Source of the DNA: a bacterium
GTDB lineage: Bacteria; Bacteroidota; Ignavibacteria; Kapaibacteriales; Kapaibacteriaceae
Reading direction: 5' to 3'
Length of the DNA: 64,000 bases
Assembly: GCA_034440235.1 (NCBI GenBank)
Contig: JAWXBR010000009.1
Location: 88,440-152,439 of the forward strand
Below are positions 1 through 64,000 of this stretch, piece after piece. The notes beneath the pieces are model-generated. The model did not search any database. It had not been told where the DNA came from and worked only from the letters and a program-made list of their open reading frames with translations. The translations under genes and the position numbers were made by a program. Numbering within the stretch: the first letter of the stretch is position 1; each line of letters starts with the position of its first letter.

Positions 1-38
1 CACTGAAATTCTTGCGAAGCCATTTGGTCCTCCGCGTC

Positions 39-3000
39 TTAAGCGAATGAGTTGCAGTATTCGGTCCACATTGCCGGCATCGGCAGCATGTCCTTGAATG
101 TCGGGTCGCTGTCGCTACCCTTGAGTTGTCGTTCAACCGTAACACCAACAGAGAAGCTGAAGAACAGAATTTCGATTTCAACTTCGATTGTTGCTGTACC
201 CCAGAGTTTGCCGTTGTCCTGCCATGTAAGCTTTAATTCGAACGTCAGGGTCACATGAATGAGACCAAGTATCGAGAGATTGCCACTCAAGCGGAAGTAC
301 GCCTCGAGTGTTGATTGCTTTACGTCCTTGCCGTCGACGGTCTTCGTTTCGAGTTTATAGTACACACCCGCCATAACCGATGCACCGCCCGATGCAATGC
401 CGATGTCGAATGCGAAGTTGCCTCCGAATTCGAATGCAGCCTCGAGCATGATAACGCCCGATGGGTTGATCTCGATGCCAAAGAAGCCGCCACCTGCAAA
501 CACCATGACGGTTAGGCGGAACGGGTTCTCACGCGTGCAGAAGGCGAAGTATGCAGAGAACGGACGTCCGTCGAACGGAATCGTCAGGCGCATGATAAAC
601 GCCATGTTCTGCAGCGAGAACACACCAACGGTAACGTTAGGAAGACCAATCGTTAGTTCAGCCGTAATGCCCGAGGGCAGTACTTGCAAGTCGAACGAGA
701 AGCCAACGCCCCCTGCCGAGCCCCCTGACGGAATGAGATCTTTAAGTTTGTTTACAAACGTAAGCGGACCAGCAAACTCAACACCTTCGATGTCGGGATC
801 GACATCGGTCTTACTGCCAAGCACCGACGTAACAGCTAGGCGATTGAACTTGATAATGAGGAATTGCGCCGCGCCATCGCCTATGAGATTGATAACGAAG
901 TTGCTAAGCGAGCCGTAGACTGTTACTTCTGGTGGGTCGAGGTTCAGTTTCTTAACGAACGAGGCCTTGAGATAAAGAATTGCCTTCTTGTCTTTGTCTG
1001 TCGTGCCTGGGTTCAATGGCACAAGGATGTTGCCCGGACTGCTCTTGATTTCGGTTTGCCATTCGTAGACGAGCGATAGACCCTGCTTGAGTTTTTCGAG
1101 TTCGCTGGCGACAGCTTCGTATTTTTTTGCGGCTTCGTTGCCCGCATCGATAAGGGGCTTTAGGGCTTTGTCTACTTCGTTCTTTAGTTCGTTGGCCTTG
1201 TTCTCTACACGTTTCTTCCACTCGTTGATACGGTCTTCGACAATCTTCTTGCCGTCGTTGATGTAGCCTTGAATCTCGTCTTTAACCTTGTTTACTTCTG
1301 CAATTAATGCATCTTTTGCATCTTTCACTTCAGTGGCAACATCGTTAGCAAGCGCCTGAGCTTGTGCCTTGAGTGCGTCGGCTTTTGCCTTGATATCGTC
1401 GACGTTTCCCTTGACGCCGAAGTCGTCTTTCTTGTCGAGTCCGGGCATCTTGTCGATGTTGTTCATCACGCCCTGAACAAAGTCCAGCACGTCTTTCAAC
1501 GTTATGTCGCCTAGAATCTTCGCGTTGAGCAGATCGGCGAAATACGTCATCGGGTCGAAGTTGCCGATAGCCGTTGCGGTGTTTGCAATGTCGTTTAGGT
1601 TGCCCGGAACAGTGCCTAACAGGCGCGAGAGACCCGAGACATCAATGCTCGGAGCGGCGAGTCCGCCTGCTTTGTCAGATGCCGAACCAAAATTCATCGA
1701 GATCTGCGAAACAAGCTTTGCGAAAATCTGCGATGGGTTCTTTACATCGTTGATGTTAGGGACAACACCCTTTGGGAAATCTGGACCCTTTGCAAAGGCG
1801 TGTTCGAGGTACTTCGAAAAGAACTCGATGTCGCGGGACGAATCGGTACCAATGAGCTCTTGAATTTTTTCTACACGAACAGACGAACGCTCCATCTTCG
1901 GAAAGAAGTGCGGTGTTTTCGAGTCGTTTGTCTCCGCCCAGTACCCGAGCCAGCTGATGCTGTCTGTAGGCAATGATGTGTCGCCTTTTTTCGTTGATGG
2001 CGCGTAAGCAATGTGCTGTCCGCCCATGTCCACTTTTCGGCGAGCGTTCTCTGTCTTGTATGTGTTGTTTATCCAGTTCTGCGTGTTTGCTGTGCAAGCA
2101 TCTGTGTTAGCTAGAAATGCCATTGGCATTGTAAAGTTGACTTCGTTGTTTTCCCAATCGGTGCCGACACACTGCCACTTCACATCCTGAGGTCCGCCTG
2201 GGGGCTGGAATCTAGGCCAGAAGCTGTTCGAGGACATTGGTGGACCTTGCAACGCAACTGGTAGCAACAGGTTCGGAGTTGTGCGTGTAGTTATCAGCAC
2301 CTTGCGGAACGGATTGCCACGACCCTGATACTCCATTCCGGTAAGGCCATCGGCAGGGAACTCGCGAACAGGCTGACGCAAAATGATGTACATGCGCTGC
2401 ATGAGATACGCAGCCATATCACCTCGTGGTGTGCGACGGAACTTGCGTTCGGTTTCCTTTACAAGTGTAGCACGATGTCCGAATGGGAATAGAAAACCCT
2501 TGTAACACACGCGCACAAAGTGGTCGCGACCTTGTGTTCCACGTTGAATCCATTGCTCGACATCGAGATTGTCAAGAGCGCCGTCTGGGTCCCACGCGCC
2601 AATCATGTCGGCCCATGCACCCAACGACGTCATCATAAATCTTTTAACATCTAATGGGGCATCGTCTGTGCCCTTCATGCCGAAGTTGCTTGTGAGCTGC
2701 ACGATTTCGTGGCGGTCGCGACGGTTGATAGACGTGCGGAACGGACGCTCCTTAAACTTCGCGCTCATCGAGTACGAGGTGTCTACGTCAGGCGACCAGA
2801 TAGCACGCATCGTGCGGAAATAAGCGGCTTCCTCGTTTACAACACCACTCGCATGTTTCACACCAAGCCTCGTGTGCCATAACTCTGCACGACGATTCGT
2901 CGGATTCATCACTGGCACATCGCTGTGTGCCCAGGCTGCGTATTTATTTGGCGACAGAATTAGACGATACGGATATTCAATTGCCGTTTCGTCTTCCTTC

Positions 3001-5171
3001 GGCGCGCGTATGGGCGGATTCGCATTTAGAACCTCGAGATAACCAGGCAATACTGCAACAGCTAACGGCGCTGAGAAGTCAGCGCTGGTTTCAAACTGCG
3101 TCTGCAGTTTTGCTGTGCTCATGCCGCCTATAGACGACCCTGAACGATTGGCGCCACCCGAACGCATCGCAGATTTTTTTCCACCCAGGCGCGAGACGAG
3201 TCCCGCATTCATTGCCGTCTTCGAGCCCCTTACCTGAACCTTCGAAGCATTAGCTGGTTTCGCGTCGGGGTTCTCGCCGACATAGTCGAAGTACTTTCCG
3301 AGAAAGGCGCCAGCAAGAATGTTAAGCGTGAATTCGACATCTGGTGGCTTTGCGCTTGGCGAAACGAATTGGGTGAACTTGCTCCAATCGAGCAGACCTT
3401 CGATTGTGAACTTTCCTGGATGTCCCGAAGGCACGCTGAAGACAAGGCGCGAATCGTTTGCCATGACGGCATCAATTGGCGGGTCGAGCAGCGGCTCGTT
3501 GGGTCCTGAGGTAGGTGCACTTGCCGGAGGTTTGTCGTCGCTATTAATCCCTGGACCGTCAGTCTTTACCTTGTCTGGGTCGTTGACGTAATAAAATGCG
3601 CGCTCTGCAATGTGCTGCGGCTGAAAGTGGACAATGAGCTTACTGCCGCTGCCACTTGTCGTGAACGTGCCACCACCCTTGTTGATGGTCATGTTTACAA
3701 ACTCAAACGTCAGCACCAGCAAGTCTTCGGGACGTATTACGGTAATCTTCGGATTGCCAGCAAATTTTAACGTGCCGGCAAGTGCCCACTTGCCAAGCGA
3801 CTTCTTGATTTTGAAATCTTTTTTTGTGTCCTTCTGAAACGCACCTTGTATCTGCGACTGTTGGATTTTCATGTCCTGCTGCGGATCGAGCAGCAGTCCC
3901 ATCATATGGAAATGGGGCTTCGGCAAAGCCGAAGGGGCAACGTTCGAGACAAGCCAAGCGAGCTGCGCACCCTCGCCCATCTTCGTGGGCTCGGTTAATG
4001 CACCGTCTACAGGTATGTGATATTTGAGAAGACCCGGTGCAACGATGAAGCGGTCGATAACACCATTGCGACTGACAATTTCTAAAGGTGGGATGCCTTC
4101 GCGTTCGCCGACAAGCATGCCAACGCCTGCTGCGTTAATCCACTTCGGAGACGCTGCATAACGTGCAACGAATGCTTCATGCAGGCCTTCGTCTGTACGG
4201 GTCCACGCATAACGCACGTCGCGGACAGCAAACGTTGCGTCGTGACGTTTTGCAGAAAACGTCACGCCCCCTTCGAGAGCCCCTTCAAGAATTCCTGCAG
4301 TGCGTCCGTCTGATGCTGTCTCGAGTGTGCACGAATCGAATGCATCATCGCGAACAGACATCGTTAGTGCAGCGTCGTTGAGGAAACTGAGTGGTATTGG
4401 CCAGCGTGCTTCATTGCCTCGACGAATGCAGAGGAAGGTGCTACGTGGTGCGGCTGGACGTAATGCAGAGAGTGTGTCGGACTTAGGAAGATGTACTACG
4501 ATACTGCTGCCGTGCAACGACAGTGCATCGATCTGCGCAGCGAAGAGTGTTAGGCTGTTTGAGGGCGAGAACGACAGCGTCCATGTTGGACGAAAACACA
4601 CTTCTGTGCCTGCGGGAACTACTGCATGAAACGATGTAGCATCGAGGGCAACAGCTTTTTTTGTTGCACGTACTTCGGTCGTCTTCTCAAGAAGCCAGGC
4701 GACGAACGGAACGTTGAATTGTGTGTTTGTTGCAACAATCGTGCAGTGTAACGCGGGTGTAGAGCCACCATGAATCTCTGCCGTGAAGTCAGCACTGATA
4801 CGGGTACCGGGGTACATCGCATTACGCAGAGCAACGTGCGTGATGTTGTCTTGTGTCGATGTGGTAAGCTCTGGGTGCCCGTCGAACATTCGCGGATCGA
4901 TTACCCATCGTTCTACACCTGCAACGCTAAATGCAATGCGATTGCCGCGACGCGACAATCGATACGATGCCGTGATTGCATGTTCGACAGAGCGTACTAG
5001 TGGCGCAGCAAACATCGTTGCCGCTCCAGCGAGACCTATTGCCTTTCGGCGCGAGAGGCCGTTTGCAGAGATCTGAGATGGGGCTGAGCTTGATTGAGTC
5101 CGCGGCACATCGGGGACTCTAGACGAATGAAGCTTTTTAAGTGCTTCGACCGATAAGGCGATTCTTTTCAT
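39..5171 (-). CDS. Very large (1710 aa) hypothetical secreted protein with twin-arginine (Tat) signal and central coiled-coil
   Basis: Complete ORF. N-terminus SRRKAIGLAGAATMFAAPLVRSVEHA resembles a Tat signal. A long K/A/E-rich heptad-like stretch (KAKADALKAQAQALANDVATEVKDAKDALIAEVNKVKDEI...) is present. The C-terminal region is Gly/hydrophobic beta-rich. No family recognised. Confidence 0.5.
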   Translation of the reverse strand: MKRIALSVEALKKLHSSRVPDVPRTQSSSAPSQISANGLSRRKAIGLAGAATMFAAPLVRSVEHAITASYRLSRRGNRIAFSVAGVERWVIDPRMFDGHPELTTSTQDNITHVALRNAMYPGTRISADFTAEIHGGSTPALHCTIVATNTQFNVPFVAWLLEKTTEVRATKKAVALDATSFHAVVPAGTEVCFRPTWTLSFSPSNSLTLFAAQIDALSLHGSSIVVHLPKSDTLSALRPAAPRSTFLCIRRGNEARWPIPLSFLNDAALTMSVRDDAFDSCTLETASDGRTAGILEGALEGGVTFSAKRHDATFAVRDVRYAWTRTDEGLHEAFVARYAASPKWINAAGVGMLVGEREGIPPLEIVSRNGVIDRFIVAPGLLKYHIPVDGALTEPTKMGEGAQLAWLVSNVAPSALPKPHFHMMGLLLDPQQDMKIQQSQIQGAFQKDTKKDFKIKKSLGKWALAGTLKFAGNPKITVIRPEDLLVLTFEFVNMTINKGGGTFTTSGSGSKLIVHFQPQHIAERAFYYVNDPDKVKTDGPGINSDDKPPASAPTSGPNEPLLDPPIDAVMANDSRLVFSVPSGHPGKFTIEGLLDWSKFTQFVSPSAKPPDVEFTLNILAGAFLGKYFDYVGENPDAKPANASKVQVRGSKTAMNAGLVSRLGGKKSAMRSGGANRSGSSIGGMSTAKLQTQFETSADFSAPLAVAVLPGYLEVLNANPPIRAPKEDETAIEYPYRLILSPNKYAAWAHSDVPVMNPTNRRAELWHTRLGVKHASGVVNEEAAYFRTMRAIWSPDVDTSYSMSAKFKERPFRTSINRRDRHEIVQLTSNFGMKGTDDAPLDVKRFMMTSLGAWADMIGAWDPDGALDNLDVEQWIQRGTQGRDHFVRVCYKGFLFPFGHRATLVKETERKFRRTPRGDMAAYLMQRMYIILRQPVREFPADGLTGMEYQGRGNPFRKVLITTRTTPNLLLPVALQGPPMSSNSFWPRFQPPGGPQDVKWQCVGTDWENNEVNFTMPMAFLANTDACTANTQNWINNTYKTENARRKVDMGGQHIAYAPSTKKGDTSLPTDSISWLGYWAETNDSKTPHFFPKMERSSVRVEKIQELIGTDSSRDIEFFSKYLEHAFAKGPDFPKGVVPNINDVKNPSQIFAKLVSQISMNFGSASDKAGGLAAPSIDVSGLSRLLGTVPGNLNDIANTATAIGNFDPMTYFADLLNAKILGDITLKDVLDFVQGVMNNIDKMPGLDKKDDFGVKGNVDDIKAKADALKAQAQALANDVATEVKDAKDALIAEVNKVKDEIQGYINDGKKIVEDRINEWKKRVENKANELKNEVDKALKPLIDAGNEAAKKYEAVASELEKLKQGLSLVYEWQTEIKSSPGNILVPLNPGTTDKDKKAILYLKASFVKKLNLDPPEVTVYGSLSNFVINLIGDGAAQFLIIKFNRLAVTSVLGSKTDVDPDIEGVEFAGPLTFVNKLKDLIPSGGSAGGVGFSFDLQVLPSGITAELTIGLPNVTVGVFSLQNMAFIMRLTIPFDGRPFSAYFAFCTRENPFRLTVMVFAGGGFFGIEINPSGVIMLEAAFEFGGNFAFDIGIASGGASVMAGVYYKLETKTVDGKDVKQSTLEAYFRLSGNLSILGLIHVTLTFELKLTWQDNGKLWGTATIEVEIEILFFSFSVGVTVERQLKGSDSDPTFKDMLPMPAMWTEYCNSFA

Positions 5172-5313
5172 CGGTCCTCCAGTGACACAACAGGAACCTT
5201 GGCGAACATACGTGTTTGGAGCAATCGAACAAAATACTGAAATGATAAAGCGACAATTCGTTTGACTTTCTTATGTTGCCGTGGTTCTTTATTCTTTCTT
5301 CGCGAGGCCAATT

Positions 5314-8274
5314 ATGCTTCGTGTGCGCCAAATCATTGTCGCCATTGCGATCTTCATCATTGCGTCAATCCTTAAGGCGCAAGGACCAGAGCTCGTCGAC
5401 ATTAGGCTCACTCAGCCCCCTCCCAATCAGTTGCGCATTGCTGACTTGTGGAAGGTCGAACTGAATAACCGCTCTGGACGCCCAGTTCGGGTGTATTTGC
5501 ATGGCACTGCAGAAGAGACATCAATCCCCGACGGGATTATTGCCGATGCACGTACGAAGATTATTACTGTACCGCCAGGACGTTCGGTTGTCACTGGTAA
5601 TGACGTCCAGCCGATTACAGTAGATCAGTCGAATAACAAGTACCGCGACGCTCTTTTACGAACCGGCTCTGTGCCTTCTGGTGCGTACACGATTTGTTGC
5701 GAGGTAATTAGCGAAGAGACCGACCAAGTTATTGGACGCGATTGCAAGTTCGTGACGGTAGAGCGCATGACGATTCCGATTCTGATTGCGCCGCCTGACG
5801 AAAGTGTTGTCATGGATAAATTCCCGACGTTCTCGTGGCTAAGCGGGTCTCCACCAGCAAGCGGATTTCGTCCGACCTACCGCTTGAAAATCGTCGAGGT
5901 GTTTAACAGCCAGTCGCCATACAGCGCTATGGCTGCGAATCCAGCGTGGTTCATTCGCGAAAACATTCCCAACAACGTGTTCCTGTATCCCGTTTCAAGC
6001 AGATCGTTTGAAGTGAAACGCAAGTATGCATGGATGATAACGGCGTTTAATGCTACAGACGGACGTGTTCCCATGGGCGAGAGCGAGATCTGGTGGTTTA
6101 CCTACAACCCCGAAACCGATAGTCAAGACGATACGACCGATACGACCGATGGCGATCAGGCTGATAAACGAGGCACGGGTGATACAACTGCGGGCGGAGG
6201 CGTAAAGACAAGCAAATCGAGCCTAACGGCAGACATGCCTTGTGGCGGAGAGAACTGGGACTTCGAACTTGGTACGCTTGGTTGCTGGACCGTTGATGGT
6301 GAGGCGTTTGTTGATGATCCTGTTCTCGATGATCACCCCGTGCTTGGCCAACTTGGTCATCATGCCAAATACTGGGTAACATCTCTTGGACCGACAAATG
6401 GCGATGGTGCTGTAGGTGCAATGCTGTCAGAAGAATTTCAGATCAAGACCAGCACTATTGGATTTTTGTGTGGTGGCATGCTGTCTGGTGATGCAGGTGT
6501 TGAACTGCTTGTCGAAAAACTTGCAAAAGACACATTCAAGCTTCCATCGCGACGTATTGCTTTGTCGACGAAAGAATTCTATGTCGCTCATACAACCAAC
6601 GCCGATCTAGGTGCGGCATCTAAAGCAAAAAGTGGTGGCACATCAGATAGACTCGATCCGGTTGAGTGGGACGTCACTAAATTTTTGAATCGCGTTGCCT
6701 TTATCATAGTGCGCGATTCAACGAAGGTCGGGCACGTTAACGTCGATTACTTCCGATTCTACGATCGTGAGAAAGACGACTCGGTTAAACTGCCGGTGCT
6801 TGTTATGTCAGCCGGAGAAAACCATTCGCTCGCAGCAACTCCACAAGAGAAGCCAAAGAAAAATATTCGCGACATGCTTTCCAGTGATGTAGGCATTTAC
6901 AGAGGAGGCGGAGCACAGTTCACCGACCTTAATGTGGTGAACGATGTGTCGACAAACACGAAGCGATTCACTTCTGCTGTTGTAGACGAGAACCTGAAGC
7001 TCAATCCGTCGTTCAAAGCCTCTATAAACGCCGAGGACTTTCCCAAGTTCACAGAAGCGAACATTCAGAGTAACAAAAAAGATGGTCCCGAACTGTATGA
7101 AATGAATGCTTCCGAAGCAGCAAAGTATAGCAAGGCCGGACTTGGTCTTTCTGCGCTCAACCCTAAAAACATCGTGTGGGGATGGGGAGATAATCTTAGG
7201 CGCGCCGTTGGTAAAGATTATGGTGGCGTAGTGCCCGAGCCGATGAAACTAGAAAAGGTTAAAGAAGTGAAGGCACTTGCAGCGGGCATGGACCACTCCT
7301 TCGCGGTCACGAAGGCGGGTGCTATTCTCGGCTGGGGCTTCAATGACTACTGGCAGCTCGGTACCGATGATCGTGTACAGAAAAACGACCCTGTCGATCT
7401 AAAAGTCGCAAACATCATTCAAGTCGCAACCGGGTCACGCCACGCACTCGCACTCAACGACAAGGGTCAAGTATATGTGTGGGGGTATAACCGCACCTGG
7501 GAATGCGGAACGTGGTTGAACGTGATATTCGACAACACGACGGGACAGATAACGGCAAACCTGCCAATGACAAAGCCTACGCTGCATTATGCGTTGAATG
7601 GCATTGCAGCAGTTGCTGCGGGACATTCGCATTCGGTAGCACTGTCGTTTACTGGTGCAGTGTTCTGTTGGGGAGCTAACAATTACGGACAGTGTGGTGT
7701 AGACCCCGACGACTTATTTGCAATTGGATGGCCAACACCTGTAGTAGTGCCAGGAGCTGTTGAAGCGAACCTATCCTTCCTTAAACGACAGGGCTTTACC
7801 TCCGTGTCGGCTGGAGACTACCATACGATGGCCCTTGATATCGACGGCCGAGTGTGGGCATGGGGAGGTAATGCAAGCGGACAGCTTGGCGATGGCACGA
7901 ATAAAGACCGCCCAGCACCTGGATTGGTAAAGGGGCTGCCCCGTGTCAAGGCTATTGCCGCTGGCAGTACATTCTCACTAGCGCTCGATTCAGCAGGCAA
8001 TCTGTGGGCATGGGGCAATAATGCTCTTGGACAATTGGGCGACGGTACGCGAGTTGGGCGAATAGAACCTGTGAAGGTGTCTCGTCTAGACGCAGTAGCT
8101 GGTGTTGTTGCGGGTGGAGCACATGGTATGGCCGTTCGTGCAGACGGTGGACTTTGGACATGGGGAACGAATGAATACGGACAGCTCGGAGAGGGTCCGA
8201 TAACAAATCTTACTCCTGTGCCCCTTGATCCGCCCCTTGGCCCATTTCGTGTCGAAAAACTTGCATCGCCTTAG
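5314..8274 (+). CDS. Secreted RCC1-repeat (beta-propeller) protein
   Basis: The ATG at 5314 gives MLRVRQIIVAIAIFIIASILKAQG, a signal peptide. The track start at 5281 is GTG. The C-terminal half holds about 7 RCC1-like repeats (WGWG.N..GQLG...V.AG..HS.AL...G.V..WG.N..GQLG.G). Confidence 0.7.
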   Translation: MLRVRQIIVAIAIFIIASILKAQGPELVDIRLTQPPPNQLRIADLWKVELNNRSGRPVRVYLHGTAEETSIPDGIIADARTKIITVPPGRSVVTGNDVQPITVDQSNNKYRDALLRTGSVPSGAYTICCEVISEETDQVIGRDCKFVTVERMTIPILIAPPDESVVMDKFPTFSWLSGSPPASGFRPTYRLKIVEVFNSQSPYSAMAANPAWFIRENIPNNVFLYPVSSRSFEVKRKYAWMITAFNATDGRVPMGESEIWWFTYNPETDSQDDTTDTTDGDQADKRGTGDTTAGGGVKTSKSSLTADMPCGGENWDFELGTLGCWTVDGEAFVDDPVLDDHPVLGQLGHHAKYWVTSLGPTNGDGAVGAMLSEEFQIKTSTIGFLCGGMLSGDAGVELLVEKLAKDTFKLPSRRIALSTKEFYVAHTTNADLGAASKAKSGGTSDRLDPVEWDVTKFLNRVAFIIVRDSTKVGHVNVDYFRFYDREKDDSVKLPVLVMSAGENHSLAATPQEKPKKNIRDMLSSDVGIYRGGGAQFTDLNVVNDVSTNTKRFTSAVVDENLKLNPSFKASINAEDFPKFTEANIQSNKKDGPELYEMNASEAAKYSKAGLGLSALNPKNIVWGWGDNLRRAVGKDYGGVVPEPMKLEKVKEVKALAAGMDHSFAVTKAGAILGWGFNDYWQLGTDDRVQKNDPVDLKVANIIQVATGSRHALALNDKGQVYVWGYNRTWECGTWLNVIFDNTTGQITANLPMTKPTLHYALNGIAAVAAGHSHSVALSFTGAVFCWGANNYGQCGVDPDDLFAIGWPTPVVVPGAVEANLSFLKRQGFTSVSAGDYHTMALDIDGRVWAWGGNASGQLGDGTNKDRPAPGLVKGLPRVKAIAAGSTFSLALDSAGNLWAWGNNALGQLGDGTRVGRIEPVKVSRLDAVAGVVAGGAHGMAVRADGGLWTWGTNEYGQLGEGPITNLTPVPLDPPLGPFRVEKLASP

Positions 8275-8275
8275 T

Positions 8276-8353
8276 GTTGAAATCGGAAAGTCTCTTTAAC
8301 AGTTGAAATCACAGAGTCGCCTGAACGGTTGAAATCGCAAAGTCGCCTTCACT
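8276..8353. repeat. Three tandem 26-bp direct repeats (GTTGAAATCNNNAAGTCNCC...) in the promoter region of the 8367 gene
   Basis: Units at 8276-8301, 8302-8327 and 8328-8353 each begin GTTGAAATC and share an AGTC core. They lie between the RCC1 gene stop and the next gene start. Confidence 0.6.
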
Positions 8354-8366
8354 TTCGCAAAAGCAA

Positions 8367-10343
8367 ATGCGCCTTGTTCTGTTGTGCATCTCAGTAAGCG
8401 TAACACTATGTCTCTCGCATAGTATTGCGCAGCAGTCTCCTACGCCACAAACTCCATCAACAAGTTCACCGTGGTTTGTGTTTGGTTCGCAGAATGGTGA
8501 TGCCCCAGTAATGCTCATGGGCAGCTATCGCATGATCGGACAGACAGCGAATCGCCAAGGCACCTTCCAGGAAAAGCCGCCCGATTTATGGCGGATGGAA
8601 ATTAATCCTACCATTTCGTTGTACGGAATTCCGCTTACCGCAAATCTTTTGCTGTCGTCAGAGCAAGACGGACTACGTCAGGACATCAACGCATTTTCAA
8701 TTACGCTCGACCCAGAAGCTGTAAAGCGTATTGTTTCGGCACGCGCATATCGCGCTCTGAATGAATTCGCACGATCGGAGGGCGGCGAACTACTCGACAA
8801 GTACGACGATGTGCAGGATTCGCTTGCGAAGTACAACCCCGATCAGCTCAAACAACTCGAACAGTACAAGCAAGTAGAAAAACTTCGTGATGTTGCAAAC
8901 GGCGACCTAACTGGTTACACCGACCTCATGCAACAGATGGGTTTTATGTCGGATGTCGAAGCAGTGATGGCTGCACTTCCAACGATTGGGGTTGGTGCGC
9001 TCTTCCCAACCTTTACACCCCTCACTGTGAATGGTGTCCGTTTGGACGGCGGCTCTGCAGAATGGAATCCGGGCTTTTTTTACGTGCACGTAGCGGGTGG
9101 TAAAACACAACGTCCGTTGCTCAGACTCGACACTGCACGTGTAGACTCGGGTGTGTTTGCGAACTTCGATAACTCGGCATTCGGACGAATGATGTATGCC
9201 GGACGTATCGGCATCGGACGGCGTGATGGTGCACACTTCATACTTAATGGGGTGTATACAATCGACGACAGGCAAAGCATAACATTCTCTGACACAAACT
9301 CGTCGCTTACTCCGCAGAAAAACATGCTCATGGGTCTCGATTTTAAGACAGAGCTCATACCAGGCATGTGGACGTTGGAAGGTGAGGGTGCTGTAACACT
9401 TACGGTAGGCGACCAGAACGCACCAAAGTTTAGTACAAAGGCAGTACCCGATATTCTGCTTGGGCTTGTCGACTCATCGGCATCGTCGTATTTCGATTGG
9501 GCGGTGACTGGTTCAACCCAACTCGACATTCGATCTACGGGCACACGTTTTCGCGCGTCAACACGAAGGATTGGTCCGGGTTACCGAGCGCTTGGCGTTC
9601 CCAACCTGCGCACCGACGTCTTTCGTTATGATGCACGCATCGATCAGTCGTTCTGGCAAAGGCAGTTCAGTGTCGGACTTTTCTATCGTCGCGACACCGA
9701 CAACCTTCTTCCGTGGAAACGCAGTACTACAACGATTACGAGTCTTGGTGCTACACTTGGTCTTAACATTCGCAAGTATCCGTACCTGCGACTTTCGTAT
9801 GCACCATACGCTCAGATTAACGACGACCCAGAGCCCAACCTCCAGATCGATAACAACATCACGGTTCTTACGGCTGCTTCGGGCTACAGCTATCGTATTG
9901 GCGATCTTTCGGCAAACACAACGCTTAATGCGGGAAGTCAGTCTAGCAAAACAATCAATGGAATTGCTGATTACGCAGTTCTTACGCTCAATGGTAATCA
10001 GAGCATCAGTTTTACATTTCCGCTTACGTTGTCGGCAGGTATGGGCTATATATCACAAAAGTCTACAGGTTCGCCAGACAACACCATTATTACCGTAGAT
10101 GGGTCTGTGAACTACGGCATTTTCGAGTTCATGAGTGTGAGTGGCGGCCTTACTCTCGCATTCGACGACACGTTTGGTACGCGCACCGGCTACTTCTTCG
10201 GCTTGGGTGCAACACTTGGCGAGTTCGCCAACGTCGACATTCGTGCAGAGCGCAATCTCTTTAACGAGCGTCTAAACCCGCCGGTTTACGGTGGCACCTA
10301 CCAAGAGACAATCTTCAGGGCCTCGATATCGAGGTCTTGGTAG
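8367..10343 (+). CDS. Hypothetical secreted / outer-membrane beta-rich protein
   Basis: Signal peptide MRLVLLCISVSVTLCLSHSIAQQ. Beta-rich composition with a C-terminal aromatic residue (..SRSW). Same strand, immediately downstream of the RCC1 protein. Confidence 0.45.
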   Translation: MRLVLLCISVSVTLCLSHSIAQQSPTPQTPSTSSPWFVFGSQNGDAPVMLMGSYRMIGQTANRQGTFQEKPPDLWRMEINPTISLYGIPLTANLLLSSEQDGLRQDINAFSITLDPEAVKRIVSARAYRALNEFARSEGGELLDKYDDVQDSLAKYNPDQLKQLEQYKQVEKLRDVANGDLTGYTDLMQQMGFMSDVEAVMAALPTIGVGALFPTFTPLTVNGVRLDGGSAEWNPGFFYVHVAGGKTQRPLLRLDTARVDSGVFANFDNSAFGRMMYAGRIGIGRRDGAHFILNGVYTIDDRQSITFSDTNSSLTPQKNMLMGLDFKTELIPGMWTLEGEGAVTLTVGDQNAPKFSTKAVPDILLGLVDSSASSYFDWAVTGSTQLDIRSTGTRFRASTRRIGPGYRALGVPNLRTDVFRYDARIDQSFWQRQFSVGLFYRRDTDNLLPWKRSTTTITSLGATLGLNIRKYPYLRLSYAPYAQINDDPEPNLQIDNNITVLTAASGYSYRIGDLSANTTLNAGSQSSKTINGIADYAVLTLNGNQSISFTFPLTLSAGMGYISQKSTGSPDNTIITVDGSVNYGIFEFMSVSGGLTLAFDDTFGTRTGYFFGLGATLGEFANVDIRAERNLFNERLNPPVYGGTYQETIFRASISRSW

Positions 10344-10415
10344 CGCGCGCAGCGCGCAAACCACAGCGGCTCTCGCATTCAAACCACAGCGGCTCTTGAG
10401 CGCTTACCACAGCTG

Positions 10416-11696
10416 CTATCTCTTCTCCCAGTACAGCGTGCGGCGCAACTCTGTTATCCATTCCTGCTCGAGGCGCTGGCGCTTTTCGTAGGTAGCCATT
10501 TGCTCAAGTAGTTTGTAATCGCCATCCATCGTAGCAGAATGCTCGGCGAGTATCTCTTTGCGGTAGAGGATGTGATACCCCTGACGTGTTGGGTCTGTTG
10601 TGTATGGTAAAGGCTCGCTTACGCCTCCATCGGGGAGGTTCGCAACAATTGCTTTCATGTCCTCTGGGAGGCGCTCAAGTTCGATCTGTCCCATTGCGCC
10701 GCCGAAGCCTGCCGTTTCGCGCTCATCACTTGCTGTCTTGGCAAGTTCAACGAATGAGGTGCCTTCGCCGACTTTCTTTTTGACATCTAGTAGAGCAGCT
10801 CGAGCCACCTCTTTGTCGGTTTCGCTTTGTCCGACACGAATAAGAATGTGGCGTGCTGTTATCGAGTTGCCAGACTTCGTAATAAGCTGAATGATATGAA
10901 AGCCAAATGGAGTCTCTACGGGTTGCGAAATTTCCTCGGGTTGAAGACCGAATGCAGCATTCTCGAACGCAGGCACAAACTTGCCACGTTCGACTGTGCC
11001 AAGGTCGCCGCCGTTGACTGCTGAGCCTGGGTCTCCAGAGTGACGTCGTGCAAAGTCGCTAAACGATCCACCCTTCATTATCGAGTCGCGAATTCGCAAA
11101 GCAAGTTCGTTCGCTTCTTTTTTTTGCGTAGCAGAGGCTTTAACAAATTTTACTATGTGGTAGAGATCTACACGCGGCTGCACTTTTGGAATGGAATCGT
11201 GGTACCGTTTGTAAAAATCGTCGACTTCGCCACGTGTGATCTTTGTATTGGCAAACTTTTTATCTCGCATGGTCTCGACAAGGAGTTGCTTCCGGATCTC
11301 GTCTCTGAATTCGCGGCGTATACGTGACATCGACATTCCGTACACGTCTTCGATGCGCTTTTCTGAACCGAATTGCTGTACTAACGACTTAATCTGGAAT
11401 TCCATGCGTTCTGTGATCTGCTCTTCACTTACTTCAACGCTGTCTTCGATGGCCTTCGTCATAATTAAGCGCTCATTGATGAGTTGGTCGAGCACATAAT
11501 CGTGAAGTTTTTGTTCGTTGTCTTTAGCCGCTGCCGGATTCCGCTGAACCATGATGGCAACCTGTCCGTCGATGTCAGACTTTAGGATAATCTCTTTGCC
11601 AACCACAGCAACGATGCGTTCCATCGACCCCGTCTGGGCCGAAACACCAAGTGCAAGCAATAGAAAGCCGAGAAGGAGTGCCGTTTGGAATCGCAT
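10416..11696 (-). CDS. SurA-like periplasmic chaperone / PpiC-type (parvulin) peptidyl-prolyl isomerase
   Basis: Signal peptide MRFQTALLLGFLLLALGVSAQ, a SurA_N-like region, and parvulin signature ...GGDLG.V.RG.FVPAFE.AAF....FGFHIIQL. Confidence 0.75.
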   Translation of the reverse strand: MRFQTALLLGFLLLALGVSAQTGSMERIVAVVGKEIILKSDIDGQVAIMVQRNPAAAKDNEQKLHDYVLDQLINERLIMTKAIEDSVEVSEEQITERMEFQIKSLVQQFGSEKRIEDVYGMSMSRIRREFRDEIRKQLLVETMRDKKFANTKITRGEVDDFYKRYHDSIPKVQPRVDLYHIVKFVKASATQKKEANELALRIRDSIMKGGSFSDFARRHSGDPGSAVNGGDLGTVERGKFVPAFENAAFGLQPEEISQPVETPFGFHIIQLITKSGNSITARHILIRVGQSETDKEVARAALLDVKKKVGEGTSFVELAKTASDERETAGFGGAMGQIELERLPEDMKAIVANLPDGGVSEPLPYTTDPTRQGYHILYRKEILAEHSATMDGDYKLLEQMATYEKRQRLEQEWITELRRTLYWEKR

Positions 11697-13831
11697 TACT
11701 TGTAGATCTCGTTGATGGTCTTTTGATTGATGACGACTGCGTTGCGCTGACGAACATCGCTAAGCCATGCTTCGGTCAGTCGTTTTTGCAACGCGTCTTG
11801 ATACGCCGGAGCTAGCTCTGTAAGTGACTGCTCGAAAGTTTTGGGTGAAGGTTGTTCGATACCGTCGAGGCGTAACACAACGAAGCCCTTGTCGTGCGGA
11901 AACGGACCGATGACGCCACCTGAAACTGTATTTGCATCACGTGCCATTTGCGCGTACTTCGATGTCTTTGCACTAAGCGCCCCTAACGAACCACGTTTTT
12001 CACGCATGCCATCGCGTTGCGTTTCTTTCGATGCAATCTCCGCCAGATCTGAACCACCCGTTGCGGAAGTGGCAATCTCTTGAGCGCGATTTGCATCGGT
12101 TACATACACTTCTGTCAGCAGATACTTTGTGTCGGTCATCCAGCGGCTGCGTGTCGTGTCGTAAAAGGCACGCGCATCAACTGTATCAAAACGGAGTTTG
12201 CTCCATACTTCCTGCTCTTCGACCTTGAACATTAGAATGCCGTCTGTGAATTCCTGAATCAACGCTTTGAAATCGGGATGGGATGCTTCGAGGTTCGCTG
12301 TTGCTTGCTCGAGTAAATGCGCGTCGACGATTTTGTTAATAGCGCGATCATATCCTGCGGAATTCAAAGTGAAACCTCGCATATCAAGGCGATAACGCAA
12401 AGAATCGGCGAACTGTCCTACGGTAAGGTCTACCTTCGGTGAGGTGTAGAGAGTCTGATTCAGCAAGTCTGCCGGAATCTTACCATGCCACGTAGAGTCT
12501 TGAGCATTCTTCGTGCTGTCTACAACTGCTTTCATTCGCGCATAGACGTCGCGATTCCATGCATAGCCGTACACCGTTTTCAGTGAGTCGAGCACAAGGC
12601 GTTTGTCTTCTTCGAAGTACTGCCTACGATAGGTGCGACGAGCGTTGTCGCGTTCCATCACTTCATCTGGGTACTTCGTAGAGTCCAGGCGTATGATGTG
12701 GATGCCGTGGAGCGTACGGACCTTGCCCGAGACCTCGCCATCCTTAAGTGCGAATACTGCGTTCTCGAACGCAGGAAGAAGGCGTGTAGAGTTTGGCTCC
12801 ATACCTCCAGATCTTGAGTATGACGAACCAAGGTATCCACCCTTTGTAGCCGAAGCCGGATCGTCGGAATACGCTCCAGCCATTGCTGCAAACGGATCGT
12901 CGCCTGGCTCTACGCCCCGTGCGCGAAGCGCAGCCCCTTGCTGAGCACCTGGCATGCGAAGGATTTGAAGTAAGCTGTCGGCTAGGCGTTCGGTTGCTAC
13001 TGTATCGCGTTCGGCTTTAGGCCCGAGCAGTATGTGACGGAACTTGACAACTTTACGCGGTTGACTTTGTTCGACGTTTACAATGAAGTAACCAAACCGT
13101 GAAGGAACTGGTTTTTTTGAGAACGAGCCAGCAGGAACTGCATACGCTTCGTCTTCGACAATCTTAATAATCGAACCACCAGAGATCCATGGAAGGTCGC
13201 CACCGTTAGATCCTGTTTCTTTGTCATCGGACGAATCGCGAGCGAGCTGCGCAAAGTTAGCGCCACTCTCGAGCATGCGAATGAGATTCAAGGCCTTGTT
13301 ATAGCTACGTACAGTGTCCCAGGAATTTTGTCCCGGTGGCACAACAGCCGCCAACATGATGGCTACTTTCAATTCCTTTGTGCGACGCCGTGTAAGCTCA
13401 GCAACACGCGCATCTGCAATTGCTTTGTCGAAGTAAAACGTTTCCGAGAGAAGCTTGCGATTGTTTGCGATGTCCGATTTCACAGCCGTGTCGTTCTGTA
13501 CTCCACGTTCGCGCGCACTCATGACTTTCAAACGATAGTTCGTATAGAGTCGTAAAAACTCCAATGCTGTATCGCGTGGCACTCCGGAAAGTTTTGTTTC
13601 GCGGCGATTCATGTTTTTCTGAAACGCACGCTCGACGTCGGCGTAAATAATGTTCTCAGAGCCAACAGTAGCCATAACCGCGTTGTTGTAACGCGATTCG
13701 GCGTTGGTCGAGGTGGAAGCAGTCGATGTCGTGTTCTTGGTTGTTTTGGCAGGTTTTTTCTTCTGCGCAGACATGGGCGACCCGACAACAAAAAGCAAAG
13801 AACAGATGACGAGAATTTTTGCAGACAGCAT
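11696..13831 (-). CDS. PpiC-type peptidyl-prolyl isomerase with two parvulin domains (SurA/PpiD-like)
   Basis: Signal peptide. Two parvulin-like blocks (GGDLPWISGG...FGYFIVNV and KGGYLGSSY...HGIHIIRL). Its stop overlaps the start of the downstream surA-like gene. Confidence 0.7.
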   Translation of the reverse strand: MLSAKILVICSLLFVVGSPMSAQKKKPAKTTKNTTSTASTSTNAESRYNNAVMATVGSENIIYADVERAFQKNMNRRETKLSGVPRDTALEFLRLYTNYRLKVMSARERGVQNDTAVKSDIANNRKLLSETFYFDKAIADARVAELTRRRTKELKVAIMLAAVVPPGQNSWDTVRSYNKALNLIRMLESGANFAQLARDSSDDKETGSNGGDLPWISGGSIIKIVEDEAYAVPAGSFSKKPVPSRFGYFIVNVEQSQPRKVVKFRHILLGPKAERDTVATERLADSLLQILRMPGAQQGAALRARGVEPGDDPFAAMAGAYSDDPASATKGGYLGSSYSRSGGMEPNSTRLLPAFENAVFALKDGEVSGKVRTLHGIHIIRLDSTKYPDEVMERDNARRTYRRQYFEEDKRLVLDSLKTVYGYAWNRDVYARMKAVVDSTKNAQDSTWHGKIPADLLNQTLYTSPKVDLTVGQFADSLRYRLDMRGFTLNSAGYDRAINKIVDAHLLEQATANLEASHPDFKALIQEFTDGILMFKVEEQEVWSKLRFDTVDARAFYDTTRSRWMTDTKYLLTEVYVTDANRAQEIATSATGGSDLAEIASKETQRDGMREKRGSLGALSAKTSKYAQMARDANTVSGGVIGPFPHDKGFVVLRLDGIEQPSPKTFEQSLTELAPAYQDALQKRLTEAWLSDVRQRNAVVINQKTINEIYK

Positions 13832-13947
13832 AAGCGAAATAACCCGTGACCTAATTATAGAAGATTTAGCAAGGGCGCAAGCGCCAAACCACTAACCGGA
13901 TGAATACAGTAGCGCAGGGCATGCAGACGCCGAAACAGCAAAAATAG

Positions 13948-15315
13948 TCAGCCGAGCAACTCCACGCCTACCTTCCATATATCACCAGCCCCCATCGTGA
14001 GGACCAAATCACCGGGTTGGAGGATGCTTTGGAGGTAGTCGCGGACGTCAGAGGAGTGGGGTACGTAGTGAACCTGCGAATGCCCCGCAAGCCTTGCTGC
14101 ATCAGCGATGAGCGCCCCCGAGACACCTTCGATTGCGGGCTCTCTAGCTGCATAAACGTCGGTTAAAACGAGGACGTCTGCGTTGGCAAACGACTCCGCA
14201 AATGCCTGAAAAAAGTCTCGGGTCCGGGTGTACGTATGAGGCTGAAAGACCGCCACGATGCGCCTATCCCATCCAGCACGTGCGGCGGCCAGTGTTGCCA
14301 GGATTTCTGTTGGGTGGTGTGCGTAGTCGTCGATTACCAATATTCCATGGTGCTCGCCACGGACTTCGAAGCGTCTATACACACCATGAAATTCTCCAAG
14401 TGCTTCACGAATTACATCGGCATCGATACCAAGCTCGAGCGCCATCGATGCAGCAGCAAGCGAATTGCGCACGTTATGCTCACCCGGCACATGTAACGTC
14501 ACACGTCCGAGGTCGACGCCCTCATGCACGAGCGAATAACTCACCTGCCGTTCATGTGCTTCGATATCAACGGCCCTCGTCGTGCAGTCCTCAGAAAGTC
14601 CGTACGTAATCACGCGCCGCTCAAAGCTCGGAAGTATGCACCGCACACCATCATCGTCGAGGCACACACATGCAACACCATAAAACGGAACCTTGTTCGC
14701 AAACTCTATGAAAGCACCTTTAATGTCATCGAGGTCTGTGTAAATATCTAGGTGGTCTGCTTCGACGTTTGTAATAATTGCAATGCTCGGAAGCAGTTGC
14801 AAAAACGACCTATCGTATTCGTCGGCCTCGAGCACCATCCAGTCGCCAGCGCCAAGGCGCGCATTCGTGCCACCGAGCCCCTTCAGTCGGCCCCCTACAA
14901 TTACCGTAGGGTCGAGTCCAGCCTTAATCATCACAAGTCCACACATCGACGTCGTTGTTGTCTTGCCATGTGTACCTGCAATGGCCAAACAATACTTTAG
15001 TCGCGACACTTCCGAAAGCATCTCGGCCCTTCTGATAAGGGGTACGCCGCGCTCACGCGCGGCAAGGGTCTCGGGGTTTGTGCCTACACGCACTGCGCTC
15101 GAATACACCACAACATCGGCGCCCTCTACATTCTGCGCTTCGTGTCCGATAAACACCGTCGCGCCTCGACTCACAAGCGCCTCAGTGATGTCGCTCCTCT
15201 GCATATCCGACCCACTCACACGAAACCCTTGCGACAACAGGATCTCGGCAATACCGCTCATGCCGATGCCTCCGATGCCAACAAAGTGAATGTGTTTGAG
15301 AGTAGAAAAGTGCAT
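13948..15315 (-). CDS. murC: UDP-N-acetylmuramate--L-alanine ligase
   Basis: N-terminus HIHFVGIGGIGMSGIAEILLSQGFRVSGSD and the Mur-ligase P-loop GTHGKTTTTSM. Length 455 aa. Confidence 0.9.
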   Translation of the reverse strand: MHFSTLKHIHFVGIGGIGMSGIAEILLSQGFRVSGSDMQRSDITEALVSRGATVFIGHEAQNVEGADVVVYSSAVRVGTNPETLAARERGVPLIRRAEMLSEVSRLKYCLAIAGTHGKTTTTSMCGLVMIKAGLDPTVIVGGRLKGLGGTNARLGAGDWMVLEADEYDRSFLQLLPSIAIITNVEADHLDIYTDLDDIKGAFIEFANKVPFYGVACVCLDDDGVRCILPSFERRVITYGLSEDCTTRAVDIEAHERQVSYSLVHEGVDLGRVTLHVPGEHNVRNSLAAASMALELGIDADVIREALGEFHGVYRRFEVRGEHHGILVIDDYAHHPTEILATLAAARAGWDRRIVAVFQPHTYTRTRDFFQAFAESFANADVLVLTDVYAAREPAIEGVSGALIADAARLAGHSQVHYVPHSSDVRDYLQSILQPGDLVLTMGAGDIWKVGVELLG

Positions 15316-15376
15316 AAAGGGACAACAGAGCGTGGTTAGCGAGAAGTAGACTTAGATGATCTAAACGTGACGTTCT

Positions 15377-16252
15377 TTACAGGTAAAGTTCCGGACGTCT
15401 GTCCGCAAGGATGTCGTTAAACGAGTTTATTGTTTTTGAACGCGTTGCCGAGGGGTCGATCTCCGCCACAAGCATGCAATCGTTCACCTGATTTGACGAG
15501 GCATATTTTTTGTCCGTTAATTCGAGGTTTGGATTCGATGCCGCAAGCACCTCGCCATTGTACGAATAGATAACGCTGTCCCCATTAAATGTCACGCTTT
15601 CGTCGTTATTCGTTTCTGTTCCGGCACGATTGGCTACTGCGAGATACACCTTGTTCTCAAGTGCACGCACGGGCATTGCCTTTCTCCACACGTGTGTGAT
15701 GAGATTGCTTGGAGCAGCAATCAGGTCAGCCCCCTTCAACGCAAGCGTACGCGCCGCTTCGGGGAATCGCCAGTCGTAGCAGATCATCGTTCCCAGAGTG
15801 CAATCGAAACTAGGTAAGCGAACAACGTTGAAGCCTGAATCGCCTGGCGAGAAGACAAGATTTTCTTTATAGAAAAGATGTGTTTTGCGATACACTGTTG
15901 TTGCGATGTCAGCGCCGGCTATTAGCGCCGAATTGTAGAGCGCATTGCCGTCGTTCGGTGTAACTGACGAACGTGGTTTTGCAATACTCGGTGTTGCTTC
16001 CTCGGCAAAACCACACACGATAACACGTCCCGTTTCTCTAGCTGCGTTTACTAGTGCTTGAATCTGTTCACTCTCAACGTGTAGCGCATATCCGCGCGCT
16101 TCGTCAGCCGAATGAAAAAAGTATCCGCTCGTTGCGAGTTCGGGCAGAACTAGAACGTCGACATCCGTCGTGCGAATAATCTGTTCGATGCCCCGAACGT
16201 TTGCATCGATGTCTTTGAACACAGGCGTGAACTGTGCAACGCCGAGTTTCAT
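15377..16252 (-). CDS. Carbon-nitrogen hydrolase family protein (nitrilase/amidase superfamily)
   Basis: MKLGVAQF start. Conserved E...K...C pattern (catalytic Cys in MICYDWRFPE). Typical 291-aa length. Confidence 0.8.
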   Translation of the reverse strand: MKLGVAQFTPVFKDIDANVRGIEQIIRTTDVDVLVLPELATSGYFFHSADEARGYALHVESEQIQALVNAARETGRVIVCGFAEEATPSIAKPRSSVTPNDGNALYNSALIAGADIATTVYRKTHLFYKENLVFSPGDSGFNVVRLPSFDCTLGTMICYDWRFPEAARTLALKGADLIAAPSNLITHVWRKAMPVRALENKVYLAVANRAGTETNNDESVTFNGDSVIYSYNGEVLAASNPNLELTDKKYASSNQVNDCMLVAEIDPSATRSKTINSFNDILADRRPELYL

Positions 16253-16280
16253 AGTGCGACGCCAATCAGCCTAGTGCTAA

Positions 16281-17063
16281 TCATAGTGCAATGCTAAACG
16301 AGAAAAGGGGCGTTATGTCGCGATTCAACAGATCTGCAGGTAAGACACCTATGCTGCTGTTCTTCGGAAGTATTCCATTTGCGGCATCGAAGAGTTTGTC
16401 GTTCAGTGCATTTGTCAGCAGGGCAACGCCAACACCGAGGGCATAGCCAGCAAGCACGTCGCTTAGGTAGTGCATGCCAAGATTTAGGCGGCTAAAGCCT
16501 GTAAACAATGCGTATGCTACACTTGGTGCAATTACATACCAGTGCGGATAACGCAACGAGAGTGAAGTTGCAAGTGCAGCCGATCCCGCACTGTGTCCGC
16601 TCGGGAATGACGCATCATGATCGTTCCTGTAGTTCACAATTGTGCCCGGGTACTGCTGGTACGGACGCTGCCGGTCGACGAGTGTCTTAATGCCCAGCGA
16701 GAGTGCATACGTTACGCCCATCGTTACAGCGGTTTGCAAGCCCGTCTCTGCCATATACCGATTGTCTGGTGACGAATCGAACACTTCAAGTGCACCCAGT
16801 GCATAGAGCGTCACAGGCACACCTATCGATAATGGAATCAGCGCGTCGCTGGCTACACCCGAAGCTGTGCGCAAACCCGTAGAGTTTATCGAGTTCGCAT
16901 CTAGCGTTATGCGCGCCTCCCACGAAAGCTCCGTCGTCTGTGCGCGCGCGACCGTCGAGAGGCAGCAGATCACCGTTAGAACTATGGCTATACGTTGCAT
17001 AGGGTATGGGGCTTGGCGTTGCATGAGATATGGGGCTAGGCGTTGCATCGGACAAAAGTACAT
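16281..17063 (-). CDS. PAP2-family phosphatase (signal-peptide bearing)
   Basis: PAP2 motifs KTLVDRQRPY, PSGHS and SRLNLGMHYLSDV. The N-terminus contains the tandem peptide repeat MQRLAPYL/MQRQAPYP/MQRIAIV, so the true start is probably an internal Met near 17000. Confidence 0.75.
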   Translation of the reverse strand: MYFCPMQRLAPYLMQRQAPYPMQRIAIVLTVICCLSTVARAQTTELSWEARITLDANSINSTGLRTASGVASDALIPLSIGVPVTLYALGALEVFDSSPDNRYMAETGLQTAVTMGVTYALSLGIKTLVDRQRPYQQYPGTIVNYRNDHDASFPSGHSAGSAALATSLSLRYPHWYVIAPSVAYALFTGFSRLNLGMHYLSDVLAGYALGVGVALLTNALNDKLFDAANGILPKNSSIGVLPADLLNRDITPLFSFSIAL

Positions 17064-17211
17064 CAGCGGAGGCTAGGCTTTCACGCTCATCACAGCTTTG
17101 TGTCCGTTCAACGCCTGTCACATTTGCACCCTGTCAATGCCCGATTGATGCTACGAGGACATCATCTCAGCTCTAACCGATAGTGAAAATCCCCGTGATT
17201 ACTGGTATCGT

Positions 17212-17898
17212 ATGAAGGAACGTGAGGTCGAGTCAAGCAATGTTCAGTTGTCGACAATTTGTCGACAACTGAAACTCCCATCATCTGACGGCAAGAATTA
17301 CAAAACCGATTGTGTTCACACCGAAGGCGCCCTCCGCATCATCCAGTCTATCCCTAGTCAGAAGGCGGAGCCATTCAAGCGGTGGCTGACCGAGGTAGGG
17401 TACCAACGAATTCAGGAAATTGGAAACCCGGAGTTGGTGCAACGTCGAATACGAGATATCTATCGGGCGAAGGGTTACCCTGATGACTGGATTGAAAAAC
17501 GTGTGAGAGGTATCGCTATACATGATGAGCTAACTGGCGAATGGAAAAAACGCAAGGTTTCAGATCACATAGAATTCGCCATCCTCACAACTGAAATATC
17601 GAAGGCGACGTTTGGGTTTACACCAATGGAGTACAAACAGCTTAAAGGCTTACAACGCGAAAATCTTCGCGACCACATGAATAATCTTGAGCTGCTGTTT
17701 ACAATGCTTGGTGAAGCAGCAACCACCGAGATTGCGCGCAATACGGTTGCGCAGGGTTTTGAACAAAACAAAGAAGCTGCACAAGAAGGGGGCTCGGTTG
17801 CAGGTAGGGCACTGCGTCAGCTCGAAGCAAAATCCGGAAGAAAAATTGGCTCAAGCAAAAATTACATCGACTCTAAACCCGAGCCTAAACTGAGATGA
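17212..17898 (+). CDS. DNA-damage-inducible protein D-like (DinD/RhuM family, Bro-N-like N-terminus)
   Basis: Recalled resemblance to E. coli DinD/RhuM across the length (..FKRWL..., ...QLKGLQRENLRDHMNNLELLFTMLGEAATTEIAR...). Confidence 0.55.
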   Translation: MKEREVESSNVQLSTICRQLKLPSSDGKNYKTDCVHTEGALRIIQSIPSQKAEPFKRWLTEVGYQRIQEIGNPELVQRRIRDIYRAKGYPDDWIEKRVRGIAIHDELTGEWKKRKVSDHIEFAILTTEISKATFGFTPMEYKQLKGLQRENLRDHMNNLELLFTMLGEAATTEIARNTVAQGFEQNKEAAQEGGSVAGRALRQLEAKSGRKIGSSKNYIDSKPEPKLR

Positions 17899-18002
17899 TA
17901 ACCGAAGCGCAAGTCACAATGGATTGTGGCAAAGAGTAGTTTCAATTATCTCGACATCCCATCTGACGTCCCTTCCTACGTCCCGACCCGTACATTTGCG
18001 TT

Positions 18003-18980
18003 ATGAGAGTAGCAATTGTTGGGGCAACGGGGCTGGTCGGACGAACCATGATGCAGGTGTTGGAGGAGCGCGCGTTTCCTGTGACGTCGCTTGTGTTGTT
18101 AGCAAGCGAACGGTCTGCTGGCGAACGCATGGAGTGGAAGGGCGAGACCCTTGTCGTAGAGCCCCTTACCGAACCTTTGCCGAATGTCGATATCGCATTG
18201 TTTAGTGCAGGGGGCTCGGTCAGTAAGGACTGGGCGCCGCGCTTTGCAGCGACGGGTGCGGTGGTGATCGATAATTCGAGCTACTGGCGCATGGACCCCG
18301 ACGTGCCACTTGTGGTGCCCGAGGTGAATGCCGAAGATGCGCTGAAACACAAGGGCATCATTGCAAATCCGAATTGCTCGACCATTCAACTAGTGGTTGC
18401 GTTAAAGCCTCTGCATGAAGCGTTTGGACTAAAGCGGGTAATTGTGAGCACGTATCAGAGTGTGAGTGGGGCGGGTCAAAAAGGTGTCGACCAACTGCAG
18501 GCGGAACTTGCGGGCGTTACACCAACGTCTCGCATATCAACGCACCCTTTAGCACATAACGCCGTGTTTCATTCGATTGCAGAAATGCATGGCGACTCAG
18601 AAGAAGAAATAAAAATGCAGCGCGAAACACGTCGCATTATGCACCTCGACGAGTTGAACATCGCTGTAACGTGTGTGCGTGTGCCCGTCCTTGGTGGCCA
18701 TGCAGAAGCCGTGGTAATCGAAACGGTGCGTCACATTACGCCAGTATTAGCCGCTGAGGTTTTCTCCGGTGCGCCGGGCATTGTACTCGAAGACGATCCT
18801 TCAAATAATCACTACCCAACGCCTCACGGCGTAGCAGATTCAGACCTGGTGCATGTCGGTCGGCTGCGTGCCGATTCGTCGGCACCAAACGGACATGGCC
18901 TCATGTTGTGGGTTGTTGCAAACAACCTTCGCAAAGGCGCTGCAACAAATGCAGTACAGATCGCAGAAATACTATCATGA
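18003..18980 (+). CDS. asd: Aspartate-semialdehyde dehydrogenase
   Basis: MRVAIVGATGLVGRTMMQVLEER and active-site Cys in IIANPNCSTIQLVVALKPL. Its stop overlaps the downstream ATG (ATGA). Confidence 0.9.
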   Translation: MRVAIVGATGLVGRTMMQVLEERAFPVTSLVLLASERSAGERMEWKGETLVVEPLTEPLPNVDIALFSAGGSVSKDWAPRFAATGAVVIDNSSYWRMDPDVPLVVPEVNAEDALKHKGIIANPNCSTIQLVVALKPLHEAFGLKRVIVSTYQSVSGAGQKGVDQLQAELAGVTPTSRISTHPLAHNAVFHSIAEMHGDSEEEIKMQRETRRIMHLDELNIAVTCVRVPVLGGHAEAVVIETVRHITPVLAAEVFSGAPGIVLEDDPSNNHYPTPHGVADSDLVHVGRLRADSSAPNGHGLMLWVVANNLRKGAATNAVQIAEILS

Positions 18981-20224
18981 ACACCTATGTTGTAATAATG
19001 GCCGGCGGCTCCGGCGAACGCTTTTGGCCCCTGTCGCGCATTAAGAAACCAAAACAGTTGCTTCGGTTAACGTCTGACTCGCAAACCATGATAGAGCAGG
19101 CCATCGAGCGCATCACGCCACTTGTGCCTGCCGAACGCATCCTCATCATCACGAGCGAAGTGCTCCGAGAGCCCCTTCTCAGCGCCTTACCAGCGCTACC
19201 CAAAGAGAACATTATCGCAGAACCTGCAAAACGCAATACCGCACCGTGCCTTGCATTAGCGGCGGCGATTATCAAGGTGCGCGAAGGCAATGGAAGCGCA
19301 AATACCAGCGCAAAAACCACCACGAGTACCAGCGCAAATACCAGCGCAAAAACCAACGCGCATACTGCCGATGTAGTTAGCTCTGGTAACGACGCGCTTA
19401 TGGTTGTGCTGGCCGCCGATCATTTTATTGGTGATGCCGATGCATTTCGAGCTGATATCACCAAAGCATTGAATTATGCAGAGGCAAACGATGCACTCGT
19501 AACGATTGGTATACCACCGACACGTCCGGAAACCGGCTACGGATACATTCAGATCGTGCGCGCACAACGCGAAGACAAATTCGCAATTCATCCAGTCGTG
19601 CAATTCCGTGAAAAACCCACCGCCGAACTTGCCCGCGAGTTTCTAGCATCGGGTAACTATCTCTGGAATTCAGGCATGTTTTTCTGGCGTGTGTCGACAC
19701 TCGAATCTGCGATGAAGGCGAACCTTCCGCTAGTAGGTGGCGAAATCCAAGCAATGACTGAAATCATGTCCGGTAAAACGGGCTCAAGTTCTTTAGTGGT
19801 TGAAAGCGACTCCGACGACGCTTTGCAAAAAATCTACACACAGAAAAATTTGATGGAATTGCTTTTCAATTCGATGCCGGACATCAGCATCGATTTCAGC
19901 GTAATGGAACGCGCCAAGAATGTTGCGGTTTTGCCAGCGTCATTTCCGTGGGACGACGTCGGATCGTGGGATGCTCTCGACAGACTGCAGAGTCACGACT
20001 CGTTCGATAACGTCGTCGAAGGCGTTGTAGAAATGATCGACACAGCAGGCAGTATTATCTGCAATGCCAATTCGCGTCCGCACATCGTTGCCACCCTCGG
20101 CCTCGACGACATTGTTATTGTTGCCACCGACGACGCAACACTCGTCTGCTCCAAAGACCGAGCGCAGGATGTCAAACTGCTTGTCACGGGGCTTCGAAAC
20201 AAGGGGCGGAAGGACGTACTGTAA
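18977..20224 (+). CDS. manC: Mannose-1-phosphate guanylyltransferase (GDP-mannose pyrophosphorylase)
   Basis: MNTYVVIMAGGSGERFWPLSRIKKPKQLL nucleotidyl-transferase motif; start chosen at the internal ATG at 18977. Contains an in-frame low-complexity insertion (NTSAKTTTSTSANTSAKTN) from a DNA tandem repeat. Confidence 0.8.
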   Translation: MNTYVVIMAGGSGERFWPLSRIKKPKQLLRLTSDSQTMIEQAIERITPLVPAERILIITSEVLREPLLSALPALPKENIIAEPAKRNTAPCLALAAAIIKVREGNGSANTSAKTTTSTSANTSAKTNAHTADVVSSGNDALMVVLAADHFIGDADAFRADITKALNYAEANDALVTIGIPPTRPETGYGYIQIVRAQREDKFAIHPVVQFREKPTAELAREFLASGNYLWNSGMFFWRVSTLESAMKANLPLVGGEIQAMTEIMSGKTGSSSLVVESDSDDALQKIYTQKNLMELLFNSMPDISIDFSVMERAKNVAVLPASFPWDDVGSWDALDRLQSHDSFDNVVEGVVEMIDTAGSIICNANSRPHIVATLGLDDIVIVATDDATLVCSKDRAQDVKLLVTGLRNKGRKDVL

Positions 20225-20529
20225 TGGCATCAGATAGTATCATCTTAAGTGCGGCAAACAAAATCTCGATTGCGTTCGACATGGACGACGTGGCTACGCT
20301 TACGACTCTGGATGAGATTCGTGAAGCACTCATACACCGCATCGTCGAGCTGCTCAATCGCAACCCAGAACGACTGATGGTGTTGTTGTATCGCATAGAT
20401 GTGAGCGAAGCACGCGTAAACGAAATCTTCAGCAAGGCGCTTCCGCCAGACGTCCCAGAACTCGTCGCAGACCTAATCATCGAACGTCAGTTGGCTAAAG
20501 CGGAGACACGAGCTAGAGGGGGCGTTTGA
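20224..20529 (+). CDS. Small hypothetical protein (101 aa), translationally coupled to manC (TAATG)
   Basis: ORF with a 1-nt stop/start overlap with manC. No recognisable motif. Confidence 0.4.
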   Translation: MASDSIILSAANKISIAFDMDDVATLTTLDEIREALIHRIVELLNRNPERLMVLLYRIDVSEARVNEIFSKALPPDVPELVADLIIERQLAKAETRARGGV

Positions 20530-20569
20530 GAAGAGTGGTTTCCTATATTACAAACGACTTACTCGTATT

Positions 20570-20596
20570 ATCCCGGGAATCATTATCTCCCGGAAT
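20570..20596. repeat. REP element copy (27-nt hairpin-forming palindromic unit ATYCCGGGA-N9-TCCCGGAAT)
   Basis: ATCCCGGGAATCATTATCTCCCGGAAT differs at 1 position from the units flanking the RAYT gene at 27940-28835. It is intergenic, upstream of hutI. Confidence 0.7.
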
Positions 20597-20602
20597 AAAC
20601 TG

Positions 20603-21907
20603 GTGACGGCACTTCAAAACATCGCCTCCCTCGTCACTGTGTCCGCCGAAGGCTCGCCACACAAAACCAGTGCGTCGATGCAGGACGTCGGCGAGATCAC
20701 CAACGGTGCCGTGTTGTTCGATGAGGTCATCGAGTGGGTCGGCACATCGGATGCTCTACATGCTGAGCTTGTACGTAGGGGACTAAGGGTTGCTGACGCA
20801 CACATCGGCGCTGAAGCACGCACCGACGCTGACGCACGCACCGACGCTGACGTCAACATTGTCGATTGCGCGGGCAGGACCGTCATGCCGGGCTTCGTCG
20901 ACTCACACACACACATGGTGTTTGCTGGGTCGCGCGCGCATGAATTTGCGCGGAGACTTGCAGGAGTGCCCTATCAGACGATTGCTGCTGAGGGTGGTGG
21001 AATTCTTTCGTCGATGCGTGCAACACGCGAAGCTTCGCTCGAGGAGTTGGTAGCGCAGGGACGCCTCCTGATTCGCTCGGCACGAAACCACGGAACAACG
21101 GCGCTCGAGATTAAAAGTGGCTACGGACTTTCACTTGAATCGGAGCTGCGAATACTCGAAGCAATCGGTATTCTCAAAAAAGAATTTGCCTCATTGCCAC
21201 GAGAACAGCGTGTACACGTTCACGCGACATTTCTTGGTGCACATGCATTCCCTCCGGAATACGCCAATGATAGAGAAGGTTATATAAGACTTCTCGTCGA
21301 CGAAATGCTACCCGCAGTTGCGTCGCAAGGTATTGCAGAGTTTTGTGATGTATTCACAGATACTGGATACTTCACGGTCGAGCAATCTGAACGTGTGCTT
21401 GCCGCGGCAAAGGAACACGGACTTCGTCTCAAGGTGCACGCCGAAGAAATCGAACATACTGGTGCAACGCAGATGGCTGCACGCATGGGATGCATAAGCG
21501 CCGACCATCTCGAAGAGATTACAGGAGCTGACATCATTGCCATGTGCGATGCTGGTGTTGTCGCCACACTTCTGCCGGGAACCGCATACACACTACGTCT
21601 AAAGCCCCCTCCAGCACGCCCCTTAATCGATGCAAATGCCATTGTGGCACTTGCATCCGATTGCAATCCGGGTTCGTGTCTTTGCGAAAACATGCAGCTC
21701 ATTCTTTCGCTCGCTTGCATCACGATGCACATGAGCATCGAAGAAGCTATTGTTGCCTCGACGCTGAACGGTGCAGCGGCGCTAGGCATATCGCATCTAA
21801 CGGGCTCGATTGAAGTAGGTAAACGCGCCGATTTGGCGATGTACAATGTGCCGTCGTACAAAGACCTTGTCTATCACTTCGGTGTGAACCAGCACGTTCG
21901 TATTTGA
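20603..21907 (+). CDS. hutI: Imidazolonepropionase
   Basis: VMPGFVDSHTHMVFAGSR metal-binding motif. Amidohydrolase fold over about 430 aa. Carries an in-frame ARTDADARTDAD duplication. Confidence 0.85.
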   Translation: MTALQNIASLVTVSAEGSPHKTSASMQDVGEITNGAVLFDEVIEWVGTSDALHAELVRRGLRVADAHIGAEARTDADARTDADVNIVDCAGRTVMPGFVDSHTHMVFAGSRAHEFARRLAGVPYQTIAAEGGGILSSMRATREASLEELVAQGRLLIRSARNHGTTALEIKSGYGLSLESELRILEAIGILKKEFASLPREQRVHVHATFLGAHAFPPEYANDREGYIRLLVDEMLPAVASQGIAEFCDVFTDTGYFTVEQSERVLAAAKEHGLRLKVHAEEIEHTGATQMAARMGCISADHLEEITGADIIAMCDAGVVATLLPGTAYTLRLKPPPARPLIDANAIVALASDCNPGSCLCENMQLILSLACITMHMSIEEAIVASTLNGAAALGISHLTGSIEVGKRADLAMYNVPSYKDLVYHFGVNQHVRI

Positions 21908-21958
21908 CTTGCAAAGACACGTAGCCTTACCCGGTCTGACTTACAAAGACCCATTACC

Positions 21959-22621
21959 TTAGTCGTGTCCGGTGTAGCTGTTCGATTCTGCAACTGGTTT
22001 TGATTCGGGCGATCCCTTTTGTCGAAGGAATATTTGAAGCACTACTAACACTGCAACGGAAAGGAATTCGCTCTGCCAGTTCTGGAATGACTCGAACCAG
22101 CATTTGGCACTACTCATGTAGTCGAAGAGTGAAATGAGATGTTTGCCTTGATAAAATAGTTGATCGTTCTGATCTCGCATACCACCGTAGGCATGAAGAA
22201 CGAATGACCCAACAAACAGAAGCAGCAATGCAATAGACAGGGAATTTTCATATAGGACAAGAACAAGGCCACCTTTACGCACAGGCCATGGTGCATTGGG
22301 GTCGGTTCTGTGTCTTCGTGGGTCTTCGTCCTCCGGTTCTTTCTGATTGAGTTTTTTTGATTCAGGCGATCCTTTCTGCTTTAGCCAAATCGTTAGGAGT
22401 ACGTAAGCCAGCATCTGCAGGAACTCGCTCTCCCAGTTTTCGAACACAGATTCGACGAACGCACCGCTGCCTAGGTAGGTAGCATAGTTGAGTGTGATCT
22501 GTCTGTGTTCTACCAACTCCTCGTTATGCTGGACATGCCCGCTGCAACTATGAAAAAACAGAAACACTGCAAAGCAGCTGAACATCACAATCGAAAGTCC
22601 ATTATATCGGAGAAAGCGCAT
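21959..22621 (-). CDS. Hypothetical membrane protein with internal duplication
   Basis: Hydrophobic segments. Two repeated modules (F.NW.SEFL....L.....L.QKGSPESK). Start moved to the internal Met (MRFLRYNG) to avoid overlap with cysS. Confidence 0.5.
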   Translation of the reverse strand: MRFLRYNGLSIVMFSCFAVFLFFHSCSGHVQHNEELVEHRQITLNYATYLGSGAFVESVFENWESEFLQMLAYVLLTIWLKQKGSPESKKLNQKEPEDEDPRRHRTDPNAPWPVRKGGLVLVLYENSLSIALLLLFVGSFVLHAYGGMRDQNDQLFYQGKHLISLFDYMSSAKCWFESFQNWQSEFLSVAVLVVLQIFLRQKGSPESKPVAESNSYTGHD

Positions 22622-22637
22622 GTTGTAAATTCCTTTT

Positions 22638-24230
22638 ATGCAGATAAGACTCTTTAACACCCTTACAAAATCGGTAGACCCCTTCACGCCCCTTAACGGC
22701 AACGAAGTGCGGATGTACTCATGCGGTCCGACCGTCTACGACGTCGCCCACATCGGTAACATGCGTTCGTTTCTCTGCAACGACTTGCTGCAGCGCGTCC
22801 TGAGGGTTGTCGGCGGGTACGACGTGAAGTGGGTGATGAACATCACCGACATCGACGACAAAACTATTCGCAATTCGGCAATTGGTTCCAACAAATGGGT
22901 CGACGCAATGGGCGTGCAGACCGACGACGCTCGCGAAAACCTGCGCCTGCTCACGCTTTATCACGAACGTAAATTTTTCGCCGACTTAAATACTCTGAAC
23001 ATCAAGCGCGAGAATTTTGCTGCAAACCCGCGCGCGACAGATTTCTTTCCGCAGATGAAGGAGCTCATCCGCGACATCCTTGCCTCCGGACACGCCTACA
23101 TCAGCGACGGCAGCGTGTACTTCAACGTCGCGTCGTACAGCAAGGAACACCCGTACGGACGTCTCTTCCACATCGACACAGAGAACTTCCGCGAGGGTGT
23201 TCGCATCGATGCCGACGAATACGACCGCGAATCGGTAAGCGATTTCGTCTTGTGGAAGGGGCGAAAGGGGGCTGAACCTTGGTGGGACTTCGAAGTGAAT
23301 GACGCTCGTCAATCTGGAGAAATCTCAAACCAGCCAGGAAAGACTGTAGTCCAGCCGGGACAAACCATAAACCTTCCCGGACGTCCCGGATGGCACATCG
23401 AATGCTCGGCTATGGCGCATGACCTACTCGGTCTTCCGTTCGACATTCACACGGGCGGCGTCGACTTACGCTTCCCACATCACGAAGACGAACTCGCGCA
23501 ATGCACAGCTGGATATCATGTGGCAGAGCAAGCCACATTTTGGGTACACAACGAATTCCTTGAGGTCGACGGACGCAAAATGAGCAAGTCGCTCGACAAC
23601 TTCTACAGTCTCGATGAACTAGTAAAACGCGGCATCGATCCGCTCGACGTGCGCTTTGCAATGCTCGCTACACATTATAGATCTGTTTACGGTTTTACAT
23701 TCGATGGAATCGAGGCACTTGCGCGTGGACGCAAACGCATACAAGAAGCCATCTATGAACTGTATGAAAATGCCACCGTCGACGATGAAGCCGCGGCGAT
23801 TGCCGACGATACAACCACGGCGATGCGTAATTCATCTAATGCCAATTCATTCGACACGCAAGCATTTCGAAATGCTGTAGGCGAACGACTAGCCGACGAT
23901 CTTCATACACCAACTGCACTGGCAGCCGTATACAGCACGATAAATAATGTCGATATAAAGACCCTTGACGCCCCCTCCCGAGCCTCGATGCTCGATGTTT
24001 TGCGCATGCTCAACGAAGTGTTCGCAGTGTGGGAATTCACAGAGCGTCCTATCGAAGATGAGGACAATTGGCCCTCCGAAGTGCGCGAGATGAGTGAGCA
24101 TCGTCAAAGTGCACGCCATCGCAAAGATTGGGCCGAATCAGATCGTTTGCGTAATGAGTTGAACACACTAGGTTTCATTGTCGAAGATCTTGGACCTAAC
24201 ATTCAGCGTTTGAAGAGAAAGGGAAAGTAG
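22638..24230 (+). CDS. cysS: Cysteine--tRNA ligase
   Basis: N-terminus MQIRLFNTLTKSVDPF...VRMYSCGPTVYD, the zinc-site Cys in the HIGN region, and KMSKSLDNF. Confidence 0.9.
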   Translation: MQIRLFNTLTKSVDPFTPLNGNEVRMYSCGPTVYDVAHIGNMRSFLCNDLLQRVLRVVGGYDVKWVMNITDIDDKTIRNSAIGSNKWVDAMGVQTDDARENLRLLTLYHERKFFADLNTLNIKRENFAANPRATDFFPQMKELIRDILASGHAYISDGSVYFNVASYSKEHPYGRLFHIDTENFREGVRIDADEYDRESVSDFVLWKGRKGAEPWWDFEVNDARQSGEISNQPGKTVVQPGQTINLPGRPGWHIECSAMAHDLLGLPFDIHTGGVDLRFPHHEDELAQCTAGYHVAEQATFWVHNEFLEVDGRKMSKSLDNFYSLDELVKRGIDPLDVRFAMLATHYRSVYGFTFDGIEALARGRKRIQEAIYELYENATVDDEAAAIADDTTTAMRNSSNANSFDTQAFRNAVGERLADDLHTPTALAAVYSTINNVDIKTLDAPSRASMLDVLRMLNEVFAVWEFTERPIEDEDNWPSEVREMSEHRQSARHRKDWAESDRLRNELNTLGFIVEDLGPNIQRLKRKGK

Positions 24231-24252
24231 TTATGAAGTACGCAGTTGCACA

Positions 24253-25143
24253 ATGATTAAGCGTGTTACTATCATCGGTGCAGGCAAAGTAGGCAGTGCG
24301 CTCGCGACGCGATTGAAGCACGCTGTCGTAGATGTGCGCGTTGTACGTCACAATGAATTCGATGAGTGGTGCGCATCAAACGAACCTACTGGCGACGTTG
24401 TTGTTATTGCTGTACGTGATACCGATGTAAAGCATGTCGCCGAAGCTTTAATACGTTGCTGGCAAGTAGGAGTGGAAAACAATTCTATGCAGACTGGGAG
24501 GCCTGCAAGTGATAGTCCAACACACGACAGGTTTGCAAACACATTGGTATTACATGTTAACGGTTCGATGCGGCTAGATGTCTTGCAAGCGTGTGCCGAT
24601 GCGGGCGCACGGGTAGGTGCAGCACATCCATTTCAAACGTTTGGCGATGCCGATGAGAGTGCGCTCGATGGCATTGGATGGGGTATAGAGTGTGCCGATG
24701 CGGAGTGGCCATTGATGAAAGAGTTTGTGAAACTCACGGCTGGTGTGCCATATCGCCTTGTACTTGTTGACGATGAACATAAACGAGTTTATCATACGGC
24801 TGCTATTGCCGCATCAAACTATACGTATGCTGCGTACGAGCATGCACGTCGTCTTGCCCAGCACGCAGGTATTCCACTAGATGTGTTCCTATTGCCGATA
24901 ATGGAGCGCACATATCGCAATGCAGCGAGGGCAATCGAGGAAGATGTAGCATTCCCGTTAACTGGGCCAATTCAACGCGGCGACGTCGCAGCCGTAACGC
25001 GTCAGCTTGCGTCGATGCCAGACGCAGAAAAGCTCGTATACATACACTTATCGCTAGCATTACTGAATATAAATAAAACAACCATGACAGTCGCTACGTT
25101 CGAGACGATGTCGTCGCTGCTTATGAACGGGCTCAAGCTATAG
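24253..25143 (+). CDS. Rossmann-fold NAD(P)-binding protein (DUF2520 / P5C-reductase-like)
   Basis: N-terminal VTIIGAGKVGSALATRL dinucleotide-binding motif. Remainder is not diagnostic. Confidence 0.45.
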   Translation: MIKRVTIIGAGKVGSALATRLKHAVVDVRVVRHNEFDEWCASNEPTGDVVVIAVRDTDVKHVAEALIRCWQVGVENNSMQTGRPASDSPTHDRFANTLVLHVNGSMRLDVLQACADAGARVGAAHPFQTFGDADESALDGIGWGIECADAEWPLMKEFVKLTAGVPYRLVLVDDEHKRVYHTAAIAASNYTYAAYEHARRLAQHAGIPLDVFLLPIMERTYRNAARAIEEDVAFPLTGPIQRGDVAAVTRQLASMPDAEKLVYIHLSLALLNINKTTMTVATFETMSSLLMNGLKL

Positions 25144-25197
25144 TCGTGAAGAATGTTGGCTTTACGTTACCTTGAGTGCGCTGCAATCAACGTCCTT

Positions 25198-25860
25198 TTA
25201 GCCTGAAGCAGCAGCTCGCATCGCTTTAATGTTCGACTCTATGTCACCCTTCATGATTCCGCTACCACTTACGAGAATAGAGGCGCCCGCTTTTACTGCA
25301 TCGCGTGCGTTGTCGGCCTTGATGCCACCGTCGACTTGAATGTTAACATGTTCGTAATCGTTAGCATCGAGCCACGATCGCAACCTTTTACAGCGATCGA
25401 GAAATGACGGAATAAAGGACTGTCCGCCGTAGCCCGGATTCACACTCATCAGTAGAATGAAGTCGGAGTTCACAGCCCCCTCCATTGCGAAATCGAGTGG
25501 CGTCGACGGATTCAGAACAATACCAGACTTGCAGCCTAGCTCTTGAATACGTGCTAGAGTGCGATGCAAATGGTTGCACACTTCTGCATGCACGCTAATC
25601 CACGAGGCACCAGCGGCGGCGAATTGCTCGAGCTGTTCGTCGGGATTTTCAACCATAAGGTGACAGTCAAGGGGCAGCGCAGTGATGCGCTTAAGGGTCT
25701 CGACGATAAGCGGACCAAACGTAATCGGCGGCACGAAATGTCCGTCCATAACATCGACATGCAGCACATCCGCACCACCTCGTTCACATGCGCGCACATC
25801 GTCCTCGAGCCGCGCAAGGTCAGAGCTTAACAATGAAGGTGCAATCTGAATCTTGTTCAT
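25198..25860 (-). CDS. rpe: Ribulose-phosphate 3-epimerase
   Basis: IAPSLLSSDLARLEDDVRACERGGADVLHVDVMDGHFVP... ; length 220 aa. Confidence 0.9.
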   Translation of the reverse strand: MNKIQIAPSLLSSDLARLEDDVRACERGGADVLHVDVMDGHFVPPITFGPLIVETLKRITALPLDCHLMVENPDEQLEQFAAAGASWISVHAEVCNHLHRTLARIQELGCKSGIVLNPSTPLDFAMEGAVNSDFILLMSVNPGYGGQSFIPSFLDRCKRLRSWLDANDYEHVNIQVDGGIKADNARDAVKAGASILVSGSGIMKGDIESNIKAMRAAASG

Positions 25861-25864
25861 TTCA

Positions 25865-27388
25865 TTACTCGGAAAGTCGTTTCAAATGTTCGGCAACGCG
25901 AAGCCAAGTCGATCGATGTATTGGCGTAGGCGGAAGCTCAAGTGCAGCGAGCACGTCATCGACATACTGCACCTCGCGCATACCAACTAACACAGTGTCA
26001 ACGCCGGGTGTGTTCACAAGACAATGAATTGCAATGTGTTGCAATGGGGTATCAACAGGAAGTCCAAATTCATCGGTCATGGCGAGTCGCAACTCATCGA
26101 GACTGCCATTTTCTTCGCCAGCATACATCCACTCAACATCATCGAGCAATACAGCAATATCATTGATATACGCATTTACTTGCACAGGGTCGGATGCTCG
26201 ATGTGCAACCGTTTCTGCGGCGTTGAGACGTGGCGCCAGGTATGCCTCGCGCACGTCACGCCAATGGGGAAGTCCGCTAAACTTATTCCACGTCTGACAC
26301 AATGCGCCTGCAATTTTAAATGTCTCTTGCACTGCCGCACGTTCACGTTCACCAAGCGTGGTATCCATTAACACGAGCTGTACCACATCGTGCTCCACCG
26401 TCTCCATTGCATGAATGCGGGCCTCGATGTCCTGCGGATGAATTACATGCGTCGGCATTTCATGCGTCACAAGACGTATCAACTCATCACCACCAATCGC
26501 ATTCAACGGACGGTTCGTTAACACGCGCACACTGTGTTGTTCTGCAAACTCTAAAAACGTCTGCTTTGCATTGTTCTGATTAAACGTTGTAGCAGCTTGG
26601 TGTTCAATTAGATTGAATGGCACCTGAGCATACCGCATGTTGTTCTTAGAATCGACGCGCTCACCAGCAACAACCTCTTTTGCAGCAACAACCTCTTTTG
26701 CAGCAACAACCTCTTTTGCAGCAACAACCTCTTTTGCAGCAACAACCTCTTTTGCAATTGCATGACAACGTTCTAGCGACACAAAATCTGGCGCATCTAT
26801 TTCACGGGCAAACGTATTGGATGAGATGCCGTAGCCCCTTATCAGGCCCCTTGCCACCTGCGTTTCGAGCCATTCGAACGCAAGCCGAATGCGATCGTAA
26901 AACGTTGTTCGAGCGTCTTCGATCGACATGCCTTGTTGATGCGCATGGGCCAGGAAATACTCTGGGTTGTGCAGCAACAGGCCATCGATTGCCTTGCCCT
27001 CGGCAATCTTCAAGCGCTCTCGCGAAACCGCAAGTGCATCTTCGAGATACTCGGGATGTATGCAGTGCCACAACGAATCGCTCATTACAACAACGTCTGG
27101 ATACGGATCGCCGCTTGCATACCGTCGCATCGCCATTTCGAGCGCCTCGCCTTGAACATAACCAAGTTTAGTAATGAGTTCAACGCCTGCGCTGCGGCTC
27201 TCATCGACAGAGTTTAGCATTCGACCTACAAGCTTCTCGCTGCGTCCGTTGCCGTAATTCGAGCTTGTATCGATAAGGGGCACGCCATGCTCAAGCGCAT
27301 GGCGCAGGGCGCGTTCGTGGTCGGCGTTGCCGTCGACGGTGCGATACGTTCCAAAACCGACGGGAAGTCGCATATCAACGGCCTCCAC
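25865..27388 (-). CDS. Aldo/keto reductase family oxidoreductase with an in-frame (AKEVVA)x5 tandem-repeat insertion
   Basis: N-terminal AKR motifs (..GFGTYR..., LIDTSSNYGNGRSEKLVGR). The 18-bp unit CTCTTTTGCAGCAACAAC is repeated 5 times at about 26664-26756. Confidence 0.7.
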   Translation of the reverse strand: MEAVDMRLPVGFGTYRTVDGNADHERALRHALEHGVPLIDTSSNYGNGRSEKLVGRMLNSVDESRSAGVELITKLGYVQGEALEMAMRRYASGDPYPDVVVMSDSLWHCIHPEYLEDALAVSRERLKIAEGKAIDGLLLHNPEYFLAHAHQQGMSIEDARTTFYDRIRLAFEWLETQVARGLIRGYGISSNTFAREIDAPDFVSLERCHAIAKEVVAAKEVVAAKEVVAAKEVVAAKEVVAGERVDSKNNMRYAQVPFNLIEHQAATTFNQNNAKQTFLEFAEQHSVRVLTNRPLNAIGGDELIRLVTHEMPTHVIHPQDIEARIHAMETVEHDVVQLVLMDTTLGERERAAVQETFKIAGALCQTWNKFSGLPHWRDVREAYLAPRLNAAETVAHRASDPVQVNAYINDIAVLLDDVEWMYAGEENGSLDELRLAMTDEFGLPVDTPLQHIAIHCLVNTPGVDTVLVGMREVQYVDDVLAALELPPTPIHRSTWLRVAEHLKRLSE

Positions 27389-27923
27389 TCGAGATACCGA
27401 TTTGTATTCCGAACGGAGTTTGTCCGCCTTCGAGCGTGTACCAATTCCCGACTAGCGCAGTTTGTAGTCGCAGAAAGTCGAAGACTTCGACGCTTCCGCC
27501 AATGCCGCTCATCGTGGCCATCCCAAACGCCAATGTGTTGTCGGAGAAAAAGTCAAAGCTGGTGAGACCCGAAGCGGAGCTCATCGAAAGTCCCATTTGC
27601 AGGAATGCGAACATTCCTAGACGTCCGTTGCCCACAATGTACACGCCGGGTCCGACCAGGACGTTCAACAAATCGCGCCTCTGTAGATCCGCGCCCATAA
27701 TTGCTCCGCCGAGCCACCACCTACGGTCTTCGTCTAGCGATTGAAACGCCTGAAAGCCGAAGCCCGAATTGGGTCCGTTGTTGTGCTGCGGCGACCAAGT
27801 CCGCTGATACGAAAGCATCAGCCACGAGGTGCTCGGTGTAGAGGAGCCGCCCATTTCGGACTGGGCATGGAGTGGTGACAGGGAAAGTGTAACGGCAAAC
27901 AGAAGGATGGCGATAGTTGGCAT
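27375..27923 (-). CDS. Hypothetical secreted protein
   Basis: An internal Met gives signal peptide MPTIAILLFAVTLSLSPLHAQSE. Gly/aromatic-rich beta-like sequence. Confidence 0.4.
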   Translation of the reverse strand: MPTIAILLFAVTLSLSPLHAQSEMGGSSTPSTSWLMLSYQRTWSPQHNNGPNSGFGFQAFQSLDEDRRWWLGGAIMGADLQRRDLLNVLVGPGVYIVGNGRLGMFAFLQMGLSMSSASGLTSFDFFSDNTLAFGMATMSGIGGSVEVFDFLRLQTALVGNWYTLEGGQTPFGIQIGISSGGR

Positions 27924-27939
27924 TCGCAAAGATGCGAAT

Positions 27940-28000
27940 GATTCCGGGAGATAATGATTCCCGGAATCAGGCCCATTCCGGGAATCATTATCTCCCGGAA
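27940..28000. repeat. REP doublet: two 27-nt REP units in inverted orientation (27940-27966 and 27974-28000), 7-nt spacer
   Basis: ATTCCGGGAGATAATGATTCCCGGAAT and its reverse complement ATTCCGGGAATCATTATCTCCCGGAAT. Each unit is itself a 9-bp stem / 9-nt loop hairpin. It lies immediately 5' of the RAYT gene. Confidence 0.75.
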
Positions 28001-28119
28001 TGAACAATCACGTGTGTCACAAGAGGTACGGTGGGTTTTACATAGAAGTAGTGGGCCATTGAACACCAATGGCCGGTCACAAGCACATCAATACTGAACA
28101 ACCTTTTCCTGGGGTACTT

Positions 28120-28713
28120 ATGCCACGTCGTACAACGCAATTCATTCGCGGTCATCACTATCACTTGTACAATCGTGGTGCATTACGCGGGCTCCTATTT
28201 CACGAGCCAGAGAATTACCAGCTCTTTCTGCATTTGCTTGATACTTACGCAACACAATGCGAGTGCACGATTCTCTCCGTGTGCCTCATGCCGAATCACT
28301 TCCACGTGCTCATCCGACAGGATGGAGATACTGCAGCAGGTAAGGTCATCGGATTGACTTGCCTCGTTTTCGGTCGTAAGATGAACTATCGCTACAGACG
28401 ATTTGGTACGCTACTACAAGGGCGCTACCAGTCCAAGTTGGTACATGATGAATCATACCTACGCCACCTTTGTCGATACATACACGCAAATCCAGTAGTA
28501 GCAGGGCTAGCGAAAACACCTGATGATTGGCCTTATTCGAATTTTTCGGAGTGGATGGGGAATCGTGACACACTGCCGTACTGCAAGGAGTTCGTCGAAA
28601 CTTATTTCCCAAATACAGTAGATTATCGCGAGTTCGTGTCTCAACAGATTTGGCAGAACAAGCTCACGAATGAAGATCTGGCACGTGACCTTGCGAAAGC
28701 ACGTTTGATATGA
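28120..28713 (+). CDS. REP-associated tyrosine transposase (RAYT; IS200/IS605-like Y1 TnpA)
   Basis: MPRR... start, HYHLYNRG motif, HuH motif PNHFHVLI, and catalytic-Tyr region CRYIHANPV. Flanked by REP units on both sides. Confidence 0.75.
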   Translation: MPRRTTQFIRGHHYHLYNRGALRGLLFHEPENYQLFLHLLDTYATQCECTILSVCLMPNHFHVLIRQDGDTAAGKVIGLTCLVFGRKMNYRYRRFGTLLQGRYQSKLVHDESYLRHLCRYIHANPVVAGLAKTPDDWPYSNFSEWMGNRDTLPYCKEFVETYFPNTVDYREFVSQQIWQNKLTNEDLARDLAKARLI

Positions 28714-28808
28714 TGACGCGGACTATAGCCTCGAGCGATAGATGTAGCACAAAAAGGGTTTTAATCTTAGACCTACTGATTCTATATTCTTAACGACTTA
28801 CACCGATC

Positions 28809-28835
28809 ATCCCGGGAGAGAATGATTCCCGGAAT
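28809..28835. repeat. REP element copy 3' of the RAYT gene
   Basis: ATCCCGGGAGAGAATGATTCCCGGAAT has 2 mismatches to the unit at 27940. Confidence 0.7.
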
Positions 28836-28855
28836 CAACTGGGTAACTTTGTGCC

Positions 28856-29989
28856 ATGGAATCTCCTCGAAAAACCATTCTCTCCGGCATGGCGCCCTCC
28901 GGCGAACTAACAATCGGACACATCGCGGGCGCTCTTCGCAATTGGGTGCGTCTTCAGGAAGAATACGATTCTCTGTTCTGTGTGGTCGACCAGCATGCAA
29001 TTACGTTGCAGCAGGAGCCGGCGAAACTGCGAAAATGGACCCTGGACGTTGCGGCGATGTATATCGCTGCGGGCGTCGACCCCTCACGCAGTGTTGTGTT
29101 CATACAGAGTCATGTTCCTGCACACGTAGAACTTTCATGGGTGCTGACGTGCATGACGGGGATGGGCGAGTGCTCGCGGATGACGCAATTCAAGGACAAG
29201 AGTGAACGCAATACCGACAAAGTAAATGTCGGACTCTTCACGTATCCGATCTTGATGGCTGCTGATATACTTGTTTACAATGCCGATCTTGTGCCTGTTG
29301 GTGAAGATCAGAAGCAACACCTTGAGCTCGCGCGCAATCTTGCTGAGAGATTTAATCATCGTTACTCGCCGACGTTTAATGTGCCGGAGCCGCATATTCC
29401 GGAGGTGGGCGGACGTATCATGTCGCTGCAAGACCCGACGTCGAAGATGTCGAAGTCCGATCCAAACACAAAGGCATCGATTTTTCTTACCGATTCTGAC
29501 GATGTTATTCGCAATAAAATCAGACGCGCAGTTACCGATTCTGGCGTCAGCGCAGTTACCGATTCTGGCGTCAGCACAGTTACCGATTCTGGCGTCAGCG
29601 CAGTTACCGATTCTGGCGTCAGCGCAGTTACCGATTCTGGCGTCGAGGCAGGTACCGGATCGGGCGATCAAGCCAAGCCGTCTATTCGTGTAGACCCTAC
29701 GCGTCACGGAATCACCAACCTCATGACACTTCATCATATCGCAACGAACAAGTCATTCGCCGAAATCGAGAAGGAGTTCGAAGGTGCCTCGGGATACGGC
29801 GACTATAAAGAAGCCGTCGGCGAAGCCGTTGCGAACTACATTAGTCCCATTCGCGAACGCTTCACACACATTCGCGCAGATGAAGATGCGTTGCGAACAA
29901 TCCTTCGAAATGGCGCAGACGCAGCTCGTGAACGCGCACGCAAAACGCTGCGCAAGGTCTACAAAAAAATCGGTTTCATAGAATACTGA
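28856..29989 (+). CDS. trpS: Tryptophan--tRNA ligase with an in-frame (VTDSGVS)x5 insertion
   Basis: ILSGMAPSGELTIGHIAGAL (HIGH-like) and KMSKSDPN. A 21-bp unit is repeated about 5 times at 29530-29644. Confidence 0.9.
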   Translation: MESPRKTILSGMAPSGELTIGHIAGALRNWVRLQEEYDSLFCVVDQHAITLQQEPAKLRKWTLDVAAMYIAAGVDPSRSVVFIQSHVPAHVELSWVLTCMTGMGECSRMTQFKDKSERNTDKVNVGLFTYPILMAADILVYNADLVPVGEDQKQHLELARNLAERFNHRYSPTFNVPEPHIPEVGGRIMSLQDPTSKMSKSDPNTKASIFLTDSDDVIRNKIRRAVTDSGVSAVTDSGVSTVTDSGVSAVTDSGVSAVTDSGVEAGTGSGDQAKPSIRVDPTRHGITNLMTLHHIATNKSFAEIEKEFEGASGYGDYKEAVGEAVANYISPIRERFTHIRADEDALRTILRNGADAARERARKTLRKVYKKIGFIEY

Positions 29990-29993
29990 CACC

Positions 29994-30620
29994 ATGCCCA
30001 CATACGACTATCAATGCCACACGTGCGGCAAACGCTTCGACTTGTCACAATCCATCAAGGCCGACACACTTACACATTGTCTCGAATCTGTTTGCGAACA
30101 AGCAGATAAGGGTAAGGGGCTCGTCGAAAGGGTCATCTCCGGCGGCTCTGGTGTTATTTACACCGGTGCGGGCTTCTACCTGACGGACTACGTGCACAAA
30201 CCCGGCAGTGCCAAGGAAAACGAACGTTCGGCTGCTTCATCGTCGAATAGGGAATCGTCGAACGCAGACTCGTCAGGCAAGGAGTCGTCGAACGCAGACT
30301 CGTCAGGCAAGGAATCGTCGAACGCAGACTCGTCAGGTAAGGAATCGTCGGGCAAGGAATCGTCGAACACGGACTCGTCGAGTTCGAGCAAGGCGGCGGG
30401 TGCGCCAAGTACGACAGCGTCTACAGCGAAGCAAGACACTCGTAGCAAAGACGCAGGCTCGGCAAAGAAAGAGTCGTCGGGGAAAGAGTCGTCGGGGAAA
30501 GAGTCGTCGGGGAAAGAGTCGTCGGGGAAAGAGTCGTCGGGGAAAGAGTCGACGAAAAAAGATTCTAGCGGGTCGTCTGCAAGTGCAGGCTCTGCATCAC
30601 CATCATCGGATAAGAAATAA
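29994..30620 (+). CDS. FmdB-family zinc-ribbon protein with long Ser/Lys/Glu-rich repetitive C-terminal tail
   Basis: MPTYDYQCHTCGKRFD...HC...C matches the FmdB CxxC...CxxC zinc ribbon. The tail carries repeats (ESSNADSSGK)x3 and (KESSG)x6. Confidence 0.7.
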   Translation: MPTYDYQCHTCGKRFDLSQSIKADTLTHCLESVCEQADKGKGLVERVISGGSGVIYTGAGFYLTDYVHKPGSAKENERSAASSSNRESSNADSSGKESSNADSSGKESSNADSSGKESSGKESSNTDSSSSSKAAGAPSTTASTAKQDTRSKDAGSAKKESSGKESSGKESSGKESSGKESSGKESTKKDSSGSSASAGSASPSSDKK

Positions 30621-30622
30621 CT

Positions 30623-32965
30623 GTGCTGCGACCTATACCTGCTGGAGATCATATTCCGGCGTCGGACTTGCTTGAGGGGCTGAATGAGAAGCAGCGCGAG
30701 GCTGTGGCGACAACCGACGGACCGCTTTTGATTATTGCGGGGGCGGGGAGCGGGAAGACGCGCGTATTGACGTATCGCATTGCGTATTTGCTGCGTATGG
30801 GGGTGCATCCGAGTCACGTTTTGGCGCTGACGTTTACGAATAGGGCGGCGCAGGAGATGAAGGAACGCATCGGACATCTCGTTGGAGATGGAATTGCACG
30901 CGGTATTTGGGCGGGCACGTTTCACTCGCTGTTTGCTCGCATTCTGCGCAAAGAAGCAGAACGCATTGGATACACAAATGCATTTACGATTTACGATACC
31001 GATGATCAGCTATCGGCAATCAAGGCCGTGATGACGCAGCTTGGTGTGTCGCAACAGGTGTTGCCGCCAACCGGTGTGCGCAGTCGCATCTCGGGCTATA
31101 AGAACAACATGACGCCGTGGCAGGAAGCTGCGCGGAATGCGGATACACTTGTCGACAAACAGACAGCGCAGATTTATGAAGAGTATGAGAAGCGCCTGCG
31201 ACAGAGTAACGCCATGGACTTCGATGATTTGCTGCTGAACATGATACGGTTGCTTGAGCATCATCCAGATGCACTTGCTGAATATCAAGCGCGGTTTAAG
31301 TACATCATGGTCGATGAGTATCAGGATACCAATCGCGTGCAGTATCGAGCAGTGAATTTGCTCGCTGGTGCGCTGCGAAATCTTTGCGTGGTGGGCGATG
31401 ATGCACAGAGTATTTACAGATGGCGCGGCGCGGACATTCGCAACATCCTCGATTTTGAGCGCGATTACACCGACGCTAAGGTTGTGCGACTGGAGCAGAA
31501 CTATCGAAGCACAAAGATGATTCTTGCTGCTGCTGATAGCGTTATAAAGAATAACGTCAAGCAACTGAAGAAGACGTTGTGGACGGATAACGATGAGGGC
31601 GAAAAGATTACGCTGCTTGCATGCAGGGACGATAGAGAAGAAGCAGAGTTGGTTGCGCGAACGATTAAAGACCGCATGCAACTGCACGGCTACACGTTCA
31701 AGGATGTGGCTGTTCTCTACAGAACGAATGCTCAGTCTCAAGCACTTGAAGATGCGTTGCGCCGACTGAACATGCCGTACCACATTGTAAGCGGAGTTAG
31801 CTTTTATAAACGCAAGGAAGTCAAAGACACGCTTGCATATCTACGATTGCTTGTAAATCAGAACGACACGGAAAGTTTACTGCGCATTATTAACGAACCT
31901 GCTCGTGGTATCGGAGCAACATCGCTCGAGAGATTGCAGGAGCGCGCCGTGGCCGAAGGCCGCCCCCTAATCGAAGTTCTACAAAGTCCGTTGGCCATGA
32001 GCATCGTGCAGAAACGGACGCAAGTCGCGGTTGCGGATTTCGTTGATATTGTGAATCGGTATAGAGAGATGGTGGATGATTTGCCGCCCGCGACGTTAGC
32101 GCAACAGTACATCGAGGCGACGGGTTTGCCGCAGATGTACAAGCTGCAGGACACCGAGGATTCGCTAGATCGCTGGAATAACATCGAACGTGTGCTCTCG
32201 CACATCTATGAGCAGCAAGAGCTCGACGAGACACTTACGCTTGCAACGTATCTCGAGCAGATTGCGCTGCTGAGTGATGCCGATGATCCGCAGATAGGAA
32301 GCAATCGTGTTGGACTAATGACGATGCATGCGGCGAAGGGGCTTGAGTTTCCGCTTGTGGTAATTGCTGGACTCGAGCAGGGATTGTTTCCGCTTGCAAA
32401 AGCAGAAACCGATATCAACGAACAGGAGGAAGAACGTCGGTTGTTTTATGTGGGAATAACGCGCGCACGTAAAGAACTTGTGCTTGCGTACGCGGAACGC
32501 CGGTATCGATTTGGTGAGTTGGTGTTCGGACGTCCCTCGATGTTCCTTGCCGAAATCGATAAATCTGCCTTTGCAGAAATGCCCGATCGCAGTGGAAAGC
32601 AGATTGCTGGATCGCGTCCGATAACTGACAAGGTTGCAATTCGCGGCATCGACAGTAAACGTCCGAGCAAAGCCGCCGAAAAAGAAGCATTGTCACATGC
32701 GCGCTTTCAGCCACCTACGTGGAAGGTGGCGAAGCCAAGGGGCTCACACAATGAATACGCTCAGGAATCGGGCGACTCGTATTCGCAAGTCGAAGACGGT
32801 GGTCGCGTCTTGCCGGGTCAGCGTGTTAAGCACCCTATGTTCGGCGTAGGCACGGTGACTGGCGTCAGTGGTGTTGGAACTCAAGCCAAGGCCACAGTGC
32901 TATTTCAAAACGGGGAAAAGAAAAACCTCATGCTCGCATACGCGAAGCTCGAGTTGATTAGTTGA
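30623..32965 (+). CDS. uvrD: UvrD/PcrA-type ATP-dependent DNA helicase
   Basis: LNEKQREAV...PLLIIAGAGSGKTRVLTYRIAYLL (Walker A). Downstream superfamily-1 helicase motifs (DEYQDTN, VGDDAQSIYRWRGA, ..TMHAAKGLEF..., VGITRAR). Confidence 0.85.
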   Translation: MLRPIPAGDHIPASDLLEGLNEKQREAVATTDGPLLIIAGAGSGKTRVLTYRIAYLLRMGVHPSHVLALTFTNRAAQEMKERIGHLVGDGIARGIWAGTFHSLFARILRKEAERIGYTNAFTIYDTDDQLSAIKAVMTQLGVSQQVLPPTGVRSRISGYKNNMTPWQEAARNADTLVDKQTAQIYEEYEKRLRQSNAMDFDDLLLNMIRLLEHHPDALAEYQARFKYIMVDEYQDTNRVQYRAVNLLAGALRNLCVVGDDAQSIYRWRGADIRNILDFERDYTDAKVVRLEQNYRSTKMILAAADSVIKNNVKQLKKTLWTDNDEGEKITLLACRDDREEAELVARTIKDRMQLHGYTFKDVAVLYRTNAQSQALEDALRRLNMPYHIVSGVSFYKRKEVKDTLAYLRLLVNQNDTESLLRIINEPARGIGATSLERLQERAVAEGRPLIEVLQSPLAMSIVQKRTQVAVADFVDIVNRYREMVDDLPPATLAQQYIEATGLPQMYKLQDTEDSLDRWNNIERVLSHIYEQQELDETLTLATYLEQIALLSDADDPQIGSNRVGLMTMHAAKGLEFPLVVIAGLEQGLFPLAKAETDINEQEEERRLFYVGITRARKELVLAYAERRYRFGELVFGRPSMFLAEIDKSAFAEMPDRSGKQIAGSRPITDKVAIRGIDSKRPSKAAEKEALSHARFQPPTWKVAKPRGSHNEYAQESGDSYSQVEDGGRVLPGQRVKHPMFGVGTVTGVSGVGTQAKATVLFQNGEKKNLMLAYAKLELIS

Positions 32966-33263
32966 ATGAGGTTGATTTGTTGAACCAAGTTGATCGGTTG
33001 AACCAAGTTGTCAAGTTGAAGGCCACTAATACGTTGAACCATAAACTAGTTTAAAAATCATGTCGAAATATAAGCGAGCGGCCGCTATTCAGCCGCGCGT
33101 AAAATCAACAGACACGCAATGTCAGGTTATGCGCTTGTTACCAACAAGTAAAAAGCGTGGCGTGAACACTGCATCGTGTACGGTATTGGATTTAATGTCA
33201 GGTGAAATACTTGCTGTCCGAGTTACGGAGCAGAGGCAAGTGGGCGCAAGCAGGCGCGTTTGA

Positions 33264-34388
33264 CTACGCGACGCGTGGGAGCGTGAACGTAATCGAGGTG
33301 CCGAGGCCGAGGGTGCTCGAGATGGAGAAGCTTCCACCGTGGAGTTCGACGAGGCGCTTGGCGATAACGAGGCCAAGGCCGATGCCCTGTTGTTCTTGTG
33401 ATTTGCGGCGGAACTGACGGTATGCGCCGACCTGCATGACTTCGTTTTCGTGCATACCAACGCCGTGGTCACGGATAGAGAACGTGATGTCCTTGCTGCT
33501 AGGTGTGGCGATGACGGAGACGGGCGTGCCGGGACGTGAAAAGTACAAAGCGTTGTCGACGAGCTCTGTTGCAATCTTGTCGAGGTGTTGCTCCATGATG
33601 CACACCGCTACGTCTTCTACGTCGAGGGCGATGGTAACGTCGGCCTGACGCTGATGGGCAAGCGCACGCTGGATGGCAGCATCGTAGATAACCATTGCCG
33701 GCTCTGCGGTGTGTGCCTGACGCATCCGTTCGACGTGCATGGGGCTTTCTGACAACGTTTCGATCTGAGCGTACATCAAGAAATTATCGGTTGTACGCAG
33801 CAGACGCCGTGCAGCAGATAGAATCTCTGCACTTACTTCGCGGATCTCTTCTGGTGGAGTATCACTGGCATGTCCGTGCAGGAACGACGCCTGACCTATG
33901 ATGTCCGTTAGCGGCGTGCGGTACTCATGCGGAAGCGCATAGAGCAGTGATGGCTGCTGCGTATTCGATTGCTGGATAAGGGGCGGCGTTTCGCCAAGGG
34001 TCGGGAGTCCCTGAATGGCAAGCAATGAATGGATGCCTGCGTCGGTTAATGGACGCGATATAACACCGTATGGAATGTCGGTTGTTGCCAGAGGAAGTTT
34101 GTCGCCCGCAAGGAGCACAAACGGCGTGTCGACATTCAGTCCGTGGATATACAGCTTTTCCCGAAGGTCCTTCACCGACAGAAATGCCTGGTCGAGTAGG
34201 ACGGTAGATGGACGATGGTGGCGTACCAACCCCTGCGCCGATGCTACATCAGTAGCGATGAGCACGGAGATGTCGTATCCGAAGAGTGTGCGCGCTGTTT
34301 CTGCACGCCTCAGAGGATCGGCATCAATAAGTAGGATGGTACGTGGACTTGAGGTCATAAATTGAGCGCTATCGCCATGTGGTCGCAT
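33264..34388 (-). CDS. Hybrid response-regulator/histidine kinase (N-terminal REC, HisKA, HATPase_c)
   Basis: REC-like ILLIDADP...D; H-box ALPHEYRTPLTDIIG; ATPase G-boxes IRDHGVGM and GIGLGLVIAKRLVELHGG. Confidence 0.75.
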   Translation of the reverse strand: MRPHGDSAQFMTSSPRTILLIDADPLRRAETARTLFGYDISVLIATDVASAQGLVRHHRPSTVLLDQAFLSVKDLREKLYIHGLNVDTPFVLLAGDKLPLATTDIPYGVISRPLTDAGIHSLLAIQGLPTLGETPPLIQQSNTQQPSLLYALPHEYRTPLTDIIGQASFLHGHASDTPPEEIREVSAEILSAARRLLRTTDNFLMYAQIETLSESPMHVERMRQAHTAEPAMVIYDAAIQRALAHQRQADVTIALDVEDVAVCIMEQHLDKIATELVDNALYFSRPGTPVSVIATPSSKDITFSIRDHGVGMHENEVMQVGAYRQFRRKSQEQQGIGLGLVIAKRLVELHGGSFSISSTLGLGTSITFTLPRVA

Positions 34389-36407
34389 AGGTCAAGCACC
34401 AACGCGTATGGCAATATAGCAATCGGAAACACATACAACAATCCGTATTTGTTACATCAGAAAAAATACCTACAACTGACTCGGCGGTCGGACTTTTGGC
34501 TACGCCAGACGGCGGCTAGGGCCTTGCTGGGATTGGCTCTTGTGGCGTTATCCACAACGACCTGCCTAACACAACATATTACGACATTGTTACATCAGAA
34601 TTTGCAGCCTTTTGGGACTGGAATCCAGTTTGGAGTGGACAAAATCGCCAACACGTTCACGTTTTTCGGCAATGCCGATGTTACCATAGACGGCGATTTT
34701 GGTCGACTTCGGTGGGTAAACACATATCGTGGAAGGGTTTCCAGAACCACGTCGTTGTCCGCAACCGACGACGAGGCGTCGTTTATCGATCTACAAATTC
34801 CACTTTGGGGAGCGCTGCCCGTTACTGCAGTTGTTCGGCAATCGTGGATGCTTGCGCGGGATGCGCGCACCCCGCTAAGCTCGGGTGAACACGTGAACGG
34901 AGCCGTCGGTTTGCGATACGAACCGAGTGACGGCAACTGGGTGGAGGGGTTGGGAGGTGCCGAACATACTTCTCAGCTGGGTGTGCGTGCAACTGGTGCG
35001 CTGGCTGGAATAACGGCAGGCGTTACGAGTCTGCTTGTTGATGAATGGCAGTTGACAGCGAGATCGTTGGCCGATTGGAATGCGATGGACGAGAGGCGAA
35101 CGAATACCGATGTGATGGTGTCGGCCGATGTGTTGCGCAACCTCGATGAAGGGTCGACATTGTCGTTGTCGGTTGGGTACTCCGGACAACGTCGCGACTT
35201 CCTTAGCACGATCGTGTCGGACAAGCCCGATGAATTGCTCGTTGAATCGCGCGGTGAGCGTCGTCTTACGGTTGCGACGAATCTGCTGTATTACGTGACG
35301 TCCGCTCTTAGCATTTCCGCCTCAGGCAATGTGAACGTAAATGGAATAGACCGTTCGTACCAGTCGTTTCTGCAGACTGTACCTATTACGGGCGTGAATA
35401 GAAACCTTTTTGAGTTTCTTTTGGACATGGCAGGTGAGGCGGTGTACACGACGTCTGGATACACGGTTTCGGGACGGGTTGCTTTATTTCGTAGGGACGA
35501 AGAAAACGGCGTGAAACCAGTGTTTGCTGTCGATGAAAGCGCCATTGCTAGTCTTCGGCAACAAGAAGTGCAACGTGACAATGCGACGCAGCGCACCAAC
35601 CTGCTAGGTCGCATAGAGCTCAGGCCTTCGGACGTCGACACGCTTCGAGGTGAATGCAGTGGCTGGCTTCTACGCTACGACACACCGAGCACATTGAATT
35701 ATGATGATCGTGACGAACTCGCCGTGATAGCTTCGATGTCCTATGCTCGCCGTCTATCGCCGACCGTTTCTGTAGGTGTTACGTTGTCTGGACAATCGAT
35801 GCACCTTGTCTTTCTTCGGGCACAACGGAGTGCGCAAAACAACATCAATCGCGTAATTCGCCTAACCCCAACGGTAAACATCACCGGAGCAGTTGTAACA
35901 ATGCAACCACAGTGCGAGGTGCTTGCCAACTACACGGTATACGATTTCGAAGAAACTGCTGGATCGACGCGCTCATATAGTTTCAGGCAAATGTCGTACA
36001 GAGATTCGATGCGTATTCAGCTAACGCCGGCATTGAAAATTGAAACGCAACTTTTGCTGCGATACTCCGAACGATCGTCTCTTTCATGGACCGATTTCGC
36101 AGAGGTCCCACAAGTCAGCAACACAGAGTACCTAGCCAAAATGCTTATTTTCTCGAGCAATTCAGGTTGGAGCATAGGGGCGGGCGCTCGGGCGTATCAG
36201 TTCAAACAAAACACGCTAGTGCTGAGTGTCGACCAAGGTCGATCGCTTGGTTCCCTTAGGTTCTGGGCACCCGAGACGGCCATTCGCTACACAACCACGG
36301 GTGGTTCTACGTTATCGGTGAGTGGTTGGTACGAATTCCAGGTCGTGAACGAAGGTACACGGCGTGAACTGCCGAATCTACTTTTGCTGGCACACATTCA
36401 ATTTTGA
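34362..36407 (+). CDS. Hypothetical outer-membrane beta-barrel-like protein (start uncertain)
   Basis: Hydrophobic leader LLGLALVALSTTTC, alternating beta-strand pattern, C-terminal Phe (..LLLLAHIQF). The annotated start overlaps the divergent HK, so the true start is probably later or non-ATG. Confidence 0.4.
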   Translation: MSAIAMWSHRSSTNAYGNIAIGNTYNNPYLLHQKKYLQLTRRSDFWLRQTAARALLGLALVALSTTTCLTQHITTLLHQNLQPFGTGIQFGVDKIANTFTFFGNADVTIDGDFGRLRWVNTYRGRVSRTTSLSATDDEASFIDLQIPLWGALPVTAVVRQSWMLARDARTPLSSGEHVNGAVGLRYEPSDGNWVEGLGGAEHTSQLGVRATGALAGITAGVTSLLVDEWQLTARSLADWNAMDERRTNTDVMVSADVLRNLDEGSTLSLSVGYSGQRRDFLSTIVSDKPDELLVESRGERRLTVATNLLYYVTSALSISASGNVNVNGIDRSYQSFLQTVPITGVNRNLFEFLLDMAGEAVYTTSGYTVSGRVALFRRDEENGVKPVFAVDESAIASLRQQEVQRDNATQRTNLLGRIELRPSDVDTLRGECSGWLLRYDTPSTLNYDDRDELAVIASMSYARRLSPTVSVGVTLSGQSMHLVFLRAQRSAQNNINRVIRLTPTVNITGAVVTMQPQCEVLANYTVYDFEETAGSTRSYSFRQMSYRDSMRIQLTPALKIETQLLLRYSERSSLSWTDFAEVPQVSNTEYLAKMLIFSSNSGWSIGAGARAYQFKQNTLVLSVDQGRSLGSLRFWAPETAIRYTTTGGSTLSVSGWYEFQVVNEGTRRELPNLLLLAHIQF

Positions 36408-36472
36408 CGGTCTCTATAACATGACGCCTAACGACCTTGCCTACTCATGACTCCTAAAGTCCCTACCCAAGC

Positions 36473-36892
36473 ATGACTCCTGAAGTCCGTACATACTCGA
36501 TACAGATCTCAAGTGAACGCGGAAGTATTGCTGCTATAGAACCGTTTGTGATAAGCATCCCAGAGGCACACCGACTTACCGCTGAGAGATTTCATGACTT
36601 GCTTCTTGCACTTACAGAAGCGGTAAACAATGCTATAATACACGGTAATGAATGCGACTCTTCAAAGAGAGTGCACGTCGACATACAAGTTTTCGAAACT
36701 GAATTTCTCGTGCTTATTCGCGATTTCGGCAAGGGCTTCGATCCCGAAGCGTTGCCCGACCCGAGGCATCCCGACAATCTTATGCGTGAGGGCGGCCGTG
36801 GAGTTTTTCTCATTCGGCACTTGGCCGATGTCGTCGAAATCTACCGGTCAGACCCGGGTACAACCGTTCTTCTCAAATACTTCATTACGTAA
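36473..36892 (+). CDS. RsbW-like anti-sigma factor / serine kinase (HATPase_c only)
   Basis: 139 aa with N-box ALTEAVNNAIIHGNE and G-box GGRGVFLIRHLADVVEI. Its stop overlaps the downstream ATG (TAATG). Confidence 0.6.
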   Translation: MTPEVRTYSIQISSERGSIAAIEPFVISIPEAHRLTAERFHDLLLALTEAVNNAIIHGNECDSSKRVHVDIQVFETEFLVLIRDFGKGFDPEALPDPRHPDNLMREGGRGVFLIRHLADVVEIYRSDPGTTVLLKYFIT

Positions 36893-38496
36893 TGCCACGA
36901 TTCCTGCTCGTGACATTGCTCGCGCCACGATTCCTGTCCTTGGTATTGCTCGGACTTAGTCTTCTGACATCACCGCTCTTCCTGGCTATCGCACAAAGCC
37001 AGTCATCGCTTCCTGATGAGGCACTCTCGTCATTCGACCCTACGCTTGCTCGCAAACACCTCGATTTTCTTGCAAGCGATGCCATGCGTGGCCGCAACAC
37101 ACCGTCTCCAGAATTAAACAAGGCTGCAGAGTATATCTCCGATAGGTTCGATGACGCCGATGTCGAAAGCGTGAACGGTATTCGCCTTCACGAGTACACC
37201 TTGCTTCTTCGCGACCTAAAACTTCCAACTACACTTACATTCTTTCGCGGAAAAGACACACTTCGTTGTGCACCACGCGCAGACTTTGTGCCTTTCGAGT
37301 ACACCGGTGAAAACACAATCAACGATGCGCGCGTTGTAGCCGTTGGTTTTGGGATAACTGCTCCCGAATACAACTACGATGATTACAAGGGGCTCAATGT
37401 TGAGGGGGCTGTAGTGCTTGTAATACGCGGCGAGCCTAGTGTAAAAGATTCTGCTAAAGGATTCCGTGGTAAAGCAATGACGCGTCACGCATCACCACAC
37501 GAAAAAATTCAGAACGCAAAAACGCATGGTGCTATTGCTGTGTTAATTGTCGATTCGCCGAGCTGGGCTAGGACGCTGTCGGTAAAAGGACATCAATGGC
37601 CCGCACTGTTTCCCGAGATTGCGAGCTCAACACCGTCTGTTTCTATGAAGAGCATACTGCGAAACGAACCAGTGCTTCACGTTGGACCTACGATAGTGTC
37701 ATGGCTTTTCGATTCGCTTGCTGGCTTCACGAATTATGCTTTGAGGATTGATTCGACGCTTGAAACAAACTCGCATGAATTCACGGGAGTTACTGCATCG
37801 TGTCATATAGCACTGAGAACCGATAGTGCACGCGTGTCGAATGTAGTAGGTATGGTTCGTGGTTCGGAATTCCCAGACGAATACGTTGTCGTTGGTGCTC
37901 ACTACGATCATATCGGAGTTGAGTACGATAGCAAAAAAACTGACTCCATTTATAATGGTGCAGATGACAATGCGTCGGGCGTCGCTGGTCTGTTGATGGT
38001 TGCCGATGCTTTGGCAAAAAGTGAGAAGAAGCCAAAGCGCAGCGTGCTGTTTATAGCGTTCAGTGGCGAGGAACGCGGACTCTATGGTTCGGCGGCTTAT
38101 GTCGAGAGACCCTTGTTGCCCCTTGACAAATGCGTCGCTATGATAAACATGGATATGATCGGTCGTTGTGAGAACAATAAACTATCGATTGGCGGCAGTA
38201 CGCGGTGTCCGGACCTCGCCTCACTAAATGAAACCGAAAACGCGAAGAGTGTACGTCCGTTAAAACTTGCCTACGACATCGAACAGTATTTCTTTCGAAG
38301 CGATCAGGCAAACTTTGCCAAGCATAAGATTCCAGTAATATTCTACTTCACTGGCGAGCATACAGACTATCATCAGTTAGGCGACGAGATACACAAGATC
38401 AATTTTACTGGTCTTACCGACATCGCACGCATTGCGGCGGGTGTTGTGTGGCAAGCAGCGAGTCGGCCGCGCAGTACGTACATAGAAAAGCCGTAA
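36892..38496 (+). CDS. M28-family zinc aminopeptidase with PA domain (secreted)
   Basis: Signal peptide. M28 metal ligands: VVVGAHYDHIG, DDNASGVAGLL, SGEERGLYGS, NMDMIG. Confidence 0.8.
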   Translation: MPRFLLVTLLAPRFLSLVLLGLSLLTSPLFLAIAQSQSSLPDEALSSFDPTLARKHLDFLASDAMRGRNTPSPELNKAAEYISDRFDDADVESVNGIRLHEYTLLLRDLKLPTTLTFFRGKDTLRCAPRADFVPFEYTGENTINDARVVAVGFGITAPEYNYDDYKGLNVEGAVVLVIRGEPSVKDSAKGFRGKAMTRHASPHEKIQNAKTHGAIAVLIVDSPSWARTLSVKGHQWPALFPEIASSTPSVSMKSILRNEPVLHVGPTIVSWLFDSLAGFTNYALRIDSTLETNSHEFTGVTASCHIALRTDSARVSNVVGMVRGSEFPDEYVVVGAHYDHIGVEYDSKKTDSIYNGADDNASGVAGLLMVADALAKSEKKPKRSVLFIAFSGEERGLYGSAAYVERPLLPLDKCVAMINMDMIGRCENNKLSIGGSTRCPDLASLNETENAKSVRPLKLAYDIEQYFFRSDQANFAKHKIPVIFYFTGEHTDYHQLGDEIHKINFTGLTDIARIAAGVVWQAASRPRSTYIEKP

Positions 38497-38506
38497 GCCC
38501 GTAGTG

Positions 38507-39118
38507 TTATACCGAATTATGCACTAGTATCGATTCTACATACTTGGCGATAACGTCGAACTCGAGATTCACCTCTTGTCCCACCACGAAAGCCCATAAG
38601 GTTGTGACTTGCAGGGTATGAGGAATAACAGCCACCTTAAGCTGATTGTCGGTTAGATCCGCAACCGTGAGCGAAACCCCATTAACACACACTGAGCCTA
38701 CTGGTACAAGCCATTTGCGAAAAGCTGTTGGAAAGGCAATCCACATTTCAGATCCCTGATCCATTTTATCGATACTGGCTACCACACCTGTCGTATCAAT
38801 ATGCCCCTGCACAAGATGGCCGCCCAAGCGGTCCTTCAATCGTACTGCACGTTCGAGATTTACATGGCGCCCGATAGTCATATCACGGAGAGTCGTTCTA
38901 TGTAATGTTTGTGCAACCGCCGTTACGCGAAACGACGTAGAACCGAAGTCCGTGACTGTTAGACATACACCGTTCACCGCAATCGAATCGTCCCTGGACA
39001 TGTCTTGCACAATCGACGCAGCCTCTATTACGAACGCCCTGCCATCGCCAAGATTTTCGATTTCAACAATCGACCCGACTTCTTCGATCAGGCCTGTAAA
39101 CATGGTAGGCTCCCTCAT
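38507..39118 (-). CDS. ribE: Riboflavin synthase (alpha subunit)
   Basis: MFTGLIEEVGSIVEIE... and a duplicated lumazine-binding motif (GDSIAVNGVCLTV / VCVNGVSLTV). Confidence 0.85.
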   Translation of the reverse strand: MREPTMFTGLIEEVGSIVEIENLGDGRAFVIEAASIVQDMSRDDSIAVNGVCLTVTDFGSTSFRVTAVAQTLHRTTLRDMTIGRHVNLERAVRLKDRLGGHLVQGHIDTTGVVASIDKMDQGSEMWIAFPTAFRKWLVPVGSVCVNGVSLTVADLTDNQLKVAVIPHTLQVTTLWAFVVGQEVNLEFDVIAKYVESILVHNSV

Positions 39119-39948
39119 TAATTTCCGCGGATGAAAGTCATTATCCGATCGATGTATGCTTGTGTGCCGAGACCTGTGGGCACGTCTTCGTGACCAGCCC
39201 CTTGCACCACAACAAATGCTTTCGGATTCTTCGCTGCATCATACAAGGCTTGTCCGCTGGCCTTGATGTCGATGAATGCGTCGGCATCTCCGTGCAATAT
39301 GAGCACTGGACATGAAATTTCCGAAATTCGGGCGAGGTTATCAATTTCGTCGCGAGTGAGGTAGCTCTGCGGAATATCGAGCACTGTGGCACTTTGTAAT
39401 AACACCTTGGTGGATGCAAACGCCGACTCAAGGATAAGCACGTGTGGTTTTCCAATTATTGAAGCCTGCATGAGCGCCGGAACGCCACCTAAAGAAAAGC
39501 CGTACGGCACAATAAGCGTGGAGTCGACATCCGGACGCGAGGCCACATAATTCCATGCGGCACGAGCGTCAGCCTGGAGTCCGGCTAGCGAACTCACGCC
39601 CTCGCTACGTCCGAACCCTCGGTAATCGTACACAAACACATCGAAGCCAGCGCGGTAGAGGTACTCTACTCTGGTCCAGTAGTAGGTGATGTGGTCTTTA
39701 TTGCCATGATTATAAATTATTGTATGATGTGGCTCGATGCGAAGTGAGTCGGGCTGACGAATATAGAAGCCGTACAAACGATTGCCTTCTGAATCGAACA
39801 CAACTTCTTCGCGATTTGCTGACGGTATTACAGAATCGGATACAACGTATGCGTCGAGCCTCTGTTCGTTGTACATAAACGAATCGAGAGAGCATGAACA
39901 AAGCATGCAACTCGAAAGAATAACTATTGCAAACAGAAAGCGAGTCAT
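39118..39948 (-). CDS. Alpha/beta-hydrolase fold protein (lipoprotein-type signal)
   Basis: An internal Met gives MTRFLFAIVILSSCMLCSCS, a lipobox-like sequence. Nucleophile elbow GFSLGG. His/Asp near the C-terminus. Confidence 0.7.
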   Translation of the reverse strand: MTRFLFAIVILSSCMLCSCSLDSFMYNEQRLDAYVVSDSVIPSANREEVVFDSEGNRLYGFYIRQPDSLRIEPHHTIIYNHGNKDHITYYWTRVEYLYRAGFDVFVYDYRGFGRSEGVSSLAGLQADARAAWNYVASRPDVDSTLIVPYGFSLGGVPALMQASIIGKPHVLILESAFASTKVLLQSATVLDIPQSYLTRDEIDNLARISEISCPVLILHGDADAFIDIKASGQALYDAAKNPKAFVVVQGAGHEDVPTGLGTQAYIDRIMTFIRGN

Positions 39949-40616
39949 AGTTTTAGTCCCACACCAACAAACATTCCAATCGAGCCTTGTCCGCCAATCG
40001 ACGATTCTCCACGAAAGAGTCCCGACGTCGTTACAACATTTGCAGCCTGCCAGATGAATTCTGCCTGCACGAATATCCTTTCTGAGGCGGGTACTTGAGT
40101 GCCAATCATCGGACTCACAAATACACGCGCGTCGGAAAGCTGCACCGTAGCATGTGTACCTGCATACACGAGCCACGCTTTTTGAATCTCCCAGCTAGCA
40201 ATAATCGATGCATTTGGATAGATGCGAGAGTTGGCAATCGAAGAGAAGTCGGTAAACAAAATCGTGCGAAGTCCGATCGTCATTTCGGGTAACGCACCAT
40301 CCTGCCTTACTATTCTACCCGAAGCGCCTACGTCGATGCCAGCGGTTCCAAATGCAAGCAAAAGCGCATGAAGGTTGCCATGCAACGTCACTTCTTCGGT
40401 GACGCCATGCATTATACCTACTGTTACGTAGGGTATGATTTTTACGGGTGACGACGAAGGAACAACGGGTCCGCCCAACGAAGCAGTAAGTTGCGTCTCG
40501 TTCGGCCGCAGCACGCGAATGGGCTGACCCGCGCTGCACCCTCCGATAAGCCCTCCGATAAGCAATGCGCCTGAGCAAATGCACAGGCATGTAGACAACA
40601 AATGGAAAACCCTCAT
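39945..40616 (-). CDS. Hypothetical secreted/outer-membrane protein
   Basis: Signal peptide MRVFHLLSTCLCICSGALLIGG. Beta-rich, ends ...VGLKL. Confidence 0.4.
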   Translation of the reverse strand: MRVFHLLSTCLCICSGALLIGGLIGGCSAGQPIRVLRPNETQLTASLGGPVVPSSSPVKIIPYVTVGIMHGVTEEVTLHGNLHALLLAFGTAGIDVGASGRIVRQDGALPEMTIGLRTILFTDFSSIANSRIYPNASIIASWEIQKAWLVYAGTHATVQLSDARVFVSPMIGTQVPASERIFVQAEFIWQAANVVTTSGLFRGESSIGGQGSIGMFVGVGLKL

Positions 40617-43600
40617 ATTCGAAGATATGACCACACGCGCATTTAGTCGTCACGATGCAGTTCTGAACGAAGTCACGTCGTCGGCTTCGTTTCAGGACAT
40701 GCTCTCGAATGTTGCATCACTCGATTGCACCCTCATCGTGCCATCGACTGCACACAAACGCGCGGCGCTTGTGACACTTACGAGGCAGACAACGGGACGC
40801 AAGCCGCCTGAGATTTACACGCTGGCAACGTATGCACAGTACATCGTCCGCGAACGTAGTACAGAAAATCTTCGACTACTGAACACGGCAGACGCATCAC
40901 TCATCTTGAGGTATGCAGCACGTAGTGCTGGACTGCGCCTTGGGAGTATCGACTTTTCAATTCACCGGCTTCTGCGATGGAAGAGTGAAGGCATTACACG
41001 AGACGAGCTGCTAGAAAAGTCCGCAGATGAATTTGCACCTCGTCACGTACGTGTACTCGATGGCTTCGTGCGTATCTGGAGCGCATACGAATTGAGTAAG
41101 GGGCCGAAAGGGGCTGATCGTGTAGATGTATTAGTAAAGGCTGCTCGACTTGTTCTCGAGGCACCGAAGGTTGCAGATCGTCGGTTCGTCGTATGGTGTC
41201 CGCACACCTTTACTCGTGCCGAGGCTGCCCTTGTGCGCGCGATAGGTGTACACGGCAGCGTAGCAATCGTATGGGCCCCGTCGTCCGATGCGCAGTTGGT
41301 AAACGAACGAACAAGCGACATGATTGGTTGGGGGTGGGAGAACGTAGGTGGTGAAGACACTGGTCATTCATCGGACGATGCAGTCACGCGGCACAAGAGC
41401 ATTCGCGTTTTTCGCGAGAGTACGCGCGTCGAAGAAGTCCGTCGGATTCTACTCGCCATCAAGCAAGCAGTATCGAGCGGCGGCATAAACGTGCGCGACA
41501 TCTGCATCATCACACCTGGAAGTAGCGAGTACCGACGTCAGCTTCAGGAACGCGCTACACGTGCTGGCATACCGCTGGCAGTAGACCCGCAACGGACACT
41601 GCACACAAGTGGCGTTGCTCTTGCCTTGCGTGCTGCATGTGATGTCGTGGGTGGTGCGTGGAAACGTGCAGACCTCGAGCGTCTATTGCGTAGCGGATTT
41701 GTCATGGCGGACTCTACAAATGCTGGGGCTCTGCTTCACGCAGCCACCGCACATCGCGTTCAGGGCGGTCAGGGCTTCGACGGATGGAAACAAAAGCTTT
41801 CCAGTAGACGAGAAGTACTTCGCATAGTACATGAGCGCGACGAAGAGATCGATCGCGGCATCAGACGCACGCTAGCCGTGCTCGACGAGGCTTTGCGGAC
41901 GCTTGCATGGTTGCGACTAATTCTAGGCGATGATGACAGGTCTATCAAGGGTGCTGCTTATACTCAAATGCTTACCGCGTTTTTAGAGCGGTTAGGCATA
42001 GCACGCACCGCAGTGCATCTCGAAAAAATCGCTCTCTCAGAAAATCTACCTTGTGTCGAACGCGAAGCACTCGTCGCAATCGAAGCTTTAAGTGAACGCT
42101 ATGCAGTTCTCACCAGCGACGTTGATATGCCGTTGATGACAATTGCCGAGCATACGCGAGAGTGGTGGGAGTTGGTGCGCGCGACTAAGGTGCGGACTCC
42201 CGACGTGCTGCTCGACGGAATACCAATCCTTACACCTGAGGAAGCGCGAGGTCGGATGTGGAAACTTGTGCTTGCGCCGGGCTTTGTTGAAGGCGAGTTT
42301 CCGTTGCATGAGCACGATCCACTCGAAGCAGAAGTATTGCCCGAATCAGCACTACGCAAACAACGAGCGGCGTTCGAAGACATCATACATGCTACGTCCA
42401 TCGACGGCCATCTTGTTGTTACATATCCTAAAGAAGTTGACGATTCGGATGTGTTGCCATCGAGCTTTCTGCGCGGACTCGATATTGAACCACATGACGA
42501 AGCCACATTTTTTCTCGACGCGTACGAGCGCACTGCACATACAGGTACGGGGCTACGAGACGTCAAGGGGCGGCAGCGCGCCGCGCTACCCGAGGCCAAC
42601 GAAGCTGTTGTTCAGAGCACAGCCGAGGCCGACGAAAGCGCGGTTCTGAGCTCTGGCAGCGCCGCTCTCGTGCAGTACGTTGCGGACATTGTGAACAGAC
42701 CCTTAAGCGCATCGAGACTCGACGTTGTTGCGGCGTGTCCGTACAAATTCTACGCCAGCACCATTCTCCGCCTCGATGTTGAGCATACGACGGATGACAC
42801 GCTGTCCGGACTCGAACGTGGTTCGATGATGCATGAGATTGTACGCCAGTTCTACGAACGTGTTCGTGGCAGATCATATCGCACAATTACTACGACAGAA
42901 GAGCTGCTCGATGCACGCGTAGAGCTCGAAGACATTCGACGTCACGAATACATGGGAATTCTTCTGGATGTCTACATGAGCGTAGCGCCGTTGTACGATA
43001 CCGACCATACGTATGCAGAGACCGAGAGGCGATCGTTGCTCGGGGGACCCGACGGACCTTCGATGCTTGGAACTCCGCAGCGTCCCGGACTTCTCTACCG
43101 TTGGCTTGCGCACGAGATTGCGCAACAATCGAAATCTGCGATGAGGCCTGCATTGTTTGAGTATGAATTAGACGTTGTTGTAGGAGGCGAAGCCATTCGC
43201 GGACGTGTGGACAGAATAGACGTAGCCCCTTACCAATTTGATGACGGACACAATGGTGTGCAGTTCGCTGTGGTCGATTACAAAACCACGAAGGCCTCGG
43301 CGCCAAGTGCAAAGTCGGTAATGCTTGGTGAAGCGACGCAAATGCCTCTGTATCTTACAGCTGTTCACGCCGAATTTTTAAAGCATGGTATCGAAGCTAT
43401 ACCTGCTCAGGCAATCTATCGTACGTTTGGCAGATCGTTAAAGACTGTCGAAGATCCTAAAGATCTGGCGGTCCTTGCGAATCCATCTGAAGAGCTTATG
43501 CAGAATTTGTTTAACACCATTAACGAACACGTAAAAGACATGCGTGCATCATCGTATCCCGTCGCACCGCGACCAAAGGCATGCGACAGGTGCGGCTTTC

Positions 43601-43647
43601 AGGAAGTATGTCGCGTGGCATCGTGGGGTACAGTACAACGTACATGA
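40579..43647 (+). CDS. AddB-like PD-(D/E)XK nuclease family protein with C-terminal Fe-S cysteine cluster (start uncertain, possibly 40627)
   Basis: About 1000 aa. C-terminal RecB-type nuclease motif GRVDRIDV...FAVVDYKT. Four Cys (AACPYKF ... PKACDRCGFQEVC) as in AddB/Cas4-type nucleases. Its stop overlaps the next start (ATGA). Confidence 0.7.
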   Translation: MHRHVDNKWKTLIFEDMTTRAFSRHDAVLNEVTSSASFQDMLSNVASLDCTLIVPSTAHKRAALVTLTRQTTGRKPPEIYTLATYAQYIVRERSTENLRLLNTADASLILRYAARSAGLRLGSIDFSIHRLLRWKSEGITRDELLEKSADEFAPRHVRVLDGFVRIWSAYELSKGPKGADRVDVLVKAARLVLEAPKVADRRFVVWCPHTFTRAEAALVRAIGVHGSVAIVWAPSSDAQLVNERTSDMIGWGWENVGGEDTGHSSDDAVTRHKSIRVFRESTRVEEVRRILLAIKQAVSSGGINVRDICIITPGSSEYRRQLQERATRAGIPLAVDPQRTLHTSGVALALRAACDVVGGAWKRADLERLLRSGFVMADSTNAGALLHAATAHRVQGGQGFDGWKQKLSSRREVLRIVHERDEEIDRGIRRTLAVLDEALRTLAWLRLILGDDDRSIKGAAYTQMLTAFLERLGIARTAVHLEKIALSENLPCVEREALVAIEALSERYAVLTSDVDMPLMTIAEHTREWWELVRATKVRTPDVLLDGIPILTPEEARGRMWKLVLAPGFVEGEFPLHEHDPLEAEVLPESALRKQRAAFEDIIHATSIDGHLVVTYPKEVDDSDVLPSSFLRGLDIEPHDEATFFLDAYERTAHTGTGLRDVKGRQRAALPEANEAVVQSTAEADESAVLSSGSAALVQYVADIVNRPLSASRLDVVAACPYKFYASTILRLDVEHTTDDTLSGLERGSMMHEIVRQFYERVRGRSYRTITTTEELLDARVELEDIRRHEYMGILLDVYMSVAPLYDTDHTYAETERRSLLGGPDGPSMLGTPQRPGLLYRWLAHEIAQQSKSAMRPALFEYELDVVVGGEAIRGRVDRIDVAPYQFDDGHNGVQFAVVDYKTTKASAPSAKSVMLGEATQMPLYLTAVHAEFLKHGIEAIPAQAIYRTFGRSLKTVEDPKDLAVLANPSEELMQNLFNTINEHVKDMRASSYPVAPRPKACDRCGFQEVCRVASWGTVQRT

Positions 43648-46055
43648 AATCATTAAAATCGGCTGATCTTCGATGGAGCTGTCCACTTTCGCTCCTGCCT
43701 TTTAAGTCTACGCGCGAAATCGCTCCTCTCAACCACATTGTTGGTCAGGAACGAGCAGTCGATGCAATCCTTCTTGGCGCGCAAATACACTCGCAGGGAT
43801 ACAACATTTATGCGTCTGGGATAACGGGCACCGGACGCCTTACCACCATTCGGCATATCCTCGACGATTTGAAACGCGAGAAGCCCGATCTCTGGGATTT
43901 TGCTTACGTGCATAATTTTAGAAACCCCGACATGCCAGTGCTGCTGCGCTTTCATGCAGGTGAGGGACGTTTGTTTACGCGTATGATGGAAGACGCGATT
44001 AACGTCGTAAAACGTCGCATACCGCAACTCTTCGAAGAAGAAGCGTTTCTATCGCAGCGTAAAAAAATCATGCAGAGCTTTCAGCAGCAGGAACGCGGAC
44101 TGCTTAAAGAGTTCGATGCAAAAATTCGTCCGTCCGGCTTCGTTGTAGGTCAGGTGCAAGAAGATGACGGCTCCGTTCGCAGCGAAATTTTCGCACTTGT
44201 TGCAGAGAAGCCCTATCAACTCGAAGAGCTCGAAGAGTTAGTACACAAGAACGAATTGAAAGAAGCAGACGCAGAGCGAATTCGTGAAGCGTACTCTGCG
44301 TATCGCGATGAGCTGAACGACATTGGCCGCCGCTCGTTGCGATTGATGACAGAGTTTCGCAAGAAGCTCGCAGAGAATGATCAAGGGGCTGTTGGCGTTC
44401 TGCTGAAAACAATCTTCGACGACATCATGCAGAGTTTCTCGCGCGACCGCGTGAGCGAGTTCCTCACAGGGGTCACCACGCATGTTCTCGAACATCTCGA
44501 CGACTATGTACGGCTATTCCAACCACGTCAGGGATCGGGTGCAGAAGAAGCAGAGGAGCAACTCAAGCAGGCCTTCAAGCTCTACGCTGTAAATCTCATT
44601 CTCGACAACTACGATGCAAAGCTTGCACCTGTGCTTGTCGAGACGGCCCCGACATACGCAACGCTGTTTGGTACAATAGAGCGTCGCGTTGATGCACGTG
44701 GTGTTGCGGTTAGCGACTTCTCGCATATCCGCGCAGGCTCGATACTCCGTGCCGACGGAGGTTATGTGGTGCTGAACGCTGTAGACATTCTAAGCGATCA
44801 GCAGATGTGGACGGCGCTGAAGCGCGTGATGTTATACGGTCGTCTTGAAATTCAAACACTCGATACGCAGTTTCAATCGAGTGCAGTAAAACCCGAGTGG
44901 ATAAAGGTCAACGTAAAAATTATTCTGCTCGGCGATCCGCAGATCTATCTCGCGTTGTGGGGCGCCGACGAAGACTTCCACAAGATGTTCAAGGTACATG
45001 CAGAGTTTGCGGACGAAACAGTTCGCACGCCCGAAATGATACGTCACTATTGTGGGTTCTTTGCAAAACTTGCTGTAGAAGAACATCTGTTACACTGCGA
45101 CAGAACTGGTGTGGCCTCGCTTATCGAGTGGGCAGTCGAATACACAGAGTCGCAGGACAAAATCACATTGCAATTCAGCTACGTTGCCGACTTAATGCGT
45201 GAAGCGTCGTTCGTTGCACGCAAGGCAAATGCAACGCTTATCACGCGGACACATGTTTTACAGGCAATCGACCATAGACATCAGCGCAGCAACCGTGCCG
45301 ACGAAACAATTCGCGAACAGATTAAGAAGGGCACACTTCTTATCGACGTCGAAGGCTCGCGCGTCGGACAGATTAATGGTCTGTCGGTTTATAGTACGGG
45401 CATTGTCGATTTCGGCAAACCCTCGCGCATTACAGCTACGGTTAGTGCAGGTAATGCTGGCATCATAAACATCGAGCGCGAGGTTTCGTTAAGTGGAGCA
45501 ATTCACTCGAAGGGCGTGCTCATTCTGACTGGCCTCTTGCGTTCGATCTTTTCGCGTGCACAACCAATTTCATTTAGTGCAAGCATTGCATTCGAGCAAT
45601 CGTACGGCGGCGTCGATGGCGATAGCGCCTCGGCAGCTGAGATTGTTGCGTTGTTATCGGCGATTGCGAACTGTCCGATTCGCCAAGACCTCGCAATCAC
45701 TGGCAGCATTAATCAGAAGGGCGACATCCAACCCGTTGGTGGCATCAACGAAAAAATTCTTGGCTTCTACGAAGTGTGTCGCGATAGACAACTCACGGGC
45801 ACACAGGGCGTTGTAATTCCGTTTCAAAACGCTAAAGATTTAATGCAAAACGCAGAGGTTGTCGAAGCTGTGCGCAAAAAACAGTTCTGCATCTACCCAA
45901 TCAAACGTCTCGAGGATGCAATCTATATGATGATCGGAATGGAAGCAGGACAGGTACGCAAGGACAACACGTTCCCGCCAAACACGCTGTTCGCAAAAGT
46001 GCAGCACAACCTCGATGTCCTACACGAAGCATCGAAGATGCACCGCGGACTATAA
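43644..46055 (+). CDS. Lon-like (LonC-type) protease: non-canonical AAA-like domain plus S16 Ser-Lys protease domain
   Basis: C-terminal S16 signature GDSASAAEIVALLSAI... and downstream Lys (ITGSINQKGDIQPVGGINEKI). N-terminal P-loop-like GITGTGRLTT lacks the canonical Walker-A Lys. Confidence 0.7.
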   Translation: MKSLKSADLRWSCPLSLLPFKSTREIAPLNHIVGQERAVDAILLGAQIHSQGYNIYASGITGTGRLTTIRHILDDLKREKPDLWDFAYVHNFRNPDMPVLLRFHAGEGRLFTRMMEDAINVVKRRIPQLFEEEAFLSQRKKIMQSFQQQERGLLKEFDAKIRPSGFVVGQVQEDDGSVRSEIFALVAEKPYQLEELEELVHKNELKEADAERIREAYSAYRDELNDIGRRSLRLMTEFRKKLAENDQGAVGVLLKTIFDDIMQSFSRDRVSEFLTGVTTHVLEHLDDYVRLFQPRQGSGAEEAEEQLKQAFKLYAVNLILDNYDAKLAPVLVETAPTYATLFGTIERRVDARGVAVSDFSHIRAGSILRADGGYVVLNAVDILSDQQMWTALKRVMLYGRLEIQTLDTQFQSSAVKPEWIKVNVKIILLGDPQIYLALWGADEDFHKMFKVHAEFADETVRTPEMIRHYCGFFAKLAVEEHLLHCDRTGVASLIEWAVEYTESQDKITLQFSYVADLMREASFVARKANATLITRTHVLQAIDHRHQRSNRADETIREQIKKGTLLIDVEGSRVGQINGLSVYSTGIVDFGKPSRITATVSAGNAGIINIEREVSLSGAIHSKGVLILTGLLRSIFSRAQPISFSASIAFEQSYGGVDGDSASAAEIVALLSAIANCPIRQDLAITGSINQKGDIQPVGGINEKILGFYEVCRDRQLTGTQGVVIPFQNAKDLMQNAEVVEAVRKKQFCIYPIKRLEDAIYMMIGMEAGQVRKDNTFPPNTLFAKVQHNLDVLHEASKMHRGL

Positions 46056-46103
46056 GGGAAAGGGTCTGCGAGAGTTTGATAGCGCCGTTTATAGTCAACA
46101 AGT

Positions 46104-47669
46104 TTAGTGACGGAAGTGGCGCATTCCCGTCATCATCATCGTCAGGCCCCGTTCGTTTGCAGCTGCGATGACCTCTTCATCACGCACACTGCCGCCCGGT
46201 TGTATCACAGCAGTAGCGCCTGCGTCTGCGGCTTGTAGTAGTCCGTCGGCAAATGGGAAGAAGGCGTCGGACGCAACGGCGCATCCTTGCAGACTTAGTC
46301 CGGCGTCGTTGGCCTTGCTTACGGCAATACGTGCCGAGTCGACGCGCGACATTTGTCCGGCACCAACGCCCAACGTCCTGTCGGCTAACGCATACACAAT
46401 GGCATTGCTCTTCACATGTTTTGCAATCTTCCAGGCGAACATCATTGCAAGATGTTCTTCTGTAGTGGGCTGACGTTCGGTGACAACACGAAGAGTTCCT
46501 TCATCGAGTAGCATTGCGTCGGGCGATTGCACAAGGTAGCCCCCTGCCACCGTGCGAATGTCGATTGAACTTGCCGATCGTGCATCGCGTAACTGCACCG
46601 TCATGAGTCGGCGGTCTTTTTTCTTGGTAAGAATTGCAAGTGCTTCTTCTGTGAACGAAGGAGCGATAAGCACTTCTGTAAACAATGCATGTACTTCTGA
46701 GGCGAAGGCGGCATCGACCGGGCGGTTGACTGCGATGATACCGCCGAACGGACTCACTGTGTCAGTCGCAAATGCCTTTTGATATGCATCGACAAGTGTG
46801 TCGCCACTTCCCACACCACACGGGTTGTTGTGTTTTACAATCGTAACGGTCGGGTCGTCGAACTCGAGAACAACGCGCGTTGCTGCATCGATATCAAGGA
46901 TGTTGTTAAACGACAGTTCCTTGCCATGCAATTGCTGAAAGAGGTCGAGAAAGTTGCCATAGAGAGCAGCCTGCTGATGCGGGTTTTCGCCGTACCGCAA
47001 TGCTTGTGACTTACGCATAGGAATGGCGAATTCATCGGGGAGTACTACGTGCTGTTCCGCTGCAAACCAGGACGAAACCATGCCGTCGTATCGCGCAGTG
47101 TGTGAGAATGCCTCGCGTGCGAGTTGCTGCCTGAAGTCGATTTCTTCGAAGTCCTGAAGTATGTCGGACATCGGGTCCGCGCCGATACTCTTTTGCGTTA
47201 GGCGTTGCAACAGGTCGGCATATCGGGCCGGGTTTACAACAATGAATGTGTGACGGTAATTCTTAGCGGCAGCGCGCACCATTGCCGGACCGCCGATGTC
47301 GATGTTCTCGATGAGCGTTTCGTGCGAAACCCCTGCTGTTCGCAACGTCTTCTCGAACGGGTACAGGTTTACGATGGCGATATCGATAGAATCGATGTCG
47401 TGTTCGCGCATCTGCTTGATATGCGTTTCGTCATCGAGTACGCCTAACAACCCGCCGTGAATCTTCGGATGGAGTGTTTTCACACGTCCATCCATGATCT
47501 CTGGGAACCCCGTCACCTCGCTCACCTTCCGCACGGGGAGTCCGGCCTCCGCCAGCGTCTTCGCCGTGCCTCCGGTCGATATAAGGCTTATGCCTAGTGC
47601 GTGCAGTTGTTGGGCAAGTTCAACAATGCCTGTTTTATCCGAAACCGAGAGGAGTGCAGTGCGAATCAT
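46104..47669 (-). CDS. purH: Bifunctional AICAR transformylase / IMP cyclohydrolase
   Basis: [23 protein letters not shown]-terminus (MGS-like) and C-terminus ...[11 protein letters not shown]. Start placed at the internal ATG. Confidence 0.9.
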
Positions 47670-47696
47670 AGTCCGCAAACATACGGCGTTGGCCAC

Positions 47697-47755
47697 TCGA
47701 GAAATCCACAGGTTGTGTGAACTGCTCAAGAAATCCACAGGTTGTGTGAATTGCT
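47697..47755. repeat. Two tandem ~29-bp direct repeats (TCRAGAAATCCACAGGTTGTGTGAAYTGCT) between the Fic stop and purH start
   Basis: Copies at about 47697-47726 and 47727-47755 are near-identical. They sit in the 84-bp gap upstream of purH. Confidence 0.65.
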
Positions 47756-48908
47756 ACGACTCGTGTATGAAGCCTGCCTTACGCAGAGATTCGATGAGAG
47801 GACGCAACAACGGACCGTGCACAAGTTCAATCACGTACTTTCTTGAATTCGGGCTTGGGAAGGGGCTAATAAGTTTCCGGTCCTTGAATTTTGTGATGAC
47901 GTGTGAGAGCGAAGCAGGCGACTTTTCTGGGTAGAATTTTGTGAACACAGACACATCACCTAGCTGAGCATCGAGAATCGAAGTAAGAACCCTTGCCTCG
48001 TCTGTACTAACGATGTTCCTTTCCTGGGCAAGAGCAATCGTGGGCAAAAGCAGCGCGGAACGAAGATGATGTGTATCGAGCAGCGCATCTACTTTCACGA
48101 TCTCCGATCGAAGTCCGCTCAGAACAAACTCGCACCATGCAAGGAGGTGCTCGATCTCACCACTGTCGGCGTTGGATAAAGACTGCATGTATGCCGAGCG
48201 ATCTTTACAGAATACCGCCGTAGGATTTAGAATACGACCCGATCCTATGCGAAAGCCTGCACGAAGTAACATCGCATACGTTAGCAATCGAACCGTTCGA
48301 CCGTTCCCGTTGCGAAACGGATGTATGTAAACAAATCTATGATGTGCCATCGCTATACGTAACAGGTCCGTGCGCGAGTTCTGTCTGTCGTTGATGAATG
48401 CAACCAGCTCTGCCATCAAAGAATGTATTTCGGAAGACGGAGGTGGTTTATGGGTCGAACCTGCAATAGAGATAGGACGACTGCGGTAGCTGCCCGGGGA
48501 GTCGTCGCCCTCTCCGCCCTCATGTGGACTTCGCAGATTTTTTACTGTTAGTCTATGCAGTTCTTTAACTAAGGCATCATCGATTGGTCGTGACGGATAC
48601 ACATCGAATTCGCCTTCAAGAAAGGTCATTGCGTCATCGAGGTTCGCAATCTCTCGTAGCGATTCTGTGGTGTTCATCTCCTTATCGATACTGGCTTCCA
48701 CCAGCTCATCAATCGTAGTGTGGTTGCCTTCTATGCGTGCCGATTGAAAACTTTCGAGAAGGTGGAAAACTGCCTTTATTGAAAAGAATATTGCTGGATG
48801 CGTACTGCCATGCAGCGAACGCGCCTTTAACTTCTCGAGTTCGATGATGTCCTCCACAATCTGCGCATCGAACTGTGGTGAAGGTATGGTAAGTGCATAA
48901 TTAGCCAT
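47754..48908 (-). CDS. Fic/DOC family protein (putative AMPylase)
   Basis: Fic motif HPFRNGNGRTVR (HxFx[D/E]GNGRxxR with Asn at the acidic position). About 380 aa. Confidence 0.8.
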   Translation of the reverse strand: MANYALTIPSPQFDAQIVEDIIELEKLKARSLHGSTHPAIFFSIKAVFHLLESFQSARIEGNHTTIDELVEASIDKEMNTTESLREIANLDDAMTFLEGEFDVYPSRPIDDALVKELHRLTVKNLRSPHEGGEGDDSPGSYRSRPISIAGSTHKPPPSSEIHSLMAELVAFINDRQNSRTDLLRIAMAHHRFVYIHPFRNGNGRTVRLLTYAMLLRAGFRIGSGRILNPTAVFCKDRSAYMQSLSNADSGEIEHLLAWCEFVLSGLRSEIVKVDALLDTHHLRSALLLPTIALAQERNIVSTDEARVLTSILDAQLGDVSVFTKFYPEKSPASLSHVITKFKDRKLISPFPSPNSRKYVIELVHGPLLRPLIESLRKAGFIHES

Positions 48909-49091
48909 GCCCTAATTTAACAATGAGAAAGACATATTTTAGCAACGAATGTGTAACTATCAGTTAAATAAAGTATTTAAGAAACAAAAATGCAAATCTT
49001 ATTTTAGATTTTGTTCATTGCGCATTTTATATGGATACTTGACCAGCGGGTCAGTTGTGCTATTTTCGTAGCACACAACTGGAGAGACACC

Positions 49092-50351
49092 ATGGTAATA
49101 GCATCGGACAAGAGCGTAATCACGTGTGACATGGAAGGCGTGATAGACGCGTACAATACAGGCGCCGAGAAGATGTTCGGATACAGTCGCGAAGAAACGC
49201 TCGGAAAACTGCGGGTATCGGTGTTCTCACCAGGTGAAATTGTACTTCAGAATCTCAGTACGTGGCTGTCATCGGCAGTGCGTGACGGGGAGTATGTCAC
49301 GGACACGATCTTCATTCGAAAGAACGGAGAAAAATTTCCAGCACGTATTCGTGTATCGCCGACATTTAAAGACGGCAAGCAGATTGGTTTCTGTGGTAAA
49401 ACCGAAGAACTCAGCGCTCCTGTCGAAGTGCCAATTAAAGGCAGTACAAAAGCAATTCGCTGGCTTGTAATTACACGTGCGCCGTTTCTTACGGCCGCTC
49501 TCATTCCATGCTTTATTGGCCTCGCATACACTAGTGGTGTTGCGAACATGCCTCTTACGTGGTTCAATGCAGTACTCGCAATTCTAGGAGTTGCTCTCTT
49601 GCATCTCGCGAGCAACGTGTTCAACGATTACTTCGATGTAAAGAGTGGCACCGATCAGGCCAACACGAAATACTTCCAGCAATACTCAGGCGGTTCGCGC
49701 GCAATCGAAATGCGTCTCATCGATCTGAAGGGCACACGCAACGTTGCCACGGTGTTTGCGCTAATCGCACTTGGCATCGGACTCTACCTTACGTACGCCG
49801 TGGGTACAGGCGTGTTAATCATGGGCCTCATCGGACTCTTCTGTGGCTTCTTTTACACTGCACCTCCGTTCAGACTTGTTGCTCGTCGCGGCATTGGTGA
49901 AATAACCATCGGTATGGCATTTGGTCCGTTAATCACCATGGGCATGCACTACGTCGTCACCGGCGCATATTCGTGGGACGCATTCTTCTTCGGCATCCCC
50001 GTTGGTTTGCTCACAACAAACATTCTGCTCATCAACCAGATTCCTGACACAGAAGGCGACGCTTCGACAGGCAAGAACCACCTTGTCGTAACGTTCGGCA
50101 AAAAAGCAGCCGTTGTGTTCTATACGTTATTCTTCGTTGCATCTCTTGCCACAACCGGATGGCTTGCCATGGCCTACAACAAGCCATTCCTCTACGCAAT
50201 CATCGGCATTGGTGTTATCTACGGCGGCTGGATTATCAACTACATGCGTCAGCACGTTCTCGAACGCTCGCTTGTAAAAGCGAACATCCAGACCATCAAC
50301 ATGCAAATCGTGCTCGGCATCCTCTTTGCCCTTGCCGTTGCATTCGGGTAA
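49092..50351 (+). CDS. PAS-domain / UbiA-family prenyltransferase fusion (MenA/UbiA-like)
   Basis: N-terminal PAS-like ...ITCDMEGVIDAYNTGAEKMFGYSREETLGK... is followed by a multi-TM UbiA-type region with NDYFDVKSGTD. GGAGAG precedes the ATG at 49092. Confidence 0.7.
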   Translation: MVIASDKSVITCDMEGVIDAYNTGAEKMFGYSREETLGKLRVSVFSPGEIVLQNLSTWLSSAVRDGEYVTDTIFIRKNGEKFPARIRVSPTFKDGKQIGFCGKTEELSAPVEVPIKGSTKAIRWLVITRAPFLTAALIPCFIGLAYTSGVANMPLTWFNAVLAILGVALLHLASNVFNDYFDVKSGTDQANTKYFQQYSGGSRAIEMRLIDLKGTRNVATVFALIALGIGLYLTYAVGTGVLIMGLIGLFCGFFYTAPPFRLVARRGIGEITIGMAFGPLITMGMHYVVTGAYSWDAFFFGIPVGLLTTNILLINQIPDTEGDASTGKNHLVVTFGKKAAVVFYTLFFVASLATTGWLAMAYNKPFLYAIIGIGVIYGGWIINYMRQHVLERSLVKANIQTINMQIVLGILFALAVAFG

Positions 50352-50376
50352 TCGGTGAATTGCAAAGGCAGATCCG

Positions 50377-51219
50377 TTACCGAATGACGGACACAAGTTT
50401 TGACTGAGTAGTTGCGCCAATTGTCGTTAAGGTATACATACCAGACGTCAGTTGGCGTAGTGGTATATCAAAAGTCTGAGCACCTTCCTGAACCCACTCA
50501 CGCGATGCTACGCCGTGAACCGATGTAAGCGTTACGAACAGAGTTCCACGTGGGATTTGAACATGCAGTACTTCTGAAGCAGGGTTGGGCCAAACAAAAA
50601 GGTCTTCTACATCACGAACTTCTCTGCCCCCGCACAGTAGTCCCGACCGTGACAAAGAAGGGGGTATGCAAAAAGCGCCAGAAAATAGCGGCCATGACTC
50701 TGTTGCATTAAATGTAGTACCTACGAAGACTGCCGCTTGGGTTTGCCCGCCAGACCAGTCATATGTAGACCCAATCTCATAGAAATATGCAAGGTTCATT
50801 CGTGAAGAAGTCAATAGAATCCAGTAAAACGGTTTTAGCTCTCTTGAAAAGTATTGTTGTTCACCTGATAACAGTATCGAATCCGAAGACATCTTGGTTA
50901 CTCTCGATGTAATCTGCTCGCCGGTTCTCGTATCGACCCACATCAACCTGAGCCTCGTACTATCAACATAGCAGAACTCGCCTTGAACTACTCGTGTGGC
51001 GACGCGCTCACCTGTTCATACATCATAAAATTCAAGAGAATCTAAACGAGAAACAGATATGAGATCTGCGGATGCATGCAGTTTGACGTGCGCACTTGGT
51101 GAAAGCGACATCGTCCATGTCGGATTTAGAATCGCAGGCTGTGCAGCGCACACTGACGCTACCATCATGAGCAAAAACAATACTCTGCAAGTCATACCGA
51201 ATCTCTCGTTAAATAGTAA
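50377..51219 (-). pseudogene. Disrupted paralog of the adjacent T9SS C-terminal-domain protein (in-frame TGA at about 51013-51015)
   Basis: The minus-strand translation from the ATG at 51219 (MTCRVLFLLMMVASVCAAQ...ISVSRLDSLEFYDV*TGERVATRVVQGEF...) aligns with the 51224-52657 protein. A TGA sits where the homolog has a sense codon. The T9SS CTD is intact at the C-terminus. Confidence 0.55.
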
Positions 51220-51223
51220 TGTA

Positions 51224-52657
51224 TTAGCGCATGATGTTCAATATCGTTGACCGAGTCTCGACGGCGGCTGACACCGTCACGATATACATGCCAATAGGCA
51301 GATTCTCCAAGGGCACATCGATCGTGTTGCCCTTGGAGGCCGCAGCGACGCGCTGCTGCACACCGTGCATCGATGTAATGGAAATCGATGTCACACCTTC
51401 GGGCAAAGAAATATGTACGAAGTTGTCCGCGGGGTTCGGCCAGGCGTGAAGCTCAGCGTTGTAACCGTTCGCAACGAGCCCCCTGGCGTCGTCCTTGCCG
51501 TCACGTGTAACATCTTCGACAGATGAAATTACCTGATGTGGTATGAGTGCAGCGTCTACGACGAAGCCCGAAAGGATGCGTGATTGTGCGTCGTATGTGA
51601 CTACGTAGTTGCGTTGCACGTCGCTGTAGATGGTGTCGATGTGGCCCGAAGTCGGTACGCACTGTGCAGCGACGCTGTCAGTAACTAAACTTACAATGCT
51701 GACATTTGATGAGTCTGACTTACAGGCAAGGGCATACGTCCAATCGGAAAATGGGGCATGCCAGTACCAGCCTTCGGGCAGTGCACGTAGGAATCGGATT
51801 GAGTCTGCGCTAAACCACTTGGGCTCGGGGTACAATCGATACAAGCCCCCTGTTGCAATGAGGATGTTGTCGACGTCATCGAGCCATGCTTGTCGTTGCT
51901 TCTTTAAGTAGATATAGCGGGCGTTGATGCCGCTACTGAAGGACAGGTGATCCCAAGAATCGACGACTTTCCAATTGGGCGTCATCGGGTTTTCAATGGT
52001 TACACCACTATCGTTCCCACCGAACAACCTGCCGGATCTTGAAATACCTACACGGCCAAAGGCGCAGTGATTGAAACCTGGTTTAAGGCTGTCGGAGAGT
52101 CCGGGCACAATCATATAATTAGCTTGATCGGTCTCTTGCGACCAGTGATGCACTCCACCCGCTTCGTAGAGGTAGGCCATATTGGCGACAGAGGATGAAA
52201 AAACTGCCCAACCATATGGTTCTAGTTCCATCACTCCAAAGTTCAGCGTGGCGTCTTCTGTTGCAGCCGAATCGTCGGAGAATCTGCTGTGCGAAAAATT
52301 TATCGACTCAACGATGATCGCCGTCCACCGAATGCCAGTTCTTGTCGAATCCACGAGAATGATATCGCCCTGTCGTTGTCTCTTTGCCACAACCTCACCT
52401 GTCAAGACCTCATAGAACGTGACGGAATCCAGTGATTGAACTGATATGAGTCCCGCAGATGCGTGGTGCTGAATATTTCGAATGCTGTCCACCTGGCGCT
52501 CCCACACGGGTGTAAGTCGCACACCTTGTGCCTCGGCAGTGCAGGCAAAACCCACGCAAACAAGAAGTAGTAAGAATAGTCGCAAAAGAGCTCCGCGAAG
52601 GGAAGTTGTCCGTACAAGTATTGAGCGGCAACCTAACTGATGTCTGTCCAATAGCAT
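51224..52657 (-). CDS. Secreted protein with T9SS type-A C-terminal sorting domain
   Basis: N-terminal signal peptide (LLRLFLLLLVCVGFACTAEAQ). The C-terminus ...AWPNPADNFVHISL...MYIVTVSA...ILNIMR resembles a Por secretion tail. Confidence 0.65.
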   Translation of the reverse strand: MLLDRHQLGCRSILVRTTSLRGALLRLFLLLLVCVGFACTAEAQGVRLTPVWERQVDSIRNIQHHASAGLISVQSLDSVTFYEVLTGEVVAKRQRQGDIILVDSTRTGIRWTAIIVESINFSHSRFSDDSAATEDATLNFGVMELEPYGWAVFSSSVANMAYLYEAGGVHHWSQETDQANYMIVPGLSDSLKPGFNHCAFGRVGISRSGRLFGGNDSGVTIENPMTPNWKVVDSWDHLSFSSGINARYIYLKKQRQAWLDDVDNILIATGGLYRLYPEPKWFSADSIRFLRALPEGWYWHAPFSDWTYALACKSDSSNVSIVSLVTDSVAAQCVPTSGHIDTIYSDVQRNYVVTYDAQSRILSGFVVDAALIPHQVISSVEDVTRDGKDDARGLVANGYNAELHAWPNPADNFVHISLPEGVTSISITSMHGVQQRVAAASKGNTIDVPLENLPIGMYIVTVSAAVETRSTILNIMR

Positions 52658-52729
52658 CTATACAGAATCTTACACGCGGCGATGGAGCGGCTTGTAAAAA
52701 AAGCAGCAGGTGTGCAATGCACACAGGTG

Positions 52730-54007
52730 TTAAGGCGAATTGAAAACTCTCAACGCTTCTTCTGCAACGTGAAACGACCCGCAGATGAGCGTCGGTCCCT
52801 GAGCCATCGCAGCCAGAGTAGCTTCTCCGATTGTCGAATAAGCAACAATGTTGTCGAAGCCAATATGCTCTGCTATCGAGTCGAGTGTAACAGTGGGCAA
52901 TGCTCGTTCTACGACTGGTGCGGAGATGTGCAGCTTGTGTGTAATGGGCTTGAGTGCGCGCAACATGGCTGAGGCATCTTTGTCTGCCATGACACCAAAG
53001 ACAACGTTCCATGTGTTGTCTGCGTAGCCGCATGCACGTAATGTGTTTGCGAGGGCCTCGATGCCTGCGGGGTTGTGCGCAACATCAAGGACGACGGGTG
53101 GTTCGGCGCGAAGCAGCTCGATGCGTCCCAAAAAACCGGTTGACTGACGCACATTGCGGAGCCCCGCGCGAATGTTGCCTTCGTCGATAAAGTAAACTTC
53201 TTGAAGAATAGGAATGGTTGCAAGCACGGTAGCGATGTTTCCTGCCTGATGTGCACCACACAGATCGGTAGTGTAATATGACCTGAACGTCTGGTCGATT
53301 ACACTTACCGTCATCGTGAAATCGGGGTGACATTTATCGACCTCGACATGAAGGTCGTCGTGCGCGTAGACGTTGTAGGTGTGCAGGCGCTGTGCGACGT
53401 CGTCGAAGACTGGACGTAATTCGGCAAGGGTCTCTCCGATAATGCAGGGGGCAGCCCCCTTAATAATCCCTGCCTTTTCCTTTGCGATCGATTCGAGCGT
53501 GGTGCCGAGGTATTCGGTGTGGTCGATGTCGATGCTGGTAATGACGGACACCATGGGCTGCACGACGTTTGTTGCGTCGAGTCTTCCGCCGAGTCCGGTT
53601 TCGATAATTGCAATGTCGACGCGTTCTTCTGCGAACCACTGAAATGCAAGCGCTGTTGTGACTTCGAAGAACGTGCCGCCGATTGCTTTTGCTGCGTCGA
53701 TTAACGGACGTGCCAGTCGTGCTAAGTCCGCGTCGGAAATCTGCTTGCCATTAATGCTAATGCGTTCGTTAAAGACGCGAACGTGTGGCGAAGTATATAA
53801 GCCAACTTTATAATCGGCGGCTTGCAGAACAGATGCAAACATTGCACTTGTACTGCCTTTGCCGTTTGTGCCCGCGACGTGCACTATGGGGTAGCGGTTC
53901 TGCGGATTGTCCAGTCCGTCGCAAAGTTTTTCAATGCGATCGAGTCCGGGCTTGATGCCAATAACCGTCATCGCAAACAATTCGTCGAGCAGCGGTTGTA
54001 ATTCCAT
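52730..54007 (-). CDS. folC: Bifunctional folylpolyglutamate synthase / dihydrofolate synthase
   Basis: Mur-ligase P-loop HVAGTNGKGST and downstream FolC-type blocks. Start set at the internal ATG (MELQPLLDE) to leave room for the rpsA terminator. Confidence 0.85.
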   Translation of the reverse strand: MELQPLLDELFAMTVIGIKPGLDRIEKLCDGLDNPQNRYPIVHVAGTNGKGSTSAMFASVLQAADYKVGLYTSPHVRVFNERISINGKQISDADLARLARPLIDAAKAIGGTFFEVTTALAFQWFAEERVDIAIIETGLGGRLDATNVVQPMVSVITSIDIDHTEYLGTTLESIAKEKAGIIKGAAPCIIGETLAELRPVFDDVAQRLHTYNVYAHDDLHVEVDKCHPDFTMTVSVIDQTFRSYYTTDLCGAHQAGNIATVLATIPILQEVYFIDEGNIRAGLRNVRQSTGFLGRIELLRAEPPVVLDVAHNPAGIEALANTLRACGYADNTWNVVFGVMADKDASAMLRALKPITHKLHISAPVVERALPTVTLDSIAEHIGFDNIVAYSTIGEATLAAMAQGPTLICGSFHVAEEALRVFNSP

Positions 54008-54009
54008 GG

Positions 54010-54046
54010 GGCCAAAATAAAAAACCCCGCCATTGCTGACGGGGTT
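54010..54046 (-). terminator. Rho-independent terminator downstream of rpsA
   Basis: Minus strand: CCCCG-tcagcaatgg-CGGGG followed by TTTTTTATTTT. Located between the rpsA stop (54073) and the folC start (54007). Confidence 0.55.
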
Positions 54047-54072
54047 TGTTAAAGACAAATGTCAGAAAGCTG

Positions 54073-56322
54073 TTACGCTTTTTCTTCTTCGTTCGCTTCC
54101 GGAGGTGCTGCATCGCCCGCAGGCTCTGCAGGTGCTTCGGCTGGAGTCTCTGCCGCAGGTTCTGTGGTTTCAACCGCTTCGGAAGTTGCAGCAACTGGCT
54201 CTTCGGCAGCAGGCGCTTCAGCTACAGGTGCTTCAACTTCTGCTACTGGTGCTTCGGCTTCTGCTACTGGCGCTTCGGCTTCTGCCACTGGTGCTTCGGC
54301 TTCGGCAGCAGGCGCTTCGGCTTCGGCAGCTGGCGCTTCGGCTTCGGCAGCTGGTGCTTCTGCGATTGGGTCTGGAGTAATGGCAGGGAAGTATTCGTTT
54401 GTTGTGTCGTACGGTTCTGAGTCTTCGAGGTCTTCGATGCTCGTTAGCGAAGATGCAGATCCGTCGGCGTTGTATTTGTCTGCGTTCGGAACAGGGTGGT
54501 TGACGTTGTACTTGGCAACTTCTTCGTCCGACTGTGTACGGAGGAATTCTACTGCCGAGAGAACGATCTTCTTTTGTTCTTTGTCAAACTCTACAACCTT
54601 GAGCGGAAGTACTTGATCTGGTACGAAGTAGTCGGCGATAACGCGAACAGGGGCGAAGGAGAGTTGTGACACGGGGACGAAGCCGTCGACGCCTTGTGGC
54701 AGTTCGACGATAACACCCTTATCGATAATGCGAACAATCTTGCCTTCTGTTTCTGTGCCTACACCGAATTCTGTTTCGAAGATGTCCCATGGGTTCTCAG
54801 AGATCTGCTTGTGTCCGAGCGAAATACGACGATGCTCGTTGTCTACCGCAAGCACGATTACCGGAAGCTCATCACCCTTCTTCACGAATTCACCTGGATG
54901 ACGAATCTTCTTTGTCCACGACAGATCGCTGATGTGTACGAGGCCATCAACACCAGGCTCGAGTTCAACAAACACACCAAAGTTGGTGAGGTTGCGAACG
55001 ATACCCTTGTGTACAGAATCCATTGGGTACTTGGCCATCAGATCGTTCCATGGGTCTGGCTCGAGTTGCTTCATGCCAAGAGCGAGCTTGCGTTCGTTCT
55101 TATCGATGTTTAATACTGTTGCTTCGACAACCTGTCCGAGCGACACCACTTGTGATGGGTGCTTTACGTGTTGTGTCCATGACATTTCGCTGATGTGAAT
55201 CAAACCTTCTACGCCCTTTTCTATTTCGATGAAAGCGCCGTAGTCGGTAAGCGAAACAACCTTGCCCTTAACCTTCGAGTTGGTTTCGTACTTCTCGCCA
55301 ATCTGATCCCACGGATGCGAGGTCAGTTGTTTCATACCGAGCGAAATGCGCTTGCGGTTTTCATCGAAGTCGAGAACAACAACCTTGACCTGCTGATCGA
55401 GCTGAACGATTTCACTTGGATGTGTAACACGTCCCCATGAAAGGTCAGTGATGTGCACGAGTCCATCAACACCACCTAGGTCTACGAACACGCCGAAGTC
55501 AGAGATAGCCTTAACGGTACCTTCAAGAACGAGTCCCTTTTCAAGGAGTCCGAGAATCTTGCCGCGTTGTTCGGTGAGTTGTTCTTCGAGAAGAACCTTG
55601 TGGCTGACGACAACATTTTCGCTTGGGTGATTAACCTTCACGACACGGACGTCGATTGTACGAGTAACCCATGCATCGAAATCGCGAACCGGACGCACAT
55701 CGATTTGTGAGCCTGGAAGGAATGCTTCGATACCGAGAAGATCAACAACCATACCGCCCTTAATGCGGCGAAGGATGCGAACAGGCACGACCTGTTGTGT
55801 GTCGTGCAACTTGAGAATGTCTTCCCAAGTTTTCATGAAGTCGGCACGACGGCGGCTGAGAATTAGGCGGCCTTCTGCGTCTTCAATTTTTTCGATGAAT
55901 ACATCGACCTGATCGCCGATGGTAAGCAACTCAGCGCCGACAAATTCTGCGCGAGGAACAACACCAAGGCTCTTAAAACCAATGTCTACTAAGATTTCGT
56001 CCTTTGTAACGGATACCACTTTACCGTGGACCATTTCATCGGCCTTGACCTTCGAGGTGTCTTTCGCATCGAACAACGCTTTGTAGGCGTCGTCGTCCAT
56101 CGTAACGCCATTATCCATGTCGCCCGCCAAAAGCGCAGCGAGTCCGGAGCGTTTACGAGCTACAGGTTTATCCTGATTTGATGCTGCCGAAACTGCCTCC
56201 ATAGTGACATCTTCTGTCACTACAGCCGTTGTTTCGTCTTGCGTGTCTACTGTTAGCTGATCCGACATGTATAGATCTACTCCATAATCACCGTAATGCG
56301 ATGCGCGGCCCTCCGCATCCAC
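54073..56322 (-). CDS. rpsA: 30S ribosomal protein S1 with Ala/Glu/Pro-rich repetitive C-terminal extension (start uncertain; possibly about 56100-56118)
   Basis: Multiple S1 domains (GKVVSV..., VVDLLGIEAFLPGSQID, ...GLVHISDLSW...). C-terminal (AEAPAAE/AEAPVAE)n tail from DNA tandem repeats at about 54228-54362. Confidence 0.85.
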   Translation of the reverse strand: MDAEGRASHYGDYGVDLYMSDQLTVDTQDETTAVVTEDVTMEAVSAASNQDKPVARKRSGLAALLAGDMDNGVTMDDDAYKALFDAKDTSKVKADEMVHGKVVSVTKDEILVDIGFKSLGVVPRAEFVGAELLTIGDQVDVFIEKIEDAEGRLILSRRRADFMKTWEDILKLHDTQQVVPVRILRRIKGGMVVDLLGIEAFLPGSQIDVRPVRDFDAWVTRTIDVRVVKVNHPSENVVVSHKVLLEEQLTEQRGKILGLLEKGLVLEGTVKAISDFGVFVDLGGVDGLVHITDLSWGRVTHPSEIVQLDQQVKVVVLDFDENRKRISLGMKQLTSHPWDQIGEKYETNSKVKGKVVSLTDYGAFIEIEKGVEGLIHISEMSWTQHVKHPSQVVSLGQVVEATVLNIDKNERKLALGMKQLEPDPWNDLMAKYPMDSVHKGIVRNLTNFGVFVELEPGVDGLVHISDLSWTKKIRHPGEFVKKGDELPVIVLAVDNEHRRISLGHKQISENPWDIFETEFGVGTETEGKIVRIIDKGVIVELPQGVDGFVPVSQLSFAPVRVIADYFVPDQVLPLKVVEFDKEQKKIVLSAVEFLRTQSDEEVAKYNVNHPVPNADKYNADGSASSLTSIEDLEDSEPYDTTNEYFPAITPDPIAEAPAAEAEAPAAEAEAPAAEAEAPVAEAEAPVAEAEAPVAEVEAPVAEAPAAEEPVAATSEAVETTEPAAETPAEAPAEPAGDAAPPEANEEEKA

Positions 56323-56557
56323 AACGATTCATTCAATAATTGAACAAGTGTAGGGCCCGAAAATCGGGATGCAAAGATACGGAGATCGGGACTTTATCGC
56401 ACGTTTTGGGGTCAGGGGTCTGGAAAGGGGCAAAAGGGTCTCGCCGGCCCGGAGAGCTCCTCAGTCTACAATTGCTGGTCAGAGCGCAATAAATCCCAGG
56501 GAACAGTCGTTGTGCATAAACGTGGTACGCCGCTTGATGTAACTCTAATACACTGTT

Positions 56558-56821
56558 TTGTGTTCTGCATACATGGACTATTTCGACGCATTTGACGAGG
56601 TGTTCGCATCAATAGACACCTATTATCGTGACCACGGCCACTCGCCGCACGATATAGCTGTGTCGCCCTCGCTTTATGCCTGGTTCGCCGAACTCCAACG
56701 CGAATCGGCCATGCTCGCCGGAATCGAGATGAGCTACCCCGTAATCATCGAAACGCCATACGGTCCCGTCGGCCTAATCATCGACGAACGCCTCTCCCCA
56801 TACGACGTCGTACCTGTCTAA
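56558..56821 (+). CDS. Small hypothetical protein
   Basis: 87-aa ORF with no motif. Followed by a putative terminator. Confidence 0.3.
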   Translation: MCSAYMDYFDAFDEVFASIDTYYRDHGHSPHDIAVSPSLYAWFAELQRESAMLAGIEMSYPVIIETPYGPVGLIIDERLSPYDVVPV

Positions 56822-56893
56822 CAAAACGGGCTAAGAAACCAGCCAAGCAAACCTGACAAACAGACCTGACACGTCATAACTCGCAGATTTTAT

Positions 56894-56933
56894 AGAAGGG
56901 GCTCCATAAGGGGCCCCCTTCTCATTTCTGCTT
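56894..56933 (+). terminator. Putative rho-independent terminator
   Basis: AGAAGGGGC-tccataa-GGGGCCCCCTTCT hairpin followed by CATTTCTGCTTT. Confidence 0.4.
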
Positions 56934-56970
56934 TACCGCACGAACCCAGCCTTCGTATTTTCGTAAATAC

Positions 56971-57047
56971 GCGCCCGTAGCTCAACTGGATAGAGCAACA
57001 GCCTTCTAAGCTGTAGGTCGCTGGTTCGAGTCCAGCCGGGCGTACCA
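56971..57047 (+). tRNA. tRNA-Arg (anticodon TCT)
   Basis: Hand-folded cloverleaf. Acceptor GCGCCCG/CGGGCGU. D-arm GCUC-AACUGGAUA-GAGC. Anticodon stem ACAGC/GCUGU with loop CUUCUAA. T-arm GCUGG-UUCGAGU-CCAGC. Encoded CCA. Confidence 0.85.
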
Positions 57048-57227
57048 AGGCCACTCTATGTTTTGGGGTGGCTTTTTGCGTTGTTGTGTGTGGATGTGTG
57101 TTTGTCGCACAGCTACTGCGTCGTCGCATGTCTCGCGTTGGAAAAGGGGATTGGCGTTTGGGTCGGTTGCAGTCTTAATAGGGACAAGAGTGCCACTACT
57201 ATTCCCACTACCTATTAGGAGTCGACT

Positions 57228-58616
57228 ATGCCAAAGCGCAAGTCCATGTCCGAGACCATTGGAGCAGGTCCAACGGCCCTCCACGTTTCCTTCACTTTCA
57301 TAACCAAGAATGCCAGTGCTAAACATGGCACCTATATGTGCACTGTCACATGTGAACGTTGGCAGTCGATTCTTCCGAAAGGCCGCTTGCGTCGATCCAC
57401 GGGCATCTCTGCCGAGACAAAACATGTTCATCCAGCCACACATAGAATACTTGAGAAAGCGATCTATGCTTCGGAGGTACGTTCAGCTATCGCCTCCGTA
57501 CGCCAACGCATCCAAGACATCGCCAGCAATCACAGGATCAACCCAGGGGACCCCAACGATGCTCCCTCAATGGAAAAGGTAAGCGAGGCAATACGGACGT
57601 CTGGTGTTGACATAAGCGATGACAACATGCTGATCACGAGAACTATATCGAGGCGTGGTGCACGAGGTGCTGAGTACGGTGGGTTGATGGGTAGGTACCT
57701 GAGCGAATATGTTGCGAGAGACGGCAGGAAATTCGCAGACTCGAAAACCATGAAGGGGAATACATGTACCATGGCCTTGCATCTGTATCAGTTTTCGGCG
57801 GATTGCTTTGGTGGAAAGTTGACACTGAACGACCTCACAATCCCGACAAAAGCACAGGTAGTTGTAAGGACATTTAAGAAATATCTAGCTGAAACCTGCG
57901 ATCTCTTAGATCCTACAATTGAGAATATCTTGAAGAGACTAAGGACGTTTCTTGCTTGGACTGAAAGAGAAGGACTGGTCTGGAAACTTGACCTTACCCC
58001 ATATCGGTTCTCAGTGAAACGGCAGCCTAAAGTGACGCTCACGATTGAAGAACTTGGAAAGGTTATTACTTACAAATTTGGTCCGGATCAAGAACGCTAC
58101 GAACGCGCACGTGATTTATGGCTACTCCAGTGCTTTACGGCACTTCGGTACAGTGATGTTGCGCAGATGAGCATACCCGACATACGACAAAAGATGTTCT
58201 CAGTTGCAACACAGAAAACGAAAGTCCTCGCCAACATCCCTGTGTTCGACATCATGAAAGATTTGGTAGAGAAGTATCCTGATAGGCTCCCGACGATGTC
58301 GAACCAAGAATGTAATCGCACAATCAAGTTGGCATTCGAAGTGATTGGTATTACACGGGAAGTCGTGGTGCCGTACACACAAGGCGGGAAGGAAATGATG
58401 CGCACGTCAAGAGTATGCGACGAAATCGCAACACACAGTGCGAGACGTCAATTCGTATCAATGGCCCAACAGTTTTCCGTGCCAAGATCTATGATTCAGG
58501 TAGTTACGGGGCATCGCAATATCGAAGAGCTTCTAACATACACGCATCATCCTGGCGAGGAGATTTCCGAATCGTTCGAACGCATGAACGCCGCGCTCCC
58601 TCGGATGTCTAAATGA
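57228..58616 (+). CDS. Tyrosine-type site-specific integrase
   Basis: C-terminal catalytic region ...HSARRQF...VTGHRNIEELLTYTHH (R...H-R-Y). Lies 180 bp downstream of the tRNA-Arg 3' end. Confidence 0.8.
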   Translation: MPKRKSMSETIGAGPTALHVSFTFITKNASAKHGTYMCTVTCERWQSILPKGRLRRSTGISAETKHVHPATHRILEKAIYASEVRSAIASVRQRIQDIASNHRINPGDPNDAPSMEKVSEAIRTSGVDISDDNMLITRTISRRGARGAEYGGLMGRYLSEYVARDGRKFADSKTMKGNTCTMALHLYQFSADCFGGKLTLNDLTIPTKAQVVVRTFKKYLAETCDLLDPTIENILKRLRTFLAWTEREGLVWKLDLTPYRFSVKRQPKVTLTIEELGKVITYKFGPDQERYERARDLWLLQCFTALRYSDVAQMSIPDIRQKMFSVATQKTKVLANIPVFDIMKDLVEKYPDRLPTMSNQECNRTIKLAFEVIGITREVVVPYTQGGKEMMRTSRVCDEIATHSARRQFVSMAQQFSVPRSMIQVVTGHRNIEELLTYTHHPGEEISESFERMNAALPRMSK

Positions 58617-59000
58617 TTGCCTTACTGTACGTATCCTTTCCGACATCACTTAACTCGATACCCCTTAAGGTGCGTTCCCGAGCCTTTAATAATTCACATC
58701 ATGTCGCTTGGATGCTACCTCGTCATTGCCTGCGCCATGCCAGGAAACGCTTTCTCCTTGAGCTTTTACGCTTCCCTGACACACGCACACAGCGCATGGG
58801 GATCCACGTCGATCTCTCGGGCAATACTGACCTTTGTTCGCGTGGGATTCTCTTCAACCAGTCGAACTGCTTCTCGCTTAAAGTCCCGTTCTACGGGGTG
58901 GCTCCTCTTCCTTCATGGTCGCCATCGGTTGGGATTACGTTTGCGGGATCCGTCACGCTTCAACCTTCTGTATTTTGTGAACTTACCTAAGGGACATACC

Positions 59001-60074
59001 ATGGCAAAGCGATCCGTGACTGAGGAACAGAAGGCAGCTGCGGAAGCACAAATCGACAAGAATCAAAAGGTCATTGATTATGATACGCGGGAGTATCCTG
59101 TGGAAGTCATCATCCAGAAGTATCTTAAGGACATTGAGAACGACAACAACGACTTCTTCATTCCCGATTACCAGCGTGAACATTCGTGGTCTGACGACCG
59201 ACAGTCGCGATTCATAGAATCCGTCTTGATGGGGTTGCCGATCCCGCTGCTATTTTTCGCCGACGTAGCAGGGCAGGAAGGTCGCGCGGAGATTGTCGAT
59301 GGCTCTCAAAGGGTTAGGACTCTGGCACGTTTTGTAAGCGGTGAACTGGAATTGACAGGGTTAGAGAGGCTAGACAAACTTAACGGGTTACGGTATCACG
59401 ATTTGTCCTTGACCCGGCAGCGTCGATTCGGCCGTCATACGCTTCGAATGATAGAATTGCGCGAGGGCGTCGACGAAGATGCCAGAAGGGACATCTTCAG
59501 TCGTATCAATACCGGGAGTCTAGTGCTAAATGATATGGAAGTGCGTTGGGGTACCGAGGATGGCCCATTTCTTCACTTCATTCGTGATTGCTCAAGGAAC
59601 CCACTATTCACGAATGCCGCTCCCTTGAGTCCAATGGCTGTAAAGCGTCGAGAACCACAGGAGTTCGTACTTCGCTTTTTCGCATATCTAAACAATTATA
59701 AAAAATTTGACCGGAGCGTGGTTGGATTCCTTAACGATTACTTGGATAGGGTGTCGAAACAATTTTCCGATGCTCAGAAGGTCGAGTTTGAAGAAGAGTG
59801 GTTGCAGATGCTGACCTTCGTGTCAGACCGTTTTCCATCCGGATTTGTGAAGGCAGACGGGCATGTCCGAACTCCACGAATTCGGTTTGAGGCTATATCG
59901 GTTGGAGTAGCACTTGCACTTCGAGAAAACCCCGAAACCATTCCTAATAATCTTGATTGGTTGAATTCAGAGACCTTCCTGTCACTGATGAGATCGGACG
60001 CAAGCAACTCACGGCCAAAGGTCATCAAGAGGATTGAATACGTTCGCGACAATGTGTTGGGGACGTACAAATGA
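59001..60074 (+). CDS. DUF262 (ParB/sulfiredoxin-like, GmrSD N-terminal-type) domain protein
   Basis: Start at the internal ATG (MAKRSV). DUF262 hallmarks: ...FFIPDYQREHSW... and ...EIVDGSQRVRTL. The stop overlaps the next ATG (ATGA). Confidence 0.7.
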   Translation: MAKRSVTEEQKAAAEAQIDKNQKVIDYDTREYPVEVIIQKYLKDIENDNNDFFIPDYQREHSWSDDRQSRFIESVLMGLPIPLLFFADVAGQEGRAEIVDGSQRVRTLARFVSGELELTGLERLDKLNGLRYHDLSLTRQRRFGRHTLRMIELREGVDEDARRDIFSRINTGSLVLNDMEVRWGTEDGPFLHFIRDCSRNPLFTNAAPLSPMAVKRREPQEFVLRFFAYLNNYKKFDRSVVGFLNDYLDRVSKQFSDAQKVEFEEEWLQMLTFVSDRFPSGFVKADGHVRTPRIRFEAISVGVALALRENPETIPNNLDWLNSETFLSLMRSDASNSRPKVIKRIEYVRDNVLGTYK

Positions 60075-60763
60075 ACGATGTACGTCAAGACTATGAAGAA
60101 CGCGTACAGGAAATACACGACTACCTTGCATTGATATACGAGTTGGAAATTGGGACTATCGACTTCATCATTCCTGCCAATGCCCAAAAGGCCTTTGACG
60201 ATAAACGTCGACGGAATCTACTGCGAACCTTCAAGGCAAGTACCTACCTGATGTTGTATAACCTGATGGAGTCTGCGGTTATCAGTGCCATTTGTGCGAT
60301 TTACGACGAAATGGAAACCCGAGGAGTCGATTTTGATGCTTGTAGATCAGAAATTCGAAAAATTGTACTTCAGAATTTGAAGAATCACCAACCTCAGACG
60401 ATAGTCGGTTCGCTGAACAAGGTCGCGTTGGACATCATAACCAAAACATATCAACGTTCCAAGATCGCATCGGGTAACGTCGACGCACAAAAAATCAGGG
60501 AAATCGCAACCGAGTATGGCATAAAACATCCTCGTGCTGATGGCTCCATGCTTGTGGCGGTCAAGAGGCAGAGACAAGACCTTGCTCATGGTGTCAAGTC
60601 CTTCGCGGACGTTGGTAGAGACACCACGGTCACAGAACTTGTAGAATTGACGAGACAGGTAACCGCCTACCTGACGCTGTTGATCGACAATGTGGCGGAG
60701 TACATCAACGACCAACAATATTTGTCGGTTAATGTCGCTAGTGCTTCCTTAACCGCAGTGTGA
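60071..60763 (+). CDS. HEPN-like putative RNase (recalled MAE_28990/MAE_18760-type partner of DUF262 proteins)
   Basis: 230-aa, alpha-helical-looking. Candidate HEPN Rx4H motif in ...KRQRQDLAHG... . Translationally coupled to the DUF262 gene. Confidence 0.5.
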   Translation: MNDVRQDYEERVQEIHDYLALIYELEIGTIDFIIPANAQKAFDDKRRRNLLRTFKASTYLMLYNLMESAVISAICAIYDEMETRGVDFDACRSEIRKIVLQNLKNHQPQTIVGSLNKVALDIITKTYQRSKIASGNVDAQKIREIATEYGIKHPRADGSMLVAVKRQRQDLAHGVKSFADVGRDTTVTELVELTRQVTAYLTLLIDNVAEYINDQQYLSVNVASASLTAV

Positions 60764-60789
60764 TGTCATCCACAGTCTGCTCAAGGTCA

Positions 60790-61083
60790 TCAGGCTTTCG
60801 GAACGGAGCATTCCCAGATAACGACGGTTCTCCAGCCAAGATCAGCAAGGGCTCTCAGCGCCCGAACGTCCCGAGCTTGATTTGCGTCGAATTTCTTTTG
60901 CCAGAATTCAGTACGAGATTTGGGAGTGATTGTCATGGCACAACCATGACGATGCCAGAAACAACCGTGGACGAAGATCACTGGCTTGTCCTTAGGCATG
61001 ACGATGTCCGGTGTACCCGGAACGTTTTTGTAATGAAGGTGGAATCTGAAACCAGCTTCGTGCGACGCGGTTCGCAATCTCAA
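60790..61083 (-). CDS. vsr: Very-short-patch repair endonuclease (Vsr), N-terminally short / TTG start
   Basis: ...TPELRLR...G.RF...PG.PDIV...VIFVHGCFWHRHGC...RTEFWQ.K...N..RD......GW.V..IWEC. There is no upstream in-frame ATG, and an in-frame stop lies just upstream. About 20 aa shorter than typical Vsr. Confidence 0.75.
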   Translation of the reverse strand: MRLRTASHEAGFRFHLHYKNVPGTPDIVMPKDKPVIFVHGCFWHRHGCAMTITPKSRTEFWQKKFDANQARDVRALRALADLGWRTVVIWECSVPKA

Positions 61084-61142
61084 TTCAGGTGTTGAATCTT
61101 AACTGCCGACACTGGCCATAATTCGGGACCGTGTTTGATGAT

Positions 61143-63146
61143 TTACTGATTCCACGATCCTGCTATTTGTTCAAGTAGGTCATCCAGTTTCTTCAACTTG
61201 GCATCTTCCTCAAGATAGTTCGAATACGATCGCAGCGCACCATTGATCAGCGCATCGTAGTGTACGATACGACTGCCGGGTGCAATTGATCGCATTGAAT
61301 CTTTGAGCCTTTCGGGGTTACTAAGCTCCTCATCAATGGGCTGACCGAGCACGAAGATCACCTCGATGTTCGGATTCGGAATATCATGATTGCCGACAAG
61401 AATTGTCCTTAGAGTATCGACATACCCACGACCCTGTACCTCAAGTTCGGTGAGTTTCATTTTACGGCCAGCCTTTTTCAGTTCAACGATGAGATGTTTA
61501 TCCGCGTAGGTCTTATACCGTATGTCCACCCTTCCAAGGCTCTGTTTTTTTGTAAGGCCATCAATTGTTATGCCCTTCTCTTTTAAACTCTTCTCGACTT
61601 GTTCGCTACCACTTGCCCGTTCCCACGAGGGATCCAGTAGCCATAGGTGATCGAACAAATGGTCACGAAGCGCACTTTCCTTTTGGTCCTCGTTAACTAA
61701 AGATTGAAGAGCACGAATGACTTCGATTCGCGATTTGACAATATCCCTATACAACGCTGCTTCGTAACTATCTCTGCTGTTGAACAAACGCAACAAACCT
61801 TGTGTGTCATCCAACATCGCGACGAAATCATCAACAGAACCTCGCAATTTCATACGTTCGAATGCAAGCACTCCGTATTTAAGTAGATCCTTTCTGTCTT
61901 CGTCCTTATCGAAATCCACGGAACCAAGTTTGCCCACCATTTTCAACGCGCTGTCCTGATGGCCTTCTGGAAGTTGCTCAAGCCATAATTTGAAGGTTGG
62001 ATTTAAAGCCTTCGTCTCAAGAACAGCATGTTTGCTCCTCCATTGGTTCCATTCAGCATCGACTTTGTTCAGCATTTCCTTCAGCAACTGGATAAGCTTG
62101 GTGTATCTCGGATCGTCCTCTTGAATACGTTGCCTATCACTTGTAGCGATGTCTTCATCATCATCCGTGTCCATGAAGTCAGCTTCGATCTGACCTGTGA
62201 GGTACTTTGTGAATATGCGGCCATCGTTCAGCTTATCAAGAATATTCTCGTGGAATAATCTGCCCCGAGAGAAGACAACGATACCATTGAGATTACCTGA
62301 GTCATCGTTATCCAGTTCCTTCGGTTTCTTTGCCGTACCAAGCCATCCGCGCAGTTCCCAGGTCTCATCCCAGTCGGCATTTTTGTTCTTGAGCTTTCCT
62401 CGTTCCTTGACGTTGGGAGTTGACGCGTCTTCAATAACGGTATCCCCCAAAATCCATAAGAACTGGGCCGTACGAAGGTCCTCGCGATCCTCTACTGTAA
62501 TTGGAATATCGTTAACGTAGACCATGAAATCATGCACATGACCCAGAATCGAAAATCGCCTTGCCAGACGCTTGCGTAAGGCAACGATTCCCCTTCCTAG
62601 TCGTTCGCGCTTAATATGCGTCAATGTGATTCGGGTACCACTATCAATATCGACAGCATGATCGGGTAGTGACACGGGATGGTATTTTTCGTTAGCCTTT
62701 GCGCTTTTCCTGATACCATCAATAGTCATTCTCAGGCCATGTGAAACATCTTGCTTCCTAGTCTGAACTTCAATCTCCTCTGCGATCGAAAAGAGTGACA
62801 GCTTACCCAGCCCTTTCCGGCCCATTACAGGCCTACCCTTAGCAGTGACCCTGCCTGTTGCCGTATCAAGGTCCCGCCGTCGATAGCCAACTCGAAGGTA
62901 CTTACCGTTCATATCCATTATCGACATTCCGATACCGTTATCGGTGATTACGATCCTCTTGCCTTCCGCGCGGATCTCATCCACCAAAATTCTAACCTCG
63001 GTGGCATCAGCATCCCAAGCGTTTGCCACTGCTTCGGTGATCACTGCGGCTACGTTGCTATAGAGATTGATTCCTAAATGATCTAGCACGGTGAGGTCGA
63101 CCGACATCTCGTACAGGCTGTGATCAGCGTCTATGATGTTGTCCAT
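61143..63146 (-). CDS. GHKL-family ATPase (MutL/MORC/Hsp90-like Bergerat fold) fused to a C-terminal PD-(D/E)XK-like putative nuclease domain
   Basis: N-box ITEAVANAWDA, G1 ITDNGIGM, G2 GRKGLGKLS. C-terminal ...LGRVDIRYKTYADKHLIVELKKAG fits the D...(E)xK restriction-endonuclease-like pattern. Its start overlaps the dcm stop by about 23 nt. Confidence 0.65.
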   Translation of the reverse strand: MDNIIDADHSLYEMSVDLTVLDHLGINLYSNVAAVITEAVANAWDADATEVRILVDEIRAEGKRIVITDNGIGMSIMDMNGKYLRVGYRRRDLDTATGRVTAKGRPVMGRKGLGKLSLFSIAEEIEVQTRKQDVSHGLRMTIDGIRKSAKANEKYHPVSLPDHAVDIDSGTRITLTHIKRERLGRGIVALRKRLARRFSILGHVHDFMVYVNDIPITVEDREDLRTAQFLWILGDTVIEDASTPNVKERGKLKNKNADWDETWELRGWLGTAKKPKELDNDDSGNLNGIVVFSRGRLFHENILDKLNDGRIFTKYLTGQIEADFMDTDDDEDIATSDRQRIQEDDPRYTKLIQLLKEMLNKVDAEWNQWRSKHAVLETKALNPTFKLWLEQLPEGHQDSALKMVGKLGSVDFDKDEDRKDLLKYGVLAFERMKLRGSVDDFVAMLDDTQGLLRLFNSRDSYEAALYRDIVKSRIEVIRALQSLVNEDQKESALRDHLFDHLWLLDPSWERASGSEQVEKSLKEKGITIDGLTKKQSLGRVDIRYKTYADKHLIVELKKAGRKMKLTELEVQGRGYVDTLRTILVGNHDIPNPNIEVIFVLGQPIDEELSNPERLKDSMRSIAPGSRIVHYDALINGALRSYSNYLEEDAKLKKLDDLLEQIAGSWNQ

Positions 63147-64000
63147 TTGCTAGCTGACCTAAATGATGTACGATGCTTTTACCGATGACCTCACCAAGTT
63201 TCACTGGTACTGCATTACCGATCATCCTTCCGATCGTCGTCTTGTTCAATCTTTGCGAGGGTGCGACAAATTTATAATGTCTTGGGAAGCTCTGTAGTAT
63301 TGCGCCTTCCCTGAAGGATAAGGCCCGATCCTGTTCTGGATGACCGAAGCGGCCATTACCGAACCCGAAAAACTGCGTAGTGATCGTTGGTGACGGTTGG
63401 TCCCAACTCATGCGCCCATAGACACTGGAATACGTTTTGCCACTAGGTTTTCTATGACAATCCGAGCGAAGTTCCTCAGGCCAATCTCTCCATGTACCTC
63501 CCGGCTTGGACGCCTTCAAGCGGGTCATGTTGATGGAACTGAGTGCACACGTTTGATGGAGATTGTCCTTCGGATCAATGTCTCCTGCTTCGAGCTTCGG
63601 TAACGACCTGATAGCTTCGGAAACAGTTCGAACTTTCAGAGTACGCGGAGGAGGCAGAAGTTCGACAGTACCATGCCTAGATGCCAAAAGTACAAGTCTC
63701 CGGCGCGTTTGAGGAATCCCATATTCAGCGCAGTTGACTTCATGGATCGTGGGTTCCTTGAACCCACATCCTGAAAGTGTTTTTATGAATTTCAGAAAGA
63801 CTTCCTGCTCCTTCAGGCGAGGGACGTTTTCCATGGTGACGATGTCAGGAAGCGTATCAACAATCAACTGGCCGAAGACATCAAGGAGATTCCAACGATC
63901 GTCCCTGCTATCGCTCCTCCCTTGCATGTAAGTCGAAAATGGCTGGCACGGAGCACAACCGGCTAAGACACGATACTTAGCTTTCCCCCAAGCATTTAGA
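63124..64000 (-). CDS. dcm: DNA (cytosine-5)-methyltransferase, 5'-partial (continues beyond window end)
   Basis: Reverse-strand translation reads ...KYRVLAGCAPCQPFSTYMQGRSDSRDDRWNLL...TMENVPRL... (motif IV PCQ, motif VI ENV). The frame stays open to position 64000. Confidence 0.85.
   Translation of the reverse strand, partial: LNAWGKAKYRVLAGCAPCQPFSTYMQGRSDSRDDRWNLLDVFGQLIVDTLPDIVTMENVPRLKEQEVFLKFIKTLSGCGFKEPTIHEVNCAEYGIPQTRRRLVLLASRHGTVELLPPPRTLKVRTVSEAIRSLPKLEAGDIDPKDNLHQTCALSSINMTRLKASKPGGTWRDWPEELRSDCHRKPSGKTYSSVYGRMSWDQPSPTITTQFFGFGNGRFGHPEQDRALSFREGAILQSFPRHYKFVAPSQRLNKTTIGRMIGNAVPVKLGEVIGKSIVHHLGQLANGQHHRR

Follow-up and report, generated by a model that had tools for sequence, protein, structure and literature searches.

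Short tandem arrays in the genes of an uncultured Kapabacteria/Chlorobiota/Ignavibacteria-like bacterium: local density, distribution and probable origin

Why should conserved bacterial enzymes carry DNA tandem repeats that translate into peptide repeats, and are these repeats real, recent and useful to their hosts? The question is raised by a 64-kb stretch of DNA (the window) from a metagenome-assembled genome (MAG) of an uncultured Kapabacteria/Chlorobiota/Ignavibacteria-like bacterium with ~51% GC. An initial annotation had listed eight genes with in-frame tandem repeats in this window, seven of which were upheld when we called tandem repeats with TRF across the window and derived the coding content from an ORF map and translation. 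The identities of the genes were borne out by Pfam and PDB searches.

Tandem arrays in the window

Arrays in the window have a period of 12–30 nt, 2–7 copies and 77–100% matches. In trpS (28856–29989, plus strand), the array at 29526–29657 comprises 5.5 copies of 24 nt with 95% matches, giving a repeat unit of eight residues, AVTDSGVS, rather than the VTDSGVS heptad first proposed. The unit contains the AVTDS motif that is invariant in the family, and the insert adds 44 residues after it. Reading the DNA directly, the last 1.5 units have decayed to AVTDSGVE and AGTGSGDQ. Alignment shows the array to be absent from relatives whose TrpRS is 87% identical outside the insert. The aldo-keto reductase-like (AKR) array was described correctly as (AKEVVA)x5, with 5.1 copies of 18 nt at 100% identity (26665–26756, minus strand; gene 25865–27373). 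In alignments its unit copies the native IAKEV, and insertions recur at its site in other lineages, marking a hot spot. An Ignavibacteria protein of 45% identity has low-complexity inserts of independent origin in the same two AKR loops.

The manC array (19295–19359, plus strand; gene 18977–20224; 12 nt x 5.4, 77% matches) encodes degenerate SANT/SAKT repeats; the reported NTSAKT repeat has a four-residue SAxT-type unit. It sits within a 26-residue insert that the aligned L162 ortholog does not have. An 18-residue insert in hutI (20603–21907, plus strand), also missing from the L162 ortholog in alignment, carries 3.4 copies of 18 nt with 88% matches (20792–20852; ..AEARTD ADARTD AD), more than the (ARTDAD)x2 originally noticed.

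Both predicted tail repeats were recovered. The gene for the FmdB-family zinc-ribbon protein (29994–30620, plus strand; Pfam, NCBIfam) has a first tail array of ESSNADSSGK units (30239–30381; 30 nt x 3.3, with a nested 15-nt period) and a second of KESSG units (30467–30551; 15 nt x 5.7, 100% identical). FmdB orthologs have other arrays or none: the tail of each clade member (see below) holds a different perfect array, and that of L165 is Ser/Thr/Ala-rich with no repeat. The C-terminal tail of ribosomal protein S1 (rpsA, 54073 to 56268 or 56322, minus strand) carries 7.0 copies of 21 nt at 88% matches (54215–54360; AEAPAAE/AEAPVAE). An S1 protein 95% identical to that of the window has a different tail, (APAAE)n, and members of the S1 cluster are 749 and 756 residues long.

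At the 5' end of the PAP2 phosphatase gene, the expected MQRxAPYx array is present (16986–17048, minus strand; 24 nt x 2.6) and the DNA has an ATG opening every unit. Gene callers start the protein (239 residues) at the third ATG, so the array, claimed as an N-terminal repeat, is perhaps a 5' leader and not protein. It may thus be an N-terminal extension or a leader, located either at the likely start codon or before it, and judged from its sequence it is the only array that could alter the amount of protein or the translation start site.

The claim that failed concerns the membrane protein encoded at 21959–22621, described as internally duplicated. The Pfam DUF6766 match spans the whole protein (2–218 of 221), and its two halves are common to all orthologs in alignment, including those of L162 and L163, and are diverged in DNA. 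No TRF array covers the gene, where only minor rows appear at score >=30. We therefore rejected it as a tandem-repeat insertion; alone among the candidates it has the marks of an ancient internal domain duplication, which the sequences indicate is a feature of the family, separate from the arrays.

Several further arrays were absent from the initial annotation. One lies at 1360–1414 (minus strand; 21 nt x 2.6) in the gene for a 1710-residue coiled-coil-like protein (39–5171). Another, at 36894–36952 (plus strand; 30 nt x 2.0; PRFLLVTLLA/PRFLSLVLLG) in an M28 peptidase gene (36892–38496), doubles ten residues of the signal peptide and is not found in the aligned L162 ortholog. In the gene for CysRS (22638–24230, plus strand), a decayed repeat of three 21-nt units at ~23328–23390 (NQPGKTV/VQPGQTI/NLPGRPG) forms a 21-residue insert adjoining the conserved LPGRPGWH. 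Its best self-match is at period 21 (48%) and, because this falls below the TRF threshold, we only tentatively count the repeat among the arrays, as an older one. Three arrays are intergenic by TRF and the ORF map, two of them with periods not divisible by 3: 8276–8348 (26 nt x 2.8) and, between fic and purH, 47696–47755 (29 nt x 2.1). The start of purH lies downstream of the latter array, since the protein was called at 530 residues in L167. The third (32952–33020; 18 nt x 3.3–3.8) begins within the final 14 nt of uvrD/pcrA, the remainder being mostly intergenic. With arrays also in intergenic DNA, a signal peptide and the tail of a small zinc-ribbon protein, the notion of a housekeeping-gene property did not hold: the arrays are not peculiar to such genes, and enzymes are simply where inserts stand out.

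Density, distribution among relatives and strain variation

The local array density is unusual, as had been suspected. Against a background of 160 unrelated bacterial trpS loci (2.15 Mb in total), the window has 9 arrays at TRF score >=80, where 0.48 would be expected per 64 kb (Poisson probability ~2e-9), and 5 at score >=150, where 0.15 would be expected. A selection bias enters here, the window having been picked after repeats had been flagged in it. Counted in a SATFIND-like way, the window holds 5 arrays (78 per Mb), compared to 5.9 per Mb in the background. In a published survey most bacteria have 0–3 per Mb, the bacterial maximum is 23 per Mb, and 60–89 per Mb is reached only by Methanosarcina (Subirana & Messeguer 2019, PMC6749651); the local value here, from 64 kb only, exceeds that of every surveyed bacterium. 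The density is uneven, with few arrays at 1–16 kb and 38–54 kb of the window and none in a separate stretch of this genome (L167 1–9300, 9.3 kb); extrapolation to the whole genome is uncertain.

The arrays are confined to one narrow clade, comprising the window, L162, L163 and L170, in line with the lineage-specificity that had been proposed. Relatives with TrpRS 85–87% identical to that of the window are without its arrays and have different ones of their own. The counts are 6 arrays in 21 kb for L162, 1 in 7.5 kb for L163 and 5 in 13.6 kb for L170, none of them equal to the window's. At score >=80, no arrays were found in 60 kb of syntenic DNA from L164, L165 and L166 (TrpRS 73–77% identical), nor in the more distant loci L004 and L083. 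All clade loci come from one syntenic neighbourhood, except part of L167. Across the clade, the tandem duplications are head-to-tail with 9–33 nt per unit.

These comparisons bear on the view that the repeats are ordinary flexible linkers and tails, fixed long ago and only repetitive in appearance, with no special mutational regime behind them. Low-complexity tails are indeed common in S1 and FmdB-family proteins, the L165 FmdB tail is of this unrepetitive type, and the DUF6766 duplication is truly ancient. However, the 85–87% identical orthologs have none of the trpS, AKR, manC, hutI, CysRS and M28 inserts, the DNA units of trpS, AKR and the second FmdB array are 95–100% identical, which is unexpected of ancient linkers, and arrays occur in intergenic DNA too. 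The fixed copy number among orthologs that would mark ordinary linkers was not found, and copy number differs even between strains that are 99.6–99.9% identical. We consider this view very unlikely.

The differences between close strains are one-unit steps. Over ~37 kb aligned with the 99.6–99.9% identical population there are 61 SNPs and only two indels, both of them one-unit changes inside arrays, in the FmdB and S1 tails. The second FmdB array is one unit shorter in a 99.6% identical strain, through a 15-nt deletion at 30467–30481 that is the sole indel in 15.3 kb against L001. The S1 array is one unit longer in a near-identical strain, through a 21-nt insertion at 54332, the sole indel in 13 kb against L167. 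Both differences rest on short-read assemblies, and the S1 array (146–167 nt) approaches read length and could be mis-resolved; against this, its longer allele differs in unit order as well, with an R variant. The remaining arrays have equal copy number in both populations.

Could the arrays have been created or mis-sized by short-read assemblers? The source is a MAG, arrays of 130–167 nt are near read length, and the indels between assemblies are confined to arrays. Nevertheless, seven arrays (trpS, AKR, manC, hutI, PAP2, M28 and the first FmdB array) are identical in three assemblies, namely the NCBI MAG (window), JGI contigs of metagenome 3300020195 and the Logan assembly SRR6448213, which SNPs show to sample at least two populations. 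Moreover, all in-gene arrays keep the frame without stop codons, distinct arrays are seen in three further clade members that come from other samples, and assembly cannot yield arrays with decayed copies. Assemblers usually collapse repeats and seldom create them, which also counts against an artefact. The assembly error that the initial annotation had allowed for is therefore highly improbable.

Unit origin, reading frame and position in the protein

Every unit matches its own locus only, and no two units are alike when compared among themselves and across loci. Units copy native residues, namely AVTDS in TrpRS, IAKEV in AKR and LPGRPG in CysRS, and these matches show each unit to be of local origin, copied from native coding sequence beside it. 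A mobile or dispersed repeat family inserting in frame, like Rickettsia palindromic elements or MITEs and perhaps spread by a REP-associated transposase, might have been suspected from a RAYT-like gene (28069–28713) with flanking REP-type palindromes immediately upstream of trpS and from another REP copy adjoining hutI (20567–20596). Yet the units are unique to their loci, the REP motif ATTCCGGGA is intergenic only and in no array, and L163 and L170 have arrays while lacking a RAYT gene at this site. We rejected a dispersed RPE-, MITE- or REP-like element on these grounds as scarcely credible.

The reading frame separates the genic from the intergenic arrays. In the window, L162, L163 and L170 together, the period is divisible by 3 in 20/20 in-gene arrays compared to 1/6 intergenic ones (Fisher's exact p ~1e-4), so the process appears to be frame-blind, with selection keeping in-frame products only. 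SNPs against the near-identical population (44 synonymous and 14 nonsynonymous; 7 and 0, respectively, in trpS) show that purifying selection acts on the host genes, which remain functional.

Structural comparisons place the inserts at predicted points of tolerance, as the surface-loop proposal had it. In the TrpRS model, whose overall quality is modest (mean pLDDT 63), helices 215–224 and 284–297 flank residues 228–282, which have pLDDT <50; against PDB 6dfu the protein aligns as 6–233 and 274–375. For AKR, the modelled native helix runs from residue 200 on to 226, and residues 228–241 have pLDDT <50. In these two AlphaFold models, both inserts thus form loops or helix extensions predicted with low confidence. 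ManC residues 95–137 stand in place of 6 residues of PDB 2x5s and the HutI insert lies at an alignment gap against PDB 2bb0; further inserts are in N- or C-terminal tails. By models and alignments, the inserts lie outside confidently folded regions, where proteins tolerate additions.

Selection for a function of the repeats, either as adaptive loop or tail extensions (for solubility, cold or salt, or new interactions) or as contingency-like tunable variation, is unlikely in our judgement, though several observations would suit it. The repeat peptides are rich in small or charged residues (S, G, A, T, D, E, K), the same AKR loops have been expanded independently in several lineages, every clade member has expanded FmdB and S1 tails, with differing units, and the host genes are constrained. 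Reuse of the AKR loops, however, is equally predicted by mere tolerance, sister lineages do without the inserts, and the hosts, for the most part cytoplasmic enzymes, share neither a pathway nor surface exposure. Since units are mutually unrelated and out-of-frame arrays occur between genes, a general mutational source is indicated, which speaks against selected function. On/off frameshifting is impossible because the units of 9–33 nt are divisible by 3, and for in-gene arrays we rejected phase-variable contingency loci on the same basis.

Proposed origin and comparison with known systems

We think it likely that the arrays arise by slippage-type tandem duplication at a rate raised in one narrow clade, are filtered by selection and decay to lineage-specific inserts. 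A native stretch would first be doubled in place, most likely via strand slippage or misalignment in replication or repair; once at least two copies are present, whole units could be gained or lost by slippage. Replication slippage, which we infer as the mechanism, is consistent with the one-unit steps and the decayed array ends. The duplication itself would be blind to frame, and within genes only units divisible by 3 would outlast selection, at surface loops, helix extensions, signal peptides and terminal tails. Point mutations would then erode the surviving arrays until only lineage-specific inserts without repetition are left. The raised rate presumably has a heritable cause in the clade, one possibility being the loss or alteration of a replication or repair function that suppresses repeats. 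Most likely, the repeats are by-products of this mutational regime under selection, with no function of their own as a device. The kind of mutation is known, and it occurs here at an unusually high local density.

Three known systems offer parallels. Contingency loci of Haemophilus, Neisseria and Campylobacter have 1–8-nt units whose copy number shifts the frame or promoter spacing and so switches surface or restriction genes. They share slippage-driven copy-number change between closely related cells, but the arrays here have longer units, always preserve frame in genes and occur in cytoplasmic enzymes. Rickettsia palindromic elements, which insert in frame, likewise add peptide segments that are tolerated at the surface of conserved proteins. 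They form a single mobile palindromic family dispersed among loci, whereas here each insert was copied locally, in tandem, from its own flank. Housekeeping proteins of Plasmodium falciparum have lineage-specific, repeat-derived hydrophilic inserts in surface loops of conserved enzymes, thought to be products of slippage or unequal exchange that are tolerated rather than needed. Plasmodium, however, is an extremely AT-rich eukaryote with Asn/Lys-rich inserts, and the units in our bacterium have an ordinary composition and each copy local native sequence.

The arrays agree best with coding minisatellites. They consist of head-to-tail units within ~9–100 nt with high copy identity, each unit is locus-specific and derived from adjacent native sequence, the frame is preserved in genes, and whole-unit copy number varies between close strains (15 nt in FmdB, 21 nt in S1, from short-read assemblies). 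As surveyed in prokaryotic genes (Subirana & Messeguer 2019; Persi et al. 2023), coding minisatellites (VNTRs) and low-complexity regions built of short repeats resemble the arrays in their 10–30-nt head-to-tail units with in-gene periods divisible by 3, in a local, species-specific origin ascribed to replication errors, in strain copy-number differences, and in a transience whereby they fade with time and also hit old, conserved proteins. Surveyed minisatellites are mainly in surface or young proteins; here core enzymes and proteins (TrpRS, CysRS, HutI, ManC and S1) are affected too. Transient low-complexity regions are the general picture in prokaryotic proteins (Persi et al. 2023, PMC10120016), and it is matched by a decay series in the window that runs from perfect arrays (AKR, second FmdB) through decayed ends (trpS) and a barely detectable repeat (CysRS) to a non-repetitive second insert in manC.

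Tandem arrays and their host genes

TRF reported 35 rows in the window, which merge into 13 arrays of note. ORF translation together with Pfam and PDB searches upheld the gene identities of the initial annotation, the hosts being genes for a PAP2 phosphatase, mannose-1-phosphate guanylyltransferase (manC; PDB 2x5s match, E = 3e-62), imidazolonepropionase (hutI; PDB 2bb0 match, E = 4e-88), an atypical aldo/keto-reductase-like protein of 502 aa (AKR), TrpRS, an FmdB-family zinc-ribbon protein and ribosomal protein S1 with its six S1 domains. Of the eight repeats listed in that annotation, TRF shows seven to be genuine DNA tandem arrays; the eighth, a DUF6766 membrane protein, matches its Pfam model end to end and has both halves in its orthologs, and thus reflects an old, family-wide duplication. 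Some particulars also needed revision. The trpS unit, read as 7 aa, is 24 nt long (8 aa, AVTDSGVS) and present in 5.5 copies, the hutI array has 3.4 copies instead of two, and the PAP2 repeat, taken to be the protein N-terminus, is a tandem array whose units each open with ATG but which is situated at, or ahead of, the start codon that gene callers pick. Absent from the earlier list were a 21-nt array at 1360–1414 in a 1710-aa protein, a 10-aa duplication in the signal peptide of an M28 peptidase (36894–36952), a decayed 21-nt repeat (x 3) in CysRS adjoining the conserved LPGRPGWH, and three arrays between genes, which repeat every 26, 18 and 29 nt.

The 1710-aa protein (39–5171), which has only a weak apolipoprotein-like (coiled-coil) match, is one of two large proteins at the left end of the window; the other (997 aa, 5281–8274) carries RCC1-like repeats. 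Between the PAP2 gene and asd stands, by itself, a protein with a Bro-N domain (17212–17898), of the type known from phage anti-repressors; L168 and L169, contigs of a near-identical strain, have it too.

As background for array density we used 160 unrelated trpS loci (2.15 Mb, TrpRS 42–58% identical), taken from among the matches listed in genome and metagenome contigs, under identical TRF settings. With the caveat that the window had been pre-selected in the initial annotation, nine of its arrays score at least 80 against 0.48 expected per 64 kb, and five score at least 150 against 0.15. For a second count we wrote our own version of the criterion used in a published survey (a decamer occurring at least four times within 800 nt; PMC6749651), by which the window has five arrays, or 78 per Mb, compared with 5.9 per Mb in the background loci. 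In that survey most bacteria have 0–3 per Mb, the bacterial maximum is 23 per Mb, and values of 60–89 per Mb are reached only by some Methanosarcina (PMC6749651). The feature is real and statistically solid. Density is uneven along the window, and no array was found in an independent 9.3 kb from its own genome (contig L167). Arrays of this class, coding minisatellites or low-complexity expansions, are already known; what stands out is that they occur locally at an unusually high density, and in core enzymes, in a lineage that is uncultured.

Origin and placement of the inserts

Every repeat unit is confined to a single locus and resembles none of the other units, so that the encoded inserts are local duplications and not copies of a mobile element. 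Mobile-element insertion as the origin of the arrays is poorly supported, and we rejected it because the units are unique to their own loci. The duplicated text is native protein sequence. In TrpRS, for example, the ancestral ...RRAVTDSGVS-IRVD... has become ...RR[AVTDSGVS]x5-AGTGSGDQ-AKPS-IRVD..., with the first copy still placed after the helix and the copies at the 3' end decayed. As AVTDS is invariant across a 17-sequence TrpRS alignment, the enzyme of the window holds five copies of a normally single motif. Across four clade members (the window and the relatives L162, L163 and L170), the period is divisible by three in 20 of 20 arrays within genes but in only one of six intergenic arrays. 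Such a pattern is expected if the mutations arise without regard to reading frame and selection then removes those that shift it.

The AlphaFold model of TrpRS (mean pLDDT 63) leaves residues 228–282 unstructured (pLDDT below 50) between helices 215–224 and 284–297, and the alignment with PDB 6dfu is interrupted exactly at the insert. For AKR (mean pLDDT 87.9), the first repeats lengthen the native helix, which begins at residue 200, as far as residue 226 in the model; pLDDT is below 50 at residues 228–241. The AKR family alignment shows independent inserts at the repeat site and at a second loop in several clade members. At both of these loops an AKR homolog from an Ignavibacteria MAG (P0175, 45% identical) has low-complexity inserts of its own, rich in Ser and Asn (alignment A2, columns 76–100 and 258–293). 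The two sites are permissive positions, and P0175 represents their independent reuse outside the clade. The inserts in manC and hutI coincide with alignment gaps relative to solved structures, and the others are found in signal peptides or in tails at the N- or C-terminus. It is conceivable, though unlikely, that some of the tails or loops play an adaptive role; nothing requires one.

A second, non-repetitive insert of 31 aa (IMSGKTGSSSLVVESDSDDALQKIYTQKNLM) is encoded in manC at 19763–19855; no leftover periodicity was found in it, and it is missing from the L162 ortholog.

Variation between strains and relatives

About 37 kb of the window has a counterpart, 99.6–99.9% identical, on three contigs of JGI metagenome 3300020195. 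The 61 SNPs separating this strain from the window comprise 44 synonymous, 14 nonsynonymous and three intergenic changes, with seven synonymous and no nonsynonymous SNPs in trpS. Indels number just two: FmdB differs by a single 15-nt KESSG unit and the S1 tail by a single 21-nt unit. In the S1 allele of the JGI strain the A/V unit variants also follow an altered order, which argues against a simple assembly collapse; an S1 protein at 95% identity has a differing (APAAE)n tail. For all remaining arrays the two populations agree in copy number, as does a third, Logan assembly (L169). This agreement speaks against assembly artefacts, an explanation that is poorly supported.

The SNPs are clustered (26906–26948, 29026–29143, 31897–31909, 33393–33456 and 33672–33699), and the AKR gene has nine within 43 bp, mostly at third codon positions. 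Such clustering suggests that short tracts came in by recombination with a more divergent relative, and not that the mutations arose independently.

Close relatives were drawn from a protein search and from look-ups of exact proteins; the latter gave no match for FmdB (208 and 203 aa), AKR, HutI or PAP2. The TrpRS is 100% identical to one NCBI MAG protein, its other named matches being from Kapabacteria, Chlorobiota and Ignavibacteria MAGs. The closest TrpRS relatives, 87% identical outside the insert and 333–346 aa long, lack the 44-aa insert. We took syntenic loci from three of them, L162 (GCA_046595995.1), L163 and L170. These lack the arrays of the window and bear different ones: in AKR (MNATNE x 2.3, 33 nt x 1.9 and 27 nt x 2.7), in a DUF2520 protein (15 nt x 5), in CysRS (9 nt x 5.3) and in an outer-membrane-like protein (24 nt x 3.2). 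Their FmdB tails each have a perfect array of their own, (GDNTSK)(SESKS), (GESSSK)x9.4 or an 18-nt unit x 4.3. The next relatives, L164–L166 (TrpRS 73–77% identical), keep the gene order and have no array scoring at least 80 across 60 kb; their proteins are shorter than those of the window for FmdB (81–127 vs 208 aa), AKR (435–448 vs 502 aa) and CysRS (488–499 vs 530 aa). Because L162, L163 and L170 have arrays and L164–L166 have none at that score, the trait is a property of a narrow clade. The view that the inserts are ancient fixed linkers is poorly supported.

In L162 the TrpRS (P0006, L162 10001–11041), from which the AVTDS array is absent, has two other small, non-repetitive inserts in its C-terminal helical domain, one of about 10 aa located within GGKLMNQSGSAPLIA, the other of about 3 aa within SFPF.

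A candidate duplication tendency and neighbouring mobile elements

The arrays are best explained by slippage-type tandem duplication at a raised rate in one clade, with selection retaining only in-frame, structurally tolerated products, and with retained arrays later decaying into ordinary lineage-specific inserts. Such a reading agrees with the transience generally described for low-complexity regions in the proteins of prokaryotes (PMC10120016). It is possible, if on the unlikely side, that this Kapabacteria-like clade gained a heritable, genome-wide tendency for tandem duplications of 9–33 nt, perhaps through a lost or altered replication or repair activity that suppresses repeats. Loss or alteration of such a function is a reasonable hypothesis for the raised rate, and candidates could be flap processing by the Pol I 5' nuclease, a single-strand exonuclease or mismatch repair.

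Were the tendency genome-wide, few known bacteria would be as satellite-dense as this clade, which would also be a natural experiment in enzyme loop gain, including a TrpRS with five tandem copies of the invariant AVTDS, and its arrays would be a bacterial counterpart of Plasmodium low-complexity inserts. Should the local density extend to the whole genome, the clade would be an extreme bacterial case for coding minisatellites and would offer a dated series of events, from perfect through decayed arrays to plain inserts, in conserved enzymes gaining lineage-specific loops. It would also point to a genetic cause that could be found by comparing repair and replication genes between the clade and its sister lineages. 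A merely local density would make this an ordinary case of transient low-complexity expansion. The arrays serve as strain markers and endanger short-read assembly, gene calling and alignment-based phylogeny. The FmdB orthologs of L162 (11045–11615) and L170 (7916–8209) are uncalled, with short opposite-strand ORFs called over the arrays instead, an annotation error due to the repeats.

Directly upstream of trpS lies a gene resembling a REP-associated transposase (RAYT; 28069–28713), with a Pfam Y1_Tnp match and 74.8 bits to the NCBIfam REP-associated tyrosine transposase, below the cutoff of 80. REP-type palindromes with core ATTCCGGGA/TCCCGGAAT flank it on both sides (27941–28005 and 28807–28839), and an extra copy is found upstream of hutI (20567–20596); the motif occurs six times in the window against an expectation of 0.41. 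In L162 this gene and a palindromic repeat (34 nt x 1.9) are present at the matching place, and no RAYT-like gene was found at the trpS site of L163 or L170. We rejected the RAYT/REP system as the cause of the arrays, since L163 and L170 lack it there yet have arrays.

Identity between the window and L167, a contig of a near-identical strain, stops at 57079, 32 nt past tRNA-Arg(TCT) (56971–57047); a further copy of the tRNA end was looked for in the window and not found. Beyond this point, genes for a tyrosine integrase (57228–58616), a GmrSD-type restriction enzyme (58617–60074) and a HATPase_c_3 protein (61143–63146) are found in the window only, L167 having an Na+/H+ antiporter instead; within the region 56971–64000, what follows the tRNA gene looks like a strain-specific island beside it.

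Follow-up and report, generated by a model that had tools for sequence, protein, structure and literature searches.

An addB-like nuclease gene overlaps a lonC-type protease gene in a syntenic housekeeping block of Kapabacteria

We found that a gene for a divergent AddB-type nuclease and a gene for a LonC-type Lon-like protease lie side by side, in the same orientation and with a 4-nt overlap, in a window of 64,000 nt (the whole stretch of DNA that was analyzed; contig JAWXBR010000009.1, assembly GCA_034440235.1, positions 88,440-152,439 of the forward strand). The reading that best fits our results, and one that we consider likely, is that these genes make up a lineage-specific two-gene operon of uncultured Kapabacteria for two housekeeping proteins of known families, with addB detached from addA. 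Coordinates given below are those of the window, and all of the features described are on its forward (+) strand.

AddB is the nuclease subunit of AddAB, the enzyme that processes the ends of double-strand breaks, and it carries an Fe-S cluster in B. subtilis. The addB-like gene (40579..43647) is annotated here from the ORF list and translation, which give a maximum ORF length of 1022 aa. Its true start is probably the ATG at 40627 (M17), for a predicted product of 1006 aa. This start agrees with the NCBI record for the protein (P0001), and the M17 column is near-invariant among 28 homologues. A RecB-family PD-(D/E)XK nuclease domain (PDDEXK_1, PF12705, E 7.4e-34) covers aa 709-1012 (42703..43614). 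Its RecB-type motifs can be read directly as RVDRID (876-881), VVDYK (898-902) and QMPLY (921-925), and residues D878, D881, D900, Y901, K902, Q921 and Y925 are invariant in an alignment of 28 sequences. With the profile of the 28 homologues, these motifs align with the nuclease motifs of B. subtilis AddB, and the catalytic Asp in DYK corresponds to AddB D961. Four cysteines, putative ligands of a 4-Cys cluster of the Fe-S type, are also invariant in the 28 homologues. Cys720, the first putative ligand, is in a CPYKF motif (42736..42738), and the remaining three form the directly readable pattern C1002-x2-C1005-x5-C1011 (43582..43611). All four align with the cysteines at the equivalent positions of B. 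subtilis AddB (Cys801, Cys1121, Cys1124 and Cys1130). A word-index homology search with the 28-sequence nuclease profile returned few family members, and relatives of the nuclease were gathered instead from loci located via the Lon gene.

The resemblance to AddB extends over the whole protein. When the PDB was searched with the 28-homologue profile, the sole match was B. subtilis AddB (3u44_B, E 4.5e-17). Comparison with AddA-paired AddBs using hhalign gave a probability of 100% and an E value of 1e-62 over 879 columns (columns 55-1024). For an AlphaFold model of the nuclease (pLDDT 78.9), the five best Foldseek matches were all to AddB chain B (E 6e-32, full-length alignment), with AdnA and RecC next. 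The inactive, SF1-helicase-like N-terminal domains were homologous to AddB and RecC over their full length. Like AddB (RexB; PDB 3U44/4CEI chain B), the protein is ~1000 aa long and consists of a motor-dead, SF1-helicase-like body and, C-terminal to it, a nuclease domain of the RecB family. The first-pass annotation had described an AddB-like nuclease of about this length with a RecB-type motif and a 4-Cys cluster, and this description was borne out by the PF12705 match, the motifs, the invariant cysteines and the AddB fold.

There are also differences. The nuclease is only ~14% identical to B. subtilis AddB and, unlike that protein, has no N-terminal Walker A (LIVPST in place of GxxGxGKT); this motif is missing across one whole AddB subtype, including members that are paired with AddA. 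Scores against the NCBIfam AddB models were below cut-off (52.2 bits against 903.7 for TIGR02773, addB_Gpos; 40.4 bits against 486.5 for TIGR02786, addB_alphas); the protein represents a divergent AddB-type lineage that falls outside the coverage of both clade-specific models. By sequence and by predicted structure, the first ORF is a full-length AddB homologue, or orthologue, of a divergent lineage.

The second gene (43644..46055) encodes a Lon-like protease of 803 aa with the Pfam domains LonC_helical, AAA_32, LonB_AAA-LID and Lon_C. Its start at 43644 is backed by independent gene calls and by the alignment of homologues. The length of 824 aa given in the first-pass annotation is that of the longest ORF, from 43581, and is incompatible with the start in the ATGA overlap that was reported along with it; the overlap itself stands. 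The P-loop reads GITGTGRLTT (aa 59-68; 43818..43847; read directly and by alignment), a degenerate Walker A with Arg65 at the site of the lysine. GTGR is present in 23 of 26 aligned homologues, and the other three (P0122, P0127 and P0128) have GTGK. The Walker B-like segment, GGYVVLNAVD (aa 372-381; 44757..44786), is likewise degenerate, with Asn378-Ala379 at the Asp-Glu site. [quoted passage not shown] Between these motifs is a LonC-specific helical insertion in the AAA-like module (~aa 85-315; 43896..44588), matched by PF20437 at aa 85-117 (E 1.3e-10) and seen as long helices at aa 107-312 in the model of the protease. The S16 Lon protease domain (PF05362) covers approximately aa 568-767 (45345..45944). 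Its catalytic residues, Ser661 in DGDSAS (45624-45626) and Lys704 in NEK (45753-45755), are both invariant and align with the active-site region of MtaLonC. The absence of the Walker A lysine and the intactness of the S16 domain, both pointed out at first pass, are thus confirmed.

We found that the protease belongs with LonC and not with the related LonB or BrxL. It matches MtaLonC by sequence (4fwd, E 9.5e-75), and its model (pLDDT 83.8) matches the MtaLonC fold over the full length, with TM scores of 0.76/0.84 over 810 columns against the LonC cryo-EM structure 8k8v_A. The order of domains is that of MtaLonC (PDB 4FWD, 8K8V; MEROPS S16 subfamily C): an AAA-like alpha/beta domain at the N terminus, into which a long helical segment is inserted, then a LID and the S16 protease domain. 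Both proteins have an intact Ser-Lys dyad, lack the catalytic Glu of Walker B and are soluble, without a membrane segment; here, the maximum 19-residue Kyte-Doolittle hydropathy of 1.45 (usual threshold 1.6) indicates that none is expected. Identity to MtaLonC is ~26%, and the helical insertion is longer here (803 aa in total, compared to 719 aa). MtaLonC keeps the P-loop lysine (GPPSLGKHE) where the present protein has Arg (GTGR), and its Walker B Asp is replaced by Asn, making the site here more degenerate still. Archaeal LonB (Thermococcus onnurineus, PDB 3K1J) has the AAA_32 and LID domains, and the protease here shares its LonB-like proteolytic-site consensus. In contrast to the present protein, LonB is anchored in the membrane and its Walker motifs are functional. 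We rejected a LonB identity on the TIGR00764 score (148.9 bits against a cut-off of 516.6), the degenerate Walker motifs and the lack of a hydrophobic segment. BrxL of type I BREX, which is associated with DNA-targeting functions, shares a C-terminal Lon protease-like domain but differs in its N-terminal architecture, and there are no BREX genes near the locus here. BrxL was also rejected (TIGR02653, 17.4 bits against 628), its PADLOC match being confined to the protease domain. [quoted passage not shown] An AAA-like module that has degenerated and is inactive as an ATPase is the defining trait of the LonC subfamily (PMC3391209), and so the degenerate module is not a peculiarity of the present locus. 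ATP-independent proteolysis and chaperone activity have been described biochemically for LonC (PMC3391209, PMC13069640). From its motifs and by analogy with MtaLonC (PMC3391209, PMC13069640), the protease here probably has no ATPase activity and carries out ATP-independent proteolysis or chaperoning.

The two genes are joined by an ATGA overlap (43644..43647) in which the TGA stop codon of the nuclease gene shares bases with the ATG start codon of the protease gene. Co-orientation and overlap predict that the genes are co-transcribed and translationally coupled. A scan of positions 39900-46400 for promoters and terminators gave sites no more numerous than in shuffled controls. The 4-nt overlap is also present in 24 of 34 loci of the clade and in the deep lineage L045.

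The addB-like gene is not beside addA, as it is in canonical loci, and lonC is next to it instead. The nearest UvrD-family gene (30623..32965, inside the conserved synteny block) encodes a helicase of 780 aa with UvrD-helicase, UvrD_C and PcrA_UvrD_tudor domains. The first-pass annotation had noted that no AddA is adjacent, which is correct, and had called this helicase, 7.6 kb upstream, UvrD/AddA-type. It is of the UvrD family, but we ruled it out as AddA, since it is a PcrA/UvrD protein with a Tudor domain and has no PD-(D/E)XK domain. PcrA was the only match in tblastn searches for AddA, which was not found in the 64-kb window of the 160-kb contig or in ~40 pair-bearing loci with flanks of up to 10 kb, a small fraction of each genome. 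The question of whether homologues of the nuclease pair with AddA elsewhere, raised at first pass, has a clear answer for the outgroup AddB homologues: 5 of 5 are in canonical addB-addA operons, with an overlapping AddA gene directly downstream. Location of addB apart from addA is atypical.

Besides ~38 loci of related Kapabacteria/Ignavibacteria, two deeper lineages (L044 and L045) have the pair, and the 4-nt overlap is present in most cases. Every locus of the clade whose sequence extends upstream contains it, and the arrangement is therefore not a chance juxtaposition in one genome. The pairing proposed at first pass thus survives on both points on which it might have failed, conservation in other genomes and degeneracy of the AAA-like module. 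However, an entire housekeeping block of ~25 kb, PcrA...ribE-abhydrolase-addB-lonC-purH...rpsA, is equally syntenic in the clade, and conservation of the pair there is consequently not specific evidence. We therefore rejected the argument that the two genes must be functionally linked because 34 genome loci have the pair, the block as a whole having proved conserved in the synteny control. In L044 and L045 ribE remains beside addB, that is, to the same depth as the pair. The neighbors of the pair are housekeeping genes (ribE, purH, folC, rpsA and PcrA). Within the block the nuclease is the fastest-evolving gene, with identities of 26-32% compared to 62-72% for Lon; a fast evolutionary rate is typical of AddB (PMC1193525) and accounts for this difference. 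The overlap has been kept across a deep divergence (Lon 49% identical, AddB ~24%) over which the gene on the downstream side was exchanged (rpe in L045, purH here), and some selection for co-expression is possible.

Outside these lineages the pair was not seen. AddB was absent near LonC in the other Kapabacteria lineages (0 of 4; loci L037-L040 and L131) and in metagenomic LonC loci with Lon identities of 39-46% (0 of 77). Overall, 4 of the 7 Kapabacteria sub-lineages sampled lack the pair. A neighbor-joining tree of Lon, without support values, was used for rough orientation only. Members of the LonC family are widespread and occur as single housekeeping genes. Elsewhere, lonC has an AI-2E transporter gene upstream in 25 loci and is overlapped by a pyruvate kinase gene in 11. 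In the pair-less locus L040, recA follows lonC.

AddB and LonC might instead form a dedicated functional module, an explanation that we regard as unlikely. As a chaperone or protease that works without ATP, LonC might, for instance, help AddB (or AddAB) to assemble, restrain it or clear it away once a break has been processed; alternatively, proteolysis by LonC could be triggered when the nuclease engages DNA ends. The coupling overlap, kept in the clade and in L045 despite the different downstream neighbor, would fit such a module, as would the retention of all catalytic residues in both proteins; the position of recA in L040 hints, weakly, at a connection with DNA metabolism. However, the pairing is limited to part of one candidate phylum, being missing from 77 of 77 distant LonC loci and from more than half of the sampled Kapabacteria sub-lineages. 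Adjacency of ribE is equally deep, so that the persistence of the pair is explained by background synteny. LonC elsewhere overlaps unrelated genes, AddB relatives elsewhere are always with AddA, and literature searches on an AddB-Lon or LonC-nuclease link found no relevant description. A proteolytic module triggered by DNA damage or foreign DNA, as the first-pass annotation had suggested, gained no support from the block synteny, ribE, the distribution or the AddA-paired relatives. We found nothing to show functional cooperation of AddB and LonC, and the notion that the pair works together is unsupported. The strongest version, in which AddB has been rewired, is no longer coupled to AddA and is translated together with a LonC that is dead as an ATPase and controls the assembly, turnover or activation of AddB at DNA ends, seems to us quite unlikely. 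No physiological substrate is known for LonC. If the rewiring were true, a LonC protease would, with AddB, have been assigned a physiological client or partner for the first time, and a conserved, co-translated partner would be a useful lead, although the distribution data make it a weak one.

We think it very unlikely that AddB has lost AddA altogether and acts as a stand-alone nuclease, or with a new partner such as the syntenic PcrA/UvrD helicase, its linkage to lonC being incidental. The searches for addA described above, in which PcrA alone was found, would fit such a loss, as would the rapid evolution of the nuclease and its failure to come near the equivalog cut-offs of the NCBIfam AddB models. 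Yet the loci searched cover a small part of each genome, and a fast rate is normal for AddB (PMC1193525). Moreover, the homology of the nuclease to AddBs paired with AddA covers its full length and takes in the helicase-like body, the part that contacts AddA and DNA in AddAB, and its many invariant N-terminal residues indicate that constraint has been retained. Most improbable of all is a role in anti-phage defense, either related to BREX through a BrxL-like Lon or as a new nuclease-protease abortive-infection system. PADLOC gave weak matches to BrxL (E 1.3e-5, protease domain) and Cas4 (E ~1e-3, nuclease domain), but the NCBIfam BrxL score (17 bits against 628) is far below cut-off, the neighbors are housekeeping genes with no BREX (brxA/B/C, pglX, pglZ) or other defense genes nearby, and a stable, vertically inherited syntenic block is unlike a mobile defense island. 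LonC, too, is a widespread single housekeeping gene. We dropped the defense reading; the PADLOC and NCBIfam matches to Cas4, GajB and BrxL are all weak and at the level of domains.

We therefore favor a lineage-specific operon of two housekeeping genes. The first encodes an AddB orthologue of the subtype without an N-terminal Walker A, in which an inactive body resembling SF1 helicases precedes a RecB-type nuclease at the C terminus. The second encodes a LonC-type protease, which by analogy with the Meiothermus protein should assemble into ring oligomers and act on unfolded proteins, by degrading or chaperoning them, without ATP hydrolysis. In an ancestor within the Kapabacteria, addB would have split from addA and landed directly upstream of lonC, beside ribE. 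The addB-lonC arrangement, usually with its 4-nt overlap, would then have been inherited vertically and lost in several sub-lineages. Each protein presumably retains its separate role, AddB in recombinational repair with an AddA encoded elsewhere and LonC in ATP-independent proteolysis or chaperoning, and the coupling would amount to co-expression only. For annotation of these metagenome-assembled genomes, our results indicate that the 'PD-(D/E)XK nuclease family protein' is a divergent AddB and that the 'AAA family ATPase' is a LonC-type, probably ATP-independent, protease. On this reading, addB would be stably separable from addA.

The nuclease and protease genes of the pair overlap at an ATGA, as the first-pass annotation had proposed. 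The nuclease ORF (40579-43647, + strand; 1022 aa as the longest ORF) ends in CAA CGT ACA TGA, and at 43644-43647 the overlap can be read directly: the protease gene (43644-46055, + strand) starts with the ATG at 43644, and the nuclease TGA occupies 43645-43647. The protease length given in that annotation, 824 aa, needs correction. It is that of the longest ORF, from an in-frame ATG further upstream at 43581, a start incompatible with the overlap. The ATG at 43644 gives 803 aa, the length also called independently in three other assemblies, and the homologue alignment starts at the same methionine. For the nuclease, Met17 (40627) is the most likely start, giving a predicted 1006 aa. This start agrees with GenBank protein MDZ4744696.1, and the M17 column is near-invariant in the family alignment.

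By sequence and predicted fold, the nuclease gene is orthologous to addB. Pfam assigned aa 709-1012 to a PD-(D/E)XK nuclease domain (E 7e-34); in NCBIfam, two AddB equivalogs matched below threshold, with no other relevant model. Across 28 aligned homologues, on average ~27% identical to the query, the catalytic motifs were invariant (D878 and D881 in RVDRID, D900-Y901-K902 in VVDYK, Q921 and Y925 in QMPLY), as were C720, C1002, C1005 and C1011. The only PDB match of this 28-homologue profile was B. subtilis AddB (3u44_B, E 4.5e-17), with an alignment spanning residues 262 to 999 and the four cysteines aligned on AddB Cys801, 1121, 1124 and 1130. Profile-profile comparison with 15 AddB-type proteins gave a probability of 100% (E 1e-62) over 879 columns, nearly full length; for each of the five among these 15 that were looked up, AddA is encoded adjacent. 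The best Foldseek matches of an AlphaFold2 model (mean pLDDT 78.9) were five AddB chain-B entries (E 6e-32 to 5e-30, ~1180 aligned columns), followed by AdnA and RecC. The earlier description of an AddB-like nuclease with a RecB-type motif and a four-cysteine cluster agrees with all of these results.

At the position of Walker A in some AddBs, the nuclease N-terminus reads LIVPST. GxxGxGKT is kept in two homologous loci (L126 and L127), and 'VVPT' is also present in AddA-paired AddBs such as that of locus L041, so the missing P-loop marks an AddB subtype and not local degeneration. Both N-terminal types, Walker A (GPGGTGKT or APPGAGKT; L126:8001-11195, L127:529-3834) and 'VVPT' (L041:3856-6738, window 40579-43647), were found beside AddA, and every Lon-linked Kapabacteria AddB examined was of the 'VVPT' type. 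Identity in the conserved gene block was 26-32% for AddB versus 62-72% for Lon. Fast evolution is normal for AddA and AddB, and the low AddB identity is this usual rate (PMC1193525). Selection on AddB is evident in the alignment, from the invariant catalytic residues and cysteines and from the many N-terminal positions that are conserved. The only interrupted copy seen was in locus L028 (9792-10001), where the final ~20 codons lie in another frame, through a frameshift or an assembly error.

The second gene is predicted to encode a LonC-type protease. Its Pfam domains are LonC_helical, AAA_32 (LonB-like AAA), LonB_AAA-LID and Lon_C. Classification among LonC, BrxL and LonB favored LonC; as LonB and as BrxL, the protein fell below the curated NCBIfam cut-offs. 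The closest solved relative is Meiothermus taiwanensis LonC (MtaLonC; 4fwd, E 9.5e-75), and an AlphaFold2 model (pLDDT 83.8) aligned end to end with the cryo-EM structure of LonC, 8k8v_A (TM 0.76/0.84). The P-loop indeed reads GITGTGRLTT, with Arg where Walker A has its lysine; 23 of 26 aligned homologues have this Arg, and three distant ones retain GTGK. In the Walker B-like strand, GGYVVLNAVD, an invariant Asn378-Ala takes the place of Asp-Glu. The S16 dyad is intact, as first described: Ser661 (DGDSAS) and Lys704 (GGINEK) are invariant. No hydrophobic segment was found in the protease (peak 19-residue Kyte-Doolittle hydropathy 1.45). LonC is a described subfamily, and MtaLonC, an ATP-independent protease and chaperone, has no ATPase activity and retains only Walker A-like and Glu-less Walker B-like motifs (PMC3391209, PMC13069640). 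A degenerate Walker A therefore characterizes the LonC family, the degeneration being somewhat more advanced in the window protein.

The window is chromosomal, with housekeeping gene content. By the names of its homologues, the organism falls within the Kapabacteria/Ignavibacteria MAGs. The helicase that had been noted as a UvrD/AddA-type enzyme apart from the nuclease (30623-32965, 780 aa) is of the UvrD family, but it is a PcrA/UvrD protein with a Tudor domain and no nuclease domain, and therefore not AddA. No AddA was found across the 64-kb window. After the helicase come a histidine kinase, a 681-aa ORF, an RsbW-like kinase, an M28 peptidase, ribE (-), an alpha/beta hydrolase (-), addB and lonC, followed by purH (-), Fic (-), a PAS-UbiA protein, folC (-) and rpsA (-). 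The Fic/DOC-family gene (47754-48908, -; 384 aa), between purH and the PAS-UbiA gene, occurs in just two of the syntenic loci, the window and its nearest relative (L001); it seems to have been inserted recently into the conserved block. The 681-aa ORF (34362-36407, +; TTG start, no Pfam family) is kept at 44-51% identity in most clade loci reaching that far upstream, always followed by the RsbW-like HATPase_c_2 kinase (36473-36892, +); the two are possibly a partner-switching or signalling pair. At the window's start, a 1710-aa ORF (39-5171, -) matched no Pfam family convincingly, an apolipoprotein-like coiled region scoring below threshold; multiple RCC1 repeats mark the 997-aa protein beside it (5281-8274, +).

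We found that the pair is conserved in related genomes. A genome-collection scan with the Lon protein gave 35 close loci (61-90% Lon identity), and every one that includes upstream sequence has an AddB homologue immediately upstream of lonC. In 24 of 34 loci, counting the window, stop and start overlap by exactly 4 nt; in the rest the spacing runs from 44 nt of overlap to a gap of 88 nt. Two more metagenomic loci (L046 and L047) also carry the pair. However, the same loci share the whole block (PcrA - orf681 - RsbW-like - M28 - ribE - hydrolase - addB - lonC - purH - PAS-UbiA - folC - rpsA), so that conservation of the pair inside the clade is no more than general synteny. Two deeper lineages keep the pair: L044 (Lon 57% identical), tightly abutted with an in-frame ATG one base after the stop, and L045 (Lon 49% identical), with an ATGA overlap and with rpe, not purH, downstream. 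The L045 AddB (1158 aa) has weak ADDB_N plus UvrD_C and PDDEXK_1 matches. ribE, an unrelated gene, is the upstream neighbour in both, an adjacency that has lasted just as long as the pair. In four further Kapabacteria lineages (L037/L038, L039, L040, L131), lonC occurs without addB; in L040 (477-4150, P0125), recA lies 30 nt after lonC on the same strand. A rough neighbour-joining tree of Lon and the shared ribE context suggest a single origin of addB-lonC within Kapabacteria, then several losses.

Phylogenetic profiling upheld conservation in the clade and the two deeper lineages; the pair was absent from the more distant lonC loci scanned. A metagenome scan with a Lon profile returned 80 loci, 77 of them at 39-46% identity, and none of the 77 had an AddB-family HMM match in the flanking sequence covered, which reached at most 7 kb. 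Clustering of lonC neighbours, followed by a Pfam search of a single example per cluster, revealed other recurrent partners among L049-L125 (e.g., L082:1622-3034, L054:7230-8669): an AI-2E-family transporter ~90 nt upstream on the same strand (25 loci), and a same-strand pyruvate kinase starting 4 nt before the lonC stop (11 loci). Unrelated genes overlap lonC elsewhere, and so tight overlap with lonC is not special to addB. The nuclease homologues elsewhere do pair with AddA: in all five of the closest outside AddB relatives that could be looked up (P0136, P0139, P0132, P0134, P0004), an overlapping AddA gene (UvrD helicase plus PD-(D/E)XK) follows AddB.

We consider it probable that addB and lonC form an operon specific to this lineage, whose two housekeeping products act independently of each other. 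AddB would resect the ends of double-strand breaks together with an AddA encoded elsewhere in the genome; LonC, needing no ATP, would hold unfolded proteins or break them down; and translational coupling would provide co-expression only. The comparative evidence gives no support to the nuclease-protease module first proposed, and a true AddB-LonC functional unit seems unlikely. An AddB that works independently of AddA is less likely still; both ideas would gain weight if addA were specifically missing from pair-bearing genomes. That the pair is a defence system is very improbable, given the stable housekeeping context of the locus and the negative outcome of the BrxL/BREX test.

AddB and LonC are known families, and the pair adds a new, divergent member to each. 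What is unusual is that addB appears to be detached from addA and co-translated with lonC, an arrangement for which we found no description in the searchable literature, and that the P-loop of the window LonC lacks even the lysine that MtaLonC retains. Neither feature requires a new kind of system. To our knowledge, LonC has no known physiological role, and for this reason its recurrent gene partners may be worth attention.

Follow-up and report, generated by a model that had tools for sequence, protein, structure and literature searches.

A DUF262-HEPN gene pair facing an HgiDII-type methylase, restriction enzyme and vsr operon in a tRNA-linked island

Operons that join a HEPN gene, a ParB-like gene and a methylase gene have been described as a class by computational analysis (Anantharaman et al., 2013, Biol Direct 8:15; PMC3710099). 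Two defence systems built from similar parts were validated experimentally by Vassallo et al. (2022; PMC9519451). PD-T4-2, a DUF262 plus HEPN system from E. coli ECOR65, protects E. coli; its B protein was assigned in the authors' HHpred analysis to HEPN_RiboL-PSP (97.8%) and HEPN_MAE_28990 (PF18737; 96.9%) (PMC9519451 supplement). PD-lambda-5, described as 'ParB/HEPN, methyltransferase' and as a compacted RM+Abi system of a prophage, gives broad protection. A third system, Menshen, has as its sensor NsnA, a ParB-DUF262 protein with a C-terminal helical 'ParBDB' domain, and the same paper raised the possibility that ParB-DUF262 proteins found with orphan methylases target non-modified genomes (PMC12065111). 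Among restriction enzymes, R.HgiDII has a GHKL domain at its N-terminus (PMC2441816).

The DNA analysed here (the window, 64,000 nucleotides of a bacterial contig) contains a DUF262 gene, ORF1, that overlaps a HEPN gene, ORF2. The pair occupies an island next to a tRNA-Arg gene, a context already pointed out in a preliminary description of the locus and borne out by the tRNA and integrase genes (Table 1). The tRNA-Arg gene is the probable integration site of the island, and the integrase gene starts 180 nt downstream of it. A search for attR in 13 kb of assembly L001 found no copy of the tRNA-Arg 3' end and no convincing direct repeat. On the other flank, the Vsr, HATPase and Dcm genes all lie on the minus strand beside ORF1-ORF2, so that the pair stands tail-to-tail with a methylase, restriction enzyme and pseudo-vsr operon. 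Promoter and terminator scans gave scores no higher than those of shuffled controls.

Table 1. Positions of the pair and its neighbours in the window.
Feature	Position	Strand	Evidence
tRNA-Arg (anticodon TCT)	56971..57047	+	ARAGORN
Tyrosine recombinase/integrase, 462 aa	57228..58616	+	Pfam PF00589 5.1e-08; gene table of L001
ORF1, DUF262 NTPase-domain protein, 357 aa	59001..60074	+	ATG at 59001; Pfam, PADLOC, AF2 model
ATGA start/stop overlap, ORF1 TGA with ORF2 ATG (translational coupling)	60071..60074	+	Sequence
ORF2, MAE_28990-family HEPN protein, predicted RNase effector, 230 aa	60071..60763	+	Pfam PF18737, AF2 model
vsr with in-frame TAA	60790..61155	-	Pfam Vsr 1.3e-16
BbrUII/HgiDII-family Type II restriction enzyme, N-terminal GHKL ATPase, 667 aa	61143..63146	-	Pfam, PADLOC, homologue names
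C5 cytosine DNA methyltransferase, M.HgiDII-like, gene cut by window end	63124..64000	-	Pfam DNA_methylase 4.7e-49

ORF1 matched PF03235 (GmrSD_N) in Pfam at aa 43-181 (E=3.1e-25), in agreement with its earlier description as a DUF262 protein with a DGSQR motif. This motif comprises D100-R104 (nt 59298-59312, within 'VDGSQR'), and a PDYQR motif is encoded at nt 59163-59177; P55-R59, W63, D100, G101, Q103, and R104 are invariant in the alignment of ORF1 homologues. The architecture is NsnA-like: a ParB/Srx-fold DUF262 domain (aa ~43-181) is followed by a C-terminal helical domain (aa ~178-357) that presumably binds DNA. Two domains were also seen in the AF2 model (pLDDT 79.7), for which SspE was the best match in the PDB (probability 0.97), followed by ParB CTPases and sulfiredoxin. 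A sequence search of the PDB with ORF1 returned a weak DUF262 match alone (E = 0.009).

Among the PADLOC models, NsnA matched ORF1 with 3.5e-58 (aa 9-349 on profile positions 27-376 of 385) and PD-T4-2_A (PDLC04027) with 1.5e-30 (profile positions 55-354 of 363), and matches to SspE and HEC-05/06 were confined to roughly the N-terminal 100 residues. ORF1 (1.7e-08) and its relatives (down to 1.7e-16, in locus L008) also matched a PADLOC Type II REase model via the DUF262 domain. Pfam found no DUF1524/HNH, PD-(D/E)xK or other recognised nuclease domain in ORF1, no nucleotidyltransferase (MNT) domain in ORF1 and no DUF1524 in ORF2 either; NCBIfam gave no model match for the two proteins. In total, 3197 ORF1 homologues were found at E<=1e-3, the top ones being 65-73% identical. 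The ORF1 frame is open upstream as far as 58617, and one public gene call gives a protein of 445 aa. The ATG at 59001 is the start shared by all ORF1 homologues, with M1 present in at least 90% of the aligned sequences.

ORF2 matched PF18737 (HEPN_MAE_28990; E=1.5e-22) along the entire profile (6-211 of 211). Both its proposed kinship with MAE_28990-type HEPN proteins and the ATGA overlap with ORF1 therefore stand, as does the candidate Rx4H motif RQDLAH. This motif corresponds to R168-H173 (nt 60572-60589), and R168, H173, Y63, N64, L65, E67, G135, and N136 are invariant in all 28 of 28 homologues. Because the Rx4H site is invariant, ORF2 is predicted from its sequence to be a HEPN RNase. Its AF2 model is all-alpha (pLDDT 88.6, pTM 0.84), solved structures gave no independent confirmation of the HEPN fold, and its homologues carry the RefSeq label 'MAE_28990/MAE_18760 family HEPN-like nuclease'. 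A profile search with the ORF2 homologues returned 1770 cluster representatives at 50% identity. These homologue numbers put both ORF1 and ORF2 far above chance.

The operons of Anantharaman et al. have the MAE_28990 HEPN gene (PF18737), the upstream DUF262 gene and a methylase or restriction-modification (R-M) context in common with the locus studied here; their methylase is in the operon, whereas that of the window is convergent and inside an HgiDII-type methylase, restriction enzyme and Vsr (M-R-Vsr) operon. PD-T4-2 has the same two-gene layout, and its A protein is homologous to ORF1 over nearly the full length. However, ORF1 is closer to the NsnA model than to PD-T4-2_A, PD-T4-2_B is shorter (a 168-position profile) than the 230 aa of ORF2, and PD-T4-2 has no linked methylase, unlike the usual DUF262-HEPN triad. 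Strict PD-T4-2 membership was ruled out by the B model: ORF2 had no PADLOC match of any kind at E<=1, and its relatives gave none or one marginal match (0.009) to that model, so that the sole connection is the shared Pfam family in the authors' HHpred analysis. PD-lambda-5 has three functional parts (ParB-like, HEPN, and methyltransferase) and the combined R-M and abortive-infection logic proposed here; it lists ParB and HEPN as one protein, whereas the window has two. Membership was ruled out, as no PD-lambda-5 model of PADLOC was matched by ORF1, ORF2, the methylase or the phage triads.

Menshen provides the closest model to ORF1 (the full-length NsnA match), and its logic of sensor and RNase effector is similar to that of the pair. 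It has an ABC ATPase, NsnB, and NsnC (inPIN plus nuclease), whereas in the window a single HEPN protein directly follows the sensor; neither NsnB nor NsnC was found at the locus, and the L001 gene table shows no ABC ATPase, which rules out NsnABC. GmrSD, BrxU, and SspE begin with a DUF262 NTPase domain with DGxQR, as does ORF1. They carry a DUF1524 His-Me nuclease, whereas the effector in the window is a separate HEPN protein, in line with the earlier suggestion that such a protein takes the place of the GmrSD nuclease; identity with GmrSD was ruled out by the absence of DUF1524. The methylase linkage argues for a trigger polarity opposite to that of these enzymes. A HEPN-MNT toxin-antitoxin assignment did not fit, the HEPN partner being a 357-aa DUF262 protein.

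The DUF262-HEPN genes form a widespread, already catalogued mobile defence family that usually stands alongside one cytosine methylase lineage. In 72 of 73 independent loci, the HEPN gene was directly preceded by the DUF262 gene, and the neighbourhood is also found in Table 1 of PMC3710099. The recurrence mentioned in the preliminary description is thus real, and the objection that the pair might not be conserved as a unit fails. Of 72 homologous loci, 36 showed the 4-nt overlap seen in the window, and most others had gaps of 0-6 nt. With ORF1 alone, overly specific search patterns limited a scan of genome contigs to five loci; the HEPN alignment gave a far richer yield from metagenomes and viral sequences.

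Of 37 fully flanked loci, 25 had an orthologous C5 methylase directly adjoining the pair (13 upstream, 12 convergent), and a methylase of this kind lay beside it in most of 34 viral contigs. Triad methylases scored 400-450 bits, whereas an unrelated C5 MTase reached about 77 bits. The triad also occurred in Moraxella phages, a P2-like coliphage, and a Klebsiella plasmid, and RefSeq already annotates such triads (e.g., Klebsiella plasmid NZ_CP069825); gp41-gp44 of phage P2_4B2 are another natural example. Divergence runs in parallel in the three genes (r = 0.74-0.84, 0.77, and 0.79), with none of 999 Mantel permutations as high; shared host phylogeny could account for part of this. The sole recurrent extra neighbour was Vsr, which commonly accompanies m5C methylases. 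The window pair is an ordinary member of this catalogued module, a family known from computation whose relatives PD-T4-2 and PD-lambda-5 are validated. Methylases linked to DUF262-HEPN and methylases linked to HgiDII-type restriction enzymes interleave in one subfamily; with the methylase lineage shared in this way, DUF262-HEPN therefore fills the 'R' position of an R-M system.

In the DUF262 tree, the window sequence nests in a clade in which all 22 of 22 other members have a methylase upstream. It is the sole exception, the integrase filling the slot that the methylase holds elsewhere in the clade, and no other locus has an M-R-V operon at its side. A search for traces of a lost upstream methylase between the integrase and ORF1 (2.2-kb search space) turned up none, all matches being non-significant. 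An adjacent methylase was absent from 11 of 37 fully flanked loci, which belonged mostly to one DUF262 clade and were flanked by housekeeping genes; no methylase of the cognate lineage occurred within the flanks of any of the 11. An E. coli IncF plasmid likewise carries the pair without a companion methylase. These M-less loci and the plasmid indicate that the pair does not need methylase linkage in order to occur. The M-less clade, the IncF pair on its own, and the finding that PD-T4-2 is active in E. coli K-12 when no methylase is cloned with it are points against gating by methylation.

The neighbouring genes had been described as a dcm/vsr operon. An operon is indeed there, but that description overlooked the 667-aa GHKL restriction enzyme, the stop in vsr, and the cognate lineage of the methylase. 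The 667-aa protein matched HATPase_c_3 in Pfam (1.1e-18) and REase_II PDLC03419 in PADLOC (1.6e-105), and its homologues, 57-58% identical, carry the name 'BbrUII/HgiDII family restriction enzyme'. Among all DUF262-HEPN loci examined, a GHKL restriction enzyme was found at the window's locus only. The vsr gene has an in-frame TAA at 61099-61101, and the open remainder is an N-truncated ORF of 97 aa (60790-61083); the Pfam Vsr match begins at profile position 26. Residues 1-118 of the read-through translation align with the intact Vsr of locus L105, and the base responsible for the stop is identical in assembly L001.

The methylase is full length (370 aa) in L001, and its catalytic motifs are all present: FCGAGG, PCQ, ENV, QTRRR, and GNAVP. 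Compared with its counterparts in the L105 M-R-Vsr operon, the window's set showed identities of 72% for M, 63% for R, and 61% for Vsr. The methylase was 52-57% identical to triad-linked methylases, as against 25% for an unrelated C5 MTase. Judged by these identities, it is of the same lineage as the usual DUF262-HEPN companion and shares its descent with the rest of the neighbouring M-R-V operon. It lies 2.4 kb downstream of the pair, convergent with it and outside its operon. With its methylase, GHKL restriction enzyme and stop-bearing vsr, the neighbouring operon makes up a complete Type II R-M system of the HgiDII type. As in HgiDII/BbrUII systems, it combines a GHKL restriction enzyme, an M.HgiDII-like m5C methylase, and Vsr; it differs from them in the in-frame vsr stop and the converging DUF262-HEPN pair. 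HgiDII recognises GTCGAC, which is a putative site for the window methylase. GTCGAC was not avoided in the window as a footprint of R-M (46 sites, O/E 1.10). The five-gene composite of the pair with M-R-V turned up neither at the three nearest R homologues nor at any further DUF262-HEPN locus.

The reading that we favour, with roughly even chances of being right, is that ORF1-ORF2 form a translationally coupled sensor-effector pair in a methylase-gated hybrid of R-M and abortive infection, with the neighbour's methylase protecting the host. ORF1, the ParB/Srx-fold DUF262 NTPase, would be the sensor and ORF2 the effector. In its usual form, the module would be a triad with an M.HgiDII-like C5 cytosine methylase, Vsr being optional. 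The methylase would mark host DNA, the DUF262 protein would bind incoming DNA that lacks the mark, and binding or hydrolysis of NTP by the DUF262 protein would free or activate its HEPN partner, which would cut RNA and so halt the infected cell. We infer RNase activity, NTPase activity, complex formation, and methylation dependence for the DUF262-HEPN family. The window's pair would have lost its own upstream methylase, the integrase now being in that slot, and would probably draw self-protection from the methylase of the adjoining M-R-Vsr operon. One methylase would then license two effectors, a DNA cutter and an RNA cutter; this sharing is suggested because chance adjacency is improbable.

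A broader statement, that DUF262-HEPN is an RNA-cutting restriction arm swappable with the HgiDII GHKL enzyme, that it reads missing m5C, possibly at GTCGAC, and that the methylase is shared here, is tentative and rather doubtful as a whole. The association of one methylase lineage with either a restriction enzyme or DUF262-HEPN, together with the co-divergence of the three genes, makes sensing of absent methylation possible. The comparative result leads to the hypothesis that some DUF262 sensors may read missing methylation and answer with RNA cleavage. If true, this would be a mechanistic link between R-M and abortive infection and would throw light on PD-T4-2, PD-lambda-5, and those Menshen loci that have methylases. 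As a natural configuration with an apparently shared methylase, the window is a possible test case.

Of the other readings, the one that survives best had been put forward in the preliminary description, namely sensing of modified DNA. In this Type IV-like scheme, the DUF262 protein would sense foreign modified DNA (e.g., hypermodified cytosines), in the manner of GmrSD, BrxU and SspE, and trigger the HEPN RNase, and the methylase would be functionally unrelated. Recognition of modified DNA is coupled to DUF262 in characterised proteins (review PMC10952713), and SspE was the top structural match of ORF1. PD-T4-2, which has no methylase, was selected on T4, a phage with modified DNA, and the pair has an M-less clade. 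Nevertheless, the present comparison disfavours the suggestion. One C5-methylase lineage is strongly linked to the pair in either orientation and co-diverges with it; because this lineage is at the same time the partner of a classical Type II restriction enzyme, the linkage follows R-M logic, in which the trigger is the absent mark. In addition, the window's pair comes from a clade that is otherwise always methylase-linked, and an m5C-type sensor beside its own C5 methylase would be self-toxic. A GmrSD-like sensor of modified DNA is less likely than a sensor of absent methylation, and the Type IV-like scheme as a whole is unlikely.

Still less probable is an orthodox R-M system in which ORF1 itself is a ParB-like restriction DNase acting on unmethylated sites and the HEPN protein is an accessory (a regulator, a second-line Abi toxin, or a specificity subunit). 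The name 'ParB nuclease' given to the partner by Anantharaman et al. (PMC3710099), the match of ORF1 and its relatives to the Type II REase model, and the R position of the pair next to a methylase are all consistent with this. ORF1, however, has no recognised nuclease domain, and characterised DUF262 domains are NTPases with the nuclease on a separate domain (PMC10952713). Moreover, the invariance of the Rx4H site in the HEPN protein means that it is under selection as a catalytic site.

That two independent defence systems, an HgiDII-type R-M-V operon and a DUF262-HEPN pair lacking M, were merely piled up by chance in one tRNA-linked island has a low probability. Clustering of defence genes does occur, and such an origin would agree with the coherent descent of M, R, and Vsr, with the restriction enzyme being in no other DUF262-HEPN locus, and with the lack of DUF262-HEPN genes near three close R homologues. 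Against it, the methylase next door comes from precisely the lineage that the DUF262-HEPN family normally carries, the window's pair is alone in its clade in being without its own methylase, and such a methylase was absent from the flanks of 11 of 11 M-less loci. Least probable of all is a toxin-antitoxin or addiction module in which DUF262 restrains a HEPN toxin and the pair mainly stabilises the island or the adjacent R-M genes instead of sensing phage DNA: two-gene modules with HEPN toxins are common (PMC3710099), ORF1 and ORF2 are tightly coupled in translation, and the module resides on mobile elements (tRNA island, plasmids, and prophages), but the partner is a conserved 357-aa NTPase of DNA-binding-type architecture, neither a small labile antitoxin nor an MNT protein, a pure toxin-antitoxin role leaves the methylase linkage unexplained, and the related PD-T4-2 defends its native strain against phage.

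The two genes form a conserved, translationally coupled pair of a DUF262 NTPase-type protein (ORF1) and a HEPN protein (ORF2) with an invariant catalytic-type motif. The pair was strongly linked to, and co-diverged with, one methylase lineage, which is common to a Type II restriction enzyme. The feature is real; its kind is already known, and the instance is of modest interest.

Features of the pair and its surroundings (window positions).
Feature	Coordinates	Strand	Details
tRNA-Arg(TCT)	56971-57047		
Tyrosine integrase	57228-58616	+	directly upstream of pair
ORF1	59001-60074	+	357 aa; DUF262
ATGA overlap ORF1/ORF2	60071-60074	+	sequence
ORF2	60071-60763	+	230 aa; HEPN
vsr	60790-61155	-	in-frame TAA 61099-61101; remaining ORF 97 aa, N-truncated
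BbrUII/HgiDII-type restriction enzyme	61143-63146	-	667 aa; N-terminal HATPase_c_3 (Pfam)

Coordinates, lengths and ATGA overlap of the two genes were exactly those of the preliminary description, and both its placing of ORF1 in DUF262 and its likening of ORF2 to the MAE_28990-type HEPN proteins were borne out by Pfam. Residues 43-181 of ORF1 matched PF03235 (GmrSD_N; E=3.1e-25), and ORF2 matched PF18737 (HEPN_MAE_28990; E=1.5e-22) over nearly the entire profile. The DGSQR and RQDLAH motifs it had named were both present and conserved: D100, G101, Q103 and R104 were invariant in the ORF1 homologue alignment, as were P55-D-Y-Q-R59 and W63, while R168 and H173 of ORF2 were invariant in 28 of 28 HEPN homologues, along with Y63, N64, L65, E67, G135 and N136. 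ORF2 matched no PADLOC model, and its predicted HEPN identity is based on a match to a curated Pfam family together with the invariance of its Rx4H motif rather than on an independent fold match. The reading frame of ORF1 extends upstream without a stop as far as 58617, placing 128 codons (58617-59000, plus strand) before the ATG at 59001; these showed no resemblance to a methylase remnant. One public gene call, in a second assembly carrying the locus (L001), gave a 445-aa ORF1. The NCBI call is 357 aa, in agreement with all homologues, every one of which begins at the equivalent ATG, and the longer call looks like a start-codon mis-annotation.

Among PADLOC models, ORF1 gave a full-length match to NsnA, the sensor of Menshen (3.5e-58), and a match to PD-T4-2_A (1.5e-30); SspE, HEC-05/06 and one Type II REase model matched through the N-terminal DUF262 region only. 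An AlphaFold model (pLDDT 79.7) consisted of an alpha/beta domain at the N-terminus and a helical one at the C-terminus, with SspE (prob 0.97) as top PDB match, followed by ParB CTPases and sulfiredoxin. Less probable readings of ORF1 are as a GmrSD-like sensor of modified DNA or as itself a DNase. Pfam detected neither DUF1524 nor any other recognised nuclease domain in it.

The locus belongs to the MAE_28990-HEPN/ParB/methylase operon class described computationally in 2013, and RefSeq has already assigned names to proteins of this kind. The validated system PD-T4-2 has an architecture equivalent to the pair: its A protein is homologous to ORF1, and its authors' HHpred placed PD-T4-2B in the same Pfam family as ORF2. 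The window locus nevertheless failed the PADLOC model of the B component, and so represents a family related to, but distinct from, PD-T4-2. Menshen was rejected because NsnB and NsnC were absent, GmrSD for its missing DUF1524, and PD-lambda-5 on zero model matches. In the literature searched, PF18737 or HEPN_MAE_28990 was mentioned in the 2013 analysis only.

Loci collected with the HEPN alignment from metagenomes, genomes, plasmids and viral contigs numbered 88 when non-redundant, within a family of 1770 cluster representatives (50% identity, E<=1e-3; 1356 at E<=1e-10). At least 400 nt of upstream sequence was available at 73 of the 88, and a DUF262 gene lay directly upstream of the HEPN gene in 72, so the pair is conserved as a unit, a check raised by the preliminary description. 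The 4-nt overlap of the window recurred in 36 of the 72, the remainder having mostly 0-6 nt gaps. A toxin-antitoxin module is an improbable alternative, which would leave the methylase linkage of the pair unexplained. The companion of the pair is a specific C5 cytosine methylase that scored 400-450 bits against the window dcm; an unrelated C5 methylase at the same locus scored only 77 bits (~1e-18). Where both flanks spanned at least 1.1 kb (37 loci), the methylase was upstream, co-directional and often overlapping in 13, immediately downstream and convergent in 12, 2.4 kb downstream in one (the window) and absent from 11. In these last 11 the pair was wedged among housekeeping genes, e.g., ClpB, aconitase, IleRS and ArgRS.

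The full convergent triad of methylase, DUF262 and HEPN occurred in most of 34 viral contigs, and the full triad also in Moraxella phages, on a Klebsiella plasmid and, beside gene A, in a P2-like coliphage. On an IncF plasmid of E. coli the pair stood alone. When 131 flanking proteins were scanned against Pfam in bulk, Vsr was the only extra neighbour to recur (eight times, with overlapping Vsr-fold families on top), the others being heterogeneous. The module behaves like an R-M cassette, compact and mobile. Pairwise identities across loci were correlated between DUF262 and HEPN (r = 0.74; 0.84 at methylase-positive loci), DUF262 and methylase (0.77), and HEPN and methylase (0.79), and 0 of 999 Mantel permutations were as high. 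HEPN evolved fastest (mean identities: HEPN 0.45, DUF262 0.60, methylase 0.59).

Two arrangements were observed besides. In L004-L007 (GCA_039810745.1 and related; 2660-12565) the methylase-DUF262-HEPN triad lay between hsdS and hsdR of a Type I R-M operon, every gene junction overlapping: one defence module nested in another. Escherichia phage P2_4B2 (NC_049387, 140-3041) encoded DUF262 (gp44), MAE_28990 HEPN (gp43) and a short C5 methylase (gp41, 234 aa) matching the N-terminal half of the Pfam methylase profile only; these genes adjoin replication gene A, at the accessory-gene hotspot of P2.

Methylases flanking DUF262-HEPN and those flanking HgiDII-type restriction enzymes formed one interleaved subfamily, 47-57% identical to the window methylase (unrelated C5 methylase, 25%); one methylase chassis thus carries either the classical restriction enzyme or DUF262-HEPN. 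Gene order followed clade in the DUF262 tree, with methylase-upstream (22 loci), convergent (16 loci) and mostly monophyletic methylase-less (8 confirmed) clades. Window ORF1 nested within the first as the only one whose upstream methylase is missing; an integrase takes its place, and no methylase remnant was detectable between the integrase and ORF1. The window was the only locus in the tree with an adjoining methylase-restriction enzyme-vsr (M-R-V) operon, to which its methylase belongs by descent. No second instance of the composite was found among the other DUF262-HEPN loci examined or at the three nearest R homologues. A chance juxtaposition of pair and operon is an improbable alternative, and the shared methylase subfamily speaks against it.

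Under the mechanism we infer, the DUF262 protein would sense DNA without the methylase's mark and, via NTP binding or hydrolysis, activate the HEPN RNase, which would make the whole a hybrid of R-M and abortive infection; for the window pair, the methylase next door would stand in for the lost one. The 2013 account of HEPN-ParB-methylase operons (PMC3710099) agrees with this mechanism, as does a proposal (PMC12065111) that non-modified genomes are the targets of ParB-DUF262 proteins accompanied by orphan methylases. Speaking against it are the methylase-less clade and PD-T4-2, which show that methylase linkage can be dispensed with. A by-product is a testable hypothesis of methylation-gated HEPN defence, for which the window is a natural 'shared methylase' configuration.

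The tRNA-Arg setting of the preliminary description was recovered, with an integrase just upstream of the pair; no attR was found within 13 kb of sequence searched. Unrelated to the pair, a ribosomal protein S1 homologue (54073-56322, minus strand, 749 aa) carried a long, low-complexity C-terminal tail of EAPAAEAEAPVAEAE-type repeats.

What had been called a dcm/vsr operon is, judged from its genes, a complete HgiDII-type R-M system: dcm and vsr were there, but the restriction enzyme had been omitted and vsr has an in-frame stop. The enzyme matched a PADLOC Type II REase model (1.6e-105), and its 57-58% identical homologues are named 'BbrUII/HgiDII family restriction enzyme'. R.HgiDII has a GHKL domain at its N-terminus (PMC2441816), and M.HgiDII is a characterised m5C methylase targeting GTCGAC (PMC5867850). 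The window methylase gene overlaps the R gene and is cut at the window end; its full-length copy had every catalytic motif. The vsr stop falls after a conserved N-terminal motif (...TRSRIMASVGS*DSTPE...), the read-through translation aligned with intact Vsr proteins from residue 1, and the base forming the stop was the same in L001. The gene is probably a pseudogene, though the methylase looks active. A Bradyrhizobiaceae MAG (L105) carried the same operon (72%, 63% and 61% identity for M, R and Vsr) without DUF262-HEPN, and plasmid homologues of R also had a neighbouring cytosine methylase, some with Vsr as well. GTCGAC was not avoided across the window (O/E 1.10); its three sites within ORF1 and ORF2 (59469, 60207 and 60479) are not statistically remarkable against ~1.3 expected from the window average (46 sites/64 kb).

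In metagenome contigs L106-L109, 59% identical homologues of the GHKL enzyme (gene 7001-8980) lay inside DISARM-like operons with an SNF2 helicase, an Eco57I/MmeI-type methylase, a helicase, MZB/DUF1998 and PLD, and not beside a C5 methylase. Past the window end, L001 encodes a 137-aa HTH_3/XRE-type protein (7520-7933, minus strand; ~window 64552-64965) immediately ahead of the methylase gene and in the same orientation; this protein could be a controller (C) protein for the R-M operon.

Follow-up and report, generated by a model that had tools for sequence, protein, structure and literature searches.

A gene for an ATPase fused to a nuclease, lying between a cytosine methyltransferase gene and a vsr gene, raises the question whether it belongs to a new defence system or to one already catalogued. 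Such an arrangement occupies the far end of the window, by which we mean the whole stretch of 64,000 nucleotides analysed here. The first-pass annotation had proposed an uncharacterised candidate system. We find instead that it is a new member of a catalogued restriction family, and the three genes most probably make up an HgiDII/BbrUII-type restriction-modification (R-M) module, carried by a defence island integrated at tRNA-Arg.

Gene layout and family membership

The three minus-strand genes are real and their coordinates agree with those annotated: a C5-methyltransferase ORF, a 667-residue ORF and a Vsr ORF listed as 60790-61083 (Table 1). The dcm stop codon (63126-63124) overlaps the ATG of the 667-residue gene (63146) by 23 nt, as had been noted. 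The three-gene operon stands as far as ORFs, motifs and overlap are concerned; its two outer genes are not as listed, since dcm runs past the window end and vsr is broken. The dcm frame remains unbroken as far as base 63999, and motif IV (GCAPCQPFS) lies within it. The whole gene, which encodes 370 residues with motifs I, IV, VI, VIII, IX and X, can be read at 5860-6972 of a public contig of identical sequence (L001).

Table 1. Features of the module, in window coordinates.
Feature	Coordinates	Strand	Evidence
dcm (M subunit), 3' part (291 codons and stop) of C5-cytosine DNA methyltransferase gene	63124..64000	-	Pfam DNA_methylase, 1e-29
667-residue R subunit gene, BbrUII/HgiDII family restriction enzyme	61143..63146	-	NCBIfam NF050001.1; PADLOC REase_II
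GHKL (Bergerat-fold) ATPase domain, residues ~14-200	62547..63107	-	Pfam HATPase_c_3, residues 32-155, 1.1e-18
Middle (transducer / S5-like) domain, residues ~205-325	62172..62534	-	AlphaFold2 model, Foldseek
Long alpha-helical linker, residues ~346-481	61704..62111	-	Model secondary structure
PD-(D/E)XK nuclease domain, residues ~486-630	61257..61691	-	Motifs I E518, II D541, III E555-x-K557, IV Q571xxxY575
vsr, very-short-patch repair endonuclease gene broken by in-frame TAA	60790..61155	-	Listed ORF just 60790-61083
Premature TAA, about codon 19 of vsr counting from GTG at 61155	61099..61101	-	Sequence

The 667-residue protein matches NF050001.1, the curated NCBIfam equivalog named "BbrUII/HgiDII family restriction enzyme", with 779.1 bits (cutoff 550), its residues 12-661 covering profile positions 1-659 of 659; it also matches REase_II among the PADLOC models of Type II restriction enzymes (1.6e-105). 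Because the NF050001 match is full-length and above cutoff and a Type II model matches as well, this is not a new candidate system. The label "uncharacterised" fails on the literature too: HgiDII and BbrUII are treated there as characterised R-M systems, the latter among three Type II systems characterised in B. breve UCC2003; a 2008 paper (PMC2441816) already reported the GHKL domain in R.HgiDII; and VcSduA, a GHKL-DUF4263 protein, underwent a mutagenesis test in 2025. More than 4,200 homologues were found, and several carry the name BbrUII/HgiDII family restriction enzyme. The closest database relative of the R protein (63% identity) and that of Dcm (72%) are each encoded on an 89,022-bp contig labelled as a Bradyrhizobiaceae MAG. 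The locus is an ordinary annotation case, and the NCBI pipeline would call the protein a BbrUII/HgiDII family restriction enzyme.

The neighbours of the module are genes for a HEPN protein, a DUF262 protein and an integrase, followed past the window end by an HTH protein gene and small ORFs. L001 was searched for a second copy of the tRNA-Arg 3' end that would mark the island boundary, and none was found.

Upon closer examination, vsr proved to be damaged. Upstream of the listed ORF its frame reads VESVNHQTRSRIMASVGS*DSTPEL, and the stretch 5' of the TAA corresponds in alignment to the N-terminal segment conserved in Vsr homologues (L003, L006), which have a residue where the window has the stop codon. 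The TAA splits this conserved segment from the ORF, and with this gene broken the module cannot count as fully intact. The ORF past the TAA matches Pfam Vsr (1.3e-16) and, from profile position 22, TIGR00632 (109.5 bits, cutoff 97.85). Given the stop codon at the position of the homologues' residue, vsr is probably a pseudogene or encodes a product with a truncated N-terminus. The TAA is identical in three assemblies (the window and contigs L001 and L002, one from Logan and one from JGI). The ancestral start was likely the GTG at 61155, which overlaps the stop of the 667-residue gene; the 59-nt gap previously annotated between the two genes is an artefact of the break.

Domains of the 667-residue protein

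The Bergerat-fold N-terminus recognised in the first-pass annotation is confirmed. Its motifs EAVANAWDA, DNGIGM and GRKGLGKLS are intact, and E38, N42, D45, D69xGxG73 and G109-R-K-G-x-G-K115 do not vary among 63 relatives that are 33-56% identical. Profile matches of this domain in PDB are HtpG, TRAP1 and MutL, and the AlphaFold2 model aligns with Hsp90/TRAP1 N-terminal and middle domains, MORC2 and MutL LN40 (Foldseek E 1e-11 to 1e-9, 356-480 columns). A conserved DIATSDRQR loop (T335, R338, Q339), in which R338 is invariant, comes after the middle domain. Judged by its sequence, the ATPase looks competent. Its invariant motifs argue that nucleotide binding matters, and their strict conservation agrees poorly with a simple Type IIP mechanism in which ATP plays no part. 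No account of ATP function in the BbrUII/HgiDII family was found in the searchable literature; the role of ATP is a directly testable question.

A MutL or HtpG paralogue, named beforehand as the finding that would overturn the restriction proposal, is ruled out: the NCBIfam models for those families give 16-31 bits where 180-937 are required. MutL models reach 16-28 bits (cutoffs 180-937) and the best HSP90-family model 30.7 bits (cutoff 455), in both cases over the ATP-binding region only. Membership of the PADLOC Hma and Mza systems was likewise rejected, the sole match being a marginal one to MzaB (7.8e-5) on the ATP-binding region.

The C-terminus contains the stretch GRVDIRY...HLIVELKK from which a PD-(D/E)XK nuclease had been proposed, and structure comparison finds this fold, with NucS and the Shedu nuclease as closest relatives. 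The catalytic residues are invariant or almost so among relatives of 33-56% identity, and the helical linker in front of the domain is the least conserved segment of the protein. C-termini of the family match Pfam SduA_C, PDDEXK_4 or NucS_C. The SduA_C matches, found in 27 of 42 C-termini, are weak (best 5.3e-6), and the window protein has none; PADLOC SduA matches one relative only (2e-4). In the suggested HMM check HATPase_c_3 was found as expected, and the last 188-288 residues of the window protein, searched alone, gave no meaningful Pfam match. A profile of the C-terminal domain retrieved NucS alone from PDB sequences, at E=1. The C-terminal fold, unassigned in 2008, is here assigned to PD-(D/E)XK.

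Methylase linkage and the target site

The genomic surroundings of the family were surveyed in 51 homologous loci, each with 1.5 kb or more of flanking sequence on either side, obtained by an alignment-seeded scan of metagenome contigs; a single-protein scan of genome contigs gave at least six loci. Linkage to methyltransferases, on which the original proposal depended, turned out to be universal in this set: a DNA methylase gene (dcm or a DISARM methylase) lies within about 3.5 kb in 51/51 loci. The gene is dcm, at a distance of at most 1.5 kb, in 38 of them, and 30 of these 38 have dcm immediately upstream on the same strand. Together with the NF050001 match, this linkage upholds the view of the protein as effector (R) of a methylase-linked restriction system. 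The order dcm-R-vsr on one strand recurs in many loci. The vsr gene is present in 17/51 and missing nearby in 22 of the 38 dcm-linked loci, so the module can dispense with it.

The window Dcm was compared with 45 partner Dcm proteins. Of these, 38 share 50-69% identity with it over the target-recognition region (residues 205-312) and just 42-53% over the N-terminal catalytic core (residues 20-200). That the recognition region is better conserved than the catalytic core suggests one specificity common to much of the BbrUII/HgiDII family. A translationally coupled dcm with a conserved recognition region is what marks a matched R-M pair, and it is the ancestral and dominant context of the family.

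The target of the window system is probably GTCGAC, as for the prototype M.HgiDII, an m5C methyltransferase of that site. We infer this from the curated family model and the conservation of the recognition region; the best 120 matches among Dcm homologues bear generic names only, with no named M.HgiDII or M.BbrUII. The window shows no avoidance of GTCGAC (46 sites observed, 41.6 expected). The best PADLOC matches of the window dcm are DrmMII (2.9e-70) and MTase_II (3.5e-67). As to the other prototype, the BbrUII methyltransferase prevented in vitro cleavage by its associated restriction enzyme. One paper presents M.BbrUII as an N6-adenine methyltransferase, which is contradicted by another calling it a characterised 5mC methyltransferase; the latter paper, which we follow, also aligns it with M.HgiDII, with the signature m5C-methyltransferase motifs marked.

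In 12 of the 51 loci the R gene is located within class 1 DISARM, whose genes are present in related loci L004-L026. Here it is flanked by drmMI, which encodes an adenine methylase, and drmA, as in Roseovarius salincola (L005), and the nearest 6 kb contain no dcm; in some cases it overlaps drmMI by 4 nt and stops 4-13 nt short of drmA. These R proteins are 50-58% identical to that of the window. DISARM-linked and dcm-linked members share 74-78% identity in every domain and interleave in the tree. Such placement is not readily explained by an enzyme strictly matched to a site and its m5C mark. The candidate nuclease of class 1 DISARM itself, DrmC, has been reported dispensable, and no mention of a GHKL, MORC or Shedu component was found in the DISARM and YprA literature searched. 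The R relatives in class 1 DISARM without a cytosine methylase may bear on how DISARM degrades DNA.

Mechanism, alternatives and known systems

In the R-M module that we propose, the Dcm-type enzyme would methylate cytosine C5 in the target site, probably GTCGAC, and so mark host DNA, and the PD-(D/E)XK domain of the 667-residue protein would cut the unmethylated target by means of E518, D541, E555, K557 and Q571. By analogy with MutL, MORC and Hsp90, ATP most likely makes the GHKL ATPase and the Hsp90/MORC-like middle domain form a dimer, which would clamp both nuclease domains on DNA or position them there. The usual task of Vsr is the repair of T:G mismatches arising from deamination of 5-methylcytosine, a function presumably lost here through the nonsense codon.

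The conserved ATPase and the DISARM-linked relatives invite a different interpretation, namely that the 667-residue protein is an ATP-gated nuclease of the paraMORC3 or Shedu type 1D, interchangeable between Dcm and DISARM DrmMI, and that self is distinguished from non-self by something other than a fixed methylase-matched site. A GHKL domain, an Hsp90-like middle domain and a Shedu/NucS-like nuclease are the architecture described for those types, the ATPase motifs are invariant, and the tight packing of some DISARM loci and the interleaving of both kinds of members also speak for it. We nevertheless judge this reading of the window protein improbable. NCBI curators class the family as equivalog to two named restriction enzymes, and its dominant and ancestral partner is a coupled dcm with a conserved recognition region; besides, the window protein has no SduA_C match, and Shedu is a single-gene system, whereas the family is always linked to a methylase. 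A wider version of the idea, that the HgiDII/BbrUII "Type II" enzymes are really ATP-gated Shedu/paraMORC3-type nucleases serving as interchangeable effectors, mostly paired with Dcm and in one sub-clade placed in DISARM, is speculative, and we regard it as rather unlikely. If it were true, the sub-clade between drmMI and drmA could bring nuclease activity to class 1 DISARM, and the window protein would be a tractable two-gene version of such an effector.

The state of vsr might indicate that the whole module is a decaying remnant with silent or inactive R and M. The fixation of the TAA in three assemblies points that way, as do promoter and terminator scans of the module, whose counts were no higher than chance. 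Decay is nonetheless very improbable, for the R gene is an unbroken ORF of 667 codons that has kept all invariant catalytic residues, dcm is complete with its six hallmark motifs, and so many dcm-linked relatives lack vsr that its loss need not affect the rest. It is hardly credible, finally, that the GHKL protein is a MutL-like accessory that helps Vsr in very-short-patch repair instead of being a restriction enzyme. Its gene does sit between dcm and vsr, and E. coli MutL reportedly interacts functionally with Vsr via the Vsr N-terminus; yet the MutL models fall far short of their cutoffs, the protein has a conserved nuclease active site of its own, most homologous loci have a methylase and no vsr, and in the window it is vsr that is broken and the GHKL gene that is intact. 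The R-M module of HgiDII/BbrUII type accordingly remains our preferred interpretation.

Among known systems, class 1 DISARM (drmMI, drmA, drmB, drmC) resembles the present case in housing R relatives between drmMI and drmA and in that DrmMII is the top PADLOC match of the window dcm; it differs in that no drmA, drmB, drmC or drmMI lies beside the module, whether inside the window or on L001 over the following 6 kb. The window locus shares with classical Dcm-Vsr pairs and vsr-bearing Type II m5C systems the combination of a C5-methyltransferase gene and vsr in one operon, but here vsr has a premature stop. Unlike Type IIP systems, it encodes as R a 667-residue ATPase-nuclease fusion and not a small enzyme. 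In 2008 Iyer, Abhiman and Aravind predicted paraMORC3, in which a GHKL domain is joined to a restriction-endonuclease fold; both this architecture and Shedu type 1D (VcSduA) share with the fusion the GHKL domain, a middle domain of Hsp90/MORC type and, at the C-terminus, a PD-(D/E)XK domain with E-D-ExK-Q. SduA_C, too, matches 27 of 42 C-termini of the family, though weakly and not that of the window protein; Shedu and VcSduA are single genes, in contrast to the methylase linkage in all 51 loci. With R.HgiDII and R.BbrUII the protein shares a full-length NF050001 match above the curated cutoff and an adjoining C5-methyltransferase gene, and with R.HgiDII also a GHKL N-terminus followed by a distinct C-terminal domain; partner Dcm proteins across the family conserve their recognition region. 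The window locus also has a vsr, now broken, and the nearest database relative of its R protein is only 63% identical. Strictly conserved GHKL motifs and a Shedu/NucS-like nuclease within one named family tie Type II R-M, paraMORC3 and Shedu together.

The minus-strand operon and its island

Coordinates of the operon and of the flanking genes are collected in the table. The overlap of 23 nt between the dcm stop and the ATG of the 667-aa gene (R), claimed in the first-pass annotation, agrees with the ORF coordinates, and all motifs quoted for the protein were found in its translation. Since the MTase frame contains motif IV (GCAPCQPFS) and stays open as far as the window's final complete codon, dcm is cut by the window edge and not by mutation. 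On L001, a public contig identical to the window and reaching past its end, the complete dcm encodes 370 aa with motifs I, IV, VI, VIII, IX and X. An HTH_3/XRE-family gene (141 aa, L001 5119-5544), on the window's minus strand about 550-980 bases past the window end, precedes dcm in the same orientation with 316 nt between them; its product could control the R-M module in the manner of a C protein.

Features of the operon and its island (window positions)
Feature	Position	Strand	Evidence or remark
tRNA-Arg(TCT)	56971-57047	plus	
Tyrosine integrase, 462 aa	57228-58616	plus	180 nt after tRNA-Arg(TCT)
DUF262/GmrSD_N + HEPN_MAE_28990 gene pair	58617-60763	plus	Pfam/PADLOC
97-aa Vsr ORF as listed	60790-61083	minus	Pfam Vsr 1.3e-16
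In-frame TAA in conserved N-terminal segment of vsr	61101-61099	minus	homologues have a residue there
667-aa ORF (R gene)	61143-63146	minus	Pfam HATPase_c_3 1.1e-18, residues 32-155
C5-MTase ORF (dcm)	stop end 63124, open to window end	minus	ORF listing; Pfam DNA_methylase 1e-29

The listed vsr ORF is incomplete. Upstream of it the frame reads VESVNHQTRSRIMASVGS*DSTPEL in the window translation, a stretch that lines up with the conserved N-terminal segment of Vsr in two homologues, and Vsr profiles of NCBIfam and Pfam match the window ORF only from position 22-26 on. Because the TAA falls within this aligned segment and is identical in three independent assemblies (window, Logan and JGI), vsr (60790-61155) is, judged from sequence, most likely a pseudogene, while dcm and R are intact. 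The 59-nt gap formerly reported between R and vsr is thus an artefact, as the likely ancestral GTG start at about 61155 overlaps the end of the upstream R gene.

A tyrosine integrase following tRNA-Arg(TCT) places the R-M module and the other defence genes on a tRNA-integrated island; a search of the 6 kb past the window end on L001 for a second copy of the tRNA 3´ end came up empty. The GmrSD_N/DUF262 and HEPN_MAE_28990 genes overlap by 4 nt, are convergent with vsr and look like a second, two-gene defence module. The former protein matches the PADLOC models NsnA (4.3e-58) and PD-T4-2_A (4e-30); the latter matches none. The true start of the listed 485-aa ORF of this pair is probably later, near MAKRSV.

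Identity and domains of the 667-aa protein

Against NF050001.1, the NCBIfam equivalog model of BbrUII/HgiDII family restriction enzymes, the protein scores 779 bits (curated cutoff 550) over profile positions 1-659 of 659, and PADLOC models of Type II REases match it at 1.6e-105 and 4.7e-77. All seven relatives tested, 34-60% identical to the window protein, also pass the NF050001 cutoff. Homologues number more than 4,200 in a 90%-clustered database, where several of them already bear the name BbrUII/HgiDII family restriction enzyme, and 604 of the 50%-identity representatives reach E<=1e-30.

Conservation was judged in an alignment of 63 relatives (33-56% identity). E38, N42, D45, D69xGxG73 and G109-R-K-G-x-G-K115 of the GHKL domain are invariant or nearly so, as are R338 (invariant), T335 and Q339 (nearly) in the middle region, which belong to a DIATSDRQR loop disordered in the AlphaFold2 model. 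In this model (mean pLDDT 76.9) the GHKL domain is followed by a beta-rich middle domain, and helices over residues 346-481 form a long linker to the C-terminal domain, which is alpha/beta; over the first ~356-480 columns Foldseek retrieves TRAP1/Hsp90 NTD-middle, MORC2 and MutL LN40 (E 1e-11 to 1e-9). Conserved C-terminal residues are E490, W502, W508, E518, R539, D541, E555-L-K557 and Q571xxxY575, and their E-D-ExK-QxxxY pattern is the signature of RecB/NucS/Shedu-type PD-(D/E)XK nucleases. The window protein's own C-terminal sequence has no Pfam match; among 42 family C-termini, SduA_C matches 27 (best 5.3e-6), PDDEXK_4 16 and NucS_C 11. Signature and family matches together bear out the PD-(D/E)XK call (D541, E555, K557), and the earlier structural reading, GHKL ATPase plus nuclease, was accurate.

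Gene neighbourhoods of the R family

We gathered 86 related loci (6 from genomes, 80 from metagenomes) and searched their ORFs for Dcm, Vsr, DrmMI and DrmA, using HMMs refined by iteration. Contexts were counted where both flanks extend 1.5 kb or more (51 loci). A dcm lies within 1.5 kb of the R homologue in 38/51 loci, in 30 of these 38 immediately upstream on the same strand and usually with a few-base overlap; vsr lies within 1.5 kb in 17/51. Twelve of the 51 have a class 1 DISARM context without dcm, and one has dcm at 3.4 kb. Methylase linkage thus extends to all 51 usable loci, and the absence of linkage, which the first-pass annotation had named as refuting its proposal, was not seen.

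In 38/45 loci the partner Dcm shares 50-69% identity with the window's Dcm over the recognition region (residues 205-312), more than over the N-terminal catalytic core (residues 20-200; 42-53%). This pattern for m5C MTases suggests one specificity common to most of the family. It fits GTCGAC, the site of the experimentally characterised m5C methyltransferase M.HgiDII, whose homologue is M.BbrUII of Bifidobacterium breve UCC2003 (PMC5867850). GTCGAC counts in the window revealed no depletion. In seven loci (L067, L068, L070, L071, L075, L082, L085) the dcm next to R is unrelated, at about 20% identity, suggesting a specificity switch.

The R homologue is flanked by genes for DrmMI (1,340-1,400 aa) and DrmA (1,350 aa), both with PADLOC E=0, in genomes of Rhodobacterales and on a number of metagenome contigs (L004, L005, L007-L009, L014-L018, L021, L024, L026; e.g. 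L005 1919-12012); spacings in some of these loci are -3 nt and +4 to +13 nt. L010 (14-10319) and L011 show the order drmA-drmB-drmC-R-vsr-GmrSD_N. These embedded homologues are 50-58% identical to the window protein, have no dcm within 6 kb, and are nested in the tree in one sub-clade with the window protein and with L003 and L013, which are linked to dcm and vsr. They share 74-78% identity with L013 in every domain, and L013 is as close to L003 as to them. The DISARM and YprA literature searched does not mention such a component. In L007, an AspBHI-like m5C-dependent Type IV enzyme (RE_AspBHI_N + Mrr_cat, 7951-9171) lies between the R homologue and drmA, which agrees with no cytosine methylation in that host.

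Proposed mechanism and known relatives

We consider it highly probable that the window module is an HgiDII/BbrUII-type R-M module. Dcm would mark the host site, probably GTCGAC, and the 667-aa enzyme would cut unmarked DNA via its PD-(D/E)XK domain. By analogy with MutL, MORC and Hsp90, and given the strict motif conservation, the GHKL and middle domains probably form an ATP-driven dimerisation clamp. An intact vsr would keep C-to-T mutation of the methylated site in check; here the gene is broken.

The DISARM-embedded forms are not explained by a Type II enzyme matched strictly to m5C. Their context without dcm keeps alive an ATP-gated Shedu/paraMORC-like effector, tied to no single site and usable with different methylation modules, which for the window protein we nevertheless regard as unlikely. 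A decaying remnant is more doubtful still. Least credible is a MutL-like helper for Vsr: MutL and HtpG models, whose cutoffs are 180-937 bits, score the protein at just 16-31 and match it over the ATP-binding region only.

The first-pass description of the system as uncharacterised does not hold: both its family and its architecture are known. BbrUII is among three characterised Type II systems of B. breve UCC2003, and in a cell-free system its MTase blocked cutting by the associated REase (bioRxiv 10.1101/2023.09.16.557782); the literature searched says nothing about the role of ATP in the HgiDII/BbrUII family. For R.HgiDII, a GHKL N-terminus and a separate C-terminal domain had been described in 2008 (PMC2441816); the PD-(D/E)XK assignment supplies the fold of that C-terminal domain, left open at the time. 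GHKL-DUF4263 proteins are presently classed as Shedu type 1D, and one of them, VcSduA, loses defence on mutation of E27 (ATPase) or K557 (nuclease) (PMC12137116). In 2008 Iyer, Abhiman and Aravind had defined the paraMORC families, found in R-M operons alongside Dcm and Vsr; one of these families, paraMORC3, ends in a RecB-like domain of the restriction-endonuclease fold (PMC2292703).
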